From: Candidatus Woesearchaeota archaeon
GTDB lineage: Archaea; Nanobdellota; Nanobdellia; Pacearchaeales; GW2011-AR1
Direction: 5' to 3'
Length of the DNA stretch: 39,977 bases
NCBI GenBank assembly: GCA_964555925.1
Contig: CAZKUJ010000002.1
Location: 1 to 39,977 of the forward strand
In this document: one piece after another, positions 1 through 39,977 of the stretch
Layout: each line of letters opens with the position of its first letter
Numbering within the stretch: position 1 is the stretch's first letter
Position numbers and translations under genes: made by a program
The notes under the pieces: model-generated
Told to the model about the DNA's origin: nothing
The model's input: the letters and a program-made list of their open reading frames with translations, nothing else
Databases searched by the model: none

Positions 1-415
1 CTATCTTATTCTTTCTATTAACTTTTTGATGCCAATGCCAGAAAGCTTTGAAAATTTTAACATAATCTTGAACAGATTTATACTTCTTTTTGTCTTTTCT
101 TCTAATTTTACCATTTCTCATGTCTGCGAAAAAACTAAACAATCTATCTTCAGTAATATCTGTTACCTTATCAAATTTAAATCTTATTTCAAATTGTTTA
201 ACAAGAAAAACTAATCTCTGCCTTAAAGCATTTAATCTAACGTAACTCCTCGCACCTTTTTTATTTGTAATAGCAATATTAATTCCATTTTCCATGTCGC
301 TGAGATATTGCTTAATAATATTAGAATTATACTTTGTTAGATTTGGAATTGCTTCTGTTGTTTTCTCTTTCCAAGTCAAATACCTTTCTTTATGCTTATA
401 TGGATCAATCTTCAT
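1..415 (-). CDS. Tyrosine recombinase/integrase, N-terminal portion (rest of gene lies beyond the left window edge)
   Basis: Absent from the ORF track because there is no stop in the window. The minus-strand ATG at 415-413 opens an unbroken frame down to nt 2 (138 codons): MKIDPYKHKERYLTWKEKTTEAIPNLTKYNSNIIKQYLSDMENGINIAITNKKGARSYVRLNALRQRLVFLVKQFEIRFKFDKVTDITEDRLFSFFADMRNGKIRRKDKKKYKSVQDYVKIFKAFWHWHQKVNRKNKI. It resembles the SAM-like core-binding N-domain of phage/archaeal integrases. A TATAAAAA box (444-437) lies about 25 nt upstream. The ATG is 76 nt from the 3' end of tRNA-Glu. The catalytic domain is not visible, so the family call is provisional. Confidence 0.5.
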   Translation of the reverse strand, partial: MKIDPYKHKERYLTWKEKTTEAIPNLTKYNSNIIKQYLSDMENGINIAITNKKGARSYVRLNALRQRLVFLVKQFEIRFKFDKVTDITEDRLFSFFADMRNGKIRRKDKKKYKSVQDYVKIFKAFWHWHQKVNRKNKI

Positions 416-491
416 GTGTTCAAGACATTTTCTGTCTTTTTATACAACTTGTGGCGAAGTTGCACCCCATGAATTTGCCAAAAAGGTATTA

Positions 492-641
492 TGCCCCTGC
501 CGAGATTCGAACTCGGGTCACGGCCGGACTTCATGTCAACTTACGTTGCCATTTGAATCAGAACCAGAAGGTTCTTCATCAAACGTCGGCTTACGCCGTC
601 ATTTGAGAGGGCCGCATTCTTGGCCTCTGAACTACAGGGGC
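492..641 (-). tRNA. tRNA-Glu (anticodon CUC) with 77-nt intron
   Basis: Hand-folded cloverleaf on the minus strand: acceptor GCCCCTG/CAGGGGC, D arm GTTC..GAAT, anticodon stem CGGCC/GGCCG with loop C-T-CTC-A, T arm CCGAG-TTCGAAT-CTCGG, discriminator A. It has a 38-nt 5' exon, a 77-nt intron at canonical 37/38 and a 35-nt 3' exon. CCA is not encoded. Confidence 0.85.
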
Positions 642-749
642 TTTTGCTCCAGGAGTTTAGGTTGAACTTCACTTATTTGTGAGTGCCTGAACTAGCTCGA
701 GGTACTGCTTAGTTCAAAGAATAAGAAAAATTCATTTAAAAATCTTGGC

Positions 750-1019
750 TTACTTTACAAGAGAAACAGCATCATTAGGTCTTACTTTGTCAAGAACCTT
801 TATTCCTATGTGGTCTCCTTTCTTTGCTACTTTTACATCTTTTCTCTCTATCTGCATACTGTCAACTGGAATTTCAAAATCAGTTGTTGCACCTTTTATG
901 CGGATTTTGTCTCCAACCTTTAAACTTCCAGAGAGTTTTATGGCGGCTACACCCACATGACTAAAGTAACTTGAGACTCTGCCAATCTCTTTTTCAGAAG
1001 TTTTTGCCATGATTTCCAA
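750..1019 (-). CDS. Small EF-Tu domain-2-like beta-barrel protein (translation-factor-like)
   Basis: 89-aa ORF. The sequence GRVSSYFSHVGVAAIKLSGSLKVGDKIRIKGATTDFEIPVDSMQIERKDVKVAKKGDHIGIKV matches the pattern of stand-alone GTP_EFTU_D2-like proteins. The start may be at MAKTSEKE (codon 4). Confidence 0.6.
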   Translation of the reverse strand: MEIMAKTSEKEIGRVSSYFSHVGVAAIKLSGSLKVGDKIRIKGATTDFEIPVDSMQIERKDVKVAKKGDHIGIKVLDKVRPNDAVSLVK

Positions 1020-1042
1020 AAGAATTTGATGTATTTAAATTT

Positions 1043-1062
1043 ATAGCCTCGCCAGGATTCGA
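1043..1062. repeat. 20-nt exact duplicate of the tRNA-Gln 3' end (second copy at 1129-1148)
   Basis: atagcctcgccaggattcga occurs at 1043-1062 and again at 1129-1148. The second copy is the acceptor/T-arm 3' end of tRNA-Gln plus 1 nt. The 66-nt spacer contains a perfect 8-bp hairpin, taaagttt-tgc-aaacttta (1086-1104). Confidence 0.9.
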
Positions 1063-1129
1063 GCCTCACATTTGTTCGACCTGCATAAAGTTTTGCAAAC
1101 TTTACACAAACCCTGTTCGAATCCAAAAA

Positions 1130-1259
1130 TAGCCTCGCCAGGATTCGAACCTGGGCCCCGGGATATCCCTCGAATGCAACTCAATATAAAAGTTCTAAAA
1201 TTGTTCTGCTAATTTATCTGTTCAGAGTCCCGGATCCTTGACCGCTAGACGACGAGGCT
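1130..1259 (-). tRNA. tRNA-Gln (anticodon CUG) with 57-nt intron
   Basis: Acceptor AGCCTCG/CGAGGCT, D arm GTCT..GGAT, anticodon stem CGGGA/TCCCG with loop C-T-CTG-A, T arm CCAGG-TTCGAAT-CCTGG, discriminator A. The intron is at 37/38. Confidence 0.85.
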
Positions 1260-1360
1260 TTTATGATGAAGTTTCTAGAAATTCTTTGCAAGAAGAGTAT
1301 TAAAATCTTACTTTCGCTTTTTAATGTCTGCAGAAAAATAAAGGATAAATTTAAATTTCT

Positions 1361-1825
1361 TTGTTTTCTTTTATATTCATGTTTAAAAAAATACACTTAG
1401 TTATAGGTTCTTTTATAGCTCTTTACTTTCTTCCTTTTATCACGCACAAAATCGTGTTCTTTCCAGTTGTCTTGATAGCAAGTTTTATTCCAGACCTGGA
1501 TTCAGTGATTGTACCTAAAAAGAATTATAAAACTTTGAAATTCCTTAATTCACAATCATATAGGGAATTTATGCATAGTTATACTTTCTGTATTTTATTA
1601 TCTACTTTGCTAGCATTTTTTTATCCTATTTTGGCTCTTCCGTTTTTTCTTGGCTACTCATTTCATCTTTTTTTTGACAGTCTTACAGTTGATGGAATAA
1701 ATCCGTTTTGGCCCCTTAAAGTAAAAACTCAGGGATTAATTGTTCCGGGAAAAAGTTCCGAGAAGATTCTAATGATAATTCTAATTATTTTAATTGTTTT
1801 GTTTATATTAAGATATCTATTTTAA
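1361..1825 (+). CDS. Membrane-bound metal-dependent hydrolase, YdjM/DUF457-like
   Basis: Multi-TM 154-aa ORF with SFIPDLDS, HSYTF and FHLFFDSLTVDGINPFWPL motifs typical of the YdjM family. The start may be the second ATG at 1379 (MFKKIHL). Confidence 0.6.
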   Translation: MFSFIFMFKKIHLVIGSFIALYFLPFITHKIVFFPVVLIASFIPDLDSVIVPKKNYKTLKFLNSQSYREFMHSYTFCILLSTLLAFFYPILALPFFLGYSFHLFFDSLTVDGINPFWPLKVKTQGLIVPGKSSEKILMIILIILIVLFILRYLF

Positions 1826-1887
1826 TGCTTTAGAAAGATTTTTATACGAGTGCCTCTTTTCAAAAGAATAAAAGGAGTTTTAATAAA

Positions 1888-2193
1888 ATGGTGAGCTTTT
1901 GGTTAATTGCGCTTGTAGCCGCATTATTTGTTTTTTTAGCTTTCAAAATGAATAATCTAAGAACAAAAACAGCTTACATCTTTATTTTTTTGGGTATTTC
2001 TTTTTTGCTCTTGACGGGATTTATAGTTTTTTCAGGCAAAGAAATAAGTTTAACAACAGTTGAAGGTGTATCTTCTGCACTAAAAACATATGTATCTTGG
2101 TTTGGAAATGCGGGTTCAAACGTTATTAAAGTTTCAAGTTATGTGCTAAAGCAAGAATGGAAATCTGATGACATAACTAATGCCACAGGTTAG
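1888..2193 (+). CDS. Hypothetical small membrane protein
   Basis: 101-aa ORF with two predicted TM helices. No recognisable family. Confidence 0.5.
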   Translation: MVSFWLIALVAALFVFLAFKMNNLRTKTAYIFIFLGISFLLLTGFIVFSGKEISLTTVEGVSSALKTYVSWFGNAGSNVIKVSSYVLKQEWKSDDITNATG

Positions 2194-2407
2194 AATGAAA
2201 GTAATTGCTCTCATAATTATAAAATTTCTTTTCATTTCGGCTTTATTTATAATTAGCAATGGAAATCTGTATCTAAAAAATTCTGAGCAAAGGGAGATTT
2301 TTTTTGAATCTTATTTAAATTGGATTGGAGGAGTCTTTAATCAAGGCATGGAAGTTGCAGGATATGTTATAAATTCGCGATGGCTTCCAACAAATTCTTC
2401 ATCTTAA
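2180..2407 (+). CDS. Hypothetical small membrane protein
   Basis: 75-aa ORF that overlaps the previous gene by 14 nt (operon-like coupling) and has one N-terminal TM helix. Confidence 0.45.
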   Translation: MPQVRMKVIALIIIKFLFISALFIISNGNLYLKNSEQREIFFESYLNWIGGVFNQGMEVAGYVINSRWLPTNSSS

Positions 2408-2460
2408 CTTAACATAAGTTTTAAAAACTATAAATGCCAATTAAATAATGTTAGAATAAA

Positions 2461-2739
2461 ATGGCTAAAAAAAAGAGATCTGGAGTGGATTTTAAGAAAA
2501 CGAATTCAAAGAATCTAGAACCTTTTCCACTTAGAGAGAGAACAGACATTGCATTAAAAAATTTCTTTTTATTTTTAGTGATTTTTATCTTTTCTTTTAT
2601 TTTGTATAATTTTTCTGTAGGTGAATTATTTAAGAATTTTTTCGGCATACTTTCATTAATTTTTGGATTTTTATCTCTTGCATTTTTAATCGCTTTTGTT
2701 GTGCTGACTATTCTTAAATCTGGTTCTAGAAGAAAATAA
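2461..2739 (+). CDS. Hypothetical membrane protein
   Basis: 92-aa ORF with a basic N-terminus followed by two TM helices. Confidence 0.5.
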   Translation: MAKKKRSGVDFKKTNSKNLEPFPLRERTDIALKNFFLFLVIFIFSFILYNFSVGELFKNFFGILSLIFGFLSLAFLIAFVVLTILKSGSRRK

Positions 2740-2820
2740 TTATTTGCTTTGTTCGTTGAATTCTAAAATAAATGGAAACTTTTTAATAGTTGAAATTTTG
2801 GTTGGTTATTGTATATTGGG

Positions 2821-2895
2821 GCCCTAGTAGCTCAGTCGGTTTAGAGCGCGTCATTGGTAATGACGAGGTCGGGGGTTCGAATCCCCCCTGGGGCT
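2821..2895 (+). tRNA. tRNA-Thr (anticodon GGU), intron-less
   Basis: Acceptor GCCCTAG/CTGGGGC (one G-U pair), D arm GCTC..GAGC, anticodon stem CGTCA/TGACG with loop TT-GGT-AA, T arm GGGGG-TTCGAAT-CCCCC, discriminator T. Confidence 0.9.
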
Positions 2896-2946
2896 TGGCC
2901 TCAAATTTTTACTAACATTTATAAAATCCCATTATTCCTTTAGGAC

Positions 2947-3435
2947 ATGGCGAAAAAAGAAAAAACCTTGGAGGATTTTAAGCAAGAATACAAAAAAATC
3001 CAAGAAAAATATTCCTTACCTAGTTTTGAGAATCTTAATGAAGATTTTGGAATAGAAAAAGCTTCAGAATTAGAAACAGACCTGCTTCCAAGAGAAATAA
3101 GAAAATTTATTTGGGATAAAATAGTGAATTATCTTCGACTTATTGAAGGCCTTTTAAATCCCGTAAATGCACCCATGTTCATTTTTTCTGTTATAAAACT
3201 TCTCGGAGTTGAAGAAAAAAGAAGACTTTCTGAAATTTACAAAAAATTAACCAAAACAGAAATTAAAGTTATAGCGCTTGATTTGAATTTTGATGAAAAA
3301 AAAGAAGCGGAATTTATAAAAAATTCTTATGGAATTTGGCAAGAAATAAAAAAAGACCTGGTAGATATTATGGAAAAAGTCTATAATAAGTGGGATGATA
3401 AAATAGAAGCAACCACTAAGGGCTATTTTGGATGA
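2947..3435 (+). CDS. Hypothetical cytoplasmic protein
   Basis: 162-aa charged, helical ORF. No motif recognised. Confidence 0.5.
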   Translation: MAKKEKTLEDFKQEYKKIQEKYSLPSFENLNEDFGIEKASELETDLLPREIRKFIWDKIVNYLRLIEGLLNPVNAPMFIFSVIKLLGVEEKRRLSEIYKKLTKTEIKVIALDLNFDEKKEAEFIKNSYGIWQEIKKDLVDIMEKVYNKWDDKIEATTKGYFG

Positions 3436-3442
3436 AAAATTT

Positions 3443-5092
3443 CTAAATTAATTCATTAATAATTTCTTCAATTTCAATTTCAAATAGAGCTACAGGCATT
3501 TTTATTTTCCAATTTTTTAGAATTTTCGGATGCATCTCTCCAATAAACCCTATTTTTTTATTTTTAAAAAAGATTTCTGCAGTTCTTCCTTCTATGAAAC
3601 AAAAAGGAAGTTTTTCTGCTTCTTTAAATGAAATTTCTTTATCTATGCTTCTGAAAAAATATTCAAGAATTTTTTTGCTTCGCGTGAAATTTCCAGGAGA
3701 AATTCCTGCAGCGAGAACCTCTTTTTCTTTTATTTTTCCTTCGAATTTTTCTAAAGAGAAAACCTTTCCTATTTCAAATATTTCCTGCGGATACTCTGCA
3801 TCCACGTTTTCTGCAAAGTTCTTTAATAATAAATGAACTAAGTCTTTTCTTAATGCATCATATTCTGTTTTCGAGCCCTCAATTTCAATTATTTCTGGAT
3901 TTTTTGTAGATAAACCCATTTTTTCTATCTGATTTTTCTTGTTTGTTAGATGATAATTTGAAACTTCTATTATTGAAAGCCCAGAAAGAATTTCTGAGAA
4001 TTTCCTTTTTAATGAGGTTTTTTTATCTTCTTCTCCTATTGAGGCTATTTCTGGAATTTCTGGAATAAAATTTTCATATCCGTATGCTATGGCTATATCT
4101 TCAGTAATATCCACTTCATGAAGAATGTCTGTTCTCCAAGCAGCAATTTCCACTGTTCCTGCAGAATAATTGTGCCCCATTTTTTCAACTAATTTTTTTA
4201 CTTCTTTTTCTTTTAAATTCAATCCCAGAGTTTTATTGACATTTTCTAGAGAAATTTTCATTTTTGTGGGTGTTAAATTAGGAGTTATCTCTTTTTTGCT
4301 GTATTTTAAATTGACTTGGTAAATTTTACCACCCATTTCTGCCAAACTTGTTGTAATTATGTTTAAGCACGATTTAAGAATATTAAAATCAAAACCAGAA
4401 CATTCAATTAAAACATCGTGTGTTTCAGAAGTTACTTTTCCTGTTATTTGAGAATTGATAATTGGCGGCATACTTAAAATCTGGTTATTTGCATCTACAA
4501 AAACAGGAAATTTGGCTTTTCCTGCAAGAAGATGAGCATATTCTTTTCCTGCAGGGTGTCTTTGAAGAATTTCTAATCCAGAAAGTTCCCTGTTCATTTC
4601 CAAAGGAATAAATTTTATTTGATCTGGCTCCATTGCCTTGAAAATTATCGGAAATTTTATTTTATTTAAAGGATAAACTCCGATTGCGACTTTTTTTCTT
4701 TTTTTTCCTAAAGTTAGATGAAGTTTTTCTTGGATTTCTACAAGTTCTTTTATTTTGGAATCATCAAATTTCAACCCCCGCACAACTGCACACGCGGTGT
4801 AAGGTCTAATTTCTTTTACAGAAGAATCTATTATTACATTATAATCCTTTTCTGGAGGATTTACAGAATACTTTTTTAATCCTATTTTTTTACCTAGATA
4901 AGCTAAAAAAGATCTTTTGAATCCAGAATAAGAAAGCATATCTGGACGATTTGGAAAAACTTCTAACTGAATCTCATCTTCTGTGATAGCCTCTATAGGA
5001 GTTCCGAACAAAGCTATTCTTTCCTGCATTTCTGCATCGAATTTTCCTATCTCGTTTTCAAAATCTTTTTTAGGTATTGATACTATTGCCAT
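3443..5092 (-). CDS. pheT: Phenylalanine--tRNA ligase beta subunit (archaeal type)
   Basis: 549 aa. The N-terminal B3/B4-type region (EVFPNRPDMLSYSGFKRSFLAYLG), the B5-like middle and the C-terminal class II-like core match archaeal PheT architecture. The gene lies in the same strand-run as pheS. Confidence 0.9.
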   Translation of the reverse strand: MAIVSIPKKDFENEIGKFDAEMQERIALFGTPIEAITEDEIQLEVFPNRPDMLSYSGFKRSFLAYLGKKIGLKKYSVNPPEKDYNVIIDSSVKEIRPYTACAVVRGLKFDDSKIKELVEIQEKLHLTLGKKRKKVAIGVYPLNKIKFPIIFKAMEPDQIKFIPLEMNRELSGLEILQRHPAGKEYAHLLAGKAKFPVFVDANNQILSMPPIINSQITGKVTSETHDVLIECSGFDFNILKSCLNIITTSLAEMGGKIYQVNLKYSKKEITPNLTPTKMKISLENVNKTLGLNLKEKEVKKLVEKMGHNYSAGTVEIAAWRTDILHEVDITEDIAIAYGYENFIPEIPEIASIGEEDKKTSLKRKFSEILSGLSIIEVSNYHLTNKKNQIEKMGLSTKNPEIIEIEGSKTEYDALRKDLVHLLLKNFAENVDAEYPQEIFEIGKVFSLEKFEGKIKEKEVLAAGISPGNFTRSKKILEYFFRSIDKEISFKEAEKLPFCFIEGRTAEIFFKNKKIGFIGEMHPKILKNWKIKMPVALFEIEIEEIINELI

Positions 5093-5094
5093 TT

Positions 5095-5550
5095 TTACTT
5101 CCTTATTTTTTCTGCAATTTTTTTTAATTCTTCAATTGTTTTTTGAGGGCCCACTTGAGTTGAAATATATCCCTTGTAGGTATCAAAATAAATCTTTTCT
5201 TTAGCCCAGGTTTCTTCAAATTTTCCATTTAATCCGTGAATGGGATATAATTTAATATGAGCATGATTAATTCCAAGTCCCTCCATGACAACGGCAACCC
5301 TTTTTACATTTAGTTTTTTTTCTAATAGCTTTGCAACTTTTTTTGCAGCCATCATTAAATCTTTATAGGCGTTTTCAGGCATATCTGTAGCATCACTATC
5401 ATAATGTTTTTTTGTTAAAACTAAAGTCATTCCTTCTGTATTTGGATTTACATCTAATATTGCTACATGCCTTTTATCTTTCCAAATTTTAACAGAAGGT
5501 CTTTTTCCGTTTATAATCTCACAAAATATACACTTTTTCATTTTATCCAA
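5095..5550 (-). CDS. HIT-family (histidine triad) nucleotide hydrolase/transferase
   Basis: 151 aa with an N-terminal C-x-F-C zinc-type motif (CIFCEII) and a triad region GINHAHIKLYP. This is HxHxK, a variant of the canonical HxHxHxx. It sits between pheS (13-nt overlap) and pheT (2-nt gap). Confidence 0.75.
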   Translation of the reverse strand: MDKMKKCIFCEIINGKRPSVKIWKDKRHVAILDVNPNTEGMTLVLTKKHYDSDATDMPENAYKDLMMAAKKVAKLLEKKLNVKRVAVVMEGLGINHAHIKLYPIHGLNGKFEETWAKEKIYFDTYKGYISTQVGPQKTIEELKKIAEKIRK

Positions 5551-7067
5551 AATTTAATTTTTCTTAGCTGATTAAGATCGTTTTTATACATATCTCTTAT
5601 ATCTTTTATTTGATAATAATCCATTAGAATTCTGTCTATTCCCGGACCCCATGCTAATACAGGAATGTTTTCTCCAAGAAGAGGAATTACTACTTCTGGT
5701 CTAAATATTCCTGCTCCGCATAATTCAAGCCAGACTTTCTTTTCAGGATGCCATACGTCGATTTCAACAGAAGGCTCTGTGTAAGGGAAATATGCAGGCC
5801 TTGTTCTTATTTTTTCAAAACCCATTTTATTAAAGAACTCTTTAAGATATCCAAGAAGATGTCGAAAGTTTACATCTTTATCTAAAACAATTCCTTCTGT
5901 CTGATTAAATTCAAAACTATGACTCCAGTCTATTGTTTCATTTCTGAAAACTTTTCCAACAGCGAAAAATTTTCCCTTTTTCTCTTCACTTGGCAATTTA
6001 CTTAATTCATACAATTTCTGAGCAGAGAGGCAAGTTGTGTGTGTTCTTAAAACAGAATTTTTTGCACTTTCTTCATCCCAAGGATATTGCCAACCCTTGC
6101 TTCCTCCCACCCCTTGCTCGTGAGCTTTTTTTACTTGTTTTACTAAATCTTTTTCAGGTAAGTCGATTTTTTTATTTAAGAAGAATGTGTCCTGCATTTC
6201 TCTTACCGGATGATCCTGGGCCGTGAATAATGCATCAAAATTCCAGAAAGAACTTACAATCAAATCTTTTTCCATCTCTTTAAATCCCATTTCTAGCCAG
6301 ATTTTTCTTGCATAATCAGTTGCTTGATTTACAAAATGCCTTTTTCCTCCACTTATTGGCGAAATAGGAAGTTTAACATCATATCTTCGAAATTTTTTTC
6401 CTTTCCATAGCGAATCTTTTTTTAAAAGTTCCGGAGTAATCTGCTCTATAAGGTCCTTTTTTTTGGTATCTGCTTCAAGAATTTTTCTTCCTTTATCTGT
6501 TATTTTTATGCTGATACTTTTTTCATCTTTTAATTGAACAAGGTCTTTTCTTTTTTTAAGTGCTTCAAATGTTAACTTCTGTTCTGAATTTAAAAGCCCA
6601 TAATCAAGAGGTAGAGATTCTAGAAATAATTCTTCTGGGCTTTTTTTAGAAATTTCTTCTTTGTTTGCACTAAAAATTATTTTTTCTTTTTTTAGTTCAA
6701 TTAAATTTCTTCTTTTTAAGACTCCAAGAGAAGCCCTGAACTCATCATCAGAAAGATTGCTCTTCTTTTTTGCTTCATCGGGTTTAAGAATTCTTTTTTC
6801 ATTTAGGAGATTTAAAAGCCTTCTTTCTGGAAGACCTTTTTTCTTATATAATGCTCCGTTTAATCCTATTTGAACTATTTTTCTTTTTTCTACTAAAAGA
6901 TCAATAATGCCTTTATTTTTTAGATATTCAAGAGATCTTAATACAGAAACCTTATCTAAACTAGCCTTTTTGCAGATATCAACTAAATCTTTCTCTTCAA
7001 GATAAGGAATAATTCTTCTTTCATTTGGACTTAAAGACTCTAAAATTTTTTCTGTGAGGATTTCCAT
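5538..7067 (-). CDS. pheS: Phenylalanine--tRNA ligase alpha subunit (archaeal type)
   Basis: 509 aa with N-terminal winged-helix repeats, class II motif 2 (FRNETIDWSHSFEFNQTEG) and motif 3 (GAGIFRPEV...AWGPGIDRI). Confidence 0.9.
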   Translation of the reverse strand: MEILTEKILESLSPNERRIIPYLEEKDLVDICKKASLDKVSVLRSLEYLKNKGIIDLLVEKRKIVQIGLNGALYKKKGLPERRLLNLLNEKRILKPDEAKKKSNLSDDEFRASLGVLKRRNLIELKKEKIIFSANKEEISKKSPEELFLESLPLDYGLLNSEQKLTFEALKKRKDLVQLKDEKSISIKITDKGRKILEADTKKKDLIEQITPELLKKDSLWKGKKFRRYDVKLPISPISGGKRHFVNQATDYARKIWLEMGFKEMEKDLIVSSFWNFDALFTAQDHPVREMQDTFFLNKKIDLPEKDLVKQVKKAHEQGVGGSKGWQYPWDEESAKNSVLRTHTTCLSAQKLYELSKLPSEEKKGKFFAVGKVFRNETIDWSHSFEFNQTEGIVLDKDVNFRHLLGYLKEFFNKMGFEKIRTRPAYFPYTEPSVEIDVWHPEKKVWLELCGAGIFRPEVVIPLLGENIPVLAWGPGIDRILMDYYQIKDIRDMYKNDLNQLRKIKFWIK

Positions 7068-7119
7068 TATTGAGTTAAATAAGTAATAGTTAAAAGGGTT
7101 TTGTTTCTGGAGTTTGCGC

Positions 7120-7563
7120 TTATAATTCTTTTGTCATCCAGGTTGGCATGCCTAAAATAAGTCCTAGTGATTTTAGATTATATTTCTCTAATTTTTTTGA
7201 AGAAATAAACCTCATTTTTATTTTATTTTTATTGCAGAGTTGTATATTTTGCTTAACTCTTGCAAGAATATCTGACTTTTCTTTTTTCTCACTATTAAGA
7301 ATTTCATTCAGGTTTATTCCCAGAATTACATCTTTTTTCTTTGCAAGTTTTGCAAGCACCTGGTCAAATCCAGAATCTCTTTGTTTGAACCTGTCTTTTT
7401 TCTTAGCCAGATTTAAAAGAAGCACATTTATTTTTTCTTTCTCTAGAATTTTTTTAATTAATTCGTCGTCTTCGCTGGAGAAAATTATCTCGTTTCTTTG
7501 ATTTTCTCTTATCTTTTTCCTTGCATTTTGAAAATTATTTTCTGAAATAATAATTGATTTCAT
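7120..7563 (-). CDS. Short RNase P protein component 3 (Rpp30)-like protein
   Basis: 147 aa. The sequence DSGFDQVLAKLAKKKDVILGINLNEIL...ARVKQNIQLCNKNKIKMRFISS...LKSLGLILGM resembles the C-terminal two thirds of archaeal Rpp30. It is shorter than typical Rpp30 (about 210-240 aa). Confidence 0.45.
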   Translation of the reverse strand: MKSIIISENNFQNARKKIRENQRNEIIFSSEDDELIKKILEKEKINVLLLNLAKKKDRFKQRDSGFDQVLAKLAKKKDVILGINLNEILNSEKKEKSDILARVKQNIQLCNKNKIKMRFISSKKLEKYNLKSLGLILGMPTWMTKEL

Positions 7564-7584
7564 TTTTAGATAGATTATTGGTCT

Positions 7585-8274
7585 TTATTGTCCAATTAAG
7601 GTTCCTTTAAATTCCTTTTTTCTGAAAACATTTTCCATTTGTTTGAGGTCTTTTCCTAGAATATAGGTGTTAATTTTATTTTTCATTATTATTTCTGCAG
7701 CTGTTTGATCTAAAACAAAATGCTGTCCTGGTTCGTATTTACTTTCATTTGCCAGCTCATGGAATTTTTTCCAGCTTATTTTTGGAATAAATTTCGCATC
7801 TTTATATTCTTTCGGATTTTTATTATATAGTCCAGAAACATCGGTCAGATTTATAAAATCTGTTTTGAAAATTCTCGCTAATTCTGCTGCGGTTGAATCA
7901 GACGTCTGTTCTGGCTTATATTCCAGAGCCCCGCAAAAAACAACATCATTTTTTTTCAAATATTTCTTAACAGTTTTCTTTGTATGTGGAATTCCATGCC
8001 CTGGATCTTTATTAAAGAAATAAGTCATAAATCGAGCATTCATTCTTGTTGCAGAGATGCCTGCAAAGCTTTGAAGTTTTTCACTTAATTTTTCTTTTTT
8101 TAGTGCATAAATATATTTTCTTGCGATGTTTCCTCCCCCACATACAACTATAAATTTATGACTTTTTGTGTTTCTTAAAAGAACTTTTTTGAATTCTTTT
8201 AAAAATTTAAAATCAATTTCACCAGGAATTATTAGACTTCCCCCAAGACTTAAGACAAGAACCACCTTTTTCAT
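7585..8274 (-). CDS. pyrH: UMP kinase (archaeal amino-acid-kinase fold)
   Basis: 229 aa with N-terminal LSLGGSLI and VVCGGGNIARKYI motifs. Length and layout are typical of archaeal PyrH. Confidence 0.7.
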   Translation of the reverse strand: MKKVVLVLSLGGSLIIPGEIDFKFLKEFKKVLLRNTKSHKFIVVCGGGNIARKYIYALKKEKLSEKLQSFAGISATRMNARFMTYFFNKDPGHGIPHTKKTVKKYLKKNDVVFCGALEYKPEQTSDSTAAELARIFKTDFINLTDVSGLYNKNPKEYKDAKFIPKISWKKFHELANESKYEPGQHFVLDQTAAEIIMKNKINTYILGKDLKQMENVFRKKEFKGTLIGQ

Positions 8275-8337
8275 GTTTAAGAGAAGACTAATGTATTTTT
8301 ATTTGTTTCGAATTGTTTTATTCCTAATTTTAGAATT

Positions 8338-8625
8338 TTATCGAACTGTAAAGAATCTGTCATCATTTACATTAAAAATTCCTAACCTTACTCCACAATC
8401 AAGCCAGCCATGCGTGTAATTTAAGGCAGCAAAAGCATCAACCAAATTCTTGTTTTTCTCAAAATATTCTGAATCTGAAAGGTAATTAGAGACCATTTCA
8501 ATAATCTCAACAGCCTCTTTTTCCTTTCCTTTTACTATTGATTTTTTTGCAATTTTTAATGCCCTGGTTGTTATGTCCCGATATTTTTTGATTTTTTCAG
8601 GAGTGATTTTATCTTGATTTTCCAT
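8338..8625 (-). CDS. DUF357-family protein
   Basis: 95 aa. The C-terminal AFAALNYTHGWLDCGVRLGIF matches the conserved DUF357 signature as I recall it. Confidence 0.6.
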   Translation of the reverse strand: MENQDKITPEKIKKYRDITTRALKIAKKSIVKGKEKEAVEIIEMVSNYLSDSEYFEKNKNLVDAFAALNYTHGWLDCGVRLGIFNVNDDRFFTVR

Positions 8626-8731
8626 ATATTTTCTTAGAAATTCTTGTTTTTAAATTGATTGAAATATCAGACAAAAATGAGAAATGTTTAAATATAATTG
8701 ATTTTTTTATTTTTTATAAAATCTTTTAAAA

Positions 8732-9511
8732 ATGGGAAAAATATTCTTTGTTTTTGTAGCGCTATTCTTTTTAGTTGTAGTAAGCTTGCTTGTTTTTGCC
8801 CAAATCGGAAGTGCGGAAGTTGATACCCCTGAATTAAATGATTCTGAAAGTGAGTCTTCTTTAGAAGGAATTCCTAATTCTATCTATCAATATGTCCTAG
8901 ATGTTGCAGAAAAAAAAGGTATTCTTCCTACAGATGTTTCTTTGGTTAAGAAGGTTGATTTTGAGTCTCTCCCTAAAGATATTGATATTAGAAATGTTGG
9001 TGACACTAACCTTGCCATTTATGAAATTTCTTATGACGATGGAGGAATTGAAGACCAAATTTATGTTATAACCTACTCTGTAGAAGAACTCGAAACTCAA
9101 AGCGACATAATCATCGGTCAGGACAAGAGGCAATTTTTAAACTTTGGATTTGCTGGAAAAATGTCTAATTCTGGATTTTTGAAAACAGCCACAAACGTAG
9201 AAACAAGTTTAGAAAAGGGGTATGTTATGACAAGGCCAGGGAGTATTACTGCTGTTTCGACAAATCTTGAAGTATTAAAAGCAGCAGAAGGAAGCTACAT
9301 TGAAGTAATTGTTTATGTTAATGGAGAGAGATTTAGATTTGGCAATTTGATTAGTGCCGAAAGCAGTGGAATAAAAAAAGATTATGATGTCCAGTCTAAG
9401 GGAATTGTTAATTTTAATGCAGGAGATGTGATTTCTGTTAAATTAGTAGGAGAAGGAGACACCTCCTGGGGCGATATTATAACTCTTGTCGAGATTACAA
9501 CAACAAATTGA
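8732..9511 (+). CDS. Secreted/surface hypothetical protein
   Basis: 259 aa with an N-terminal signal/anchor (FFVFVALFFLVVVSLLVFAQIGSA) and a beta-rich C-terminal domain. Confidence 0.6.
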   Translation: MGKIFFVFVALFFLVVVSLLVFAQIGSAEVDTPELNDSESESSLEGIPNSIYQYVLDVAEKKGILPTDVSLVKKVDFESLPKDIDIRNVGDTNLAIYEISYDDGGIEDQIYVITYSVEELETQSDIIIGQDKRQFLNFGFAGKMSNSGFLKTATNVETSLEKGYVMTRPGSITAVSTNLEVLKAAEGSYIEVIVYVNGERFRFGNLISAESSGIKKDYDVQSKGIVNFNAGDVISVKLVGEGDTSWGDIITLVEITTTN

Positions 9512-9614
9512 TTTTTTATCCTACTTTTTTGGATGTAGGTTAAAATAAATAAAAATAAATCATAGATATTTTATCAACGAAAAGTTTTTAAATAAAGGAT
9601 ATCTGACTTTCTCA

Positions 9615-9908
9615 ATGAGAGATAAAACAAAAATTCTGATGGGAATTTTAATTGCAATTATTGTTGTTCTTGCTGCTATTGTTGTATATGCTTTTTTGAT
9701 ACAACCAGGAATAACAGGATATGCTGCGCAAAAACAGCAAGAAGGTATTGATTTTGCTATAATGAATATTGCTCAGATGGCAGCACAGTGTCAACCGGTT
9801 CCATTGACAGTCGGAGAAGACACTATAACCCTTTTTGCAGCAGAGTGCTTTCCAGATATATTCGGAACACCCCAGCAAACTTCACAGCAATCTAGTGAAT
9901 TAGAATAA
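9615..9908 (+). CDS. Small membrane-anchored protein
   Basis: 97 aa with a single N-terminal TM helix (ILMGILIAIIVVLAAIVVYAFLI). Confidence 0.5.
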   Translation: MRDKTKILMGILIAIIVVLAAIVVYAFLIQPGITGYAAQKQQEGIDFAIMNIAQMAAQCQPVPLTVGEDTITLFAAECFPDIFGTPQQTSQQSSELE

Positions 9909-10029
9909 ATAAGAAGTTGTTTCTTCTTGTACTTTATTTTTTGTTTTTATAAAGAAATTTTAATTTGTTACTCTTAGCCTTAACGAAAAAATAGATTAAT
10001 TTTATAAAGTAGGAATTATTCTTTTTGAT

Positions 10030-11121
10030 ATGGTTAAAAAGGGTGGAATTGGTGGTTTTACTTTACAAAATTTTGGTCTTTTTAGAAATAAAAAAGCACT
10101 TTCAGACATTGTCGCTTCTTTAATAATTATTCTTTTGGTCATTGTTGCTGCAGGCATTATTTGGGTGGTTGTAAGAAATGTTGTTCAAAGTGGTTCAGAG
10201 CAAATTGAGTTTGGAAAATTTATGTTTGACCTGACAATTAAAAATGCGTTTATTGATGGACAAGAAGTTAAAGTTGATGTTCGAAGAAGCCCTGGCGGAG
10301 GAGATTTAATCGGAATTAAATTTATTTTTTTGGATGATTCTGGGAGCAGCCATATCGTTGAAAGAGATATTGCTTTAGAACAACTAGAACAAAGAAGATT
10401 TGTTTTTACTTCTGAAGAAGTAGGAGGAATTAGCATAGTCCAAATTGTTTCTATAGCTCCTGTTTATGAATCTAGTGGAAAAGAAGTTGCAGGAGATATA
10501 ACTGATACTGCTGCAATACGAGAATCACCTCCTCCTGAAGGAGGGAATGGTGAAGAGCCGCCACTAGGACCAACATGTACAATAGACGATGATTGTCTTG
10601 TAGGCTGGGAGTGTATAGATAATGAGTGTGTGGTGATTTACATTCCAGATGTGTGTGATGAAGAGAACCTCTGCCCTAGTGGTTATGAGTGTATAGGTAG
10701 CGAATGTGTATGTACAGCCACCTGTGATACTTTTGGCTATCAGTGTGGAACCGTAACTATTTGTGGGGAGAGTGTAAGTTGTGGAGAATGTGGATTTGGA
10801 GAATTTTGCAGCGCAAATATGTGTGTTGAGGATAATATAATTAACTCAGGAGTTGTACAGGCCGTATTTACCATTAACGAGCCATTCCAGTTTTCAAGTG
10901 CAGATCTTCCTTATGTTTATGAAAGCCCCCCTGATTCTAATATGCAGGGCAGGTATGTTAATTTTACTGGTTTAGAAGTCTGTGTACGAATAGATTTCCA
11001 TTATAGAATTGTTAGTGATGAGTATATTATAGATTATGTCAGGTTAGAGAATGTTACAGTGGGTCTAACACCAGAATTGGGTTATTCTATTTGGAATAAT
11101 ACACAGTGCGGTTATGATTAG
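10030..11121 (+). CDS. Archaeal type IV pilin-like protein (class III signal peptide) with Cys-rich repeats
   Basis: The N-terminus RNKKA|LSDIVASLIIILLVIVAAGIIWVVV resembles an archaeal prepilin signal. It is followed by a GIKFIF module, then three Cys-rich units (CTIDDDCLVGWECIDNECV, CDEENLCPSGYECIGSECV, CDTFGYQCG..CGECGFGEFCSANMCV). Confidence 0.6.
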   Translation: MVKKGGIGGFTLQNFGLFRNKKALSDIVASLIIILLVIVAAGIIWVVVRNVVQSGSEQIEFGKFMFDLTIKNAFIDGQEVKVDVRRSPGGGDLIGIKFIFLDDSGSSHIVERDIALEQLEQRRFVFTSEEVGGISIVQIVSIAPVYESSGKEVAGDITDTAAIRESPPPEGGNGEEPPLGPTCTIDDDCLVGWECIDNECVVIYIPDVCDEENLCPSGYECIGSECVCTATCDTFGYQCGTVTICGESVSCGECGFGEFCSANMCVEDNIINSGVVQAVFTINEPFQFSSADLPYVYESPPDSNMQGRYVNFTGLEVCVRIDFHYRIVSDEYIIDYVRLENVTVGLTPELGYSIWNNTQCGYD

Positions 11122-11318
11122 GTTAGTTCTGATTTATCTTGAATAATCAAATAACCAATATTCAGGGTTTTATTATTTAATAAGAATAGCAGTATTATAA
11201 GAGATATAATAAGAACAGCTGGTTATCATGATTCTTATAAAACAAAAAATCCTTAACTTCTTAAGAAACCTTTAAATATATTCAAGTTTTTTTCTTTTTT
11301 GGTATTACCCTACAAAAA

Positions 11319-12602
11319 ATGGCTTACGAAAAATACATAAAAAGAGGCGGAAAGCTTTATGGTCCGTACATTTATCACAGCAGAAGAGTTGACGGAAAAG
11401 TTGTTTCTGAATATCATGGACAGGTAAAGAAAGATTATAGAAAATTCATTTTTATTACTTTGGGAGTTTTATTTCTTATAGGAATAGCATATTTTTTTAG
11501 CTCTTTTCAAAAAGGACTAACAGGCCACTCTGTTCTAAATCTTGATGCTGATTATACAGAAGGAGAAATTCTTTCGGGAAAAATAAAGATATCTCTTCAG
11601 AGCGGAGAACTTCTTCCAGCTAACTCTAAAATTGTTTTTGATAATAATAACAAAAGTTTTGAATATGCTTTAAATGAGGTTGTTTCAGAAACCCCAATTC
11701 AGGGAGAGTTTTATATTGAGGGCTCTTCTCTTTCTGGAGAAGGAGAAGGTTATGGAATTCCTGGAGAAAAAACTATTTATCCTTTTGTGGATTTTATTTT
11801 GCTTATAGAATCTGAAATAGAAGGACAAACAGGCACAGTCTCTGTGGCTGAAATTCCAGGAAAAGTTTCTGCTGAAGAACCCTTTGTGTATACTCTTGGA
11901 GAAAACGAGATAAATGCTGAATTAAAACCATCTCCGACAAATGAAAAAATGCTCGAATTAACTATAAATGAAAAAGAGGTTATTGTGACTACATCTTATT
12001 CTGAAACCAAAGAAGGATTTGGAGAAGATTATATAGGCGACAAGTATAAAGAAATAATAATTGAGATTTCTGAGCTGCGATTAATTTTTGAACTAGGTAG
12101 CCTTAAACTAAGTATTTTAGATTCTGAAAATAAAGAAGAACTCATTTCTTTGACTACTGTGCTTGGAGAAGAGCAAATTCCTACAGAGATTCCTAAAGAA
12201 ACAGGAGAAACTTCTTCTTTACCAGATACTTCTGAAGTTCCAGAGCCAATTCCTTCAGAAAATCAAGCAACAAACGAAACAGGAAGAATTGTAATTATTC
12301 CTTCTTTGACTTTGGATTTAACAACAGAAGAAAGAAGCATTCTTATTAAAGAGTTTGGAGAAAATATTTCAGTGAAAGTTACAGAAGCTATAGAAAAAAC
12401 AGGATGGATAACAATTAGGCATGAGATTGGAAATTACTGGATTGAAAACTCTTATGTTTCTAATTTAAACAGGGAAATCCTTAATTCTTTTGTTGAGCGA
12501 GATAGAATTAAGTGGTTAAAGGATATTGCTTTGAGTTTATCTCAGAATGAGAATTCTGAAAAAAATCTCGATGAATTTTTAGGTGAACACGCGATTGATT
12601 GA
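11319..12602 (+). CDS. Membrane-anchored extracellular hypothetical protein
   Basis: 427 aa. The N-terminal basic motif KRGGKLYGPYIYHSRRVDGKVVSEYHG is followed by one TM helix and then a large acidic ectodomain. Confidence 0.55.
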   Translation: MAYEKYIKRGGKLYGPYIYHSRRVDGKVVSEYHGQVKKDYRKFIFITLGVLFLIGIAYFFSSFQKGLTGHSVLNLDADYTEGEILSGKIKISLQSGELLPANSKIVFDNNNKSFEYALNEVVSETPIQGEFYIEGSSLSGEGEGYGIPGEKTIYPFVDFILLIESEIEGQTGTVSVAEIPGKVSAEEPFVYTLGENEINAELKPSPTNEKMLELTINEKEVIVTTSYSETKEGFGEDYIGDKYKEIIIEISELRLIFELGSLKLSILDSENKEELISLTTVLGEEQIPTEIPKETGETSSLPDTSEVPEPIPSENQATNETGRIVIIPSLTLDLTTEERSILIKEFGENISVKVTEAIEKTGWITIRHEIGNYWIENSYVSNLNREILNSFVERDRIKWLKDIALSLSQNENSEKNLDEFLGEHAID

Positions 12603-12613
12603 TTAAGTTATTT

Positions 12614-13387
12614 TTATCTTCTATACGGAGCAGGCGCGCGTTGGTCTGAAAGTTTTTGAATTATAAACTTAGAACCAATACTATCTATATTTGAAACAAT
12701 TGCAGAAAGTACCAGCCTTCCAATAGCAACTCTAAAGAATCCTTCATGGATTGGAATTCTTGCGAAATGTGAAAATCTATTTATTATTTCATCTGCTTCT
12801 TCTTTAGTAAGAACTATTGATGTGGGTTTTCTTCCCATTCCGCCAGTAACAATTATTTTCTCATTTGCACTAGAATATTCTATTGTTTTTACTAGCGGAT
12901 CTTTTATAAGCGGGTTAAGTTTTCCTAAATCAATTTCTTTGTCTGTTGGTATTGGCCTTAAGTGTTGAACAGTTTCTGGAAGATATGGTTCTGGAATTTT
13001 TAATGGAGCAATTGAAAATCTAGGTGGTGGAATAGATCTTATTGGTTTTGCAATTATTGGCCTTCTAATTGCTGATCTTGTAATTTGGCGCAGAGGTGTT
13101 TGAGGTATTTTTTTTATTGTTTTGAACTTAGGCAAAAACAGATTCTCTTCTTTTTTTAATTGAAAAACTCTTTCTTTTTCATGCATAAGCTTTTCTTTAA
13201 CTATATCTTTTATTTCTTTTTTTTGAATTATTGGGGGTTCTTGTCTTATCTCTAATTTTTTTTGAAGAATCCTTTTTACTTCATTTTTTATTAACTCTTC
13301 TTTGTATTTTCCAGTGCTCTTTATCAATTCTTTAGTAAATTCAAAAATAAAAATTTCTTTGAGATTCTCTGACATTTGCTTAAGCAT
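12614..13387 (-). CDS. Protein with FlaI/VirB11 (T2SSE) N-terminal-like domain, no ATPase core
   Basis: The C-terminal 100 aa (LNPLIKDPLVKTIEYSSANEKIIVTGGMGRKPTSIVLTKEEADEIINRFSHFARIPIHEGFFRVAIGRLVLSAIVS..GSKFIIQK) resemble the N-domain of archaeal secretion/pilus ATPases. No Walker motifs are present. Confidence 0.4.
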   Translation of the reverse strand: MLKQMSENLKEIFIFEFTKELIKSTGKYKEELIKNEVKRILQKKLEIRQEPPIIQKKEIKDIVKEKLMHEKERVFQLKKEENLFLPKFKTIKKIPQTPLRQITRSAIRRPIIAKPIRSIPPPRFSIAPLKIPEPYLPETVQHLRPIPTDKEIDLGKLNPLIKDPLVKTIEYSSANEKIIVTGGMGRKPTSIVLTKEEADEIINRFSHFARIPIHEGFFRVAIGRLVLSAIVSNIDSIGSKFIIQKLSDQRAPAPYRR

Positions 13388-13393
13388 TTTGTT

Positions 13394-14029
13394 TTATTGC
13401 TCTGTTTTTGTATTTTTAGAAACAGAGTTTTCTTCAGAAGACTCTATACGCATTAATCCAGATTTAGAATTATCAAGAACTTGTGATTTTTGATATCCTG
13501 GAATTCCTTGAACAGGTTTTTCTATTCTGGGCTGAAATTGTTTTGAAATCATTGAGGGCATCATTGCATTAGGACCTATTGGTTTTCTCAAAAATTCAGG
13601 CGAAATAGATTTTGTCATTTCCATAGGGGGTGCTTCTTCTGGACTTCTTGCATAGCTCTTTCCACCCAACTCAGAACTCACTTCGTGTATGAGTACTAGC
13701 CCTTTTCCAATTAATCCTGCTTGCTGCGAAATTTTATCAAGCCTTCCCATAATTTCTTTTGTATCCTTCCTTTCACCCCCTAATTCAAAATCTTTTTGGG
13801 CAAGAGATTTTGCGGCGATTTCAAATAATTCAAGAAGTTTTGATATTTGATTAGATAAGGAATCAAATTTTGTGGCGAGATTTACCATTACTTTTTGAAG
13901 TGCTATAAAATTATTTGTTAATGCCCTATCTATATTTCTTTCAGCAGATGTTCTTTTTCTTACAGGTGCCTTAGATTTTCCTCTTTTTGCCTTTGCTCCC
14001 CCTCTCTTTTTTTTAGCACGTCTGGCCAT
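13394..14029 (-). CDS. Hypothetical protein with highly basic N-terminus
   Basis: 211 aa starting MARRAKKKRGGAKAKRGKSKAPVRKR, followed by a coiled-coil-like segment. It lies 6 nt from the downstream gene on the same strand. Confidence 0.5.
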   Translation of the reverse strand: MARRAKKKRGGAKAKRGKSKAPVRKRTSAERNIDRALTNNFIALQKVMVNLATKFDSLSNQISKLLELFEIAAKSLAQKDFELGGERKDTKEIMGRLDKISQQAGLIGKGLVLIHEVSSELGGKSYARSPEEAPPMEMTKSISPEFLRKPIGPNAMMPSMISKQFQPRIEKPVQGIPGYQKSQVLDNSKSGLMRIESSEENSVSKNTKTEQ

Positions 14030-14095
14030 GAATATTAATGGAGTTTTTTATTTATAAATATTTAGAATTCTATCAAATTCTATTAAAAAGCGATT

Positions 14096-16648
14096 TTAGA
14101 AAATATCCAGAACTTCTTCCTTAAATTCCTCTTCTTTTTCTTCAGATTCTAATTCTGAATTTTTTTCAACTTCTTCTATTTCTTCTGTTAACTCTGCTTC
14201 TTCTGATTTTATTTTTGGAGTAAATTCTGTTTCTTCTTCTGGATGTGTGCTATAAGGAATTTTTTCTTCTGTATTTTTTATTTCTTCTTCATCTAGAACA
14301 TTTTGCGGTTCTATAAAATCTTTTTCTTCTTCTTTTGGAGATACAGTCGAGCCTTCTAGTTTTGAAACATATTCTGCGATTTCAGATGCAATGTCAGCAT
14401 TTACACTTATGCTGTCAATTCCTTGTTCAACAAGAAATTTAACCATTTCTTTTTCACTTCCTGCCTGACCACAAATACTGGTTTCAACATTGTGTTTTTT
14501 GCAAATTTCTATTACAGATTTTATTTGATGGAGAATGGCTGGGTGCAGTTCATTATAGATATTTTGAACCTGCCCGTTTCCCCTATCAACAGCAAGAGTG
14601 TATTGGGTTAAATCATTTGTTCCAAAAGAAATGAAATTGATGTTTTCTTTGCATAATTCTTCTATTATCTGAACAGAAGCAGGTGTTTCAATCATAATCC
14701 CAAGTTCTGCTTTTTCAAAACCAATTTCTTTAATAAATTCTTTTAATTTTCTTATTTCTTCAACTGAGATAACCTGGGGAGTAAGAATTCCTATTTTTTT
14801 ACCTTTTTCAGCAACCCTCTTCATGGCTTTTAATTCTGCTTTAAGAATCTCTGGATATTTTAGACTATATCTTATTCCGTGCATTCCAAGCATAGGATTT
14901 GCTTCAACTTCTTTAGGGGCACCTTCAAGTTCTTTAAATTCATCACTCCTTATATCAGAAGTTCTTATCCAAATTTCTTCAAAAGATTTTGCTATCTCAT
15001 CTATTCCATTAAAAATTAAATTCTCGTATTCTTCAATATGGCTTGTTTGAAGAAAATATTGCGGATGCTTTCCTGATTCTGCAATTGTTCCTTCTAACCT
15101 TGCTAAACCAACACTTTTTAATTTTGTTTTTTCTGCACGTTTTGCAAAACTTGGGAGATCAATAATTACTTTTATCTTTGTTTTAGTTTCAATCGTTACA
15201 GGTTTGATTTCTTTTTGAATATTTTCTGAAACTTTTCCTTTGTATATTTTTCCTGTAAATCCATTAACAGTTATTATTTCGCCTTCTTTTAATTTTGATG
15301 TTGCTTCCTGTGTTCCCACAATAGCAGGAATTCCCATTTCTCTAGAGACAATTGATGCGTGAGCTGTTAAACCACCTTCGTCTGTGACTATTGCCGCACA
15401 CTTTTGCATTGTTACAACCATGTCGGGATTTGTCATTTTTGTGACAAGAACATCTCCTTGTTTGACTTTTTTTAAATCATCTAGCGACCTTACAATTTTT
15501 ATTTTTCCAAAACCAATGCCTGGTGAAGCTGCAAGTCCTGTCAAAATAACTTCTCCTGCTAATTCTTTTCCAGAGTCTATTCCGGCTCTTTTTGCCATTG
15601 TGGTTATAGGTCTTGTTTGAACAATGTAAATATTTTCAGCTTCAATAGCAAATTCAATATCTTGCGGTTTTTTGTAATGCTCTTCAAGTCTCAATGCAAT
15701 TTCAGCGAGCTTTTTTATTTCATAATTATTAAGAACTTGTTGTTTTGATTTTTCTTCTCTAAGTTTTACAATTTCTTGATTTCCTCCAGAATCCCTGGTT
15801 ATCGCAATTTTTTTTGGATTTATATTCTTTTTTTCTAATTTTAATTCTGGAGAGAGAATGTATATGTCTGGAGTTATTTTTCCTGAAACAATTCCTTCCC
15901 CAAGACCCCAAACAGCTTCTATTATTACATTATCTTTTTCTGATGACGGATCTTTTGAAAAAATGACACCTGATTTGTCTGCATCAATCATTTTCTGGAC
16001 AATGACTGCCAAACTTGATTGCTCGTGTTTGAATCCTTTTTTATTCCTATAATAAGTTGCTCTTGAAGTGAAAAGCGAAGCAAAACATTTCTTAATGCTT
16101 TCTAAAAGCGAATGCTCTCCTTTTATGTTGAGATATGTGTCTTGTTGGCCTGCAAAACTTGCTTCTGCTAAATCCTCTGTTGTTGCACTGCTCCTTACAG
16201 CAACAAAAGTTGCTTCAGGTGTTTTTTTAAGAAGCTCGTATGCAGATTTTTCCCTTAAATTAAATTCTTCTGCTCCGAGATTTTCATAAGCTTCTAGAAT
16301 TTCTTCTTCCATAATTTTTGGAAAAGTTGCTTTTTCTATTAGCAGTCTAATTTCTTTTGTTATTTTTTCTAATTGCTCTGTATCTTCATACTCTATTTTT
16401 TGAAGAAGCTCTTTTATTTTTTCATTCAAATTTGCTTCTTTTATAAAATAATCATATGCTTGCGCTGTTACTACAAAACCCGGCGGGACAGGAATTCTAA
16501 GGTTATACATTTCTGATAGATTTGCTCCTTTGCCCCCAGCAATATTTCCTGAATTTTTATTCATTTCAGAAAACCATTTTATAATTTCTAACTTAGAATT
16601 ATTTTTGAAATTTTTTACATCGCTTCCTCCTCTTTTTTTCTCTTCCAT
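14096..16648 (-). CDS. ppsA: Phosphoenolpyruvate synthase (pyruvate, water dikinase) with acidic C-terminal extension
   Basis: 850 aa with an ATP-grasp N-domain, a phospho-His swivel motif (GGLTAHASIVSREMGIPAIVG) and a C-terminal PEP-utilising TIM barrel. The last 90 aa or so are an E/K-rich low-complexity tail. Confidence 0.9.
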   Translation of the reverse strand: MEEKKRGGSDVKNFKNNSKLEIIKWFSEMNKNSGNIAGGKGANLSEMYNLRIPVPPGFVVTAQAYDYFIKEANLNEKIKELLQKIEYEDTEQLEKITKEIRLLIEKATFPKIMEEEILEAYENLGAEEFNLREKSAYELLKKTPEATFVAVRSSATTEDLAEASFAGQQDTYLNIKGEHSLLESIKKCFASLFTSRATYYRNKKGFKHEQSSLAVIVQKMIDADKSGVIFSKDPSSEKDNVIIEAVWGLGEGIVSGKITPDIYILSPELKLEKKNINPKKIAITRDSGGNQEIVKLREEKSKQQVLNNYEIKKLAEIALRLEEHYKKPQDIEFAIEAENIYIVQTRPITTMAKRAGIDSGKELAGEVILTGLAASPGIGFGKIKIVRSLDDLKKVKQGDVLVTKMTNPDMVVTMQKCAAIVTDEGGLTAHASIVSREMGIPAIVGTQEATSKLKEGEIITVNGFTGKIYKGKVSENIQKEIKPVTIETKTKIKVIIDLPSFAKRAEKTKLKSVGLARLEGTIAESGKHPQYFLQTSHIEEYENLIFNGIDEIAKSFEEIWIRTSDIRSDEFKELEGAPKEVEANPMLGMHGIRYSLKYPEILKAELKAMKRVAEKGKKIGILTPQVISVEEIRKLKEFIKEIGFEKAELGIMIETPASVQIIEELCKENINFISFGTNDLTQYTLAVDRGNGQVQNIYNELHPAILHQIKSVIEICKKHNVETSICGQAGSEKEMVKFLVEQGIDSISVNADIASEIAEYVSKLEGSTVSPKEEEKDFIEPQNVLDEEEIKNTEEKIPYSTHPEEETEFTPKIKSEEAELTEEIEEVEKNSELESEEKEEEFKEEVLDIF

Positions 16649-16695
16649 TAACTGAAAAAACTAAATTAGTTAATAAAGGTTTTTGTTAAGTTACG

Positions 16696-17688
16696 TTGTT
16701 GGATCGTATTGTTAAGTTTTATAAATCTCTTTTTCATATATCTAAAATGGGATTTGCTAGGGGTGGTTTATTGGTCGTGGTATGTGCGATTCTTTTTATA
16801 ACAGTTCTTTTAGGGAGTGTTTTTTTGACATTATCCTATTCTTTGGAATATGAAAAAGTTCAAGAGCAAATTGTTCCTATTGTAAAAAATCTTAGTGAAA
16901 GCAAATTCAATTTTCTTGAAGAAAGCTTTGATTTGATACCAGAAATGGAGAGGGCTAAGGATTTTATGTTAGAGCATTGCAAAAATAACGCCTTAGAAGA
17001 TGCAATTCTCAATGCATCTTATGCCTTTTTTGCAGGGGGCTATACTTTTTCATTGCCCTGTGAAATTCTAGATAATCTTGAAGGAAATGCAAATGCATTA
17101 ATTGACGAAGGAATAAATAATATCGTCTATTCTATTTATTATGATGAATATGACTGTGGTTTTTGGGACTGTTTAAAGAAAACCAAATATCCTTTCTTTT
17201 TAATCTCAGAGAAGGCTAAAAATTACTGGCAGGAGCAATTTTATCATGCTATTATAGTCTTTCTTGTACTTGTTGTTTTGATTTTCTTCTTAGTTGAGCA
17301 AAAACAAAACATGATGATTATTGTTGGTTCAATTATGGTGGCTTCTTCTTTTATTCTGCTTAAACTTGAAGGTTTTTTAGCATCTAGCATAAAATATCCT
17401 TATGCACTTTTTATCAATTTGTTCTTTAATAGTGCATATCCTGTCTTTTGGAGAATATTTGTTTTAGGATTAATTATTTTTGGAGTTGGAGTTGCTTTAA
17501 GAATTTTGGGAAGAAATTTTATAAAAAATAAATTCTCAAAAAAAGAGCTTGAAGGAATTGTTAAAAACGAATTAAATAAAAGAAAAGAAGAAAAAAGTCT
17601 TGTTGAAGAAAAGAAAAAAGAAGAAAAAACTAGCGACAAGGCAAAAGCTCCTAAAAATACAAAGAAATCTAAAACAAAAAAGAAATAA
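16696..17688 (+). CDS. Polytopic membrane protein with Lys-rich tail
   Basis: 330 aa with several TM helices and a C-terminal KKEEK-rich tail. An alternative start is at 16747 (MGFARGG). Confidence 0.55.
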   Translation: MLDRIVKFYKSLFHISKMGFARGGLLVVVCAILFITVLLGSVFLTLSYSLEYEKVQEQIVPIVKNLSESKFNFLEESFDLIPEMERAKDFMLEHCKNNALEDAILNASYAFFAGGYTFSLPCEILDNLEGNANALIDEGINNIVYSIYYDEYDCGFWDCLKKTKYPFFLISEKAKNYWQEQFYHAIIVFLVLVVLIFFLVEQKQNMMIIVGSIMVASSFILLKLEGFLASSIKYPYALFINLFFNSAYPVFWRIFVLGLIIFGVGVALRILGRNFIKNKFSKKELEGIVKNELNKRKEEKSLVEEKKKEEKTSDKAKAPKNTKKSKTKKK

Positions 17689-17693
17689 AATTT

Positions 17694-19712
17694 CTACTTT
17701 TTATCTTCTATGCGATTCAAAAAGCTTCTTATGAATTTTTTATGCTCTTCTGGATCTTTTATTTCTTTTATAGAATAAACATTTATACCGTTTTTTTCAT
17801 GCTTTATTGTTTTGGTACGAGATCTAAGCATATCATTCATTTTTTCTCCTAGAAGTATATCGTCTTCTGCAACAGACGCAATTTTCTTAGTACTTGCTAG
17901 AAGATTTCCAAGGCTCATAAATTTCAATGAATCTCTTTCTTGAGCAGCAACTATTTCTCCATAATTGAGTGAAATTCCGAAGTTTATTCTTTGCTTGAAA
18001 ATTTTATTATGATTATTTAAAATTTCTCTTATTTTTTGCGCAATTTCAAGAGCTGTTCCCTCGTTCTTGAATGTTCTTGTTTTGATTGGAGATATAATAA
18101 AGAAAAGAGTATTATGGCTTTCGTATGTTGCTGCTTTATGACTCTCTGCCAAATCAACAGCTTTTTGAATAGTTTCTTGAGCATTGCCTTCTTTAGAACC
18201 CAAATCTTTAAAATTTTTCAGATTTAAAGCTGCAACACACACGTTTTGCCGATCTCCCTTAATAGAAATGGAAAGCTCTGCCTTGTTTCTTGATTTAAAT
18301 AATGAGCCTTTTGCAAGAGGCACAAGACTTGCCGCATGTTCTTCTTTGTCATTTTTTTTAACTTTAGAAACTATGCGTCCTATGAAAGTTCTTTTGTATC
18401 CTCTTTTAAACATAAAGAAAGCAACAAAACCGAGTATTAAGATAACAAATATCCAAATAAATGGCTGATTGATTGCCTGTGTTGCTCTGCTCGATATTTC
18501 TTTTATATCTATAGATTTTCCAGTAAGCGCGACTTCTTCTAAAGCAGCGTAGTCTCCGGATATAACTTCAACATTATAATTACCATCAGGAGCAGTTAAA
18601 AGGTATTTTTGAAATTTATTTACATCAAGATAAACATCAATATTCAGGGTGCTATTTCCTATTTTAACAAGAGCTGTTTTGTTATAAGGAACATTTCCTG
18701 TGTTTGTGATAATTAGAGTTTTGTTTGTTATTTCAATGCTTATGCTTTCTTTTTTGATAATTATGAAATTAGATTCACTTGTTAACTCGTTTGAAGAAGC
18801 TAAAACTTTCCATTCAGAAGGTTTTTCGTTATTAGCTATTGGAAATTCAAAAAATTCATCTGTATTTATTTCAACCTGCTCAAAAATTTTGTCGTTTTTG
18901 TCTTTTATGATTATGGTTGTTGTTGAATATATTTTTTCTCCTGTTTGGTCGTAGAGTATTGCTTTAACTTTGAGATTGGTTCCTGGCCCAACTTCTTTAT
19001 TCTCAAAGAATATTTCAAGACTTTTTGGAACCTGATTTATCTTTATATTCTGACTTAGAAATCCCTTGTTTGTTGTTTCGCTATTAAAATCCAATTCATA
19101 CGCATTTAATTTTGCTAAATATGTTCCTGCTTTCATGTTTTCAGGAAGAGAGGCATTTATAGAGAAAAAACCTTTTGTTACTGTTTCAAGCTGGCTTAAA
19201 ATTGTGGATTCTCCTTCAACAATTGTGAGTTCAATAAATCCGTTTGCTTCTTTACCTGTTTCTTTTGTTACTTGTCCCCCAATTAAAATACTATCTTCTG
19301 GAACAAATTCAGAAGACTCAAAAGGTGCTTCTATAGTCATTAAATTAGAAATTTTGAAGTTATTAGTAAGAGTGTATTTTTCTCCAAGATAAGCTTTTAT
19401 TTTGCAAGTGCCTGTAGTGCCACCAATAACACTTTTTGTTAAAACAAGAGAAGCTTCCATTCTTTTTTCTTCTCCTGCAGAAAGGCTAACTCCATTTTTA
19501 AAGAAATTTATTTGAGCTGTTCCACAAAGAAGATCTACATTAAAAATTCCAGATATTGGTGAAACTGTTTTAATTGTTATTGGAATCAAAATAACATCCT
19601 CAAGATTATAGATTTCTTTTGGCTGTGAATTAATCATTATCTCTGCAGAAATAAATGGAGTAACCAAAAGAATTCCCAACAAAAATATTATTTGAAGCCC
19701 TGCTTTTTTCAT
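17694..19712 (-). CDS. Single-pass receptor-like protein: large ectodomain, TM helix, cytoplasmic alpha/beta domain (weak nucleotidyl-cyclase-like resemblance)
   Basis: 672 aa with a signal peptide, a beta-rich ectodomain of about 410 aa and a TM helix (FIWIFVILILGFVAFFMF). The C-terminal domain (VCVAALNLKNFKDL...FGISLNYGEIVAA...SLGNLLASTKKIASVAEDDILLGEKM) is laid out like a class III cyclase domain but lacks the metal-binding Asp of the FxDIxGFT motif. Confidence 0.35.
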   Translation of the reverse strand: MKKAGLQIIFLLGILLVTPFISAEIMINSQPKEIYNLEDVILIPITIKTVSPISGIFNVDLLCGTAQINFFKNGVSLSAGEEKRMEASLVLTKSVIGGTTGTCKIKAYLGEKYTLTNNFKISNLMTIEAPFESSEFVPEDSILIGGQVTKETGKEANGFIELTIVEGESTILSQLETVTKGFFSINASLPENMKAGTYLAKLNAYELDFNSETTNKGFLSQNIKINQVPKSLEIFFENKEVGPGTNLKVKAILYDQTGEKIYSTTTIIIKDKNDKIFEQVEINTDEFFEFPIANNEKPSEWKVLASSNELTSESNFIIIKKESISIEITNKTLIITNTGNVPYNKTALVKIGNSTLNIDVYLDVNKFQKYLLTAPDGNYNVEVISGDYAALEEVALTGKSIDIKEISSRATQAINQPFIWIFVILILGFVAFFMFKRGYKRTFIGRIVSKVKKNDKEEHAASLVPLAKGSLFKSRNKAELSISIKGDRQNVCVAALNLKNFKDLGSKEGNAQETIQKAVDLAESHKAATYESHNTLFFIISPIKTRTFKNEGTALEIAQKIREILNNHNKIFKQRINFGISLNYGEIVAAQERDSLKFMSLGNLLASTKKIASVAEDDILLGEKMNDMLRSRTKTIKHEKNGINVYSIKEIKDPEEHKKFIRSFLNRIEDKK

Positions 19713-19804
19713 GTCTGATAAAGCCGAACATTATTTATAAATATTTATATGGAAATTCTGGCTGCTCTAGATAGTTTTAAAAGATAAAATCGCCTTAAAA
19801 AAAC

Positions 19805-20884
19805 ATGGATTTGAAAATACTTGAAGAAGATAATAAGAAACTTATAGAGAAATTTGGAGCAGATGCTCTGTCAAAACTTAAAGAATTTCCAAATTTTTAC
19901 ACATTTAATCGCGGAATGATATATTCACACAGAGATTTTGACAAATTTTTTTCTGCTTTAAAAAAAGGCGAAAAATGTGCGATTGTTTCTGGACTAAATG
20001 CTTCAGGAACACTTCATATTGGACACAAACCTCTTTTTGATACAAATCTTTTTTTCCAGAAAAAATATGGAATTCCGGTTTTTATTCCTATTTCTGACGA
20101 TGAAAGTTATGTTGCTGGAAAAGTAAAAGACCAGAAAGAAGCACTGGCTAATTCTTTAGAACTTGCAAAAGAACTTATTGCTTATGGATTTGATCCAAAA
20201 AAAACCTATTTTATCATAGATCAGATTTACACAAATATCTACAATTTTGCAATAAAACTCTCAAAAAAAATAAATCTTTCTGAAATTAAAGCAAGTTATG
20301 GCTATAAAAACGAGGAAAACATTGGATTGCATTTTTATCCTGCTGTTCAGGCTGCACATATTCTGTTTCCACAAGAAAAATTCCAAATTTCAAATATTTT
20401 AGTTCCAATAGGACCTGATGAAGATGCACATATACGAATTTCAAGAGACATAGCAAGGAGAGCAGGATACAAAATACCTTCTATTTTACATCTTTTCTTT
20501 TTTCCAGGAATTGACGGAACAAAGATGTCAAAATCAAAGAGCAATGCAATATTTTTTAGAGACAGTCCAGAAATTATAAGAAAAAAAGTAAACAAAGCAT
20601 TTTCAGGAGGAAGAGATACAGAAGAAGAGCAAAGAAAATATGGAGCAGATCCAGATAAAGATGTTTCAATTTTCTATCTGACAAAACTATTTTTAAATGA
20701 AGAAGAGGGAAAAAGGCTGATTGAAGAATATAGGGCTGGAAAAATTCTGTCAAAGGAAATAAAAAATAAGCTTTATGATGAGCTGATTAAATTCACAAAA
20801 GAATTTCAAGAAAAACTGAAAAAAATTAAATTAAAAAATCTTGAAAAAAACATTCTAAAAAATGAACCTCTTGTTTTGCCTTGA
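19805..20884 (+). CDS. trpS: Tryptophan--tRNA ligase (archaeal/eukaryotic type; class Ic)
   Basis: 359 aa with a HIGH-type motif (GTLHIGH), a KMSKS motif and YPAVQAAH. TyrRS cannot be fully excluded by eye. Confidence 0.65.
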   Translation: MDLKILEEDNKKLIEKFGADALSKLKEFPNFYTFNRGMIYSHRDFDKFFSALKKGEKCAIVSGLNASGTLHIGHKPLFDTNLFFQKKYGIPVFIPISDDESYVAGKVKDQKEALANSLELAKELIAYGFDPKKTYFIIDQIYTNIYNFAIKLSKKINLSEIKASYGYKNEENIGLHFYPAVQAAHILFPQEKFQISNILVPIGPDEDAHIRISRDIARRAGYKIPSILHLFFFPGIDGTKMSKSKSNAIFFRDSPEIIRKKVNKAFSGGRDTEEEQRKYGADPDKDVSIFYLTKLFLNEEEGKRLIEEYRAGKILSKEIKNKLYDELIKFTKEFQEKLKKIKLKNLEKNILKNEPLVLP

Positions 20885-21356
20885 AAAACTAAACTCTTCA
20901 GATTTATTTAAAGAGTTTATAAAAGAAAATCCGAAAGCATATCTTTGTTTGGGGTTTTTTATAATAGATAAAGAAGGGAAAGGTGATCAAAAACATTTGG
21001 ATTTTTATGTTCCTCAAACTAAAAAGATGTTTAGTTTTAAAATTGACAATAATATTGAAAAAATTCCTGTTGAAAAAATTTCTAATGCAATTCCAGAAAA
21101 AATAGGAAAGAACATTGATTTTAACTTCGAAGAAATAGAGCAAATAATTGTTGCAGAGATGGAAAATCAAAAAATAAAAAACAAACTCCAAAAAATAATA
21201 ATCTCTTTGCAAGCATCTAAAGGAAAAAACTTTTTGGTTTGTACAGTATTTGTTTCAATGCTTGGACTTATAAAAATTCATATTGATATTGAACAGAATA
21301 AAATAGTTCTTTTTGAAAAGAAATCTATTTTTGATATGATTAAAAGAGTGAAATAG
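20862..21356 (+). CDS. Hypothetical protein
   Basis: 164-aa ORF whose 5' end overlaps trpS by 23 nt. No motifs recognised. Confidence 0.45.
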   Translation: MNLLFCLEKLNSSDLFKEFIKENPKAYLCLGFFIIDKEGKGDQKHLDFYVPQTKKMFSFKIDNNIEKIPVEKISNAIPEKIGKNIDFNFEEIEQIIVAEMENQKIKNKLQKIIISLQASKGKNFLVCTVFVSMLGLIKIHIDIEQNKIVLFEKKSIFDMIKRVK

Positions 21357-21504
21357 ATCCTTGAGAATTCTCCATATGGCGCCTTAGAAATAAAAGGAAA
21401 AATTTATAAATAAACTAAAAAAGAAAGGAACAGAGTAAAAATGAAGATTTTAACCAAAAATTCTACATTGACTACTCTATTTTAGCATAAAATTTTATAA
21501 TAAC

Positions 21505-22635
21505 ATGAAAAAAAATCATTACATACTGGGATTTTCCAGAAGAAGAAGCGGAGCATTTGAGCATTCATGGAACCTCGCCAAAAATTTGGATAAAAGAGGT
21601 TATGAGGCAAAATATTATTCTAGCTGGTGGGAAGACGCTCCTGTCGATGTTAATCTTTTAACAGAAGAAATTCACCCTTTAGAAGAAAAAGAATTAAAAA
21701 ATCTAAATGGAATTATTCATCTTCAGACACATACATGGGAATATAGGGGCTTACTTGATAAAATTCTTGCAGGAAAAAAACAGACTCTAATTTATGGTCT
21801 TCATGCAATTATTCCTTATTATCATATTAAGGAAAGTGATAAAATCCCTTTTTTAGATGGAGGATTTCCTCAATCTTACGCAAATAGTTTAATAAATAAT
21901 CTCTCTGAAAGAGAAAAAGCTCAATTAAGCGCTATTGATAAATCAGATTATTTATTCACAATATCAAAGAATCATAAAAAAGCTCTTGAACTATTTGGAA
22001 TACAGAAACCAATCCATGTTTTTGAAAATGTTTCTGATTTTTATGACTTGCCTGAAGAAATAATCAAAGAAACAAATAATAAAGCTCTAGAATTTAGAGA
22101 ATCTCTGAGAAAAGAAAATATATTGCTTTATTGCGGCAGAATATATTTTAAAAAAGGAGCCAATTGTTTATTTGAATCTTTTAAAAAAATAAGAAAAGAA
22201 TATCCTTCATCTCAATTGGTTCTTTTGGGCACAAAAGAAGAAATGAAAGAAGAGATGATTCGATATGGTTTAGATGAAACTATTGCAAATTCCATAACTT
22301 TTGTTCCATGGATTAAGAAATTAGAAAGGAATTCTATTAAAGATATTCTTAAATACTTTTTAGCTTCAGATGTTTTGATTCAACCAATGATTACTCCAGA
22401 ACTTTATTCTAAATCAGTTATTGATGCAATGACTCTCGGGATTCCAACAATTACATGCAAAAGTCCGTATTCAATTGGGTCTTCTGAAGATATGGGAGCG
22501 ATATTTAATTCTTTTACAAAAATTCAAGAGAATTCTGAGGAAGTTCGAGAAATTGTAAATAAAGCCAAGAAAAAAGTAGCTTCAGAAAACACCTGGGATT
22601 CTTATATTTCAAGATTAGAGGAAATTGTTTCTTAA
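21505..22635 (+). CDS. GT-B fold glycosyltransferase (GT4/GT1-like)
   Basis: 376 aa. The C-terminal half (LLYCGRIYFKKG...LVLLG...SKSVIDAMTLGIPTI) matches the Glycos_transf_1 pattern. Confidence 0.65.
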   Translation: MKKNHYILGFSRRRSGAFEHSWNLAKNLDKRGYEAKYYSSWWEDAPVDVNLLTEEIHPLEEKELKNLNGIIHLQTHTWEYRGLLDKILAGKKQTLIYGLHAIIPYYHIKESDKIPFLDGGFPQSYANSLINNLSEREKAQLSAIDKSDYLFTISKNHKKALELFGIQKPIHVFENVSDFYDLPEEIIKETNNKALEFRESLRKENILLYCGRIYFKKGANCLFESFKKIRKEYPSSQLVLLGTKEEMKEEMIRYGLDETIANSITFVPWIKKLERNSIKDILKYFLASDVLIQPMITPELYSKSVIDAMTLGIPTITCKSPYSIGSSEDMGAIFNSFTKIQENSEEVREIVNKAKKKVASENTWDSYISRLEEIVS

Positions 22636-22756
22636 AAACGCCCAAACTTGGTAAACAGAATAATGGTTTCTTAAGGATTCTAATCTATAGAAAAGTGTCT
22701 ATACTAATTCAACTATTGCAAAAAAAGTATTTAAGCATTAATTTTCATATCTTTAT

Positions 22757-23266
22757 ATGAACACTAGTTATTTAATAATTGGGGTTATAGCAGGGGTAAT
22801 GGCTCTTATTGTCGTTTTATGGATTTTGAAAAAAACAAAAGGATCTATAGAAATAGTGCCTGAAAAGTACAGTTATTCTTCTGGCGAAACCATTAAAGGC
22901 AATTTATCATTGAAACTTAAAAAACCAGTAGAGTCAACAAAACTTGTTGTCGGATTGAAATGTGAAAGAGTAGAGAAAACTTATTCAGCAGATTCTAAAA
23001 GCTCACAATCTAAAAAAGTCCCCTTATTTGATTTTAATCAGCCATTAGAAGGGAAGAAAAATTATTCCCCCTCTGAATATAACTATGATTTTTCAATAAA
23101 AATACCTCAAAACGTTTCCCAAAAATTAGAAGGTGTAGCAGGTACATTAGTAAAATCTGCTCAGATCTTAATGGGAAAAAATTCTTCTACAAAATGGTAC
23201 CTTTATGCAGAGCTTAAATGCAAGGGCATAAATTTATCAAAAAAGATACAAATAAACATTATCTGA
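22757..23266 (+). CDS. Membrane-anchored hypothetical protein
   Basis: 169 aa with one N-terminal TM helix followed by a beta-rich domain. Confidence 0.5.
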   Translation: MNTSYLIIGVIAGVMALIVVLWILKKTKGSIEIVPEKYSYSSGETIKGNLSLKLKKPVESTKLVVGLKCERVEKTYSADSKSSQSKKVPLFDFNQPLEGKKNYSPSEYNYDFSIKIPQNVSQKLEGVAGTLVKSAQILMGKNSSTKWYLYAELKCKGINLSKKIQINII

Positions 23267-23307
23267 AATTGAATTCTTGCAAATAAACATTTTATCTTCA
23301 GTAAAAA

Positions 23308-23321
23308 ATACGCCCCGACCG
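23308..23321. repeat. 14-nt direct repeat of the tRNA-Glu(UUC) 3' end (att-like; partner at 24264-24277)
   Basis: atacgccccgaccg occurs at 23308-23321 and at 24264-24277. The second copy is the acceptor 3' strand plus discriminator plus 3 nt. The similarity extends to 16 of 17 positions. It is a GC-rich 14-mer in an AT-rich context. Confidence 0.8.
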
Positions 23322-23351
23322 AGACAGTATCAAAAGTGATACAGTTTAGAC

Positions 23352-24206
23352 TTATTTTGTATACCTTTTTTTATGAACAGCCAAATATCTTTTTATAAAA
23401 TAATCAACAAAGGCTTCTTGACCCTTAGGAAAAGCATTATAATAAGATCTTCTTTTTTTGTATTCAATAATAAGCATAGGATAACCAGCATGCCAAAGAA
23501 TATAATTCATCAATAATCTTCCAATTCTCCCATTCCCATCTCCAAAAGGGTGAATGCTCTCAAATTTGTAATGTGTTCTTGCAGCTAGCTCTACAGGATT
23601 AAGTTTTGATTTATTAGAAAATTCAATAATTTGATTCATCGTAGTTTTAATCTTAGTCCAAGGGGGAGCAACATAACTTCCAACTCGTACAAGATAATTT
23701 CTATATTTTCCAGCAATATCTTGTTTTGTTTCACCAAAAATTTCTTTATGCCATTTTAATAACAATTCATTACTAATCTTCCCTTTTTTCTTTAACATTT
23801 CTAAAAATACTTTATTATGCATTTCTGTTTCTTTTATATCTCTAATTGGTTTATTTGGAGCTATTTTATCTTGAATTATTTCTCTTACTTCATGTAAAGT
23901 TATTATAGACCCCTCAATAGCATTAGAGTTATATGTAAATGCGATAGATATTTCTTCAAGTTCTTTCTCTTTAGCACTTTTAGGAATTTTTTTCCATTCG
24001 TTCTGGAAATTTCTCCTTATCTCTTCCAGTTTTTTATAGAGATTAATCTTTAATTCCCTGCTGAATTCTTCTTTTATCTTATCAATGTTTTTTGGAATTG
24101 AAGTGCCAAGATATTTTTCTTTTTTTACTATCTTATTTCCTTTTCTTATGCTGTGCCCTAAATAATAATATGCCTTTTTACCTTTGGTTTTCTTTCTTAT
24201 AATCAT
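23352..24206 (-). CDS. Fic-domain protein (AMPylase family), class II-type with intramolecular inhibitory motif
   Basis: It carries the canonical Fic motif HPFGDGNGRIGR. Upstream, SNAIEG matches the (S/T)xxxE(G/N) inhibitory helix. The track ORF (to 24296) runs into the tRNA, so I place the start at the ATG at 24206 (MIIRKKTKGKKAYYYLG), which has a TATA-like ATATATAAATA about 25 nt upstream. Confidence 0.85.
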   Translation of the reverse strand: MIIRKKTKGKKAYYYLGHSIRKGNKIVKKEKYLGTSIPKNIDKIKEEFSRELKINLYKKLEEIRRNFQNEWKKIPKSAKEKELEEISIAFTYNSNAIEGSIITLHEVREIIQDKIAPNKPIRDIKETEMHNKVFLEMLKKKGKISNELLLKWHKEIFGETKQDIAGKYRNYLVRVGSYVAPPWTKIKTTMNQIIEFSNKSKLNPVELAARTHYKFESIHPFGDGNGRIGRLLMNYILWHAGYPMLIIEYKKRRSYYNAFPKGQEAFVDYFIKRYLAVHKKRYTK

Positions 24207-24266
24207 AGAATAATATACCCCTACATATTTATATATTTTTCTATTTTCATTTAAGATGTAGGGATA

Positions 24267-24420
24267 CGCCCCGACCGGGATTCGAACCCGGGTCACGGCC
24301 GGACTTCACGTAGTTTAGCGTTGTCGTTTGAATCAGAAATTCTTGCGAATTTCTTCAGCAATCGTTGGTTTGCACCATCGCTTGAAAGGGCCGCATTCTT
24401 GGCCACTGAACTATCGGGGC
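24267..24420 (-). tRNA. tRNA-Glu (anticodon UUC) with 81-nt intron
   Basis: Acceptor GCCCCGA/TCGGGGC, D arm GTTC..GAAT, anticodon stem CGGCC/GGCCG with loop C-T-TTC-A, T arm CCGGG-TTCGAAT-CCCGG, discriminator G. The intron is at 37/38 and is paralogous to the intron of the gene at 492-641. Confidence 0.85.
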
Positions 24421-24552
24421 TTTAGCATCTGATAGAGCTTAGCAAAATCTTTTGATTTTAGCCTGAACTATCGGGATTTTTTGATTTAAGTAGAATGAGA
24501 TTTTTAATTTTTAAAGCTTCTCTTTATTGCGAAAAATAAGAATTGCGCCTTT

Positions 24553-24765
24553 TTATTTTTTCTTTGATTTTGAGCTTCGTTCTTCTGGAATGATTGCCCA
24601 TGCTACAAGATAGGCTATTAAACCAACTCCAACAGATAGAATTGTTAGAATTGCCCAAGTTAATCTTACAATTGTTGGATCAATATCCAAAAAATCTCCA
24701 ATTCCTGCGCAAACACCCCCAACCATCTTTTCTTTTTTGTTTCTATAAAGTCTTTTGCGAGCCAT
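24553..24765 (-). CDS. PspC-domain membrane protein
   Basis: 70 aa. LYRNKKEKMVGGVCAGIGDFLDIDPTIVRLTWAILTILS...LIAYLVAWAIIPE is the PspC signature. Confidence 0.8.
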   Translation of the reverse strand: MARKRLYRNKKEKMVGGVCAGIGDFLDIDPTIVRLTWAILTILSVGVGLIAYLVAWAIIPEERSSKSKKK

Positions 24766-24843
24766 TTATATTTTTAAATTAGTTATGTTTTTAAGCTTTT
24801 TGCGAAAAACCCTTATTATGAAATTCTATCGAATAATAATTAA

Positions 24844-24853
24844 TTTTATAAAA
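24844..24853 (+). promoter_or_regulatory. Array promoter copy 1 (TATA-like TTTTATAAAA, 30 nt upstream of the ATG)
   Basis: Part of the conserved ...(t)aattaatTTTTATAAA... block repeated upstream of every array gene. The spacing to the ATG implies a leaderless or very short-leader mRNA. Confidence 0.6.
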
Positions 24854-24873
24854 TCTATTTTATTAAGATATTA

Positions 24874-26517
24874 ATGAAAAAGAGTTTGATTTGTTTGCTA
24901 ATTTTTGTTTTTATATTATTTTTATTTCCGACGATTAATGCGGCGACAATTAATGCAAATTCTTGTTCTTTAGAAGATGTTCAGAAAGCAATCGATGCTG
25001 CAGAACCTGGAGATGTAGTTAGAGTTCCTGCTGGAAACTGTGTGTGGGGCACTGGAAGAAGGACCATAGACAGTGGTTTTTATGTTTATCCTTCTTTAGC
25101 AATTAATAAGTCTCTTGCTTTAATAGGTGAAGGAATCAATAAAACAAACATAACATGCACACATAACCAGAGTGCGATTATATACAAACCAGCAAACTTT
25201 TCTGCTAATGATCCTTTTAGAATTTCAGGATTTACTTTTGATTTTGATGACCAGTGCACAGGTATTAGGCTTTCATACAGTTATACTGATTTGACTATTC
25301 AAACAAAAATAAGAATAGACCACAATCACTTTAAAGATTCTGCTAGTCAGGCATTAACTATAAACGGTTACCGCGGAGTTGCTGACCACAATATATTCAC
25401 AGGCACCGATTATCCAATTCGATTCGCATCTGGAGATGACCATGACTGGTGGCAAAATTGGGAAGGAATTGTTTTTGGCAAGGCTGACAACAATTTTTAT
25501 TTTGAAGACAATATAATTGAGGCTTATGATGCAATGGTGGATTGTCAGTATGGAAACAGATATGCGTTTCGATACAATACTATTAGAGCATTAGGTCCAG
25601 CGTCATACCCACTTATGGACATGCATGGTGATGTAGGAACTGAAAGCGGCGGATGTGCTTATAGGTCATGTTTTGGCTCAGAAATATATGGAAATCACAT
25701 ATCACTTAATTCTGGTTATGCTGATTTTAGGGGCGGAAAACATGCTATCTTCTATAACTATATTTCTAAAACAGGAAATTTCTGGGGATTGCGTGATTCA
25801 GAGGGCGTATCATTAGGATGGGAAGCATGTGATTGTGTTTATTGTGATACTGATAACCCGCAGCCGCAGCATATTAGTGATAGCTATTCATGGAATAACC
25901 GCGGGAGTTCTTTGACAGGACCAATCTCTAACTTTTATAGCCGTGGCTTCGCGGATTGTGTGGAGAAATGTGGCTATATCGTAAATGAGAACGACGAGTT
26001 TTTCAATTTCAATCCTTCCTTTGATGGAACATCAGGCGTTGGATGCGATACTTTATCTGAAAGACCAGGCACATGCACTTTTGGTGTGGGTTATTGGGCA
26101 ACAGCTCAAAGCTGTTCTGATTTAACTGGATTTGTAGGGGCTAATCATACTAACATCATATCAGGCACACTTTACAAATGTACTTCTCCTAATACTTGGA
26201 CTGTTTATTACACACCTTACATCTATCCTCATCCACTTTCTGTCGCTCCATCTGGAACAAATATTTGTGATGAAGGAAAGATAATTTCAGAATGCTGGTG
26301 CGAAGGATTGAAATCTGTTGGTTATTGTTATAATGGATATTATTCTACAGAAGAAGGGGAGAGAATTATTCCACCACCTGCAGAAGAAGAGCAACCCTCT
26401 TTAGGTGGAGTTGCCACACTTCAAGACATGCTCAACTCTTATCAAAGATATAAAAGAAATGAGGTAAGTTTACTTTATTTCTTAGATAAATTGAGAAGCT
26501 GGATTATTTTCAGATAG
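24874..26517 (+). CDS. Array member 1: secreted right-handed beta-helix-like (pectin-lyase-fold-like) protein with conserved Cys-knot and C-terminal tail
   Basis: Signal peptide MKKSLICLLIFVFILFLFPTINA. N-cap ATINANSCSLEDVQKAIDAAEPGDVVRVPAGNCVW. Rung-like motifs IDHNHF, ADHNIF, FEDNII, FRYNTI, IYGNHI, FYNYI. 3' cassette from 26206: YYTPYIYPHPL, ICDEGKIISECWCEGLKSVGYCYNGYY, PPPAEEEQPSLG and the tail VATLQDMLNSYQRYKRNEVSLLYFLDKLRSWIIFR. Confidence 0.8.
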   Translation: MKKSLICLLIFVFILFLFPTINAATINANSCSLEDVQKAIDAAEPGDVVRVPAGNCVWGTGRRTIDSGFYVYPSLAINKSLALIGEGINKTNITCTHNQSAIIYKPANFSANDPFRISGFTFDFDDQCTGIRLSYSYTDLTIQTKIRIDHNHFKDSASQALTINGYRGVADHNIFTGTDYPIRFASGDDHDWWQNWEGIVFGKADNNFYFEDNIIEAYDAMVDCQYGNRYAFRYNTIRALGPASYPLMDMHGDVGTESGGCAYRSCFGSEIYGNHISLNSGYADFRGGKHAIFYNYISKTGNFWGLRDSEGVSLGWEACDCVYCDTDNPQPQHISDSYSWNNRGSSLTGPISNFYSRGFADCVEKCGYIVNENDEFFNFNPSFDGTSGVGCDTLSERPGTCTFGVGYWATAQSCSDLTGFVGANHTNIISGTLYKCTSPNTWTVYYTPYIYPHPLSVAPSGTNICDEGKIISECWCEGLKSVGYCYNGYYSTEEGERIIPPPAEEEQPSLGGVATLQDMLNSYQRYKRNEVSLLYFLDKLRSWIIFR

Positions 26518-26526
26518 TTTAATTAA

Positions 26527-26535
26527 TTTTATAAG
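26527..26535 (+). promoter_or_regulatory. Array promoter copy 2 (TTTTATAAG, 30 nt upstream of the ATG at 26557)
   Basis: Same conserved block (tttaattaattttataag). Confidence 0.55.
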
Positions 26536-26556
26536 TTCTGTTTTATTATGATATTA

Positions 26557-27822
26557 ATGAAAAAGAGTTTGATTTTACTATTTATTCTCGTTATTTTTTT
26601 ATTTCCGATTGTTACTACAGCTACTATCAATGCACCAAGTTGCTCGCAAACAGATGTGAGAGCTTTTGAATATACTCTAAAAGATATTCCTTCTGAAAAT
26701 TTAGCAGGAAGAATATTAAGTCAAATTGTCACAATCCAAGATATGTTAAATGCATATCAAGAATATAAACAAAATGAAGTGAGTATTTTATATTTTTTAG
26801 AAAAACTCAGGAGCTGGATTGTTTTTGACCTCCCTTCAGAAGAGATTATTTGTACAGCACATAATTATTCAAATTGTTCTAACGGAGATGTTTATTGGTA
26901 CGACAGTTGCAATGTGAAAGAAGAAATAAGATATGATTGTAATTCAACACAGACCTGTATTAATGGAGTTTGTGCAAACAATCTAATTTCTAACATCTCA
27001 ACAGAAGCAATAATTGTTGATTATACTTCTGCAGCAAGTTTTCAAAATATTCCTCAAGAATGGATAGAAAAAGCTAAAACAGATTTGCATATTGCTTATG
27101 GTCATACCTCTCATGGTAGCCAACTTATAACAGGTATGAATATGCTGGTTTCTGAAAAAGGTTTTCTTTATTCTTGGAATAATGGAGGAACCAATGGTGC
27201 TCTTGATATTAGAGATTATGCTAGTAATTTTGGGGGTTTGGGGATAGCTAATGATTTGGGAAATCCGAATTATACTGCATGGGCAACTGCTACTCGCATT
27301 TATCTAAATCAAAATCCAGATATAAATGTCATTATTTGGGCTTGGTGTTATCAAATGAATACAATCGAGGAGAACATAAATACTTATCTTAATTTGATGC
27401 ATCAACTTGAATTAGACTTTCCAAATGTTAGATTTGTTTATATGACAGGACATGTGACAGCAGGACAATTGTTATGCACAGATCCAACTCGGTGGGCTTG
27501 CGTGCATAATCTTCGTACTACACAAATACGTAATTTTGTCAATGCCAATAATGGTACTCTTTATGATTTTGCTGATATAGAAAGTTATGACCCAGATGGC
27601 AATTGGTATGCAGATAAATTAGTAACTGATAATTGCGATTATGATAGTAACAATGATGGTGTTGTTGATAGTAATTGGGCTATAAATTGGTGTAATTCTA
27701 ATTATTGTGTTCCTTGCTCTAGTAGTTGTGCCCACTCGCAATGCCTTAATTGTTATCTTAAAGGAGAAGCTGCGTGGTGGCTTTGGGCAAGATTGGCTGG
27801 TTGGAATGGAATATCTACTTAA
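26557..27822 (+). CDS. Array member 2 (chimeric): family signal peptide, N-cap stub and internal tail module fused to a Cys-rich domain and an unclassified domain
   Basis: MKKSLILLFILVIFLFPIVTTATINAPSCSQTDV is followed directly by IVTIQDMLNAYQEYKQNEVSILYFLEKLRSWIVF (nt 26728-26826). This reads through (DLPSEE...) into CTAHNYSNCSNGDVYWYDSCNVKEEIRYDCNSTQTCINGVC and a domain of about 290 aa (HIAYGHTSHGSQ, IIWAWCYQMN, FVYMTGH, YDFADIES). The track start at 26548 (MIL-) arises from a point variant (tatg versus taag in its paralogues). Confidence 0.75.
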   Translation: MKKSLILLFILVIFLFPIVTTATINAPSCSQTDVRAFEYTLKDIPSENLAGRILSQIVTIQDMLNAYQEYKQNEVSILYFLEKLRSWIVFDLPSEEIICTAHNYSNCSNGDVYWYDSCNVKEEIRYDCNSTQTCINGVCANNLISNISTEAIIVDYTSAASFQNIPQEWIEKAKTDLHIAYGHTSHGSQLITGMNMLVSEKGFLYSWNNGGTNGALDIRDYASNFGGLGIANDLGNPNYTAWATATRIYLNQNPDINVIIWAWCYQMNTIEENINTYLNLMHQLELDFPNVRFVYMTGHVTAGQLLCTDPTRWACVHNLRTTQIRNFVNANNGTLYDFADIESYDPDGNWYADKLVTDNCDYDSNNDGVVDSNWAINWCNSNYCVPCSSSCAHSQCLNCYLKGEAAWWLWARLAGWNGIST

Positions 27823-27840
27823 ATAAAACAATTTAATTAA

Positions 27841-27850
27841 TTTTATAAAA
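27841..27850 (+). promoter_or_regulatory. Array promoter copy 3 (TTTTATAAAA, 30 nt upstream of the ATG at 27871)
   Basis: Same conserved block (atttaattaattttataaaatctattttatta). Confidence 0.6.
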
Positions 27851-27870
27851 TCTATTTTATTATGATATTA

Positions 27871-29364
27871 ATGAAAAAGAGTTTGATTTGTTTGATTATT
27901 TCTATATTTCTTTTGCTTCCAATTATTAGTGCTGCGACAATTAATGCACCAAGTTGTTCGCAGACTGATGTGCAGGCAGCTGCAAATGCAGCACAAGATG
28001 GAGATACTGTGCTCGTGCCTGCGGGAACTTGCACATGGTTTACATTAACTTCTAATGCGCCCGCACTTTTTATAGATAAGAAGAACATTATTCTTAATGG
28101 TGCAGGAATTGGAAAAACAATAATAATAGATGAAACTAGTGATGCAATCGGAACAAAATATGGAGAACACCTTATTACTGTAGAAGGAGTGGCTGGAAAG
28201 CCATTTAGAATAACCGGTTTTACGTTGAGAAGATATACCATAGGCGATACAGATTCGAGTTTTATCAATATTAGAGGTAGTGCAATGAATTGGAGAGTTG
28301 ATCATAACGAATTTATAACTTCTACATCGTTCGGAAGCCCCGATACTTGTGTCGGAACAAGTGGATTTACTTATGGACTTATAGATAATAATTTGTTTAG
28401 AGGTATGGGTAGAGTTGTAATTATGGGTGATGCAGATGCTTCCTGGAAAAGACCCTTAACTCTTGGAACTTCCAATGCAGTTTATATAGAAAATAATCAA
28501 TATAACAACTCACTTAATGGAACTTATATAATGAGTAATGCAGTTGATTCTAATAATGGGGGCAGATATGTTTTTAGGCACAATGATTGTGATGGAGGAT
28601 ATGTAGAAGCCCATGGTTCCCAATGGGGAAGAGGAACATTTAGCTATGAAGTTTATGAAAATGTAATCAGAGATTCTCCTGTAATTTGGGTTCCTTTTAG
28701 TTTTAGAGGAGGAACAGGAGTGATATTTAACAATACAGCTTATAATTTTTTATGGGGAGCAGACAGAATAAATATTTATTATGATAGGGCTTGTGGACCA
28801 TCTGGTTTAGAATGCGCTTGTGATGGTACATGCTATATTGACGGTAATCAAGAGAGCACTGGTTGGCCTTGTAGAGACCAACTTGGCAGATCAACTGATT
28901 ATGGTGTGGATTCTGTACACCCTCAAACTCATGAACCTGCTTATGAATGGAATAATACAAATTATATTAATGGCGTACCAAGTGATATCGATTTTATTCC
29001 TCATTCTGGTTGTGAAAGAAATGCTATACTGCTTAAGAGAGATATAGATTATTTTAATAACACAATCAGAGCAGATTATATACCTTACATCTATCCTCAT
29101 CCCCTTTCTGTTGCTCCATCTGGAACAGATATTTGTGGCGAAGGTGAAATAACAAATGAGTGCTGGTGCGAAGGATTGAAATCTGTGGGTTATTGTTATA
29201 ATGGATATTATTCTACAGAAGAAGGAGATAGAATTATTGAGCCTCCTGTCGAGCAATTTGTCACAATCCAAGAAATGCTAAATGCCTATCAAAATTACAA
29301 AAGAAATGAAGTTAGCATTTTGTATTTCTTAGACAAATTAAGAAACTGGATTGTGTTTTGGTAA
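27871..29364 (+). CDS. Array member 3: secreted beta-helix-like protein with conserved 3' cassette
   Basis: MKKSLICLIISIFLLLPIISAATINAPSCSQTDVQAAANAAQDGDTVLVPAGTCTW. Rungs VDHNEF, IDNNLF, IENNQY, FRHNDC, VYENVI, FNNTAY. DYIPYIYPHPLSVAPSGTDICGEGEITNECWCEGLKSVGYCYNGYY. Tail VTIQEMLNAYQNYKRNEVSILYFLDKLRNWIVFW. Confidence 0.8.
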   Translation: MKKSLICLIISIFLLLPIISAATINAPSCSQTDVQAAANAAQDGDTVLVPAGTCTWFTLTSNAPALFIDKKNIILNGAGIGKTIIIDETSDAIGTKYGEHLITVEGVAGKPFRITGFTLRRYTIGDTDSSFINIRGSAMNWRVDHNEFITSTSFGSPDTCVGTSGFTYGLIDNNLFRGMGRVVIMGDADASWKRPLTLGTSNAVYIENNQYNNSLNGTYIMSNAVDSNNGGRYVFRHNDCDGGYVEAHGSQWGRGTFSYEVYENVIRDSPVIWVPFSFRGGTGVIFNNTAYNFLWGADRINIYYDRACGPSGLECACDGTCYIDGNQESTGWPCRDQLGRSTDYGVDSVHPQTHEPAYEWNNTNYINGVPSDIDFIPHSGCERNAILLKRDIDYFNNTIRADYIPYIYPHPLSVAPSGTDICGEGEITNECWCEGLKSVGYCYNGYYSTEEGDRIIEPPVEQFVTIQEMLNAYQNYKRNEVSILYFLDKLRNWIVFW

Positions 29365-29373
29365 TTCAATTAA

Positions 29374-29383
29374 TTTTATAAAA
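29374..29383 (+). promoter_or_regulatory. Array promoter copy 4 (TTTTATAAAA, 30 nt upstream of the ATG)
   Basis: Same conserved block (ttcaattaattttataaaattgattttattaagatatta). Confidence 0.6.
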
Positions 29384-29403
29384 TTGATTTTATTAAGATA
29401 TTA

Positions 29404-31137
29404 ATGAAAAAGAGTTTGATTTGTTTGATTATTTCTATATTTCTTTTGCTTCCAATTATTAGTGCTGCGACAATTAATGCACCAAGCTGTTCTTATTCAG
29501 ATGTTTCAGCAGCTGTTAATATAGCTAATTACGGCGATACTATTTTAGTTCCAGCTGGAACTTGTGTGTGGGATAAGATACTTACAATTACAAAAGGAAT
29601 AACTCTCCAAGGTGCAGGCATAGATAAAACAATAATTAAAAGCGATGGACCAAGTGGCACAGGTGTTTACACAATAGAATTTAATGCAGATCAAACAACA
29701 GCCACAAACGATTATCCTTTTCACTTGTCTGGTTTTACGTTTCAGCAAATATCTTCTTTGTATGGGAGCTTAGAATTAACAAATCAAGATATCACAAAAG
29801 CATTAACAAAAGTTGTAATTCACGACAATAAATTTATTGGCAGAACCGGTAGTGGCATTGGAATAGTTCATAATCATGGTGTTTTTGGAGTGATTTACAA
29901 TAATACAATCCAGGATGTATCACATGCCTGGCGCTTCCTCGGAGGACCTACTGGTTGGAATCAGGTTGAAGAATGGGTGCCTGGAACTGGTAATGCAATG
30001 TATTACGAAAACAATTATATTTATCTAACAGATGATTATTCCTCATCTCTAATAGTCAGTGGTGGGGCTGGAAATAGATATGTTGCCAGGTATAACACGA
30101 TTAATCTGTCAAAGCGAGGGTCTACTGTTTTTGCGCAATCATATGATATACATGGAAATCAAGAGAATAATCCTACAGGTGGAATTGGTCTTGAATTGTA
30201 TGGAAACCATCGCATTGGTACAAATGGTAGGTGGATAGATCATCGTGGTGGGCAAGTGTTTTTCTTTTTCAACAGGTGGAGTGGCAGTAGTGGGACTGGG
30301 TCTTTGAATATATGGGAAGAATATAACGACGACAATTTCATGGTAGTTTTCTGTCCTGAGGGGACTCGTTATGGCAGAACTGCTGACGGAAATTGCATTC
30401 AACGCCCCCGTGAATCATATTATTGGAGAAATTATGGTGGAGTTAATGGAATCACGCTTTCGAACACATTGAATATTCTATTTGATCATTATAACAGAGC
30501 TAACGGCATATTGAATGATCCATTTCTTCTGTTTGAAAATGATGGATGGTTTAGAGATAATACTCGTGCCTTTGATGGTACAATAGACGGGGTGGGCTCG
30601 TGCGGTTATTACAATGGAAATGCATGTACCAAAAGTGGAGTTGGCTGCGGAACTTTAGCGGAAATGAACGCAATAACACCCACTGCTTCTGGTCTTGGTT
30701 TTTGGGTGACAAACCAAAGCTGTACAGATTTAACAAGAATGACTGGCAGAAATCCAACTGTTCCGCTTTTTGGAACTCTGTATAGAGCTGAAAAAAACAG
30801 CGTTGGTAATTATGAATGGGTCGCGTATTACACGCCTTACATCTATCCACATCCACTTTCTGTTGCTCCATCTGGAACAAATATTTGTGGCGAAGGTGAA
30901 ATAACAAATGAGTGCTGGTGTGAAGGATTGAAAACAATTGGTTATTGTTATAATGGATATTATTATTCAGAAGAAGGGGAGAGAATTATTCCACCACCTG
31001 CAGAAGAAGAGCAACCCTCTTTAGGTGGAGTTGCCACACTTCAAGACATGCTCAACTCTTATCAAAGATATAAAAGAAATGAGGTAAGTTTACTTTATTT
31101 CTTAGATAAATTGAGAAGCTGGATTATCTTCAGATAG
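29404..31137 (+). CDS. Array member 4: secreted beta-helix-like protein with conserved 3' cassette
   Basis: The first 83 nt are identical to member 3. Rungs IHDNKF, IYNNTI, YENNYI, ARYNTI, LYGNHR, FFNRW. The 3' cassette from 30826 is a chimera of a member-7-like tract and a member-1-like tract. Confidence 0.8.
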   Translation: MKKSLICLIISIFLLLPIISAATINAPSCSYSDVSAAVNIANYGDTILVPAGTCVWDKILTITKGITLQGAGIDKTIIKSDGPSGTGVYTIEFNADQTTATNDYPFHLSGFTFQQISSLYGSLELTNQDITKALTKVVIHDNKFIGRTGSGIGIVHNHGVFGVIYNNTIQDVSHAWRFLGGPTGWNQVEEWVPGTGNAMYYENNYIYLTDDYSSSLIVSGGAGNRYVARYNTINLSKRGSTVFAQSYDIHGNQENNPTGGIGLELYGNHRIGTNGRWIDHRGGQVFFFFNRWSGSSGTGSLNIWEEYNDDNFMVVFCPEGTRYGRTADGNCIQRPRESYYWRNYGGVNGITLSNTLNILFDHYNRANGILNDPFLLFENDGWFRDNTRAFDGTIDGVGSCGYYNGNACTKSGVGCGTLAEMNAITPTASGLGFWVTNQSCTDLTRMTGRNPTVPLFGTLYRAEKNSVGNYEWVAYYTPYIYPHPLSVAPSGTNICGEGEITNECWCEGLKTIGYCYNGYYYSEEGERIIPPPAEEEQPSLGGVATLQDMLNSYQRYKRNEVSLLYFLDKLRSWIIFR

Positions 31138-31146
31138 TTTAATTAA

Positions 31147-31156
31147 TTTTATAAAA
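31147..31156 (+). promoter_or_regulatory. Array promoter copy 5 (TTTTATAAAA, 30 nt upstream of the ATG)
   Basis: tttaattaattttataaaatatgttttcttggaatagaa. The downstream half is shared with copy 8. Confidence 0.6.
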
Positions 31157-31176
31157 TATGTTTTCTTGGAATAGAA

Positions 31177-32985
31177 ATGAAAAAGAGTTTTTTTGTTTGG
31201 ATTATATTGCTTTTTTTGATATTACCTCTTGTCAAAGCAGCAACCATCAACGCAAATTCATGCAACCTGGCAGATATTCAGAATGCTATTAATAGCGCAA
31301 GTTCTGGAGACACAATCATGGTGCCTGCGGGAAACTGCATATGGACTAGCACTCTTACGATTACCAAAGGCATTGCTCTTATCGGTGCAGGGGTGGGAAA
31401 AACCATCATTGATAAAACTACGAGTGGCGATATAATCAGTTACACCCTCCAAGAGCCCTTGGTCTATTCATCTTTTAGACTTTCAGGAATAGAATTTAAT
31501 CTGAACAACATAGCTTCAGGCCCCTATATTGACAATCCATCCCCTTATCATGAGCCAAGAATTCGCATAGACCATAATTATTTCTTAAACTGCGCAGGCC
31601 ATTCATGGAGATTGCAAGGCCAGGTTTATGGGGTGGTAGATAATAATCTTTTCACTGGAAACGCTTGGCAGCGCAGATATGGCAGTAATTCAATAAGTTG
31701 GAACAATATAGCTTATTCTTATGGTGGCGAAAAAAATTTATATGTGGAAGATAACATCATAGTCCAGAGCAAGTATGACGGATTGAACCAGTTAGGATTG
31801 GGATCTATACTTGTAGAGCGTTATAATACAATAAATTATACGAACCCGACTAGCAGTAGCAATTTTTATCCTTGGGATTCCCACGGAAATCAGGACTGGA
31901 ACTCAAACGATGCAGCTATGGGCAGAGAAATTTATGGCAACAAGATTGATGCTAATAATAAGAATGTCAAGCTCTTCTACCATCGTGGGGGCATGGCCCT
32001 GCTTTTCTGGAATAAGATAGTAAATTCCGGCTCGACATGGATAACTTTACAGGAAGAATGTGATGATTGCTCTTATGGCCATACGTGTGCTATTTGCAAC
32101 CCAAAACCAGCATGTAGCCCAAATGAGCAGCCTCAGCATGTTAGTGATTCTTATTATTGGAACAACAGATTTGGAAAGACCGGAACATCATTGGTTGTTG
32201 ACATAAGTTTGTCCAACTCGGATTCTGATTGTTCAGTGCGTAATTATTTAATCGCAGAAGACGTGGATGTTTTCTGGAATAAGGTGCCTTTTACTGGCAG
32301 TTCAGGAGTTGGATGTGGTACTTTGGCTAATAGACCTTCTACTTGTAATGTTGGTGTTGGATATTGGGCAACAGAACAAGATTGTTCTGGACTCGATGAC
32401 AAGAATGTAGGCGCAAATCCAACCGAGCCAATAACAGGGGTGCTTTATAAGTGTGGAAGCAACAATAATTGGATACCTTATTACACACCTTTTGTATATC
32501 CACACCCAATAAGGACAGATTGTGTCAGTTATCCTCTTCTTTGCGATTCTGATTTATCTTCTCCTTTTATTGATACAACTTCACCAATAAGGACTTCAGG
32601 ATATCCAACTGGGAATTTAAGTTCAGGAACAACTTCAATAACAATTGGATTAATAACAAATGAGGTAGCAACATGCAGATATTCAACAGCACCAGGAGTT
32701 TCTTATAGTTCAATGACAAATACTTTTTCAACAACAGGTTCAACAAGTCATTCAACATTAATAACAGGATTACAAAACGGAAACACTTACAATTATTATG
32801 TAAAATGCATTGATTCTTCTGAAAATGCAAATATCAATGATTATTTGATTAGTTTTAGTGTTTCTCCAACACCAAAAATAATTACCCTTCAGAATATGCT
32901 GAATGCATATCAAGAATACAAAAGAAATGAAGTTAGTATTCTGTATTTTTTGGATAAATTAAAAAATTGGATTGTGTTTTGGTAG
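31177..32985 (+). CDS. Array member 5: secreted beta-helix-like protein with an Ig/Fn3-like module in place of the Cys-knot, plus the family tail
   Basis: MKKSFFVWIILLFLILPLVKAATINANSCNLADIQNAINSASSGDTIMVPAGNCIW. Rungs IDHNYF, VDNNLF, VEDNII, VERYNTI, IYGNKI, FWNKI. YYTPFVYPHPIR is followed by about 115 aa of S/T-rich beta-sandwich-like sequence (ATCRYSTAPGVSYSSMTNTFSTTGSTSHSTLITGLQNGNTYNYYVKCIDSSENAN), then the tail ITLQNMLNAYQEYKRNEVSILYFLDKLKNWIVFW. Confidence 0.8.
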   Translation: MKKSFFVWIILLFLILPLVKAATINANSCNLADIQNAINSASSGDTIMVPAGNCIWTSTLTITKGIALIGAGVGKTIIDKTTSGDIISYTLQEPLVYSSFRLSGIEFNLNNIASGPYIDNPSPYHEPRIRIDHNYFLNCAGHSWRLQGQVYGVVDNNLFTGNAWQRRYGSNSISWNNIAYSYGGEKNLYVEDNIIVQSKYDGLNQLGLGSILVERYNTINYTNPTSSSNFYPWDSHGNQDWNSNDAAMGREIYGNKIDANNKNVKLFYHRGGMALLFWNKIVNSGSTWITLQEECDDCSYGHTCAICNPKPACSPNEQPQHVSDSYYWNNRFGKTGTSLVVDISLSNSDSDCSVRNYLIAEDVDVFWNKVPFTGSSGVGCGTLANRPSTCNVGVGYWATEQDCSGLDDKNVGANPTEPITGVLYKCGSNNNWIPYYTPFVYPHPIRTDCVSYPLLCDSDLSSPFIDTTSPIRTSGYPTGNLSSGTTSITIGLITNEVATCRYSTAPGVSYSSMTNTFSTTGSTSHSTLITGLQNGNTYNYYVKCIDSSENANINDYLISFSVSPTPKIITLQNMLNAYQEYKRNEVSILYFLDKLKNWIVFW

Positions 32986-32994
32986 CTTAATTAA

Positions 32995-33004
32995 TTTTAT
33001 AAAC
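32995..33004 (+). promoter_or_regulatory. Array promoter copy 6 (TTTTATAAAC, 31 nt upstream of the ATG at 33026)
   Basis: The same gcttaattaattttataaa block drives the non-family gene embedded in the array. Confidence 0.55.
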
Positions 33005-33025
33005 TAAAATATCTTATCATAATGA

Positions 33026-34393
33026 ATGGATTATAAAGAGGGAAATAGGAAAGACGACGAAATTTTGAATTGGCATAGCAACAGAATTTCTTCTCACACA
33101 AGGAAATTGATTTTATTCTCTGTAATTATTTTTATTTTTTTGGCTGTTATTTTATCTTTTATTATTATACGTTATTATGATTATTCTTCAAGTCCTGAAA
33201 AAGAATTAGGTCTTGGAGCAAACATTTTAAATGCAGAATTAAATGAAGAAGAAAATAGTATCTATATTGCTTTAGAAGGAGGAAGTAAAGATAAAGAGAT
33301 TTCAGGTATTCGTTTTAATTTTGGAGATGACCAAGGAAAAACTTTTTCTTATTACACCACAGAAGGTGCAAACAATATTTCCTTGGATTATGAAATTTCC
33401 TTTTTAAGTTCATTGTTTAAAAAGCAGAAATTTAATGGTTTTTATGATTATGTGATTACTGCAGATGATTTAGGTTTATCCAGCTTAGGGGGTATTATAA
33501 GAGTTAGTGTGGAATTTATCTATAAAACTTTTGATGCAGGTGGGGGAAGCGTGGAGAAACCAACGCCTCTTTTAGATACAACTTCTGTTACAACCTCTTC
33601 TGGAGGTGGCGGAGGAAGTTCTTCTACAACAGATGAAGGCACAACAGAACCAACCACAACTATTTTTAATGAAACAGAAGAAACATTAGAATACGTTTAC
33701 ATTAATTTCTCTTCAGATAATAAACAATATTTTGAGATAAAAAATAATCTTTATTTTATTTTAGATATCTCAAATGAATCTGTGTCTAGTTTTGATTTTT
33801 ATGTTAATAGTAGTCAACAGCCACAAATATCTGTCACTAATGCAACAATTAGAATAAATGATTCCAGTAGTAGCACGCTTCTTCTAAAACTTCATAGACC
33901 AACCATCACTAATGTTAGCATATATAATACAAGTCAAACAAATATTTGGAGAGGAACTTTTAACTTCTCTTCTCCTTCAAACACACTTCTTTATTCAATT
34001 TACAATCTTAGTAGTTATCTTGATCAACCAATTAGTCAATATGTTTCAGGAAGCAATTCTTGTTATGGAATTTATACTTTCTATAACACTTCCTCAGTTG
34101 TCATGATGTGTGCATTAATGGACACAAGCACCCTAAGCTATACAATTCCCTCTGGAACTAATGTTAAAAATTATATCACAAGAGTAATTCCTGGAGGAGC
34201 AACTTATAGTGTAACAAACAATGATTCTTCAGATAATTACTTAAGTTCTTCAAATGGAGTTCTTAATTTTACTTCTTCAAGTGGAAATGTAAGTATATCT
34301 CTGGTTTCACAACCATCTATTACCGGGGGAGTTATTGGAGCATTAAAAAGAGATTTTTCTTCAATTATAAATTGGTTTAAGGAAATCTTTTAG
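33026..34393 (+). CDS. Embedded non-family gene: N-terminally anchored, sequon-rich (likely N-glycosylated) pilin-like surface protein
   Basis: 455 aa with a TM anchor (LILFSVIIFIFLAVILSFIII). A post-anchor module SIYIALEGGSKDKEISGIRFNFGDDQGKTFSYY resembles EVKVDVRRSPGGGDLIGIKFIFLDDSGSSH of the pilin-like gene at 10030. It has a linker TSSGGGGGSSSTTDEGTTEPTTT and at least 15 N-x-S/T sequons in the C-terminal half. Confidence 0.7.
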   Translation: MDYKEGNRKDDEILNWHSNRISSHTRKLILFSVIIFIFLAVILSFIIIRYYDYSSSPEKELGLGANILNAELNEEENSIYIALEGGSKDKEISGIRFNFGDDQGKTFSYYTTEGANNISLDYEISFLSSLFKKQKFNGFYDYVITADDLGLSSLGGIIRVSVEFIYKTFDAGGGSVEKPTPLLDTTSVTTSSGGGGGSSSTTDEGTTEPTTTIFNETEETLEYVYINFSSDNKQYFEIKNNLYFILDISNESVSSFDFYVNSSQQPQISVTNATIRINDSSSSTLLLKLHRPTITNVSIYNTSQTNIWRGTFNFSSPSNTLLYSIYNLSSYLDQPISQYVSGSNSCYGIYTFYNTSSVVMMCALMDTSTLSYTIPSGTNVKNYITRVIPGGATYSVTNNDSSDNYLSSSNGVLNFTSSSGNVSISLVSQPSITGGVIGALKRDFSSIINWFKEIF

Positions 34394-34401
34394 ATAATTA
34401 A

Positions 34402-34411
34402 TTTTATAAAA
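34402..34411 (+). promoter_or_regulatory. Array promoter copy 7 (TTTTATAAAA, 30 nt upstream of the ATG)
   Basis: ataattaattttataaaatctattttattaagatatta is nearly identical to copies 1 and 3. Confidence 0.6.
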
Positions 34412-34431
34412 TCTATTTTATTAAGATATTA

Positions 34432-35994
34432 ATGAAAAAGAGTTTGATTTGTTTGATTATTTCTATATTTCTTTTGCTTCCAATTATTAGTGCTACGACA
34501 ATTAATGCACCAAGTTGTTCGCAGACTGATGTGCAAGCTGCAGTTAATGCAGCGCAAGATGGAGATACTATTCTTGTGCCTGTAGGCGCGTGCACATGGA
34601 CAACAGTAGTAACTATTGATTTGTATTCTCCTGCTAAAGCTCTGACAATAAAAGGCGCTGGCATTGGGTTGACTAATATTACTGATTATGGTTTTGATGT
34701 GAAAGGAGGAGATGGCAAGCCTTGGCGCATAAATGGTATGACTATGAAGGGAAGCGCAGGCTTTTTCGTAGAAGGCGCATCAAAGAATTGGAGGATTGAC
34801 TACATCTACTTTGATCATGTGACAGGCAAAGCAAGTGCTTCTAATCGTATAATCTGGGTACAGGCATCAGGCACCCCTTCTGATTATAATAGTGGCGTTA
34901 TTGACCATTGTACTTTTGACAATGCCAATAACATAGTTAATATTCATGTCAGGGATGTTAGAGGAGGTAATACTGTTTGGAATAGGCCTCTTGGCCTTGG
35001 AGGAAGTGATGCGGTTTATATTGAGGACTGTAATTTTATTCATGTTCCAATGGCGCTTTCAGATGTTGATTGTGAAAGCGGTAGCTATGTATTCAGGCAC
35101 AACACAGTAAGAAATGGTAACTTAGGTATGCACGATGCAATCATCGGTGGCTTGCGAGGGTGCAAGAAATGGGAGATTTATGACAACCTCTTTATTAATG
35201 ATCCTGGCACAGGCCTTTGCGGTAACTTCGGCTTGAGAGGAGGAAATGGTGTTGTGTTCAATAATGTAGCCCAGGGAAGGCCTGACTGCAATGACGGCAT
35301 CTGGATTCAAACCTATAGGACAACTCAGCTCGGAGGAGACCCTTGGGATGTTCTCTGCGGCAGTTCATCAGGAATAAAAGCCTGCCTGGGCTCAGACAAC
35401 ACTTATCCACGACGCTGCACTTCTGATGCTGATTGTGGAGGCATTACTGGCTCTTGCATTGACATTGACAATTCTAGCAACCCCACAGGATATCCTTGCA
35501 GAGACCAATTGGGCTGGGAAGGAAACTTGATAAGGACATTGCGCCCAGTATTGTTTTGGAACAACACAATAGATGGAGCCTATGCTGTCCCCGTAGTTGT
35601 CAGAGGCCCAGAATATGTCATGAATGGAAGGGAATATTGCTATGGACCAACCATGCCAACTTCTTGCGGCGGAGTCGCCACAACTTATGTGCCTTATCCC
35701 TATCCTCATCCATTAAGTGTTGCGCAATTTGGAACAGATATTTGTGGCGAAGGAGAAATAACAAAAGAATGCTGGTGTGAAGGATTGAAATCTGTTGGTT
35801 ATTGTTATCATGGATATTATTATTCAGAAGAAGGGGAGAGAATTATTCCACCACCTGCAGAAGAAGAGCAACCTCCTTTAGGTGAAATTGTAACAATTCA
35901 AAACATGCTTAATGCTTATCAAAGATATAAAAGAAATGAAGTTAGTATTCTGTATTTCTTAGACAAATTAAGAAACTGGATTATTTTTAGATAG
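34432..35994 (+). CDS. Array member 6: secreted beta-helix-like protein with conserved 3' cassette
   Basis: MKKSLICLIISIFLLLPIISATTINAPSCSQTDVQAAVNAAQDGDTILVPVGACTW. Rungs IDYIYF, IDHCTF, IEDCNF, FRHNTV, IYDNLF, FNNVAQ. TTYVPYPYPHPLSVAQFGTDICGEGEITKECWCEGLKSVGYCYHGYY. Tail VTIQNMLNAYQRYKRNEVSILYFLDKLRNWIIFR. Confidence 0.8.
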   Translation: MKKSLICLIISIFLLLPIISATTINAPSCSQTDVQAAVNAAQDGDTILVPVGACTWTTVVTIDLYSPAKALTIKGAGIGLTNITDYGFDVKGGDGKPWRINGMTMKGSAGFFVEGASKNWRIDYIYFDHVTGKASASNRIIWVQASGTPSDYNSGVIDHCTFDNANNIVNIHVRDVRGGNTVWNRPLGLGGSDAVYIEDCNFIHVPMALSDVDCESGSYVFRHNTVRNGNLGMHDAIIGGLRGCKKWEIYDNLFINDPGTGLCGNFGLRGGNGVVFNNVAQGRPDCNDGIWIQTYRTTQLGGDPWDVLCGSSSGIKACLGSDNTYPRRCTSDADCGGITGSCIDIDNSSNPTGYPCRDQLGWEGNLIRTLRPVLFWNNTIDGAYAVPVVVRGPEYVMNGREYCYGPTMPTSCGGVATTYVPYPYPHPLSVAQFGTDICGEGEITKECWCEGLKSVGYCYHGYYYSEEGERIIPPPAEEEQPPLGEIVTIQNMLNAYQRYKRNEVSILYFLDKLRNWIIFR

Positions 35995-36003
35995 TTTAAT
36001 TAA

Positions 36004-36013
36004 TTTTATAAAT
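36004..36013 (+). promoter_or_regulatory. Array promoter copy 8 (TTTTATAAAT, 30 nt upstream of the ATG)
   Basis: tttaattaattttataaattatgttttcttggaatagaa; same subtype as copy 5. Confidence 0.6.
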
Positions 36014-36033
36014 TATGTTTTCTTGGAATAGAA

Positions 36034-37761
36034 ATGAAGAAGAGTTTGATTTGCTTGATGATTTATATATTTCTTTTGCTTCCAATTATTAGTGCTGCGA
36101 CAATTAATGCACCAAGTTGTTCGCAGACTGATGTGCAAGCTGCTATTGATAGTTCATCTTATGGTGACACAGTATTAGTTCCTGCTGGGAGTGCAACATG
36201 GATTACTAAGGCACAGGGATGTTCTGGCGATACTGCACTGTGTATTAAAAAAGGCATTAATCTTAAGGGGGGCATAGGTGGAGAGACAAGCATCTCTCTT
36301 TCTGGTTTAGCACCTTACGGAGCTATCTACTATGAACCTGATTCCACATCAATAAGTAATAATACTCCGTTTGAGTTTACAGGATTCACCATAAATGCAA
36401 ATAAAATCACATATCAAGAAGGGGTATTGGATGTTAGCAATTCAGGAACCACCCCCATTACTAAAGTAAGAATCCACGATAATACTTTTAAGAATGAACT
36501 TGCGGAGACAATTCAAATAAACGGCCCGGTATACGGCGTGGCTTATTCTAATTCCTTTATAGACTGCCAAACTGTTATAAGGACGGCGGGAGGCGATGGC
36601 AGGTCTTGGAATCTGAACCAAAGGGAATATGGCACTAGAAATAATTTTTTCTTTGAAGACAACACGGCAATCGCAACCACTGCCAAATCAACTGGTGCGT
36701 TCACGGCTGGCCAGGGCGGAAGCATTGTAATTAGGTATAACACCTATGATTTGGGACAGCTCTTGTTAGATGGAAACCAATGGCAAGACCTTCATGGACT
36801 GCAGAGCATGACAACTATTGATGGTAATGTGCAATGTGGTTACGCTCCATATAATGTTCCTAATTCTTGCCTACCTGAAGTAAAGTCTTGTGAGCAGTGG
36901 TCACAAATTAAATCAGAGTGGTATGGGAATATTCATACAAACTTTCGTAATCCATATAGCACAGCCCAAGAATGGATGCGTCTACGTGGAAGTTGGATGT
37001 TGATGTTTAATAATGTCATAACAGGAACAGGAATTATGCCATTACCTGATATTTATCAGTATTCTTGTGATAGCTGCCAGAGTGGCACTGGGCTAAGATA
37101 TTCCATGCATGTTCAGAATACGTATGTTTGGAATAATGTTGGGAATGGAGTTAACAGACCAATTTATGTCCTTCAGGACAATTGTGGAAGTTATGCTGTA
37201 GGCACTCCTTACACGATTACAGAAAATGTTGACTATTGGAACTATAATTCAAATATTCTTGACGGAAATACTCAAAAAGGAATAAATTGTGGGAGTTCTC
37301 CACCTACAGGCAGCTGTTCAATAGGAGATGGTTATTGGCAAACTTCGTATTCTCCCTGTTCAATGCCCCCTGCTGTCATGGCAGATATGAAAACCTATAC
37401 TCAAACAGGAAAGTTCTATAAATGCACTGCACCAAACACCTGGACAGAATATTACCAACCTTACATTTATCCACATCCATTAAGAGTTGCTCCATCTGGA
37501 ACAGATATTTGTGGCGAAGGTGAAATAACAAATGAGTGCTGGTGTGAAGGATTGAAAACAATTGGTTATTGTTATAATGGATATTATTATTCAGAAGAAG
37601 GGGAGAGAATTATTCCACCACCTGCAGAAGAAGAGCAACCCTCTTTAGGTGAAATTGTAACAATTCAAAATATGCTTAATGCTTATCAAAGATACAAAAC
37701 AAATGAAGTCACTCTTTCATATTTTTTGGATAAATTAAAAAATTGGATTGTGTTTTGGTAA
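36034..37761 (+). CDS. Array member 7: secreted beta-helix-like protein with conserved 3' cassette
   Basis: MKKSLICLMIYIFLLLPIISAATINAPSCSQTDVQAAIDSSSYGDTVLVPAGSATW. Rungs IHDNTF, YSNSF, FEDNTA, IRYNTY, WYGNIH, FNNVI. YYQPYIYPHPLRVAPSGTDICGEGEITNECWCEGLKTIGYCYNGYY. Tail VTIQNMLNAYQRYKTNEVTLSYFLDKLKNWIVFW. Confidence 0.8.
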   Translation: MKKSLICLMIYIFLLLPIISAATINAPSCSQTDVQAAIDSSSYGDTVLVPAGSATWITKAQGCSGDTALCIKKGINLKGGIGGETSISLSGLAPYGAIYYEPDSTSISNNTPFEFTGFTINANKITYQEGVLDVSNSGTTPITKVRIHDNTFKNELAETIQINGPVYGVAYSNSFIDCQTVIRTAGGDGRSWNLNQREYGTRNNFFFEDNTAIATTAKSTGAFTAGQGGSIVIRYNTYDLGQLLLDGNQWQDLHGLQSMTTIDGNVQCGYAPYNVPNSCLPEVKSCEQWSQIKSEWYGNIHTNFRNPYSTAQEWMRLRGSWMLMFNNVITGTGIMPLPDIYQYSCDSCQSGTGLRYSMHVQNTYVWNNVGNGVNRPIYVLQDNCGSYAVGTPYTITENVDYWNYNSNILDGNTQKGINCGSSPPTGSCSIGDGYWQTSYSPCSMPPAVMADMKTYTQTGKFYKCTAPNTWTEYYQPYIYPHPLRVAPSGTDICGEGEITNECWCEGLKTIGYCYNGYYYSEEGERIIPPPAEEEQPSLGEIVTIQNMLNAYQRYKTNEVTLSYFLDKLKNWIVFW

Positions 37762-37794
37762 TTCTTAGTTATATTCTGCATTACTTTTATAAAA

Positions 37795-37925
37795 TGAGCC
37801 TGCTCGGATTTGAACCGAGGACCCCTGCCTCTCTTAGATAAAAATTTCATTCCAAGAGATATTCAATTCTTGTGAATTGTTTTCTTATAAGAGCAGTGCT
37901 CTGGACCAGGCTGAGCTACAGGCTC
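37795..37925 (-). tRNA. tRNA-Ile (anticodon UAU) with 55-nt intron
   Basis: Acceptor GAGCCTG/CAGGCTC, D arm GCTC..GAGC, anticodon stem CTGCT/GGCAG (one G-U pair) with loop C-T-TAT-A, variable GGGTC, T arm CTCGG-TTCAAAT-CCGAG, discriminator A. The intron is at 37/38. Confidence 0.8.
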
Positions 37926-38045
37926 ATTTTATTCGCCTTCACTAGTTTCCTTTTCTTCTTAAGGAATTTAGGAAAGAGCTACAGGCTTCTTAATTTAATT
38001 TGTTTCTGGTGTATTAAAATTTATCTAGAATAGATTATTTTGCAA

Positions 38046-38237
38046 TTAATTTTTGGAGGGAAATAAAGCTTTTAACATCTTCCTTAAATTTTCATCAAGA
38101 AAACATATATCTTCTGCAGCAATTTTTTCTATGAATTTTGTTAAAGCACCGCGACCAGTGAACCCTGTGTCATCTGCTTTTTGCATTAATTTCTTTTTTG
38201 TTTCAAAATTAAGATATATTTTAATCGGTTGCTTCAT
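38046..38237 (-). CDS. Ribbon-helix-helix (CopG/Arc-like) DNA-binding protein
   Basis: 63 aa. A beta-strand (IKIYLNFE), helix (TKKKLMQKADDTG) and helix (GALTKFIEKIA) give the layout typical of RHH regulators. It is divergent from the large ORF at 38519. Confidence 0.55.
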   Translation of the reverse strand: MKQPIKIYLNFETKKKLMQKADDTGFTGRGALTKFIEKIAAEDICFLDENLRKMLKALFPSKN

Positions 38238-38518
38238 TTTCCCCTTTTTTGATTGAATTTTTTTGTAAAAATTAGTGCTATTTCAAAAAGTCCCTAATTT
38301 TTAACTGATAAATTAAGGATTTTTGCTTTTATAAATTTTACTTACGTGTGTTTTTAGGAAATTTTATCGTCGAGAAAATTAATTATCTTTTTTACCTTAC
38401 GCATTAAAAATGTAAGATAACAGATAAAAACGAAAAAAGCCCTAATAGGCCTAAAAAATCTTAGTTCAGGCCCTAATTAGTTCCTAATATTTATGATTTA
38501 TTTTTGGTATTTATTTCT

Positions 38519-39977
38519 ATGTCAGGTAGCGTATGGTATATTTCATTTAGTAAGGAAAAGATTGAATTTAAAAAATATCCTACAAATAAAAAAAATAAGA
38601 AAAAAATAAATAAAAATTCTTCTAAAAAATTACTGATTAATCTTTTTTTAACTTTTAATTTGATTGTTTTTTTAGCATTTGTTTCTTCAGCTGAAATAAA
38701 TGATACATTTCATATAAATCTTCAGACAACATATTCAAACGGAACAATCCAAACAGGAACTTTTACTTTCTCTTTTAACATAACTACTAATTCTAATGCA
38801 AGTTGTTTGGGTCCGATTTTATATAATCATTCTGTAAGTGAAACCACAGATGTTAGAGGGATTGTTTCACTTTATATTCCGCAAATTGGTTCTGGAGGCG
38901 GTAATTTAAGTGCTTTAGATTATGATAAACAATACTATCTTTGTTATTATAGGGATGGAATTTTGAAAGATTTTACTCAATTGAGCAGAGTTCCATATGC
39001 GTTTAGAGCTACTCAAGTCAATCTTAGTGAGATAATTGTGGATTCTAATCTAACTCTTGGCGATTTTAATGTCAGTGCTAGCTCTGGTTTCTTTAGTTTT
39101 TTAGGCAGTCTTCTAAATAGAATTACAGGAATTTTTGTTCAGGATATTAATGCAAGTGGAGATATTTCTGTTGGGGGTGATGTCGACATTGCTGGTGATT
39201 TAGATGTTGGCGGTGATGTGGATGTTACTGGAAATGTAAGTGCTTCTTGGTTTAAGGGCATATTTAATTGGATTATTGGAACAGCTTCTCAAATTTATCT
39301 AAGCTTTAACGGAACACAATTGGATTTTAATGAAACTCAGCTTAATACAACAATTGATACGAGAATTTCAGGTGCAAGCGGAACACTTCATGTAAATGTT
39401 TCTGACTGGTGGAATACAGGGGATAGAGGAGCATTAAGAAATATTTCACAAATTCAGGGCTCATGGTTAGCAAATGACTTAAGCTGGATTAATTTCACAG
39501 ATGGAGATGGAAGATATATTCTTTTGACAGAAGAATCAAACCTAAATGTAAATAAAAGTGATTGGTGGAGTACAACAGAAGGTGATTTGAATGATGTTTC
39601 AGATATTCTGGGCTCGTGGTTAACAAATGATTTAGCTTGGATAAACTTCAGCCAAGGAGATACGCAATACTTGCTTATAACAGATGAAGCAAATCTAAAT
39701 GTAAATGCTTCTGAATACTGGATAACAGCTGAAGGAATTAAAAATAATGTTGTGGATATTCTCGGAAGTGAGATTACAAATGATTTAGGCTGGTTAAATG
39801 CAACAACTTTAGCTGCAGCAGAGACAGACCCGTATTGGACAGCAAATCAATCATCTTACTTTAACATAACACAAATACTTGCATTTGGATATTATAATGC
39901 AACTGATTTTGTAATAACAGATTACTTCACAAAAACAGAAGTTCTTGGATTTGGATATTACAATGAAACAGACTTTA
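38519..39977 (+). CDS. Large secreted repeat-rich fibre/adhesin-like protein (3' end beyond the right window edge)
   Basis: Not in the ORF track because there is no stop in the window. I checked codon by codon that the frame from the ATG at 38519 stays open to the window end (486 codons). It has a Lys-rich N-region and a signal-like helix (LLINLFLTFNLIVFLAFVSSA). It also has many N-x-S/T sequons, a GDISVGGDVDIAGDLDVGGDVDVTGNV short-repeat segment and three units of 51-52 aa. Confidence 0.75.
   Translation, partial: MSGSVWYISFSKEKIEFKKYPTNKKNKKKINKNSSKKLLINLFLTFNLIVFLAFVSSAEINDTFHINLQTTYSNGTIQTGTFTFSFNITTNSNASCLGPILYNHSVSETTDVRGIVSLYIPQIGSGGGNLSALDYDKQYYLCYYRDGILKDFTQLSRVPYAFRATQVNLSEIIVDSNLTLGDFNVSASSGFFSFLGSLLNRITGIFVQDINASGDISVGGDVDIAGDLDVGGDVDVTGNVSASWFKGIFNWIIGTASQIYLSFNGTQLDFNETQLNTTIDTRISGASGTLHVNVSDWWNTGDRGALRNISQIQGSWLANDLSWINFTDGDGRYILLTEESNLNVNKSDWWSTTEGDLNDVSDILGSWLTNDLAWINFSQGDTQYLLITDEANLNVNASEYWITAEGIKNNVVDILGSEITNDLGWLNATTLAAAETDPYWTANQSSYFNITQILAFGYYNATDFVITDYFTKTEVLGFGYYNETDF
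39386..39845 (+). repeat. Three in-frame tandem units of 153-156 nt inside the fibre-like ORF
   Basis: The unit is (N)LNVNxSDWWxTxxGxLxxVSxILGSWLxNDLxWINFxxGDxxYxLxTxE. The Ser codon of SDWW/SEYW lies at 39401, 39557 and 39710. The third unit decays after NDLGWLN. Confidence 0.8.

What the first reader, a model, noticed from the sequence alone, without database searches (positions are those of the whole stretch)
24838..37761. 13-kb head-to-tail array of seven modular paralogues with conserved ends and diverged beta-helix-like cores: candidate recombination-driven variable surface/secreted-protein system
Eight same-strand genes are separated by only 30-48 nt, and each has its own copy of one promoter block. 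Seven share six elements. (i) A near-identical signal peptide, MKKSLICLIISIFLLLPIISA. (ii) An N-cap, ATINA(P/N)SCSxxDVQxAxxxAxxGDTxxVPAGxCxW. (iii) A core of 300-450 aa with periodic hxxxNxF-type rungs plus conserved HG, RGG and WNN landmarks, consistent with a right-handed beta-helix or pectin-lyase fold as used by polysaccharide lyases and phage tailspikes; this core is highly diverged between members. (iv) YTPYIYPHPL. (v) A Cys knot, ICGEGEITNECWCEGLKxxGYCYNGYY. (vi) A PPPAEEEQPSLG linker and a 35-aa tail. Conserved ends flanking hypervariable cores in tandem, with evidence of tract exchange (see the next finding), resemble contingency or antigenic-variation families. In a DPANN-type episymbiont, such proteins could recognise or degrade host surface glycans, with the array providing a diversifiable repertoire. 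I do not recognise this exact architecture as a described system.
Basis: partly seen in the sequence, partly recalled or inferred. Interest (0 to 1): 0.88.

Follow-up and report, generated by a model that had tools for sequence, protein, structure and literature searches.

The report
Archaeal tandem cluster of docked glycan-cutting enzymes
A small (Pacearchaeota-like, DPANN) archaeon carries eight back-to-back genes, six of them old and distinct versions of an uncharacterised secreted beta-helix sugar-polymer-cutting enzyme, which share recombining signal-peptide and dockerin-like "tail" ends; this is an enzyme toolkit, not an antigenic-variation system.

Summary
The array is real. It has eight same-strand genes with 30-40 nt spacers, each preceded by the 14-mer AATTAATTTTATAA. 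Sibling assemblies reproduce it at 99.9% identity or better. The count is six full paralogues (G1, G3, G4, G5, G7, G8), one chimera (G2) and one unrelated membrane glycoprotein (G6), not seven paralogues.

AlphaFold2 and Foldseek confirm a right-handed beta-helix core. The family has no significant Pfam, NCBIfam, PHROG or close PDB match. It also occurs in bacteria (with T9SS, dockerin or GH10 fusions) and in tailed phages.

The cores are not hypervariable. They are ancient subfamilies scattered across the family tree, they keep all family-invariant residues, and the G4 core evolves under purifying selection (dN/dS about 0.06 against its orthologue).

The ends are similar for two reasons: family-wide constraint (N-cap, YxPYxYPHPL, Cys knot) and patchwork gene conversion (exact shared tracts of 30-160 nt with different partners). 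One contig shows a G1::G3 hybrid that deletes 2.9 kb.

The 35-aa tail aligns with the EF-hand/dockerin modules that sit at the same position in relatives (hhalign probability 90%). I read it as a docking tag without calcium-binding loops.

Best reading: a surface-docked glycan-depolymerase battery with concerted evolution of its ends. The contingency or antigenic-variation reading is not supported.

The parts
24838..24873 (+). Promoter block 1. It holds AATTAATTTTATAA with a TATA-like TTTATAAA core about 25 nt before the ATG. The same block sits before all eight genes: 26521, 27835, 29368, 31141, 32989, 34396 and 35998.
   Evidence: (D4).
24874..26517 (+). G1, 547 aa. Signal peptide, beta-helix core of the long subtype, Cys knot, P/E linker and tail.
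   Evidence: The closest outside core is P0041 at 53%.
26548..27822 (+). G2, 424 aa, a chimera. Signal peptide, a 13-aa N-cap stub (ATINAPSCSQTDV), the tail module at residues 57-93, a Cys-rich mini-domain and an unrelated domain of about 300 aa with unknown function.
   Evidence: An orthologue (P0136, 85%) sits in a second array of a relative. There is no significant Pfam or PDB hit.
27862..29364 (+). G3, 500 aa. Beta-helix of the short subtype (lacks the subdomain at G4 residues 412-472), Cys knot, shortened linker and tail.
   Evidence: It is the sister of G7 in the NJ tree.
29404..31137 (+). G4, 577 aa. Beta-helix of the long subtype, Cys knot, linker and tail. This is the member that was modelled.
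   Evidence: AF2 gives pLDDT 88 and pTM 0.84. The orthologue L1b is 73% identical. Bacterial homologues with a T9SS sorting domain share 56-58% core identity.
31177..32985 (+). G5, 602 aa. Beta-helix of the long subtype, an Fn3/purple-acid-phosphatase-N-like module in place of the Cys knot, and the tail.
   Evidence: PF16656 and PF12708, both weak; the same module is in P0142, P0143 and P0148.
33026..34393 (+). G6, 455 aa. Unrelated, lineage-specific membrane-anchored glycoprotein-like ORF with an N-terminal transmembrane segment, an S/T/G-rich linker and many NxS/T sequons. It has the same promoter block. It is a candidate partner or scaffold, and this role is inferred only.
   Evidence: An orthologue of 78-80% identity is embedded in the relative's second array. 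Only one other homologue was found. There is no Pfam or PDB hit.
34432..35994 (+). G7, 520 aa. Beta-helix of the short subtype, Cys knot, linker and tail.
36034..37761 (+). G8, 575 aa. Beta-helix of the long subtype, Cys knot, linker and tail.
   Evidence: (P0109, 48%).
26320..26357 (+). 38-nt block identical to 29188-29225 in G3. It is the crossover site of the G1::G3 hybrid seen in contig L004, which deletes 2868 bp.
30829..31134 (+). C-terminal module of G4. It comprises YTPYIYPHPL, the Cys knot (a small beta domain), the PPPAEEEQPSLG linker and a 35-aa helix-loop-helix tail. Equivalent modules lie at 26209-26514, 29077-29361, 35686-35991 and 37453-37758. Tails alone lie at 26728-26826 and 32881-32982.

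Best explanation
The locus is a chromosomal tandem cluster in a Pacearchaeota-like (DPANN) archaeon. It encodes a battery of secreted carbohydrate-active enzymes that are probably docked to the cell surface.

**Components**
- Six genes encode anciently diverged subfamilies of one uncharacterised right-handed beta-helix family. The likely activity is polysaccharide lyase or hydrolase ("depolymerase"). The same family is found in bacteria and in tailed phages.
- Each protein has a Sec-type signal peptide, the catalytic beta-helix with all family-invariant residues, and a family-typical Cys-rich mini-domain (replaced by an Fn3-like module in G5).
- Each also has a flexible P/E-rich linker (absent in G5) and a 35-aa helix-loop-helix tail.
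- The tail is a derivative, without calcium-binding loops, of the EF-hand/dockerin-type docking modules found at the same position in relatives. It most likely holds the enzymes non-covalently on a cell-surface partner, possibly the co-clustered membrane glycoprotein G6.
- G2 shows that the tail is a portable tag, because there it is attached to a different cargo.
- Each gene is transcribed from its own TATA/BRE-type promoter as a leaderless mRNA.

**Why the ends look conserved and the cores diverged**
- Part of it is family-wide structural constraint on the N-cap and the C-terminal motif.
- The rest is intragenomic concerted evolution: patchwork gene conversion and unequal crossing-over between the promoter/signal-peptide tracts and between the knot/linker/tail tracts.
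- This recombination also changes copy number, makes hybrid genes, and lets new cores acquire the local export and docking ends.

**Shown versus inferred**
- Shown: the fold, the homology relationships, purifying selection on the G4 core (one orthologue pair), conversion tracts, and array differences between relatives.
- Inferred: enzymatic activity and substrate (host or community glycans), docking by the tail, and the role of G6.
For: **Fold and family**
- The AF2 model of G4 has pLDDT 88, with the core above 95.
- The top Foldseek hits are all beta-helix lyases, epimerases or hydrolases (RbmB, PL6, AlgE4, pectin methylesterase) or phage pectate-lyase-like and tailspike proteins.
- The PDB profile search hits only the N-cap of pectin-lyase-fold proteins.
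- Family-invariant residues E202, R229, N231, H250, Y266, Y481 and H483 are retained in all six paralogues.

**Enzyme context**
- Homologues are fused to T9SS sorting domains, dockerins, Fn3 and a GH10 xylanase domain.
- At least 121 IMG/VR contigs encode relatives. Four spot-checked contigs carry head, tail-sheath, minor-tail, tape-measure or lysis genes nearby.

**Ancient cores under purifying selection**
- Core dS is saturated and amino-acid identity is 22-41%.
- The nearest outside relatives of G1, G4, G5 and G8 share 43-73% identity.
- The paralogues are scattered in the NJ tree.
- G4 against orthologue L1b gives dN/dS of about 0.06.

**Concerted ends**
- The signal peptides of G3, G4 and G7 are identical at nucleotide level. 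Knot dS is 0.09-0.5.
- Exact shared tracts of 30-160 nt have a different partner in each segment.
- Contig L004 carries a G1::G3 hybrid with its crossover in a 38-nt identical block.

**Tail as a docking module**
- In relatives, the same position after the knot holds a canonical dockerin (PF00404) or an EF-hand plus two-helix module.
- MAFFT co-aligns these modules with the tail, and hhalign gives 90% probability, E = 1.7e-6.
- The tail occurs on unrelated cargos and at the N-terminus in G2.

**Cluster behaviour**
- A relative has two arrays with different content, including G2 and G6 orthologues.
- A Pacearchaeota MAG has only two dispersed tail-bearing genes.

**Promoters**
Against: - No biochemical evidence or close solved structure exists. 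The best TM-scores are only 0.2-0.47, so lyase, hydrolase, epimerase or a pure binding role cannot be told apart.
- The tail has no Pfam hit, and its Ca-ligand positions are lost.
- Its AF2 model is only moderate (pLDDT about 75) and Foldseek finds nothing significant. The dockerin relationship therefore rests on profile similarity and positional equivalence.
- No cohesin-like partner was identified. The role of G6 is guesswork based on co-clustering in two genomes.
- The L004 hybrid could be a chimeric assembly, because both halves are 100% identical to the window.
- dS between orthologues is near saturation, so the dN/dS value is approximate.
- The NJ tree sample is biased towards G4-like sequences.
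Confidence: 0.62

Rival explanations
1. One reading: a contingency or antigenic-variation-like system. Recombination between conserved ends would diversify hypervariable cores to keep pace with changing host surfaces or to evade recognition.
For: - Conserved ends flank diverged cores in tandem.
- Tract exchange between ends is real.
- There is a candidate recombinant hybrid.
- Array composition differs between related genomes.
Against: - Core dS is saturated and the cores belong to old subfamilies scattered over the tree.
- Outside relatives are closer than array mates.
- The orthologous core is 74% identical with dN/dS of about 0.06, as conserved as the ends.
- All family-invariant residues are kept.
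- Every copy is full-length with its own promoter, so there are no silent cassettes.
- There are no simple-sequence repeats or invertible elements, and no reverse transcriptase or TR/VR pair was seen.
- Sibling samples give the same array at 99.9% identity or better.
- Exchanged tracts stop at the module borders and do not enter the cores.
Confidence: 0.07
2. The beta-helix proteins are non-catalytic adhesins or receptor-binding proteins, like tailspike-type binders. The episymbiont would use them to attach to host cells, and the different cores would give different host-glycan specificities.
For: - Beta-helices are common in adhesins and phage receptor-binding proteins (Foldseek hits to tail fibres and tailspikes).
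- The DPANN lifestyle is consistent with this (inference).
- The proteins look surface-displayed: signal peptide, linker and tail.
- A heavily sequon-rich membrane protein, G6, is co-clustered.
Against: - A strictly invariant set of polar and charged residues (E, R, N, H, E, Y, R) runs across bacteria, archaea and phages. This is more typical of an active site.
- Bacterial homologues are fused to GH10 and carry T9SS or dockerin tags typical of secreted CAZymes.
- Phage homologues carry signal peptides, so they are secreted rather than virion-bound.
- Many tailspikes are themselves depolymerases, so binding and cutting are not exclusive.
Confidence: 0.18
3. The cluster is a recently acquired foreign island of phage or bacterial origin, inserted between two tRNA genes. 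It would have no dedicated role in the archaeon.
For: - The array is bracketed by intron-containing tRNA genes.
- GC is higher (0.33-0.42 against about 0.30) and GC3 slightly higher (0.20-0.33 against 0.17-0.25) than in the flanks.
- The family is abundant in phages and bacteria.
Against: - There is no integrase, no att-like tRNA-fragment repeat and no phage gene in the window.
- Most of the GC excess is at codon position 2, which reflects amino-acid composition.
- The genes use the archaeon's own TATA-type promoters and lineage-specific signal peptide and tail.
- Relatives carry related arrays at the same PspC-adjacent locus and at a second locus.
- Purifying selection acts on the G4 core.
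Confidence: 0.08

Closest known systems
Right-handed beta-helix polysaccharide lyases and epimerases (Vibrio cholerae RbmB, PL6 alginate lyases/chondroitinase B, AlgE4 mannuronan C5-epimerase) and phage pectate-lyase-like depolymerases/tailspikes
   Same: - The predicted fold class is the same.
- The N-terminal cap motif (xSxxDIQxAIxxAxxGDTVxVPxG) matches.
- The proteins are secreted.
- They occur in phages next to structural genes.
- The presumed action is on extracellular polysaccharides.
   Different: - There is no significant sequence match beyond the N-cap.
- TM-scores are only 0.2-0.47.
- The proteins have their own invariant residue set and a family-specific YxPYxYPHPL plus Cys-knot C-terminus.
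- There is no hit above the curated cut-off in Pfam or NCBIfam and no PHROG hit.
- Activity and substrate are unknown.
Cellulosome-type systems (dockerin-tagged enzymes on cohesin scaffoldins) and T9SS-CTD-tagged secreted CAZymes
   Same: - Several different catalytic cargos share one short C-terminal tag behind a flexible linker.
- Relatives of these very enzymes carry true dockerins or T9SS sorting domains in that position.
- The tail aligns with EF-hand/dockerin-type modules.
   Different: - The tail has lost both calcium-binding loops and does not match PF00404.
- No cohesin or scaffoldin was found.
- The tag can also sit near the N-terminus, as in G2.
- The tag is found in only 33 cluster representatives out of 1.84 billion (counting knot or tail) and in one GTDB genome.
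- Docking is inferred, not shown.
Tandem paralogue families with concerted evolution of their ends (gene conversion or unequal crossing-over in surface or secreted protein gene clusters)
   Same: - There is a patchwork of exact tracts with different partners.
- The tracts are confined to the 5' promoter/signal-peptide and 3' modules.
- There is a hybrid-gene deletion variant.
   Different: - The cores are not variants generated by the system. They are old, separately conserved enzyme subfamilies.
- There is no expression-site logic or phase-variation machinery.

Membership tests
Pectin-lyase-fold (right-handed parallel beta-helix) superfamily | The core folds as a right-handed parallel beta-helix. 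| tested here: met
   The AF2 model of G4 has pLDDT 88 and a regular series of short strands. All significant Foldseek hits in PDB and BFVD are beta-helix proteins.
Pfam Beta_helix (PF13229) / Pect-lyase_RHGA_epim (PF12708) / TIGR03805 | A score above the curated gathering cut-off. | tested here: not met
   There are only sub-threshold N-cap hits. PF12708 scores 22.3 against a cut-off of 27 in G5. TIGR03805 scores 17-24 against a cut-off of 141.5.
Characterised lyase/epimerase families with solved structures (PL6, AlgE, RbmB, PL1/PL9) | Sequence homology across the catalytic region, or a close structural match (TM above 0.5) with a shared catalytic constellation. | tested here: not met
   The PDB profile search aligns mostly the first ~90 profile positions (N-cap), only two marginal E=0.01 epimerase hits reaching position 275. 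Foldseek TM-scores are 0.2-0.47 with E of 3e-4 or weaker.
CAZy family assignment (any PL/GH family) | A match to a CAZy/dbCAN family model. | not testable with these tools
   No dbCAN or CAZy library was available. The fusion of homologue P0012 to GH10 only suggests a carbohydrate-enzyme context.
Type I dockerin (PF00404) | A duplicated 22-residue segment, each with an EF-hand-like Ca-binding loop (DxNxDGxIxxxD) plus a helix, and a Pfam match. | tested here: not met
   The window tail has no Pfam hit (protein 9). In the co-alignment the first Ca-binding loop of relatives has no counterpart in the window sequence (linker instead) and the second-loop region reads ...YKRNEVS..., which has no DxNxDG-type acidic loop (my reading). 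The two-helix layout is kept.
EF-hand/dockerin-like docking modules (homology, not membership) | Profile-level similarity and the same position in the domain architecture. | tested here: met
   hhalign of tail against module gives probability 90%, E = 1.7e-6 over 33 columns. MAFFT co-aligns the tail with dockerin and EF-hand modules after the knot. The EF-hand_1 hit in a relative's module scores 25.8, above the cut-off of 25.4. Structural confirmation failed.
Cellulosome-like system | A cohesin-bearing scaffoldin that binds the tag. | tested here: inconclusive
   No cohesin Pfam hit was found in the array genes or in the 10 flanking proteins that were scanned. G6 is a candidate only because it is co-clustered. 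No interaction test was possible.
Contingency / antigenic-variation gene families | Variable regions that turn over fast or are under diversifying selection between close relatives. | tested here: not met
   The G4 and L1b cores are 74% identical, with pN 0.16 against pS 0.74. The cores are ancient and scattered in the tree. Sibling samples are 99.9% identical or better.
Contingency / antigenic-variation gene families | A switching mechanism: silent cassettes plus an expression site, simple-sequence repeats, invertible promoters, or a DGR reverse transcriptase with TR/VR. | tested here: not met
   All copies are complete with their own promoter. There are no simple-sequence repeats or meaningful inverted repeats. 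The shared tracts lie in the ends only.
Contingency / antigenic-variation gene families | Recombination or gene-conversion tracts between members. | tested here: met
   Exact tracts of 30-160 nt occur with changing partners. There is a G1::G3 hybrid contig.
Integrated mobile element / prophage island | An integrase, att repeats at a tRNA, and phage or plasmid genes. | tested here: not met
   No att-like repeat was found. Flanking genes are housekeeping: PheRS, PPDK, a glycosyltransferase, PspC and Fic.

The most novel reading that the evidence does not exclude
DPANN (Pacearchaeota) archaea may have a minimal, calcium-independent, cellulosome-like display system. In it, a 35-aa degenerate dockerin tail plugs a changeable battery of beta-helix glycan depolymerases, and other cargos such as G2, onto a dedicated membrane-anchored glycoprotein scaffold (G6). 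The enzymes would be used to breach or graze host or biofilm glycans. The recombining promoter/signal-peptide and knot/tail ends would act as "adapters" that let cores captured from bacteria or phages be plugged into the system.
Probability: 0.15. Interest if true: 0.8.

Novelty: new variant of a known kind. Interest (0 to 1): 0.5.

Why it matters
- **DPANN biology.** DPANN archaea have tiny genomes and poorly understood cell-cell interactions. Devoting about 13 kb to six distinct secreted beta-helix enzymes with a common docking tag points to extracellular glycan degradation, of host envelopes or biofilm matrix, as an important part of their lifestyle.
- **A large uncharacterised enzyme family.** The family has no significant Pfam, NCBIfam or PHROG match and no close solved structure. 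It is shared by bacteria, tailed phages and archaea, and it is a good target for biochemical characterisation.
- **A possible new docking module.** The tail may be a new module derived from dockerins.
- **A clean example of concerted evolution.** Gene conversion of export and anchor modules can mimic a "hypervariable cassette" pattern. This is a useful caution when scanning genomes.

Tried and rejected
- **Short C-terminal query.** A word-index homologue search with the 102-aa C-terminal module returned only one protein. The query was too short and the search was wasted.
- **Foldseek on the knot+tail model.** There were no significant hits, so the dockerin relationship has no structural confirmation.
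- **Metagenome and GTDB scans with the C-terminal profile.** Only one Pacearchaeota MAG was found. These scans gave no further arrays.
- **G6 homologues and structure.** G6 has only one distant homologue and no PDB hit. No fold was obtained for G6 or for G2's extra domain.
- **Cluster-member lookup for organism names.** It gave no names.
- **Literature.** I found no description of this architecture or of dockerin-like tags in DPANN.
- **Rejected: assembly artefact.** Sibling assemblies agree.
- **Rejected: integrated element.**
- **Rejected: phase variation or DGR.**
- **Rejected: P0127 as a multi-tail protein.** It is a spurious hit to an unrelated repeat.

Full report
**1. What is there**

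ORF listing shows eight same-strand genes between 24874 and 37761:

| Gene | Coordinates | Length |
|---|---|---|
| G1 | 24874-26517 | 547 aa |
| G2 | 26548-27822 | 424 aa |
| G3 | 27862-29364 | 500 aa |
| G4 | 29404-31137 | 577 aa |
| G5 | 31177-32985 | 602 aa |
| G6 | 33026-34393 | 455 aa |
| G7 | 34432-35994 | 520 aa |
| G8 | 36034-37761 | 575 aa |

- Spacers are 30-40 nt.
- The exact 14-mer AATTAATTTTATAA occurs eight times, once before each gene. The expected count is 0.5 and no shuffle reached eight.
- Its TTTATAAA core is centred about 25 nt upstream of each ATG. This is the geometry of an archaeal TATA box driving a leaderless mRNA (my inference from established archaeal promoter architecture).
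- TTTATAA is also over-represented throughout the window, with 65 matches against about 30 expected. It lies just upstream of several other ORF starts (my comparison). The block therefore looks like the organism's generic promoter with an extended shared 5' part.
- The window is archaeal and chromosomal. It has intron-containing tRNA genes that Rfam finds but ARAGORN misses, and it encodes PheRS alpha and beta, a PPDK-like enzyme, a glycosyltransferase, Fic and a PspC-like gene (PspC from the annotation of the relative's contig).
- The only GTDB genome that carries the characteristic tail is a Candidatus Pacearchaeota MAG.
- Independent contigs from sibling samples reproduce window 26399-39977 with 4 mismatches, and sub-regions at 99.9-100%. 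The array is not an assembly artefact. Contigs tend to break inside the repeated modules.

**2. Correcting the inventory**

- The alignment and BLAST show six full paralogues: G1, G3, G4, G5, G7 and G8.
- Five of them carry the Cys knot and the P/E linker. G5 has an Fn3/purple-acid-phosphatase-N-like module instead (weak). G3 has a short linker.
- G2 is a chimera. It has the signal peptide, a 13-aa stub of the N-cap (ATINAPSCSQTDV), and the tail at residues 57-93. A Cys-rich mini-domain and an unrelated domain of about 300 aa follow. It has no significant Pfam or PDB match.
- G6 is unrelated. It has an N-terminal transmembrane anchor, an S/T/G-rich linker and many NxS/T sequons. It has no Pfam or PDB match and only one distant homologue in 5.8 billion clusters.

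**3. What the core is**

- With a 109-sequence alignment, AlphaFold2 models G4 at pLDDT 88 and pTM 0.84. Residues 22-485 are mostly above 95 and form a regular stack of short strands.
- In the PDB, all Foldseek hits with E below 1e-2 are right-handed beta-helix enzymes: RbmB VPS lyase, PL6 alginate lyases, AlgE4-type epimerases, an alpha-1,3-glucanase catalytic domain (Agl-KA) and phage E2 ORF18. TM-scores are only 0.2-0.47.
- In BFVD, the hits are phage "pectate lyase superfamily", tail-fibre and tailspike proteins.
- A profile search of PDB sequences aligns mainly the N-cap. Pfam, NCBIfam and PHROGs give nothing above their cut-offs.
The family, however, is an uncharacterised branch of the pectin-lyase-fold superfamily.
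- Across 109 homologues, E202, R229, N231, H250, Y266, Y481, P482, H483 and L485 (G4 numbering) are invariant, and about 30 more positions are nearly so. All six window paralogues keep E202, R229, N231, H250, Y266, Y481, P482 and H483; L485 is I in G5.
- G3 and G7 lack a subdomain of about 60 aa (G4 residues 412-472), which defines a short subtype.

**4. Where else the family occurs**

- G4's core is 55-58% identical to bacterial proteins that end in T9SS sorting domains (Calditrichaceae, Bacteroidetes). P0006, at 55% identity over 91% of G4, carries the knot plus a dockerin. P0012, at 49%, also carries a GH10 domain.
- The dockerin-bearing homologue P0006 is a single-copy gene among bacterial housekeeping genes.
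- A scan of IMG/VR found 121 viral contigs that encode relatives, many of them full-length at 25-41% identity.
- Spot checks with PHROGs found bona fide phage genes nearby: major head, tail sheath, minor tail, tape measure and endolysin.
- The phage copies carry signal-peptide-like N-termini, so they are probably secreted rather than built into the virion.
- This distribution, secretion and anchoring tags, a CAZyme fusion and phage carriage, supports a polysaccharide-depolymerase function. That function is inferred, not shown.

**5. Are the cores hypervariable? No**

- Within the array, core identity is 22-41% and synonymous sites are saturated.
- The G1, G4, G5 and G8 cores have closer relatives outside the window (53%, 73%, 43% and 48%) than within it. 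This holds even though the sequence sample was collected with G4 as the query.
- In an NJ tree of 130 domains, the window paralogues are scattered. Their pairwise MRCA clades contain 59-130 of the 130 leaves. Only G3 and G7 are sisters.
- Between G4 and its orthologue L1b in a related organism (ENA ZHEN22-1 scaffold), the core is 74% identical. The N-cap, knot and tail are 71-81% identical, and the signal peptide is only 43%. Core pN is 0.16 and pS 0.74, so dN/dS is about 0.06.
- The cores are therefore old, functionally constrained subfamilies and not products of a local diversification mechanism.
- There are no simple-sequence repeats, invertible segments or silent cassettes.

**6. Why the ends look alike**

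Part of the similarity is family-wide. The N-cap consensus and YxPYxYPHPL are conserved in bacterial and phage members too. The Cys knot follows this beta-helix in many unrelated organisms.

The rest is intragenomic homogenisation:

- The 63-nt signal-peptide coding region is identical in G3, G4 and G7.
- Knot+linker dS is 0.09-0.5, against saturated cores.
- The tails form a mosaic. G1 and G4 are 99% identical at nucleotide level, while other pairs have dS from 0.5 to saturation and dN of about 0.1-0.2.

Exact shared tracts change partner along a gene:

| Pair | Length | Region |
|---|---|---|
| G1-G4 | 160 nt | linker/tail |
| G4-G8 | 147 nt | knot/linker |
| G3-G4 | 90 nt | promoter/signal peptide |
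| G4-G7 | 80 nt | promoter/signal peptide |
| G3-G8 | 72 nt | signal peptide/N-cap |

This pattern is the signature of patchwork gene conversion. The tracts stop at the core borders.

**7. A candidate recombinant**

- Protein P0019 equals G1 residues 1-495 followed by G3's C-terminus.
- Its contig, L004 (ENA ERZ27248939, 3146 bp), equals window 24600-26357 joined to 29188-30613. It is 100% identical on both sides.
- The switch lies within a 38-nt block shared by G1 and G3 (26320-26357 = 29188-29225). The join removes G1's tail, all of G2 and the body of G3, a total of 2868 bp.
- A sibling sample carries the full arrangement.
- The shared block (38 nt) is much shorter than the assembler's final k of 141 (k inferred from the contig name), so I consider a real unequal-crossover haplotype more likely than a chimera. 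Only read mapping can settle this.

**8. Arrays in relatives**

- The ZHEN22-1 relative has, at the same PspC-adjacent locus, a different paralogue (L1a, 36% to G1), the G4 orthologue, and a classical beta-helix protein with the same signal peptide. All three contigs break there.
- At a second locus it has a five-gene array. The genes are a Big_7-like (weak hit) classical beta-helix + Fn3-like + tail protein (P0148), the G2 orthologue (85%), a knot+tail member of this family (P0122), the G6 orthologue (78-80%) and a Pel9A-like beta-helix + tail protein. The spacers there carry a related TATA-type block (exact 14-mer before two of the five genes).
- The Tanganyika Pacearchaeota MAG has only the single 736-aa gene at that second locus, plus one dispersed family member elsewhere.
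- Arrays therefore grow, shrink and exchange members between loci. G2 and G6 travel with the tail-bearing enzymes.

**9. The tail**

- A profile of knot+linker+tail finds only 33 cluster representatives among 1.84 billion.
- In those proteins the knot is followed by one of three things. It may be a canonical dockerin (PF00404). It may be an EF-hand loop plus a two-helix "WK" module, which hits EF-hand_1 at 25.8 bits against a cut-off of 25.4. Or it may be the window-type tail.
- MAFFT places all three in register. hhalign of tail against WK module gives 90% probability and E = 1.7e-6 over 33 columns.
- The tail keeps the two helices. It lacks the Ca-binding loops (my reading of the alignment) and has no Pfam match.
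- Foldseek on the moderate model (pLDDT 69) found nothing.
- The tail also sits on other cargos: classical beta-helices, Fn3-like modules, and near the N-terminus in G2 and its orthologue.
- I conclude that it is a portable docking tag derived from dockerin/EF-hand-type modules. Homology is moderately supported, and the function is inferred.
- The partner is unknown. G6 is a candidate only because it is membrane-anchored and co-clustered in two genomes.

**10. Rivals**

- Contingency or antigenic variation is contradicted by sections 5 and 6.
- A purely adhesive role cannot be excluded. It fits the invariant polar residues and the CAZyme-type contexts less well.
- A foreign island is unlikely. 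There is no integrase or att repeat. The GC excess is mostly at codon position 2. The promoters and tags are native, and related arrays occur in relatives.

**11. Verdict**

The fold call is right and the recombination idea is right for the ends. The "hypervariable contingency system" reading is wrong.
- The locus is best described as a tandem, concertedly evolving cluster of secreted, dockerin-like-tagged beta-helix depolymerases from an uncharacterised family that is widespread in bacteria, phages and archaea.
- This is a new variant of known kinds (CAZyme clusters, cellulosome-like tagging, concerted evolution), and its interest is moderate.
- The most novel reading still open is a minimal cellulosome-like display system in DPANN archaea with G6 as scaffold (probability about 0.15).

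Noticed in passing
window 24267-24420 (-), 37795-37925 (-), 492-641 (-), 1130-1259 (-): Four tRNA genes of 130-154 nt, probably intron-containing, are found by Rfam but missed by ARAGORN. Two of them bracket the array directly. No att-like repeat is associated with them.
   Followed up: partly
window 33026-34393 (+), G6; L008 12785-14161: G6 is a lineage-restricted membrane-anchored ORF rich in N-glycosylation sequons. It is embedded in tail-bearing enzyme arrays in two organisms at 78-80% identity. Its conserved C-terminus ...RDFSSIINWFKEIF loosely resembles the second helix of the tail. Its function is unknown.
   Followed up: partly
window 26548-27822 (+), G2: G2 carries the docking tail near its N-terminus, after a 13-aa stub of the beta-helix N-cap. 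A Cys-rich mini-domain and an unknown domain of about 300 aa (motif HIAYGHTSHGSQ) follow. The stub is identical in protein to G3, G7 and G8 but differs at 6 synonymous sites. In the orthologue P0136 the stub is degenerate.
   Followed up: partly
L014, L015, L016, L017, L019 (IMG/VR contigs): Phage homologues of the beta-helix family carry signal-peptide-like N-termini. In L016, L017 and L019 they sit next to one or two further small signal-peptide proteins. In L014, L016 and L017 they lie within or next to head/tail structural gene modules. This is unusual for virion proteins and suggests secreted phage depolymerase cassettes.
   Followed up: partly
window about 38300-39977 (+), runs off the end: A large secreted or surface ORF, 785-831 aa or more in sibling contigs, with many NxS/T sequons and internal repeats. 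These include 55-nt direct repeats at 39856-39976 and an 18-nt tandem repeat at 39169-39226.
   Followed up: no
window 17694-19712 (-): A 672-aa protein with a sub-threshold MG2 (alpha-2-macroglobulin-like) domain hit. An ORF of the same length, strand and relative position next to the PPDK gene is present in the ZHEN22-1 relative (L001); the sequences were not compared.
   Followed up: no
window 23352-24296 (-) and 24553-24765 (-): A Fic/DOC-family protein and a small PspC-like membrane protein lie immediately upstream of the array. The PspC gene also precedes the related array in L001-L003.
   Followed up: no
window 9994-11121 (+): A 363-aa ORF whose N-terminal hydrophobic segment resembles that of an archaeal pilin-like ORF in the Pacearchaeota MAG (L006) (...KKALSDIVASLIIILLVIVAAGI...). 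It is preceded by GATTAATTTTATAA, the only near-copy of the array promoter block outside the array apart from a reverse-strand overlap of the G4 block.
   Followed up: no
window 25000-37800 versus the flanks: GC is 0.33-0.42 in the array against about 0.30 in the flanks. Most of the excess is at codon position 2 (0.43-0.46 against about 0.30), which reflects amino-acid composition. GC3 is only mildly raised (up to 0.33 against 0.17-0.25).
   Followed up: yes

Follow-up and report, generated by a model that had tools for sequence, protein, structure and literature searches.

The locus examined here raises the question of how genes that lie side by side can be almost identical at their ends, and in the DNA between them, when their central parts have so little in common. 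It occupies positions 24874–37761 (+ strand) of the window, which is the whole 39,977-nt stretch of DNA analysed, from a Pacearchaeota/Woesearchaeota-like DPANN archaeon, and consists of seven tandem genes (m1–m7) for secreted, sugar-chain-cutting-type proteins and one unrelated membrane protein gene (X). A sequence-only reading had proposed recent gene conversion among the array members, with near-identical tracts that switch partners. In this study, we conclude that short-tract gene conversion, together with occasional unequal crossover between repeated junction blocks, is the best explanation, with a probability of roughly 85%.

Layout of the array and its products

A typical member consists of a 5′ cassette (common promoter, signal peptide and N-cap), a diverged β-helix core and a 3′ cassette (YIYPHPL, a Cys-rich mini-domain and a two-helix tail). 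The genes and their flanks are as follows.

24267–24420, − strand: intron-containing tRNA gene, upstream flank of the array (Rfam)
24836–24873, + strand: promoter-like spacer upstream of m1 (repeat family D4 and 5′ alignment)
24874–26517, + strand: m1, 547 aa; signal peptide, β-helix core and 3′ cassette (ORF call, 3′ cassette alignment)
26557–27822, + strand: m2, 421 aa counted from the MKK start; 5′ cassette present, catalytic part unrelated
27871–29364, + strand: m3, 497 aa (ORF and cassette alignments); found again in assemblies L001 and L094
29404–31137, + strand: m4, 577 aa; the array's clearest mosaic is found in its 3′ cassette; ortholog K_B in the related array L007
31177–32985, + strand: m5, 602 aa (ORF call)
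33026–34393, + strand: X, membrane-anchored orphan inside the array, unrelated to the members, with neither cassette
34432–35994, + strand: m6, 520 aa (ORF and cassette alignments); found again in L001
36034–37761, + strand: m7, 575 aa; found again in L001, L002 and L003
37795–37925, − strand: intron-containing tRNA gene, downstream flank of the array (Rfam)

Two members depart from the typical plan. The m2 gene is without the 3′ cassette and carries the tail module directly after the signal peptide (26704–26838; repeat-family D3 copy at 26723–26862), an architecture identical to that of its ortholog P0132. The m5 gene retains just the two-helix tail from the 3′ cassette and has an additional β-sandwich-like insert after the core (weak Pur_ac_phosph_N match, residues 486–547). 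In the spacer upstream of m1, the element TTTATAAA lies at about −29 to −22 relative to the ATG, and it recurs upstream of every member (26519, 27833, 29366, 31139, 34394 and 35996); its position and sequence suggest an archaeal TATA box.

The AF2 model of m7 (pLDDT 87.9) contains a right-handed β-helix at residues ~23–480, followed by a low-confidence cassette ending in two helices. Foldseek searches with this model returned alginate lyase 6kfn, AlgE4 epimerase 2pyg, chondroitinase B 1ofm, PL6 lyases and phage tailspikes (E 6e-5 to 1e-3), so that the model and its matches both place m7 in the right-handed β-helix fold of the polysaccharide lyase/pectate-lyase-like superfamily. No superfamily profile matched above its curated threshold, and the sub-threshold matches concerned the N-cap only (PF12708, 22 bits with a cut-off of 27; TIGR03805, 17–24 bits with a cut-off of 141). 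By this modelled fold, the cores appear to resemble polysaccharide lyases or depolymerases.

The tail may act as a docking or anchoring module. As in the dockerin-bearing cellulosomal enzymes (PF00404), diverse secreted cores of the carbohydrate-active type have one short C-terminal module in common; close homologs of the cores (P0002, P0010 and P0128) carry a canonical dockerin exactly where the window tail sits, and the tail is also found on other cores (P0133, P0136 and P0148), with a C-terminal position that fits a dockerin-type appendage. The link between tail and dockerin is a chain only, in which hhalign relates the window tail to two-helix tails (89% probability, E 2e-6) and these in turn to the first dockerin repeat (65%, E 6e-5). 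PF00404 had zero matches on any array member, and neither hhalign of the window tails against dockerins nor Foldseek on the cassette model returned anything. The tail was rejected as a canonical dockerin, since it lacks the Ca-binding loops as well as any PF00404 or direct dockerin-profile match; unlike the dockerin systems, the array also showed no cohesin domain or partner among the window ORFs.

Near-identical ends on anciently diverged cores

Every tract listed by the sequence-only reading was recovered on recheck with the same position and mismatches. The main tracts are given below, together with a 38-nt stretch shared by m1 and m3.

26320–26357, + strand: 38-nt stretch, m1 copy, identical to 29188–29225 in m3; crossover interval of the m1::m3 allele in contig L011
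26348–26534, + strand: tract (a), m1 copy, extending 17 nt beyond the stop codon
27834–27974, + strand: tract (c), m3 promoter and 5′ cassette (direct comparison, 5′ alignment)
30862–31154, + strand: m4 mosaic zone, m7-like at 30862–31027 (tract b) and m1-like at 30968–31154 (tract a)
34395–34535, + strand: tract (c), m6 copy (direct comparison)
37486–37651, + strand: tract (b), m7 copy (direct comparison with m4)

Tract (a) joins m1 and m4 over 187 nt with one mismatch (26508 T/31128 C) and an exact run of 160 nt, and tract (b) joins m4 and m7 over 166 nt with one mismatch (30880 A/37504 G) and an exact run of 147 nt. Beyond this mosaic zone, 31155–31176 matches the spacer downstream of m6. 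At the other end of the genes, tract (c) extends over 141 nt of m3 and m6 with two mismatches (27863 and 27934). Inside it, m3 and m4 match exactly over 90 nt (27864–27953 and 29397–29486); their first 83 coding nucleotides are identical, as had been claimed (d), provided that the MKK ATG at 27871 is taken as the m3 start rather than 27862, where the longest ORF begins. The patchwork tail of m5 (e) shares 29 exact nt with m6 (32920–32948 and 35929–35957) and 41 exact nt with m7 (32944–32984 and 37720–37760), and m3 and m6 share a further 32 exact nt (f; 29321–29352 and 35951–35982). In a rough analytic estimate with ~80% background identity, the 41-nt run was significant (0.71^41 × 100, about 1e-4), and the 29-nt run (0.81^29 × ~110 starts, about 0.2) and the 32-nt run (0.8^32 × ~300 starts, about 0.2) were not individually significant. 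Taken alone, these two shorter matches carry no evidential weight.

Recombination tests gave significant mosaicism and conflicting site patterns in both cassettes, using PHI and a GENECONV-like longest-concordant-run permutation test, both custom implementations applied to small alignments (5–7 sequences). For the 3′ cassette (m1, m3, m4, m6 and m7; 117 polymorphic sites, 53 informative), PHI gave p<0.0005, and the global p of the longest-run test was <0.0002 for m1–m4 and 0.0012 for m4–m7. In the 5′ cassette, the PHI p-value was <0.0005 with windows of either 5 or 10 sites and 0.0165 with 20, and the longest-run test, whose signal can be inflated here by a conservation gradient, gave global p of 0.005 (m3–m4), 0.0075 (m3–m7) and 0.0135 (m4–m6).

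The cores are indeed too diverged for a recent duplication, with 30–45% amino acid identity, dN of 0.7–1.1 and saturated synonymous sites (pS 0.68–0.85). In contrast, dS of the N cassette is 0–0.35 among m3, m4, m6 and m7, whose first 40 residues are 80–95% identical, and the C cassettes of m1, m3, m4, m6 and m7 are 77–92% identical. The tracts of 141–187 nt contain 0–2 differences, stop codons and spacers included, with zero or near-zero synonymous differences, and they continue through the stop codons into the intergenic promoter region. Silent and non-coding identity inside the tracts is set against old divergence outside them.

Orthologs place the two kinds of sequence in different histories. 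The core of m4 is 74% identical to that of K_B, and its C cassette is 77% identical to K_B but 92% identical to m1; over the first 40 residues, m4 shares 80–88% identity with m3, m6 and m7 but just 60% with K_B. The match of m7 with the Parcubacteria protein P0003 (73% amino acid identity) is confined to the stretch between about residue 44 and YPHPLR, and array-type sequence takes its place at either end of m7. Thus, the ends group by genome and the cores by ortholog. The cores must be old, because their orthologs elsewhere are far closer than their neighbours in the array. The tracts are recent, lineage-specific events, because the cassettes of related arrays are 60–93% alike (L007, 77–79%; L095, 61–88%; bacterial L004, 60–93%) and have no long identical tracts. 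The proposal of recent intragenomic conversion is supported by this evidence: within-genome paralogs are closer than orthologs in the converted segments, the signal conflicts along the cassette alignments, silent differences are near zero in the tracts beside saturated cores, the tracts run into intergenic DNA, and independent assemblies from other samples show the same structure.

Alternative histories of the array

The ends could instead be old recombination handles between which new cores, some of them horizontally acquired, were swapped by double crossover, the mosaic ends being the scars. Such core replacement would operate alongside conversion and need not displace it. Its favourable evidence comes from the cores: the gene content of the array changes from relative to relative, and in the syntenic L007 array the core of the first gene is only 34% identical to that of m1; the m7 core is about 72% identical in nucleotides to the Parcubacteria gene; array GC is 0.34–0.43 against a genome background of ~0.30, with 0.43 in the bacterial locus; and relatives have the same cores fused into single ORFs with the same spacer between them. 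However, the switches fall within the cassettes of same-genome paralogs at 99–100% identity, which foreign import would not yield. Furthermore, m4 and m3 are without a close bacterial counterpart (33% and 25%), and, apart from the L011 deletion, no core was found with differing ends in two strains. We consider core replacement unlikely, with an outside chance that it contributed.

A short-read assembly could also have collapsed or chimerised the cassettes, so that tracts and switches would exist in no single genome. This appears largely excluded for the overall pattern, which recurs in L001, L002, L003 and L092 from other samples, all of them short-read assemblies, but not for three m4 bases at which L001 differs from the window. 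L001, from another sample, matched over 13,579 nt with 4 differences; L002 and L003 were identical or 1 nt different; and L092, from a third sample, reproduced the m1 gene exactly, as well as the m1–m2 junction over 469 nt (26195–26663). Contigs of other samples do break within the cassettes (L001 begins at 26399, L092 stops 146 nt inside m2, and L094 contains only m3), and the exact runs of 147–160 nt exceed the assembler k of 141. The doubt is sharpest in m4, where L001, the sole other assembly covering its 3′ end, reads A at 30981 and TC at 31017–18, all three differences lying where tracts (a) and (b) overlap; no record identical to the exact m4 protein of the window was found elsewhere. 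The extreme identity in this overlap could come partly from the assembler taking the better-covered m1/m7 path. With the L001 bases, tracts (a) and (b) have 4 mismatches each, their exact runs being 109 nt and 100 nt long, and m4 still resembles m7 on its left side, m1 on its right and the m6 downstream spacer beyond, so the mosaic remains. The TC of L001 at 31017–18 is the m6 allele, which favours conversion. In addition, the m1, m6 and m7 copies recur in L092, L002 and L003 (different samples, one of them from a different pipeline), and the assembly runs through the 5′ tracts (c) and (d), whose lengths are below k. Collapse is unable to invent shared tracts absent from the reads, and mis-joins would alter gene order rather than tract content. 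We therefore give an assembly origin of the whole pattern only a slight chance.

Purifying selection alone, acting on the signal peptide, anchor module and promoter with no recombination, is barely credible. Functional elements are indeed encoded in the ends, 20 positions of the tail motif are the same in 7/7 copies, and cassette dN is low (0.01–0.24). However, selection on proteins leaves synonymous and intergenic differences, whereas m3 and m6 have 0 synonymous differences across 36 codons and m1 and m4 are exact over 160 nt beside cores with saturated pS. PHI finds incompatible histories along the cassette, and orthologous ends are less alike than paralogous ones. Recent whole-gene duplication followed by very fast core divergence or hypermutation, with the ends untouched, superficially recalls the constant-ends, variable-middle plan of hypervariable surface genes and is negligible given that m4–K_B and m7–P0003 stand at 74% and 73% and neighbours at 30–45%. 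A diversity-generating retroelement target was likewise rejected, as no reverse transcriptase domain occurs in any window ORF of at least 300 aa and the tract mismatches (T/C, A/G, T/A and G/A) are not adenine-specific.

A repeated junction block and its known counterparts

For gene conversion among the members, the sequence-only reading needs to be extended in that the recombining unit appears to be the whole junction block and unequal crossover also operates. Because the genes are arranged head to tail, each junction forms a homology block of about 350–550 nt, in which the 3′ cassette of one gene (i) is followed by a 38-nt spacer with a TATA-like box and then by the 5′ cassette of its neighbour (i+1). 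Unrelated cores of about 1.2–1.4 kb set the blocks apart. Misaligned blocks would recombine, copying stretches of about 40–190 nt from block to block by non-crossover gene conversion, and repeated copying of this kind would give the partner-switching mosaic. Tracts would end at the core borders because the cores are too diverged for pairing. Occasional resolution as unequal crossover would cause whole genes to be lost or gained. The outcome would be that the ends for export and anchoring evolve in concert, while very different cores are preserved in the long term.

Unequal crossover is represented by L011, which is exactly m1 through 26357, exactly m3 from 29188, and then m4. In this m1::m3 hybrid, 2,868 bp are missing and the junction falls within the 38-nt shared stretch, whose length, far below the assembler k of 141, speaks for a genuine allele. 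As a single 3.1-kb contig, L011 could nonetheless be chimeric. RadA-type homologous recombination probably provides the enzymology; no recombination gene was found in the window, and the only RadA/B-like gene observed lies in L095, a locus of the relative. Donor and recipient roles in individual conversion events would be provisional assignments.

Concerted evolution of constant ends is a known phenomenon. The tuf and rRNA genes are familiar cases, and gene conversion occurs among euryarchaeal thermosome subunit genes. As in these, within-genome paralogs of the array are closer than between-genome orthologs through homologous recombination between copies; a familiar process, gene conversion of shared ends, is met here in an unfamiliar organism, a tiny DPANN archaeon. 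The babA/babB/hop outer-membrane paralogs of Helicobacter pylori have conserved 5′ and 3′ ends and undergo segmental gene conversion. The array resembles them in its surface or secreted products, constant ends, variable middle and short-tract conversion yielding chimeric genes. It differs in that its copies are tandem and exchange their constant ends, whereas the H. pylori copies are dispersed and exchange functional middles in phase and antigenic variation; no expression switching is evident in the array. In silent-cassette systems (Neisseria pilE/pilS, Borrelia vlsE and Anaplasma msp2), variable segments move from promoterless partial cassettes into one expression site. Conversion among tandem, partly homologous units guided by conserved flanks is common to both, but in the array it is the constant segments that move. 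Silent-cassette antigenic variation was rejected, as 7/7 members are complete reading frames that start at an ATG, encode a signal peptide and are preceded by the shared TATA-like element.

A survey of concerted evolution and gene conversion between prokaryotic paralogs mostly lists key members of important pathways (PMC6053082). Unlike in those cases, homogenisation of the array is confined to the ends of the genes and the promoter between them, with the cores left at 30–45% identity, and the products are secreted enzymes of a genome-reduced DPANN archaeon. For the Trypanosoma cruzi MASP multigene family, recombination among members was also proposed (PMC2691823). The MASP genes are eukaryotic, number hundreds of copies and have a GPI-anchor signal and a repetitive centre, whereas the array has seven copies with enzymatic-type β-helix cores and a two-helix tail.

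A further and decidedly speculative reading, which we think improbable as a whole, is that the junction blocks (docking tail, promoter and signal peptide) serve as a portable recombination chassis and a mini-cellulosome-like display system. If so, the archaeon would be able to insert, drop and rearrange depolymerase cores, some of them in common with CPR bacteria (m7), while all its enzymes would still fit a single export route and a single surface receptor, giving a recombination-maintained display system for host or environmental glycans. The receptor might be X, the conserved membrane protein within the array. X is 78% identical in amino acid sequence to a gene embedded in the array of a related archaeon.

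Setting of the array and mosaic structure of its ends

The host piece is chromosomal, archaeal and low in GC (about 30%), and the housekeeping genes of the window include those for PheRS alpha and beta, a class I Trp/Tyr-type tRNA synthetase (tRNA-synt_1b) and PEP synthase. A scan of GTDB genomes with the core alignment gave no confirmed match, and PEP synthase was used for placement instead; as it was only 66–74% identical to genes of MAGs with a Pacearchaeota, Woesearchaeota or Nanoarchaeota label, the host is regarded as a DPANN archaeon that lacks a close reference genome. Introns were found in four of the five tRNA genes of the window (Rfam). Eight head-to-tail ORFs on the + strand, seven of which form one family, lie between two intron-containing minus-strand tRNA genes.

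Array ORFs and Rfam tRNA genes in the window
492-641, - strand: tRNA gene, apparently intron-containing (Rfam)
1130-1259, - strand: tRNA gene, apparently intron-containing (Rfam)
24267-24420, - strand: intron-containing tRNA gene, upstream array flank (Rfam)
24874-26517, + strand: m1, family member
26557-27822, + strand: m2, family member
27871-29364, + strand: m3, family member
29404-31137, + strand: m4, family member
31177-32985, + strand: m5, family member
33026-34393, + strand: X, eighth ORF, unrelated membrane-anchored orphan
34432-35994, + strand: m6, family member
36034-37761, + strand: m7, family member
37795-37925, - strand: intron-containing tRNA gene, downstream array flank (Rfam)

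The four Rfam tRNA genes (130–154 nt) were missed by ARAGORN, whose sole call was tRNA-Thr (2820–2896). The upstream flanking tRNA gene (24267–24420) overlaps the beginning of a Fic/DOC ORF (23352–24296), the GTG start of which was probably set too far upstream.

The sequence-only reading had described near-identical tracts that switch partners among array members, and when checked tract by tract all of them were recovered in place with the mismatches claimed. The m1/m4 tract (a) spans 187 nt with 1 mismatch (exact run, 160 nt), the m4/m7 tract (b) 166 nt with 1 mismatch (exact run, 147 nt), and the m3/m6 tract (c) 141 nt with 2 mismatches. Identity of the first 83 nt of m3 and m4 (d) holds provided that m3 starts at 27871, and it spans 90 nt, from 7 nt before the ATG. 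The m5 tail has exact matches of 29 nt to m6 and 41 nt to m7 (e), and m3 and m6 share an exact 32-nt match (f); by a simple run-length estimate against roughly 80% background identity, the 41-nt match was significant and the 29-nt and 32-nt matches were each non-significant. Partner switching was directly visible in alignments of five full 3' cassettes and seven 5' cassettes. Within about 350 nt, the m4 3' cassette passes from m1/m3-like to m7-like to m1-like sequence, and the spacer beyond it matches sequence downstream of m6. In P0121, which belongs to the family but stems from another population (654-nt ENA contig), the tail is m7-like at RVAP, m6-like through EIVTIQNMLNAYQRYKRNEV and m1/m4-like in SLLYFLDKLRSWIIFR, and thus the same segment types are combined differently elsewhere.

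Recombination detection was significant in both cassettes with the PHI statistic (2,000 site permutations) and with a GENECONV-like test of the longest run of concordant polymorphic sites (5,000 permutations, global correction over pairs), both in our own implementations. PHI reached p<0.0005 with all three window sizes (5, 10 and 20) in the 3' cassette (53 informative sites), where the run test gave p<0.0002 for m1–m4 (43 consecutive sites) and p=0.0012 for m4–m7. The corresponding PHI values in the 5' cassette were p<0.0005 at windows 5 and 10 and 0.0165 at 20, with global run-test p values of 0.005 (m3–m4), 0.0075 (m3–m7) and 0.0135 (m4–m6); here the run test may be inflated by a gradient of conservation, to which PHI is less sensitive.

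Age and orthology of cores and ends

It had also been claimed that the cores are too diverged for recent duplication, and this was borne out by amino-acid identities of 30–45% between members and by saturated synonymous sites (pS 0.68–0.85, dN 0.7–1.1). Over the first 36 codons of m3, m4, m6 and m7, in contrast, dS was 0–0.35. The tracts carry 0–2 differences each and extend through stop codons into the spacer, which rules out protein-level constraint as the sole cause of their identity.

A related archaeon (L007) has an array at the same place, with flanking syntenic genes about 81% identical at the nucleotide level, and the second gene of that array (K_B) is the m4 ortholog, with a core 74% identical in amino acids. 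The first 40 residues of m4, however, are 60% identical to K_B and 80–88% to m3, m6 and m7, and the m4 C cassette is 92% identical to that of m1 and 77% to that of K_B. A counterpart of m7 is found in a seven-gene tandem array of a Parcubacteria (CPR) bacterium (73% amino-acid and about 72% nucleotide identity; window 36160–37485, L004:10001–11539), where the similarity begins near residue 44 and ends at YPHPLR; members of the bacterial array share a signal peptide and a short C-end (GExDTxxPxxPSGLxV) of their own. Both comparisons show that the ends track the genome and the cores track the ortholog, a pattern that is the signature of concerted evolution. As the cassettes of related arrays are merely 60–93% alike and have no long identical tracts, the tracts in the window are recent events. 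Orthology of the whole array with the Parcubacteria array was rejected, since only m7 has a close counterpart there, m4 and m3 being 33% and 25% identical to bacterial members.

Exchange of cores between fixed ends by double crossover may contribute to turnover of what the array contains: in the related array the first gene carries a different core, and GC in the archaeal array (0.34–0.43) exceeds that of the genome background (about 0.30), the bacterial locus having 0.43 throughout. Inter-domain transfer of at least the m7 core is suggested. Core exchange nevertheless leaves the within-genome partner switching at 99–100% identity unexplained, and recent gene conversion among array members, as first proposed, is supported by the mosaic tests, the age contrast between cores and ends, the ortholog comparison and the other assemblies.

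Other assemblies, a probable deletion allele and the proposed mechanism

The source samples are ENA assemblies ERZ27248895, ERZ27248897, ERZ27248920, ERZ27248937 and ERZ27248939, and JGI 3300028191. A MEGAHIT contig from another sample (L001) equals window 26399–39977 with four differences; two further contigs have 0 (L002) and 1 (L003, JGI assembly) differences in the m6–m7 region, and another (L092) is exact over 469 nt covering the m1 3' cassette, the spacer and the m2 start. Contigs of other samples end inside cassettes, where breaks are to be expected, the repeats being close to the k-mer size. An assembly artefact is favored by three of the four L001 differences, which fall in m4 at 30981 and 31017–18, inside the 60-nt overlap of tracts (a) and (b), and by exact-protein look-ups, in which the m4 protein of the window had no other record. 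The TC of L001 at 31017–18 is the m6 allele, and either two m4 alleles coexist, one with a further micro-conversion, or the window assembler took a better-covered m1/m7 bubble path. With the L001 bases, however, the m4 mosaic persists (exact runs of 109 and 100 nt), and several independent short-read assemblies reproduce the locus; the pattern is therefore probably not an artefact, although assembly may account for the final few per mille of its identity. Neither the hybrid or parental junction nor the shared cassette 47-mer was matched in exact-pattern scans of JGI metagenome contigs, so that population variation is read from the exact-protein look-ups alone.

A single short contig from a further sample (L011) is exactly m1 to window 26357, then exactly the m3 3' cassette from 29188, and then m4. 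The switch point lies within a 38-nt stretch common to m1 and m3, marked by the m1-specific T at 26319 and then the m3-specific GGAGATAG, and 2,868 bp (m1 tail, m2 and m3 core) are gone. This structure is what unequal crossover between the m1 and m3 cassettes would give, and the 38-nt repeat, being far below k=141, argues against a simple graph chimera.

We propose a model in which each junction forms one homology block (3' cassette, spacer and next 5' cassette), set apart from the other blocks by cores unable to pair. Recombination between misaligned blocks would then produce short conversion tracts that stop at core borders and transfer coding and promoter sequence together, as well as the deletion allele. 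Silent-cassette antigenic variation does not fit, all members being complete genes, nor does a diversity-generating retroelement, since reverse transcriptase was not found in the window ORFs scanned and the mismatches are not adenine-specific; site-specific inversion is a poor fit, with all members on the + strand and no recombinase-family domain among the ORFs scanned.

With their tiny genomes, DPANN archaea rely on other cells, and their secreted and surface proteins are therefore the interface with hosts and substrates. The locus indicates that homologous recombination in such an organism is active enough to homogenise paralog stretches of about 150 nt and probably to delete genes within a natural population, and it lends itself to read-based measurement of the length and rate of conversion tracts in an archaeon that is uncultured. 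Segmental gene conversion with concerted evolution of constant ends is clearly exemplified here; the process itself is well known (PMC6053082), and MASP (PMC2691823) is another instance. Bacterial surface-protein families are known to undergo it too. The present case is from a DPANN archaeon, a group for which our literature searches turned up no account of gene conversion in arrays of surface or secreted genes.

Protein modules, spacers and the embedded ORF

The locus shows one family keeping a single export and putative anchoring system with very different enzyme cores. Pfam and NCBIfam gave nothing for the eight array proteins beyond sub-threshold beta-helix N-cap matches. AF2 models residues ~23–480 of m7 as a right-handed beta-helix (pLDDT 87.9), with Foldseek matches to alginate lyase, mannuronan epimerase, chondroitinase B, PL6 lyases and phage tailspikes. 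Residues ~486–547 of m5 (window 32600–32860) form an extra beta-sandwich-like insert between core and tail, which has a weak Pur_ac_phosph_N match (E 0.0024) and is common to the C-terminal part of P0148 from the related archaeon.

The 3' cassette encodes YIYPHPL, a Cys-rich mini-domain, an acidic Pro-rich linker and a two-helix tail. Word-indexed searching of proteins with the 102-aa C cassette gave 3 candidates only, and an exhaustive profile search was used instead; it found only 33 clusters among 1.84 billion representatives, where the cassette is joined to other core kinds. P0124, the top repeat-rich match of that search, was dropped as an unrelated repetitive protein, and the low-confidence AF2 model of the cassette (pLDDT 67) had no Foldseek match. 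At the tail position, relatives carry either a canonical dockerin (P0002, above the PF00404 threshold) or a two-helix tail with one EF-hand-like loop. With hhalign, the window tail was linked to the two-helix tails (89% probability, E 2e-6) and these to the first dockerin repeat (65%, E 6e-5), but no direct link was found between the window tail and dockerins. The tail thus holds the position of the dockerin in homologs yet lacks a direct match to it, and from this chain and these positions it is read as a putative docking or anchoring module in place of a dockerin, rather than filed as one. The locus thereby flags an uncharacterised, narrowly distributed C-terminal module in the dockerin position.

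In m2 (26704–26838), the two-helix module follows the signal peptide directly and precedes an unrelated Cys-rich, catalytic-looking domain; its ortholog in a relative (P0132) has the identical layout, and the module therefore works at either protein end. Three proteins of relatives (P0002, P0010 and P0128) are single ORFs with two tandem beta-helix cores, the same YIYPHPL and Cys-rich spacer between them, and a canonical dockerin at the end. Gene borders in the window match domain borders in these fused-core ORFs, and gene fission or fusion at junction blocks is implied.

In the spacers, TTTATAAA lies roughly at -29 to -22 relative to each ATG, and this position would suit the TATA box of archaeal transcripts that are leaderless or nearly so. 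There are two spacer/leader types, which may reflect two regulatory classes; the m2 spacer is a variant of the TCTATTTTATTAAGATATTA type.

Spacer types
31139-31176 and 35996-36033: type of m5 and m7, ...ATGTTTTCTTGGAATAGAA before ATG
24836-24873, 27833-27870, 29366-29403 and 34394-34431: type of m1, m3, m4 and m6, ...TCTATTTTATTAAGATATTA; m4 has TTGA for TCTA

An N-terminal transmembrane helix and a Ser/Thr/Gly-rich linker mark X, which had no Pfam match and one homolog only in the word-indexed search. A gene 78% identical to X in amino acids likewise lies inside an array of the related archaeon (L095:11495–12871), and X is thus a component conserved between arrays and a candidate for the surface partner of the tail module. 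Promising leads are the m7 cross-domain relative, the tail module with its narrow distribution and the conserved X inside the array. The array containing the X ortholog is a second one in that archaeon, located elsewhere (L095:6461–14702), with P0148, the m2 ortholog P0132, P0123, the X ortholog and P0133; family members united in one array here are thus split over two loci there. A RecA/Rad51-family (RadA/B-like) gene (L095:15227–15988) lies two genes downstream of it.
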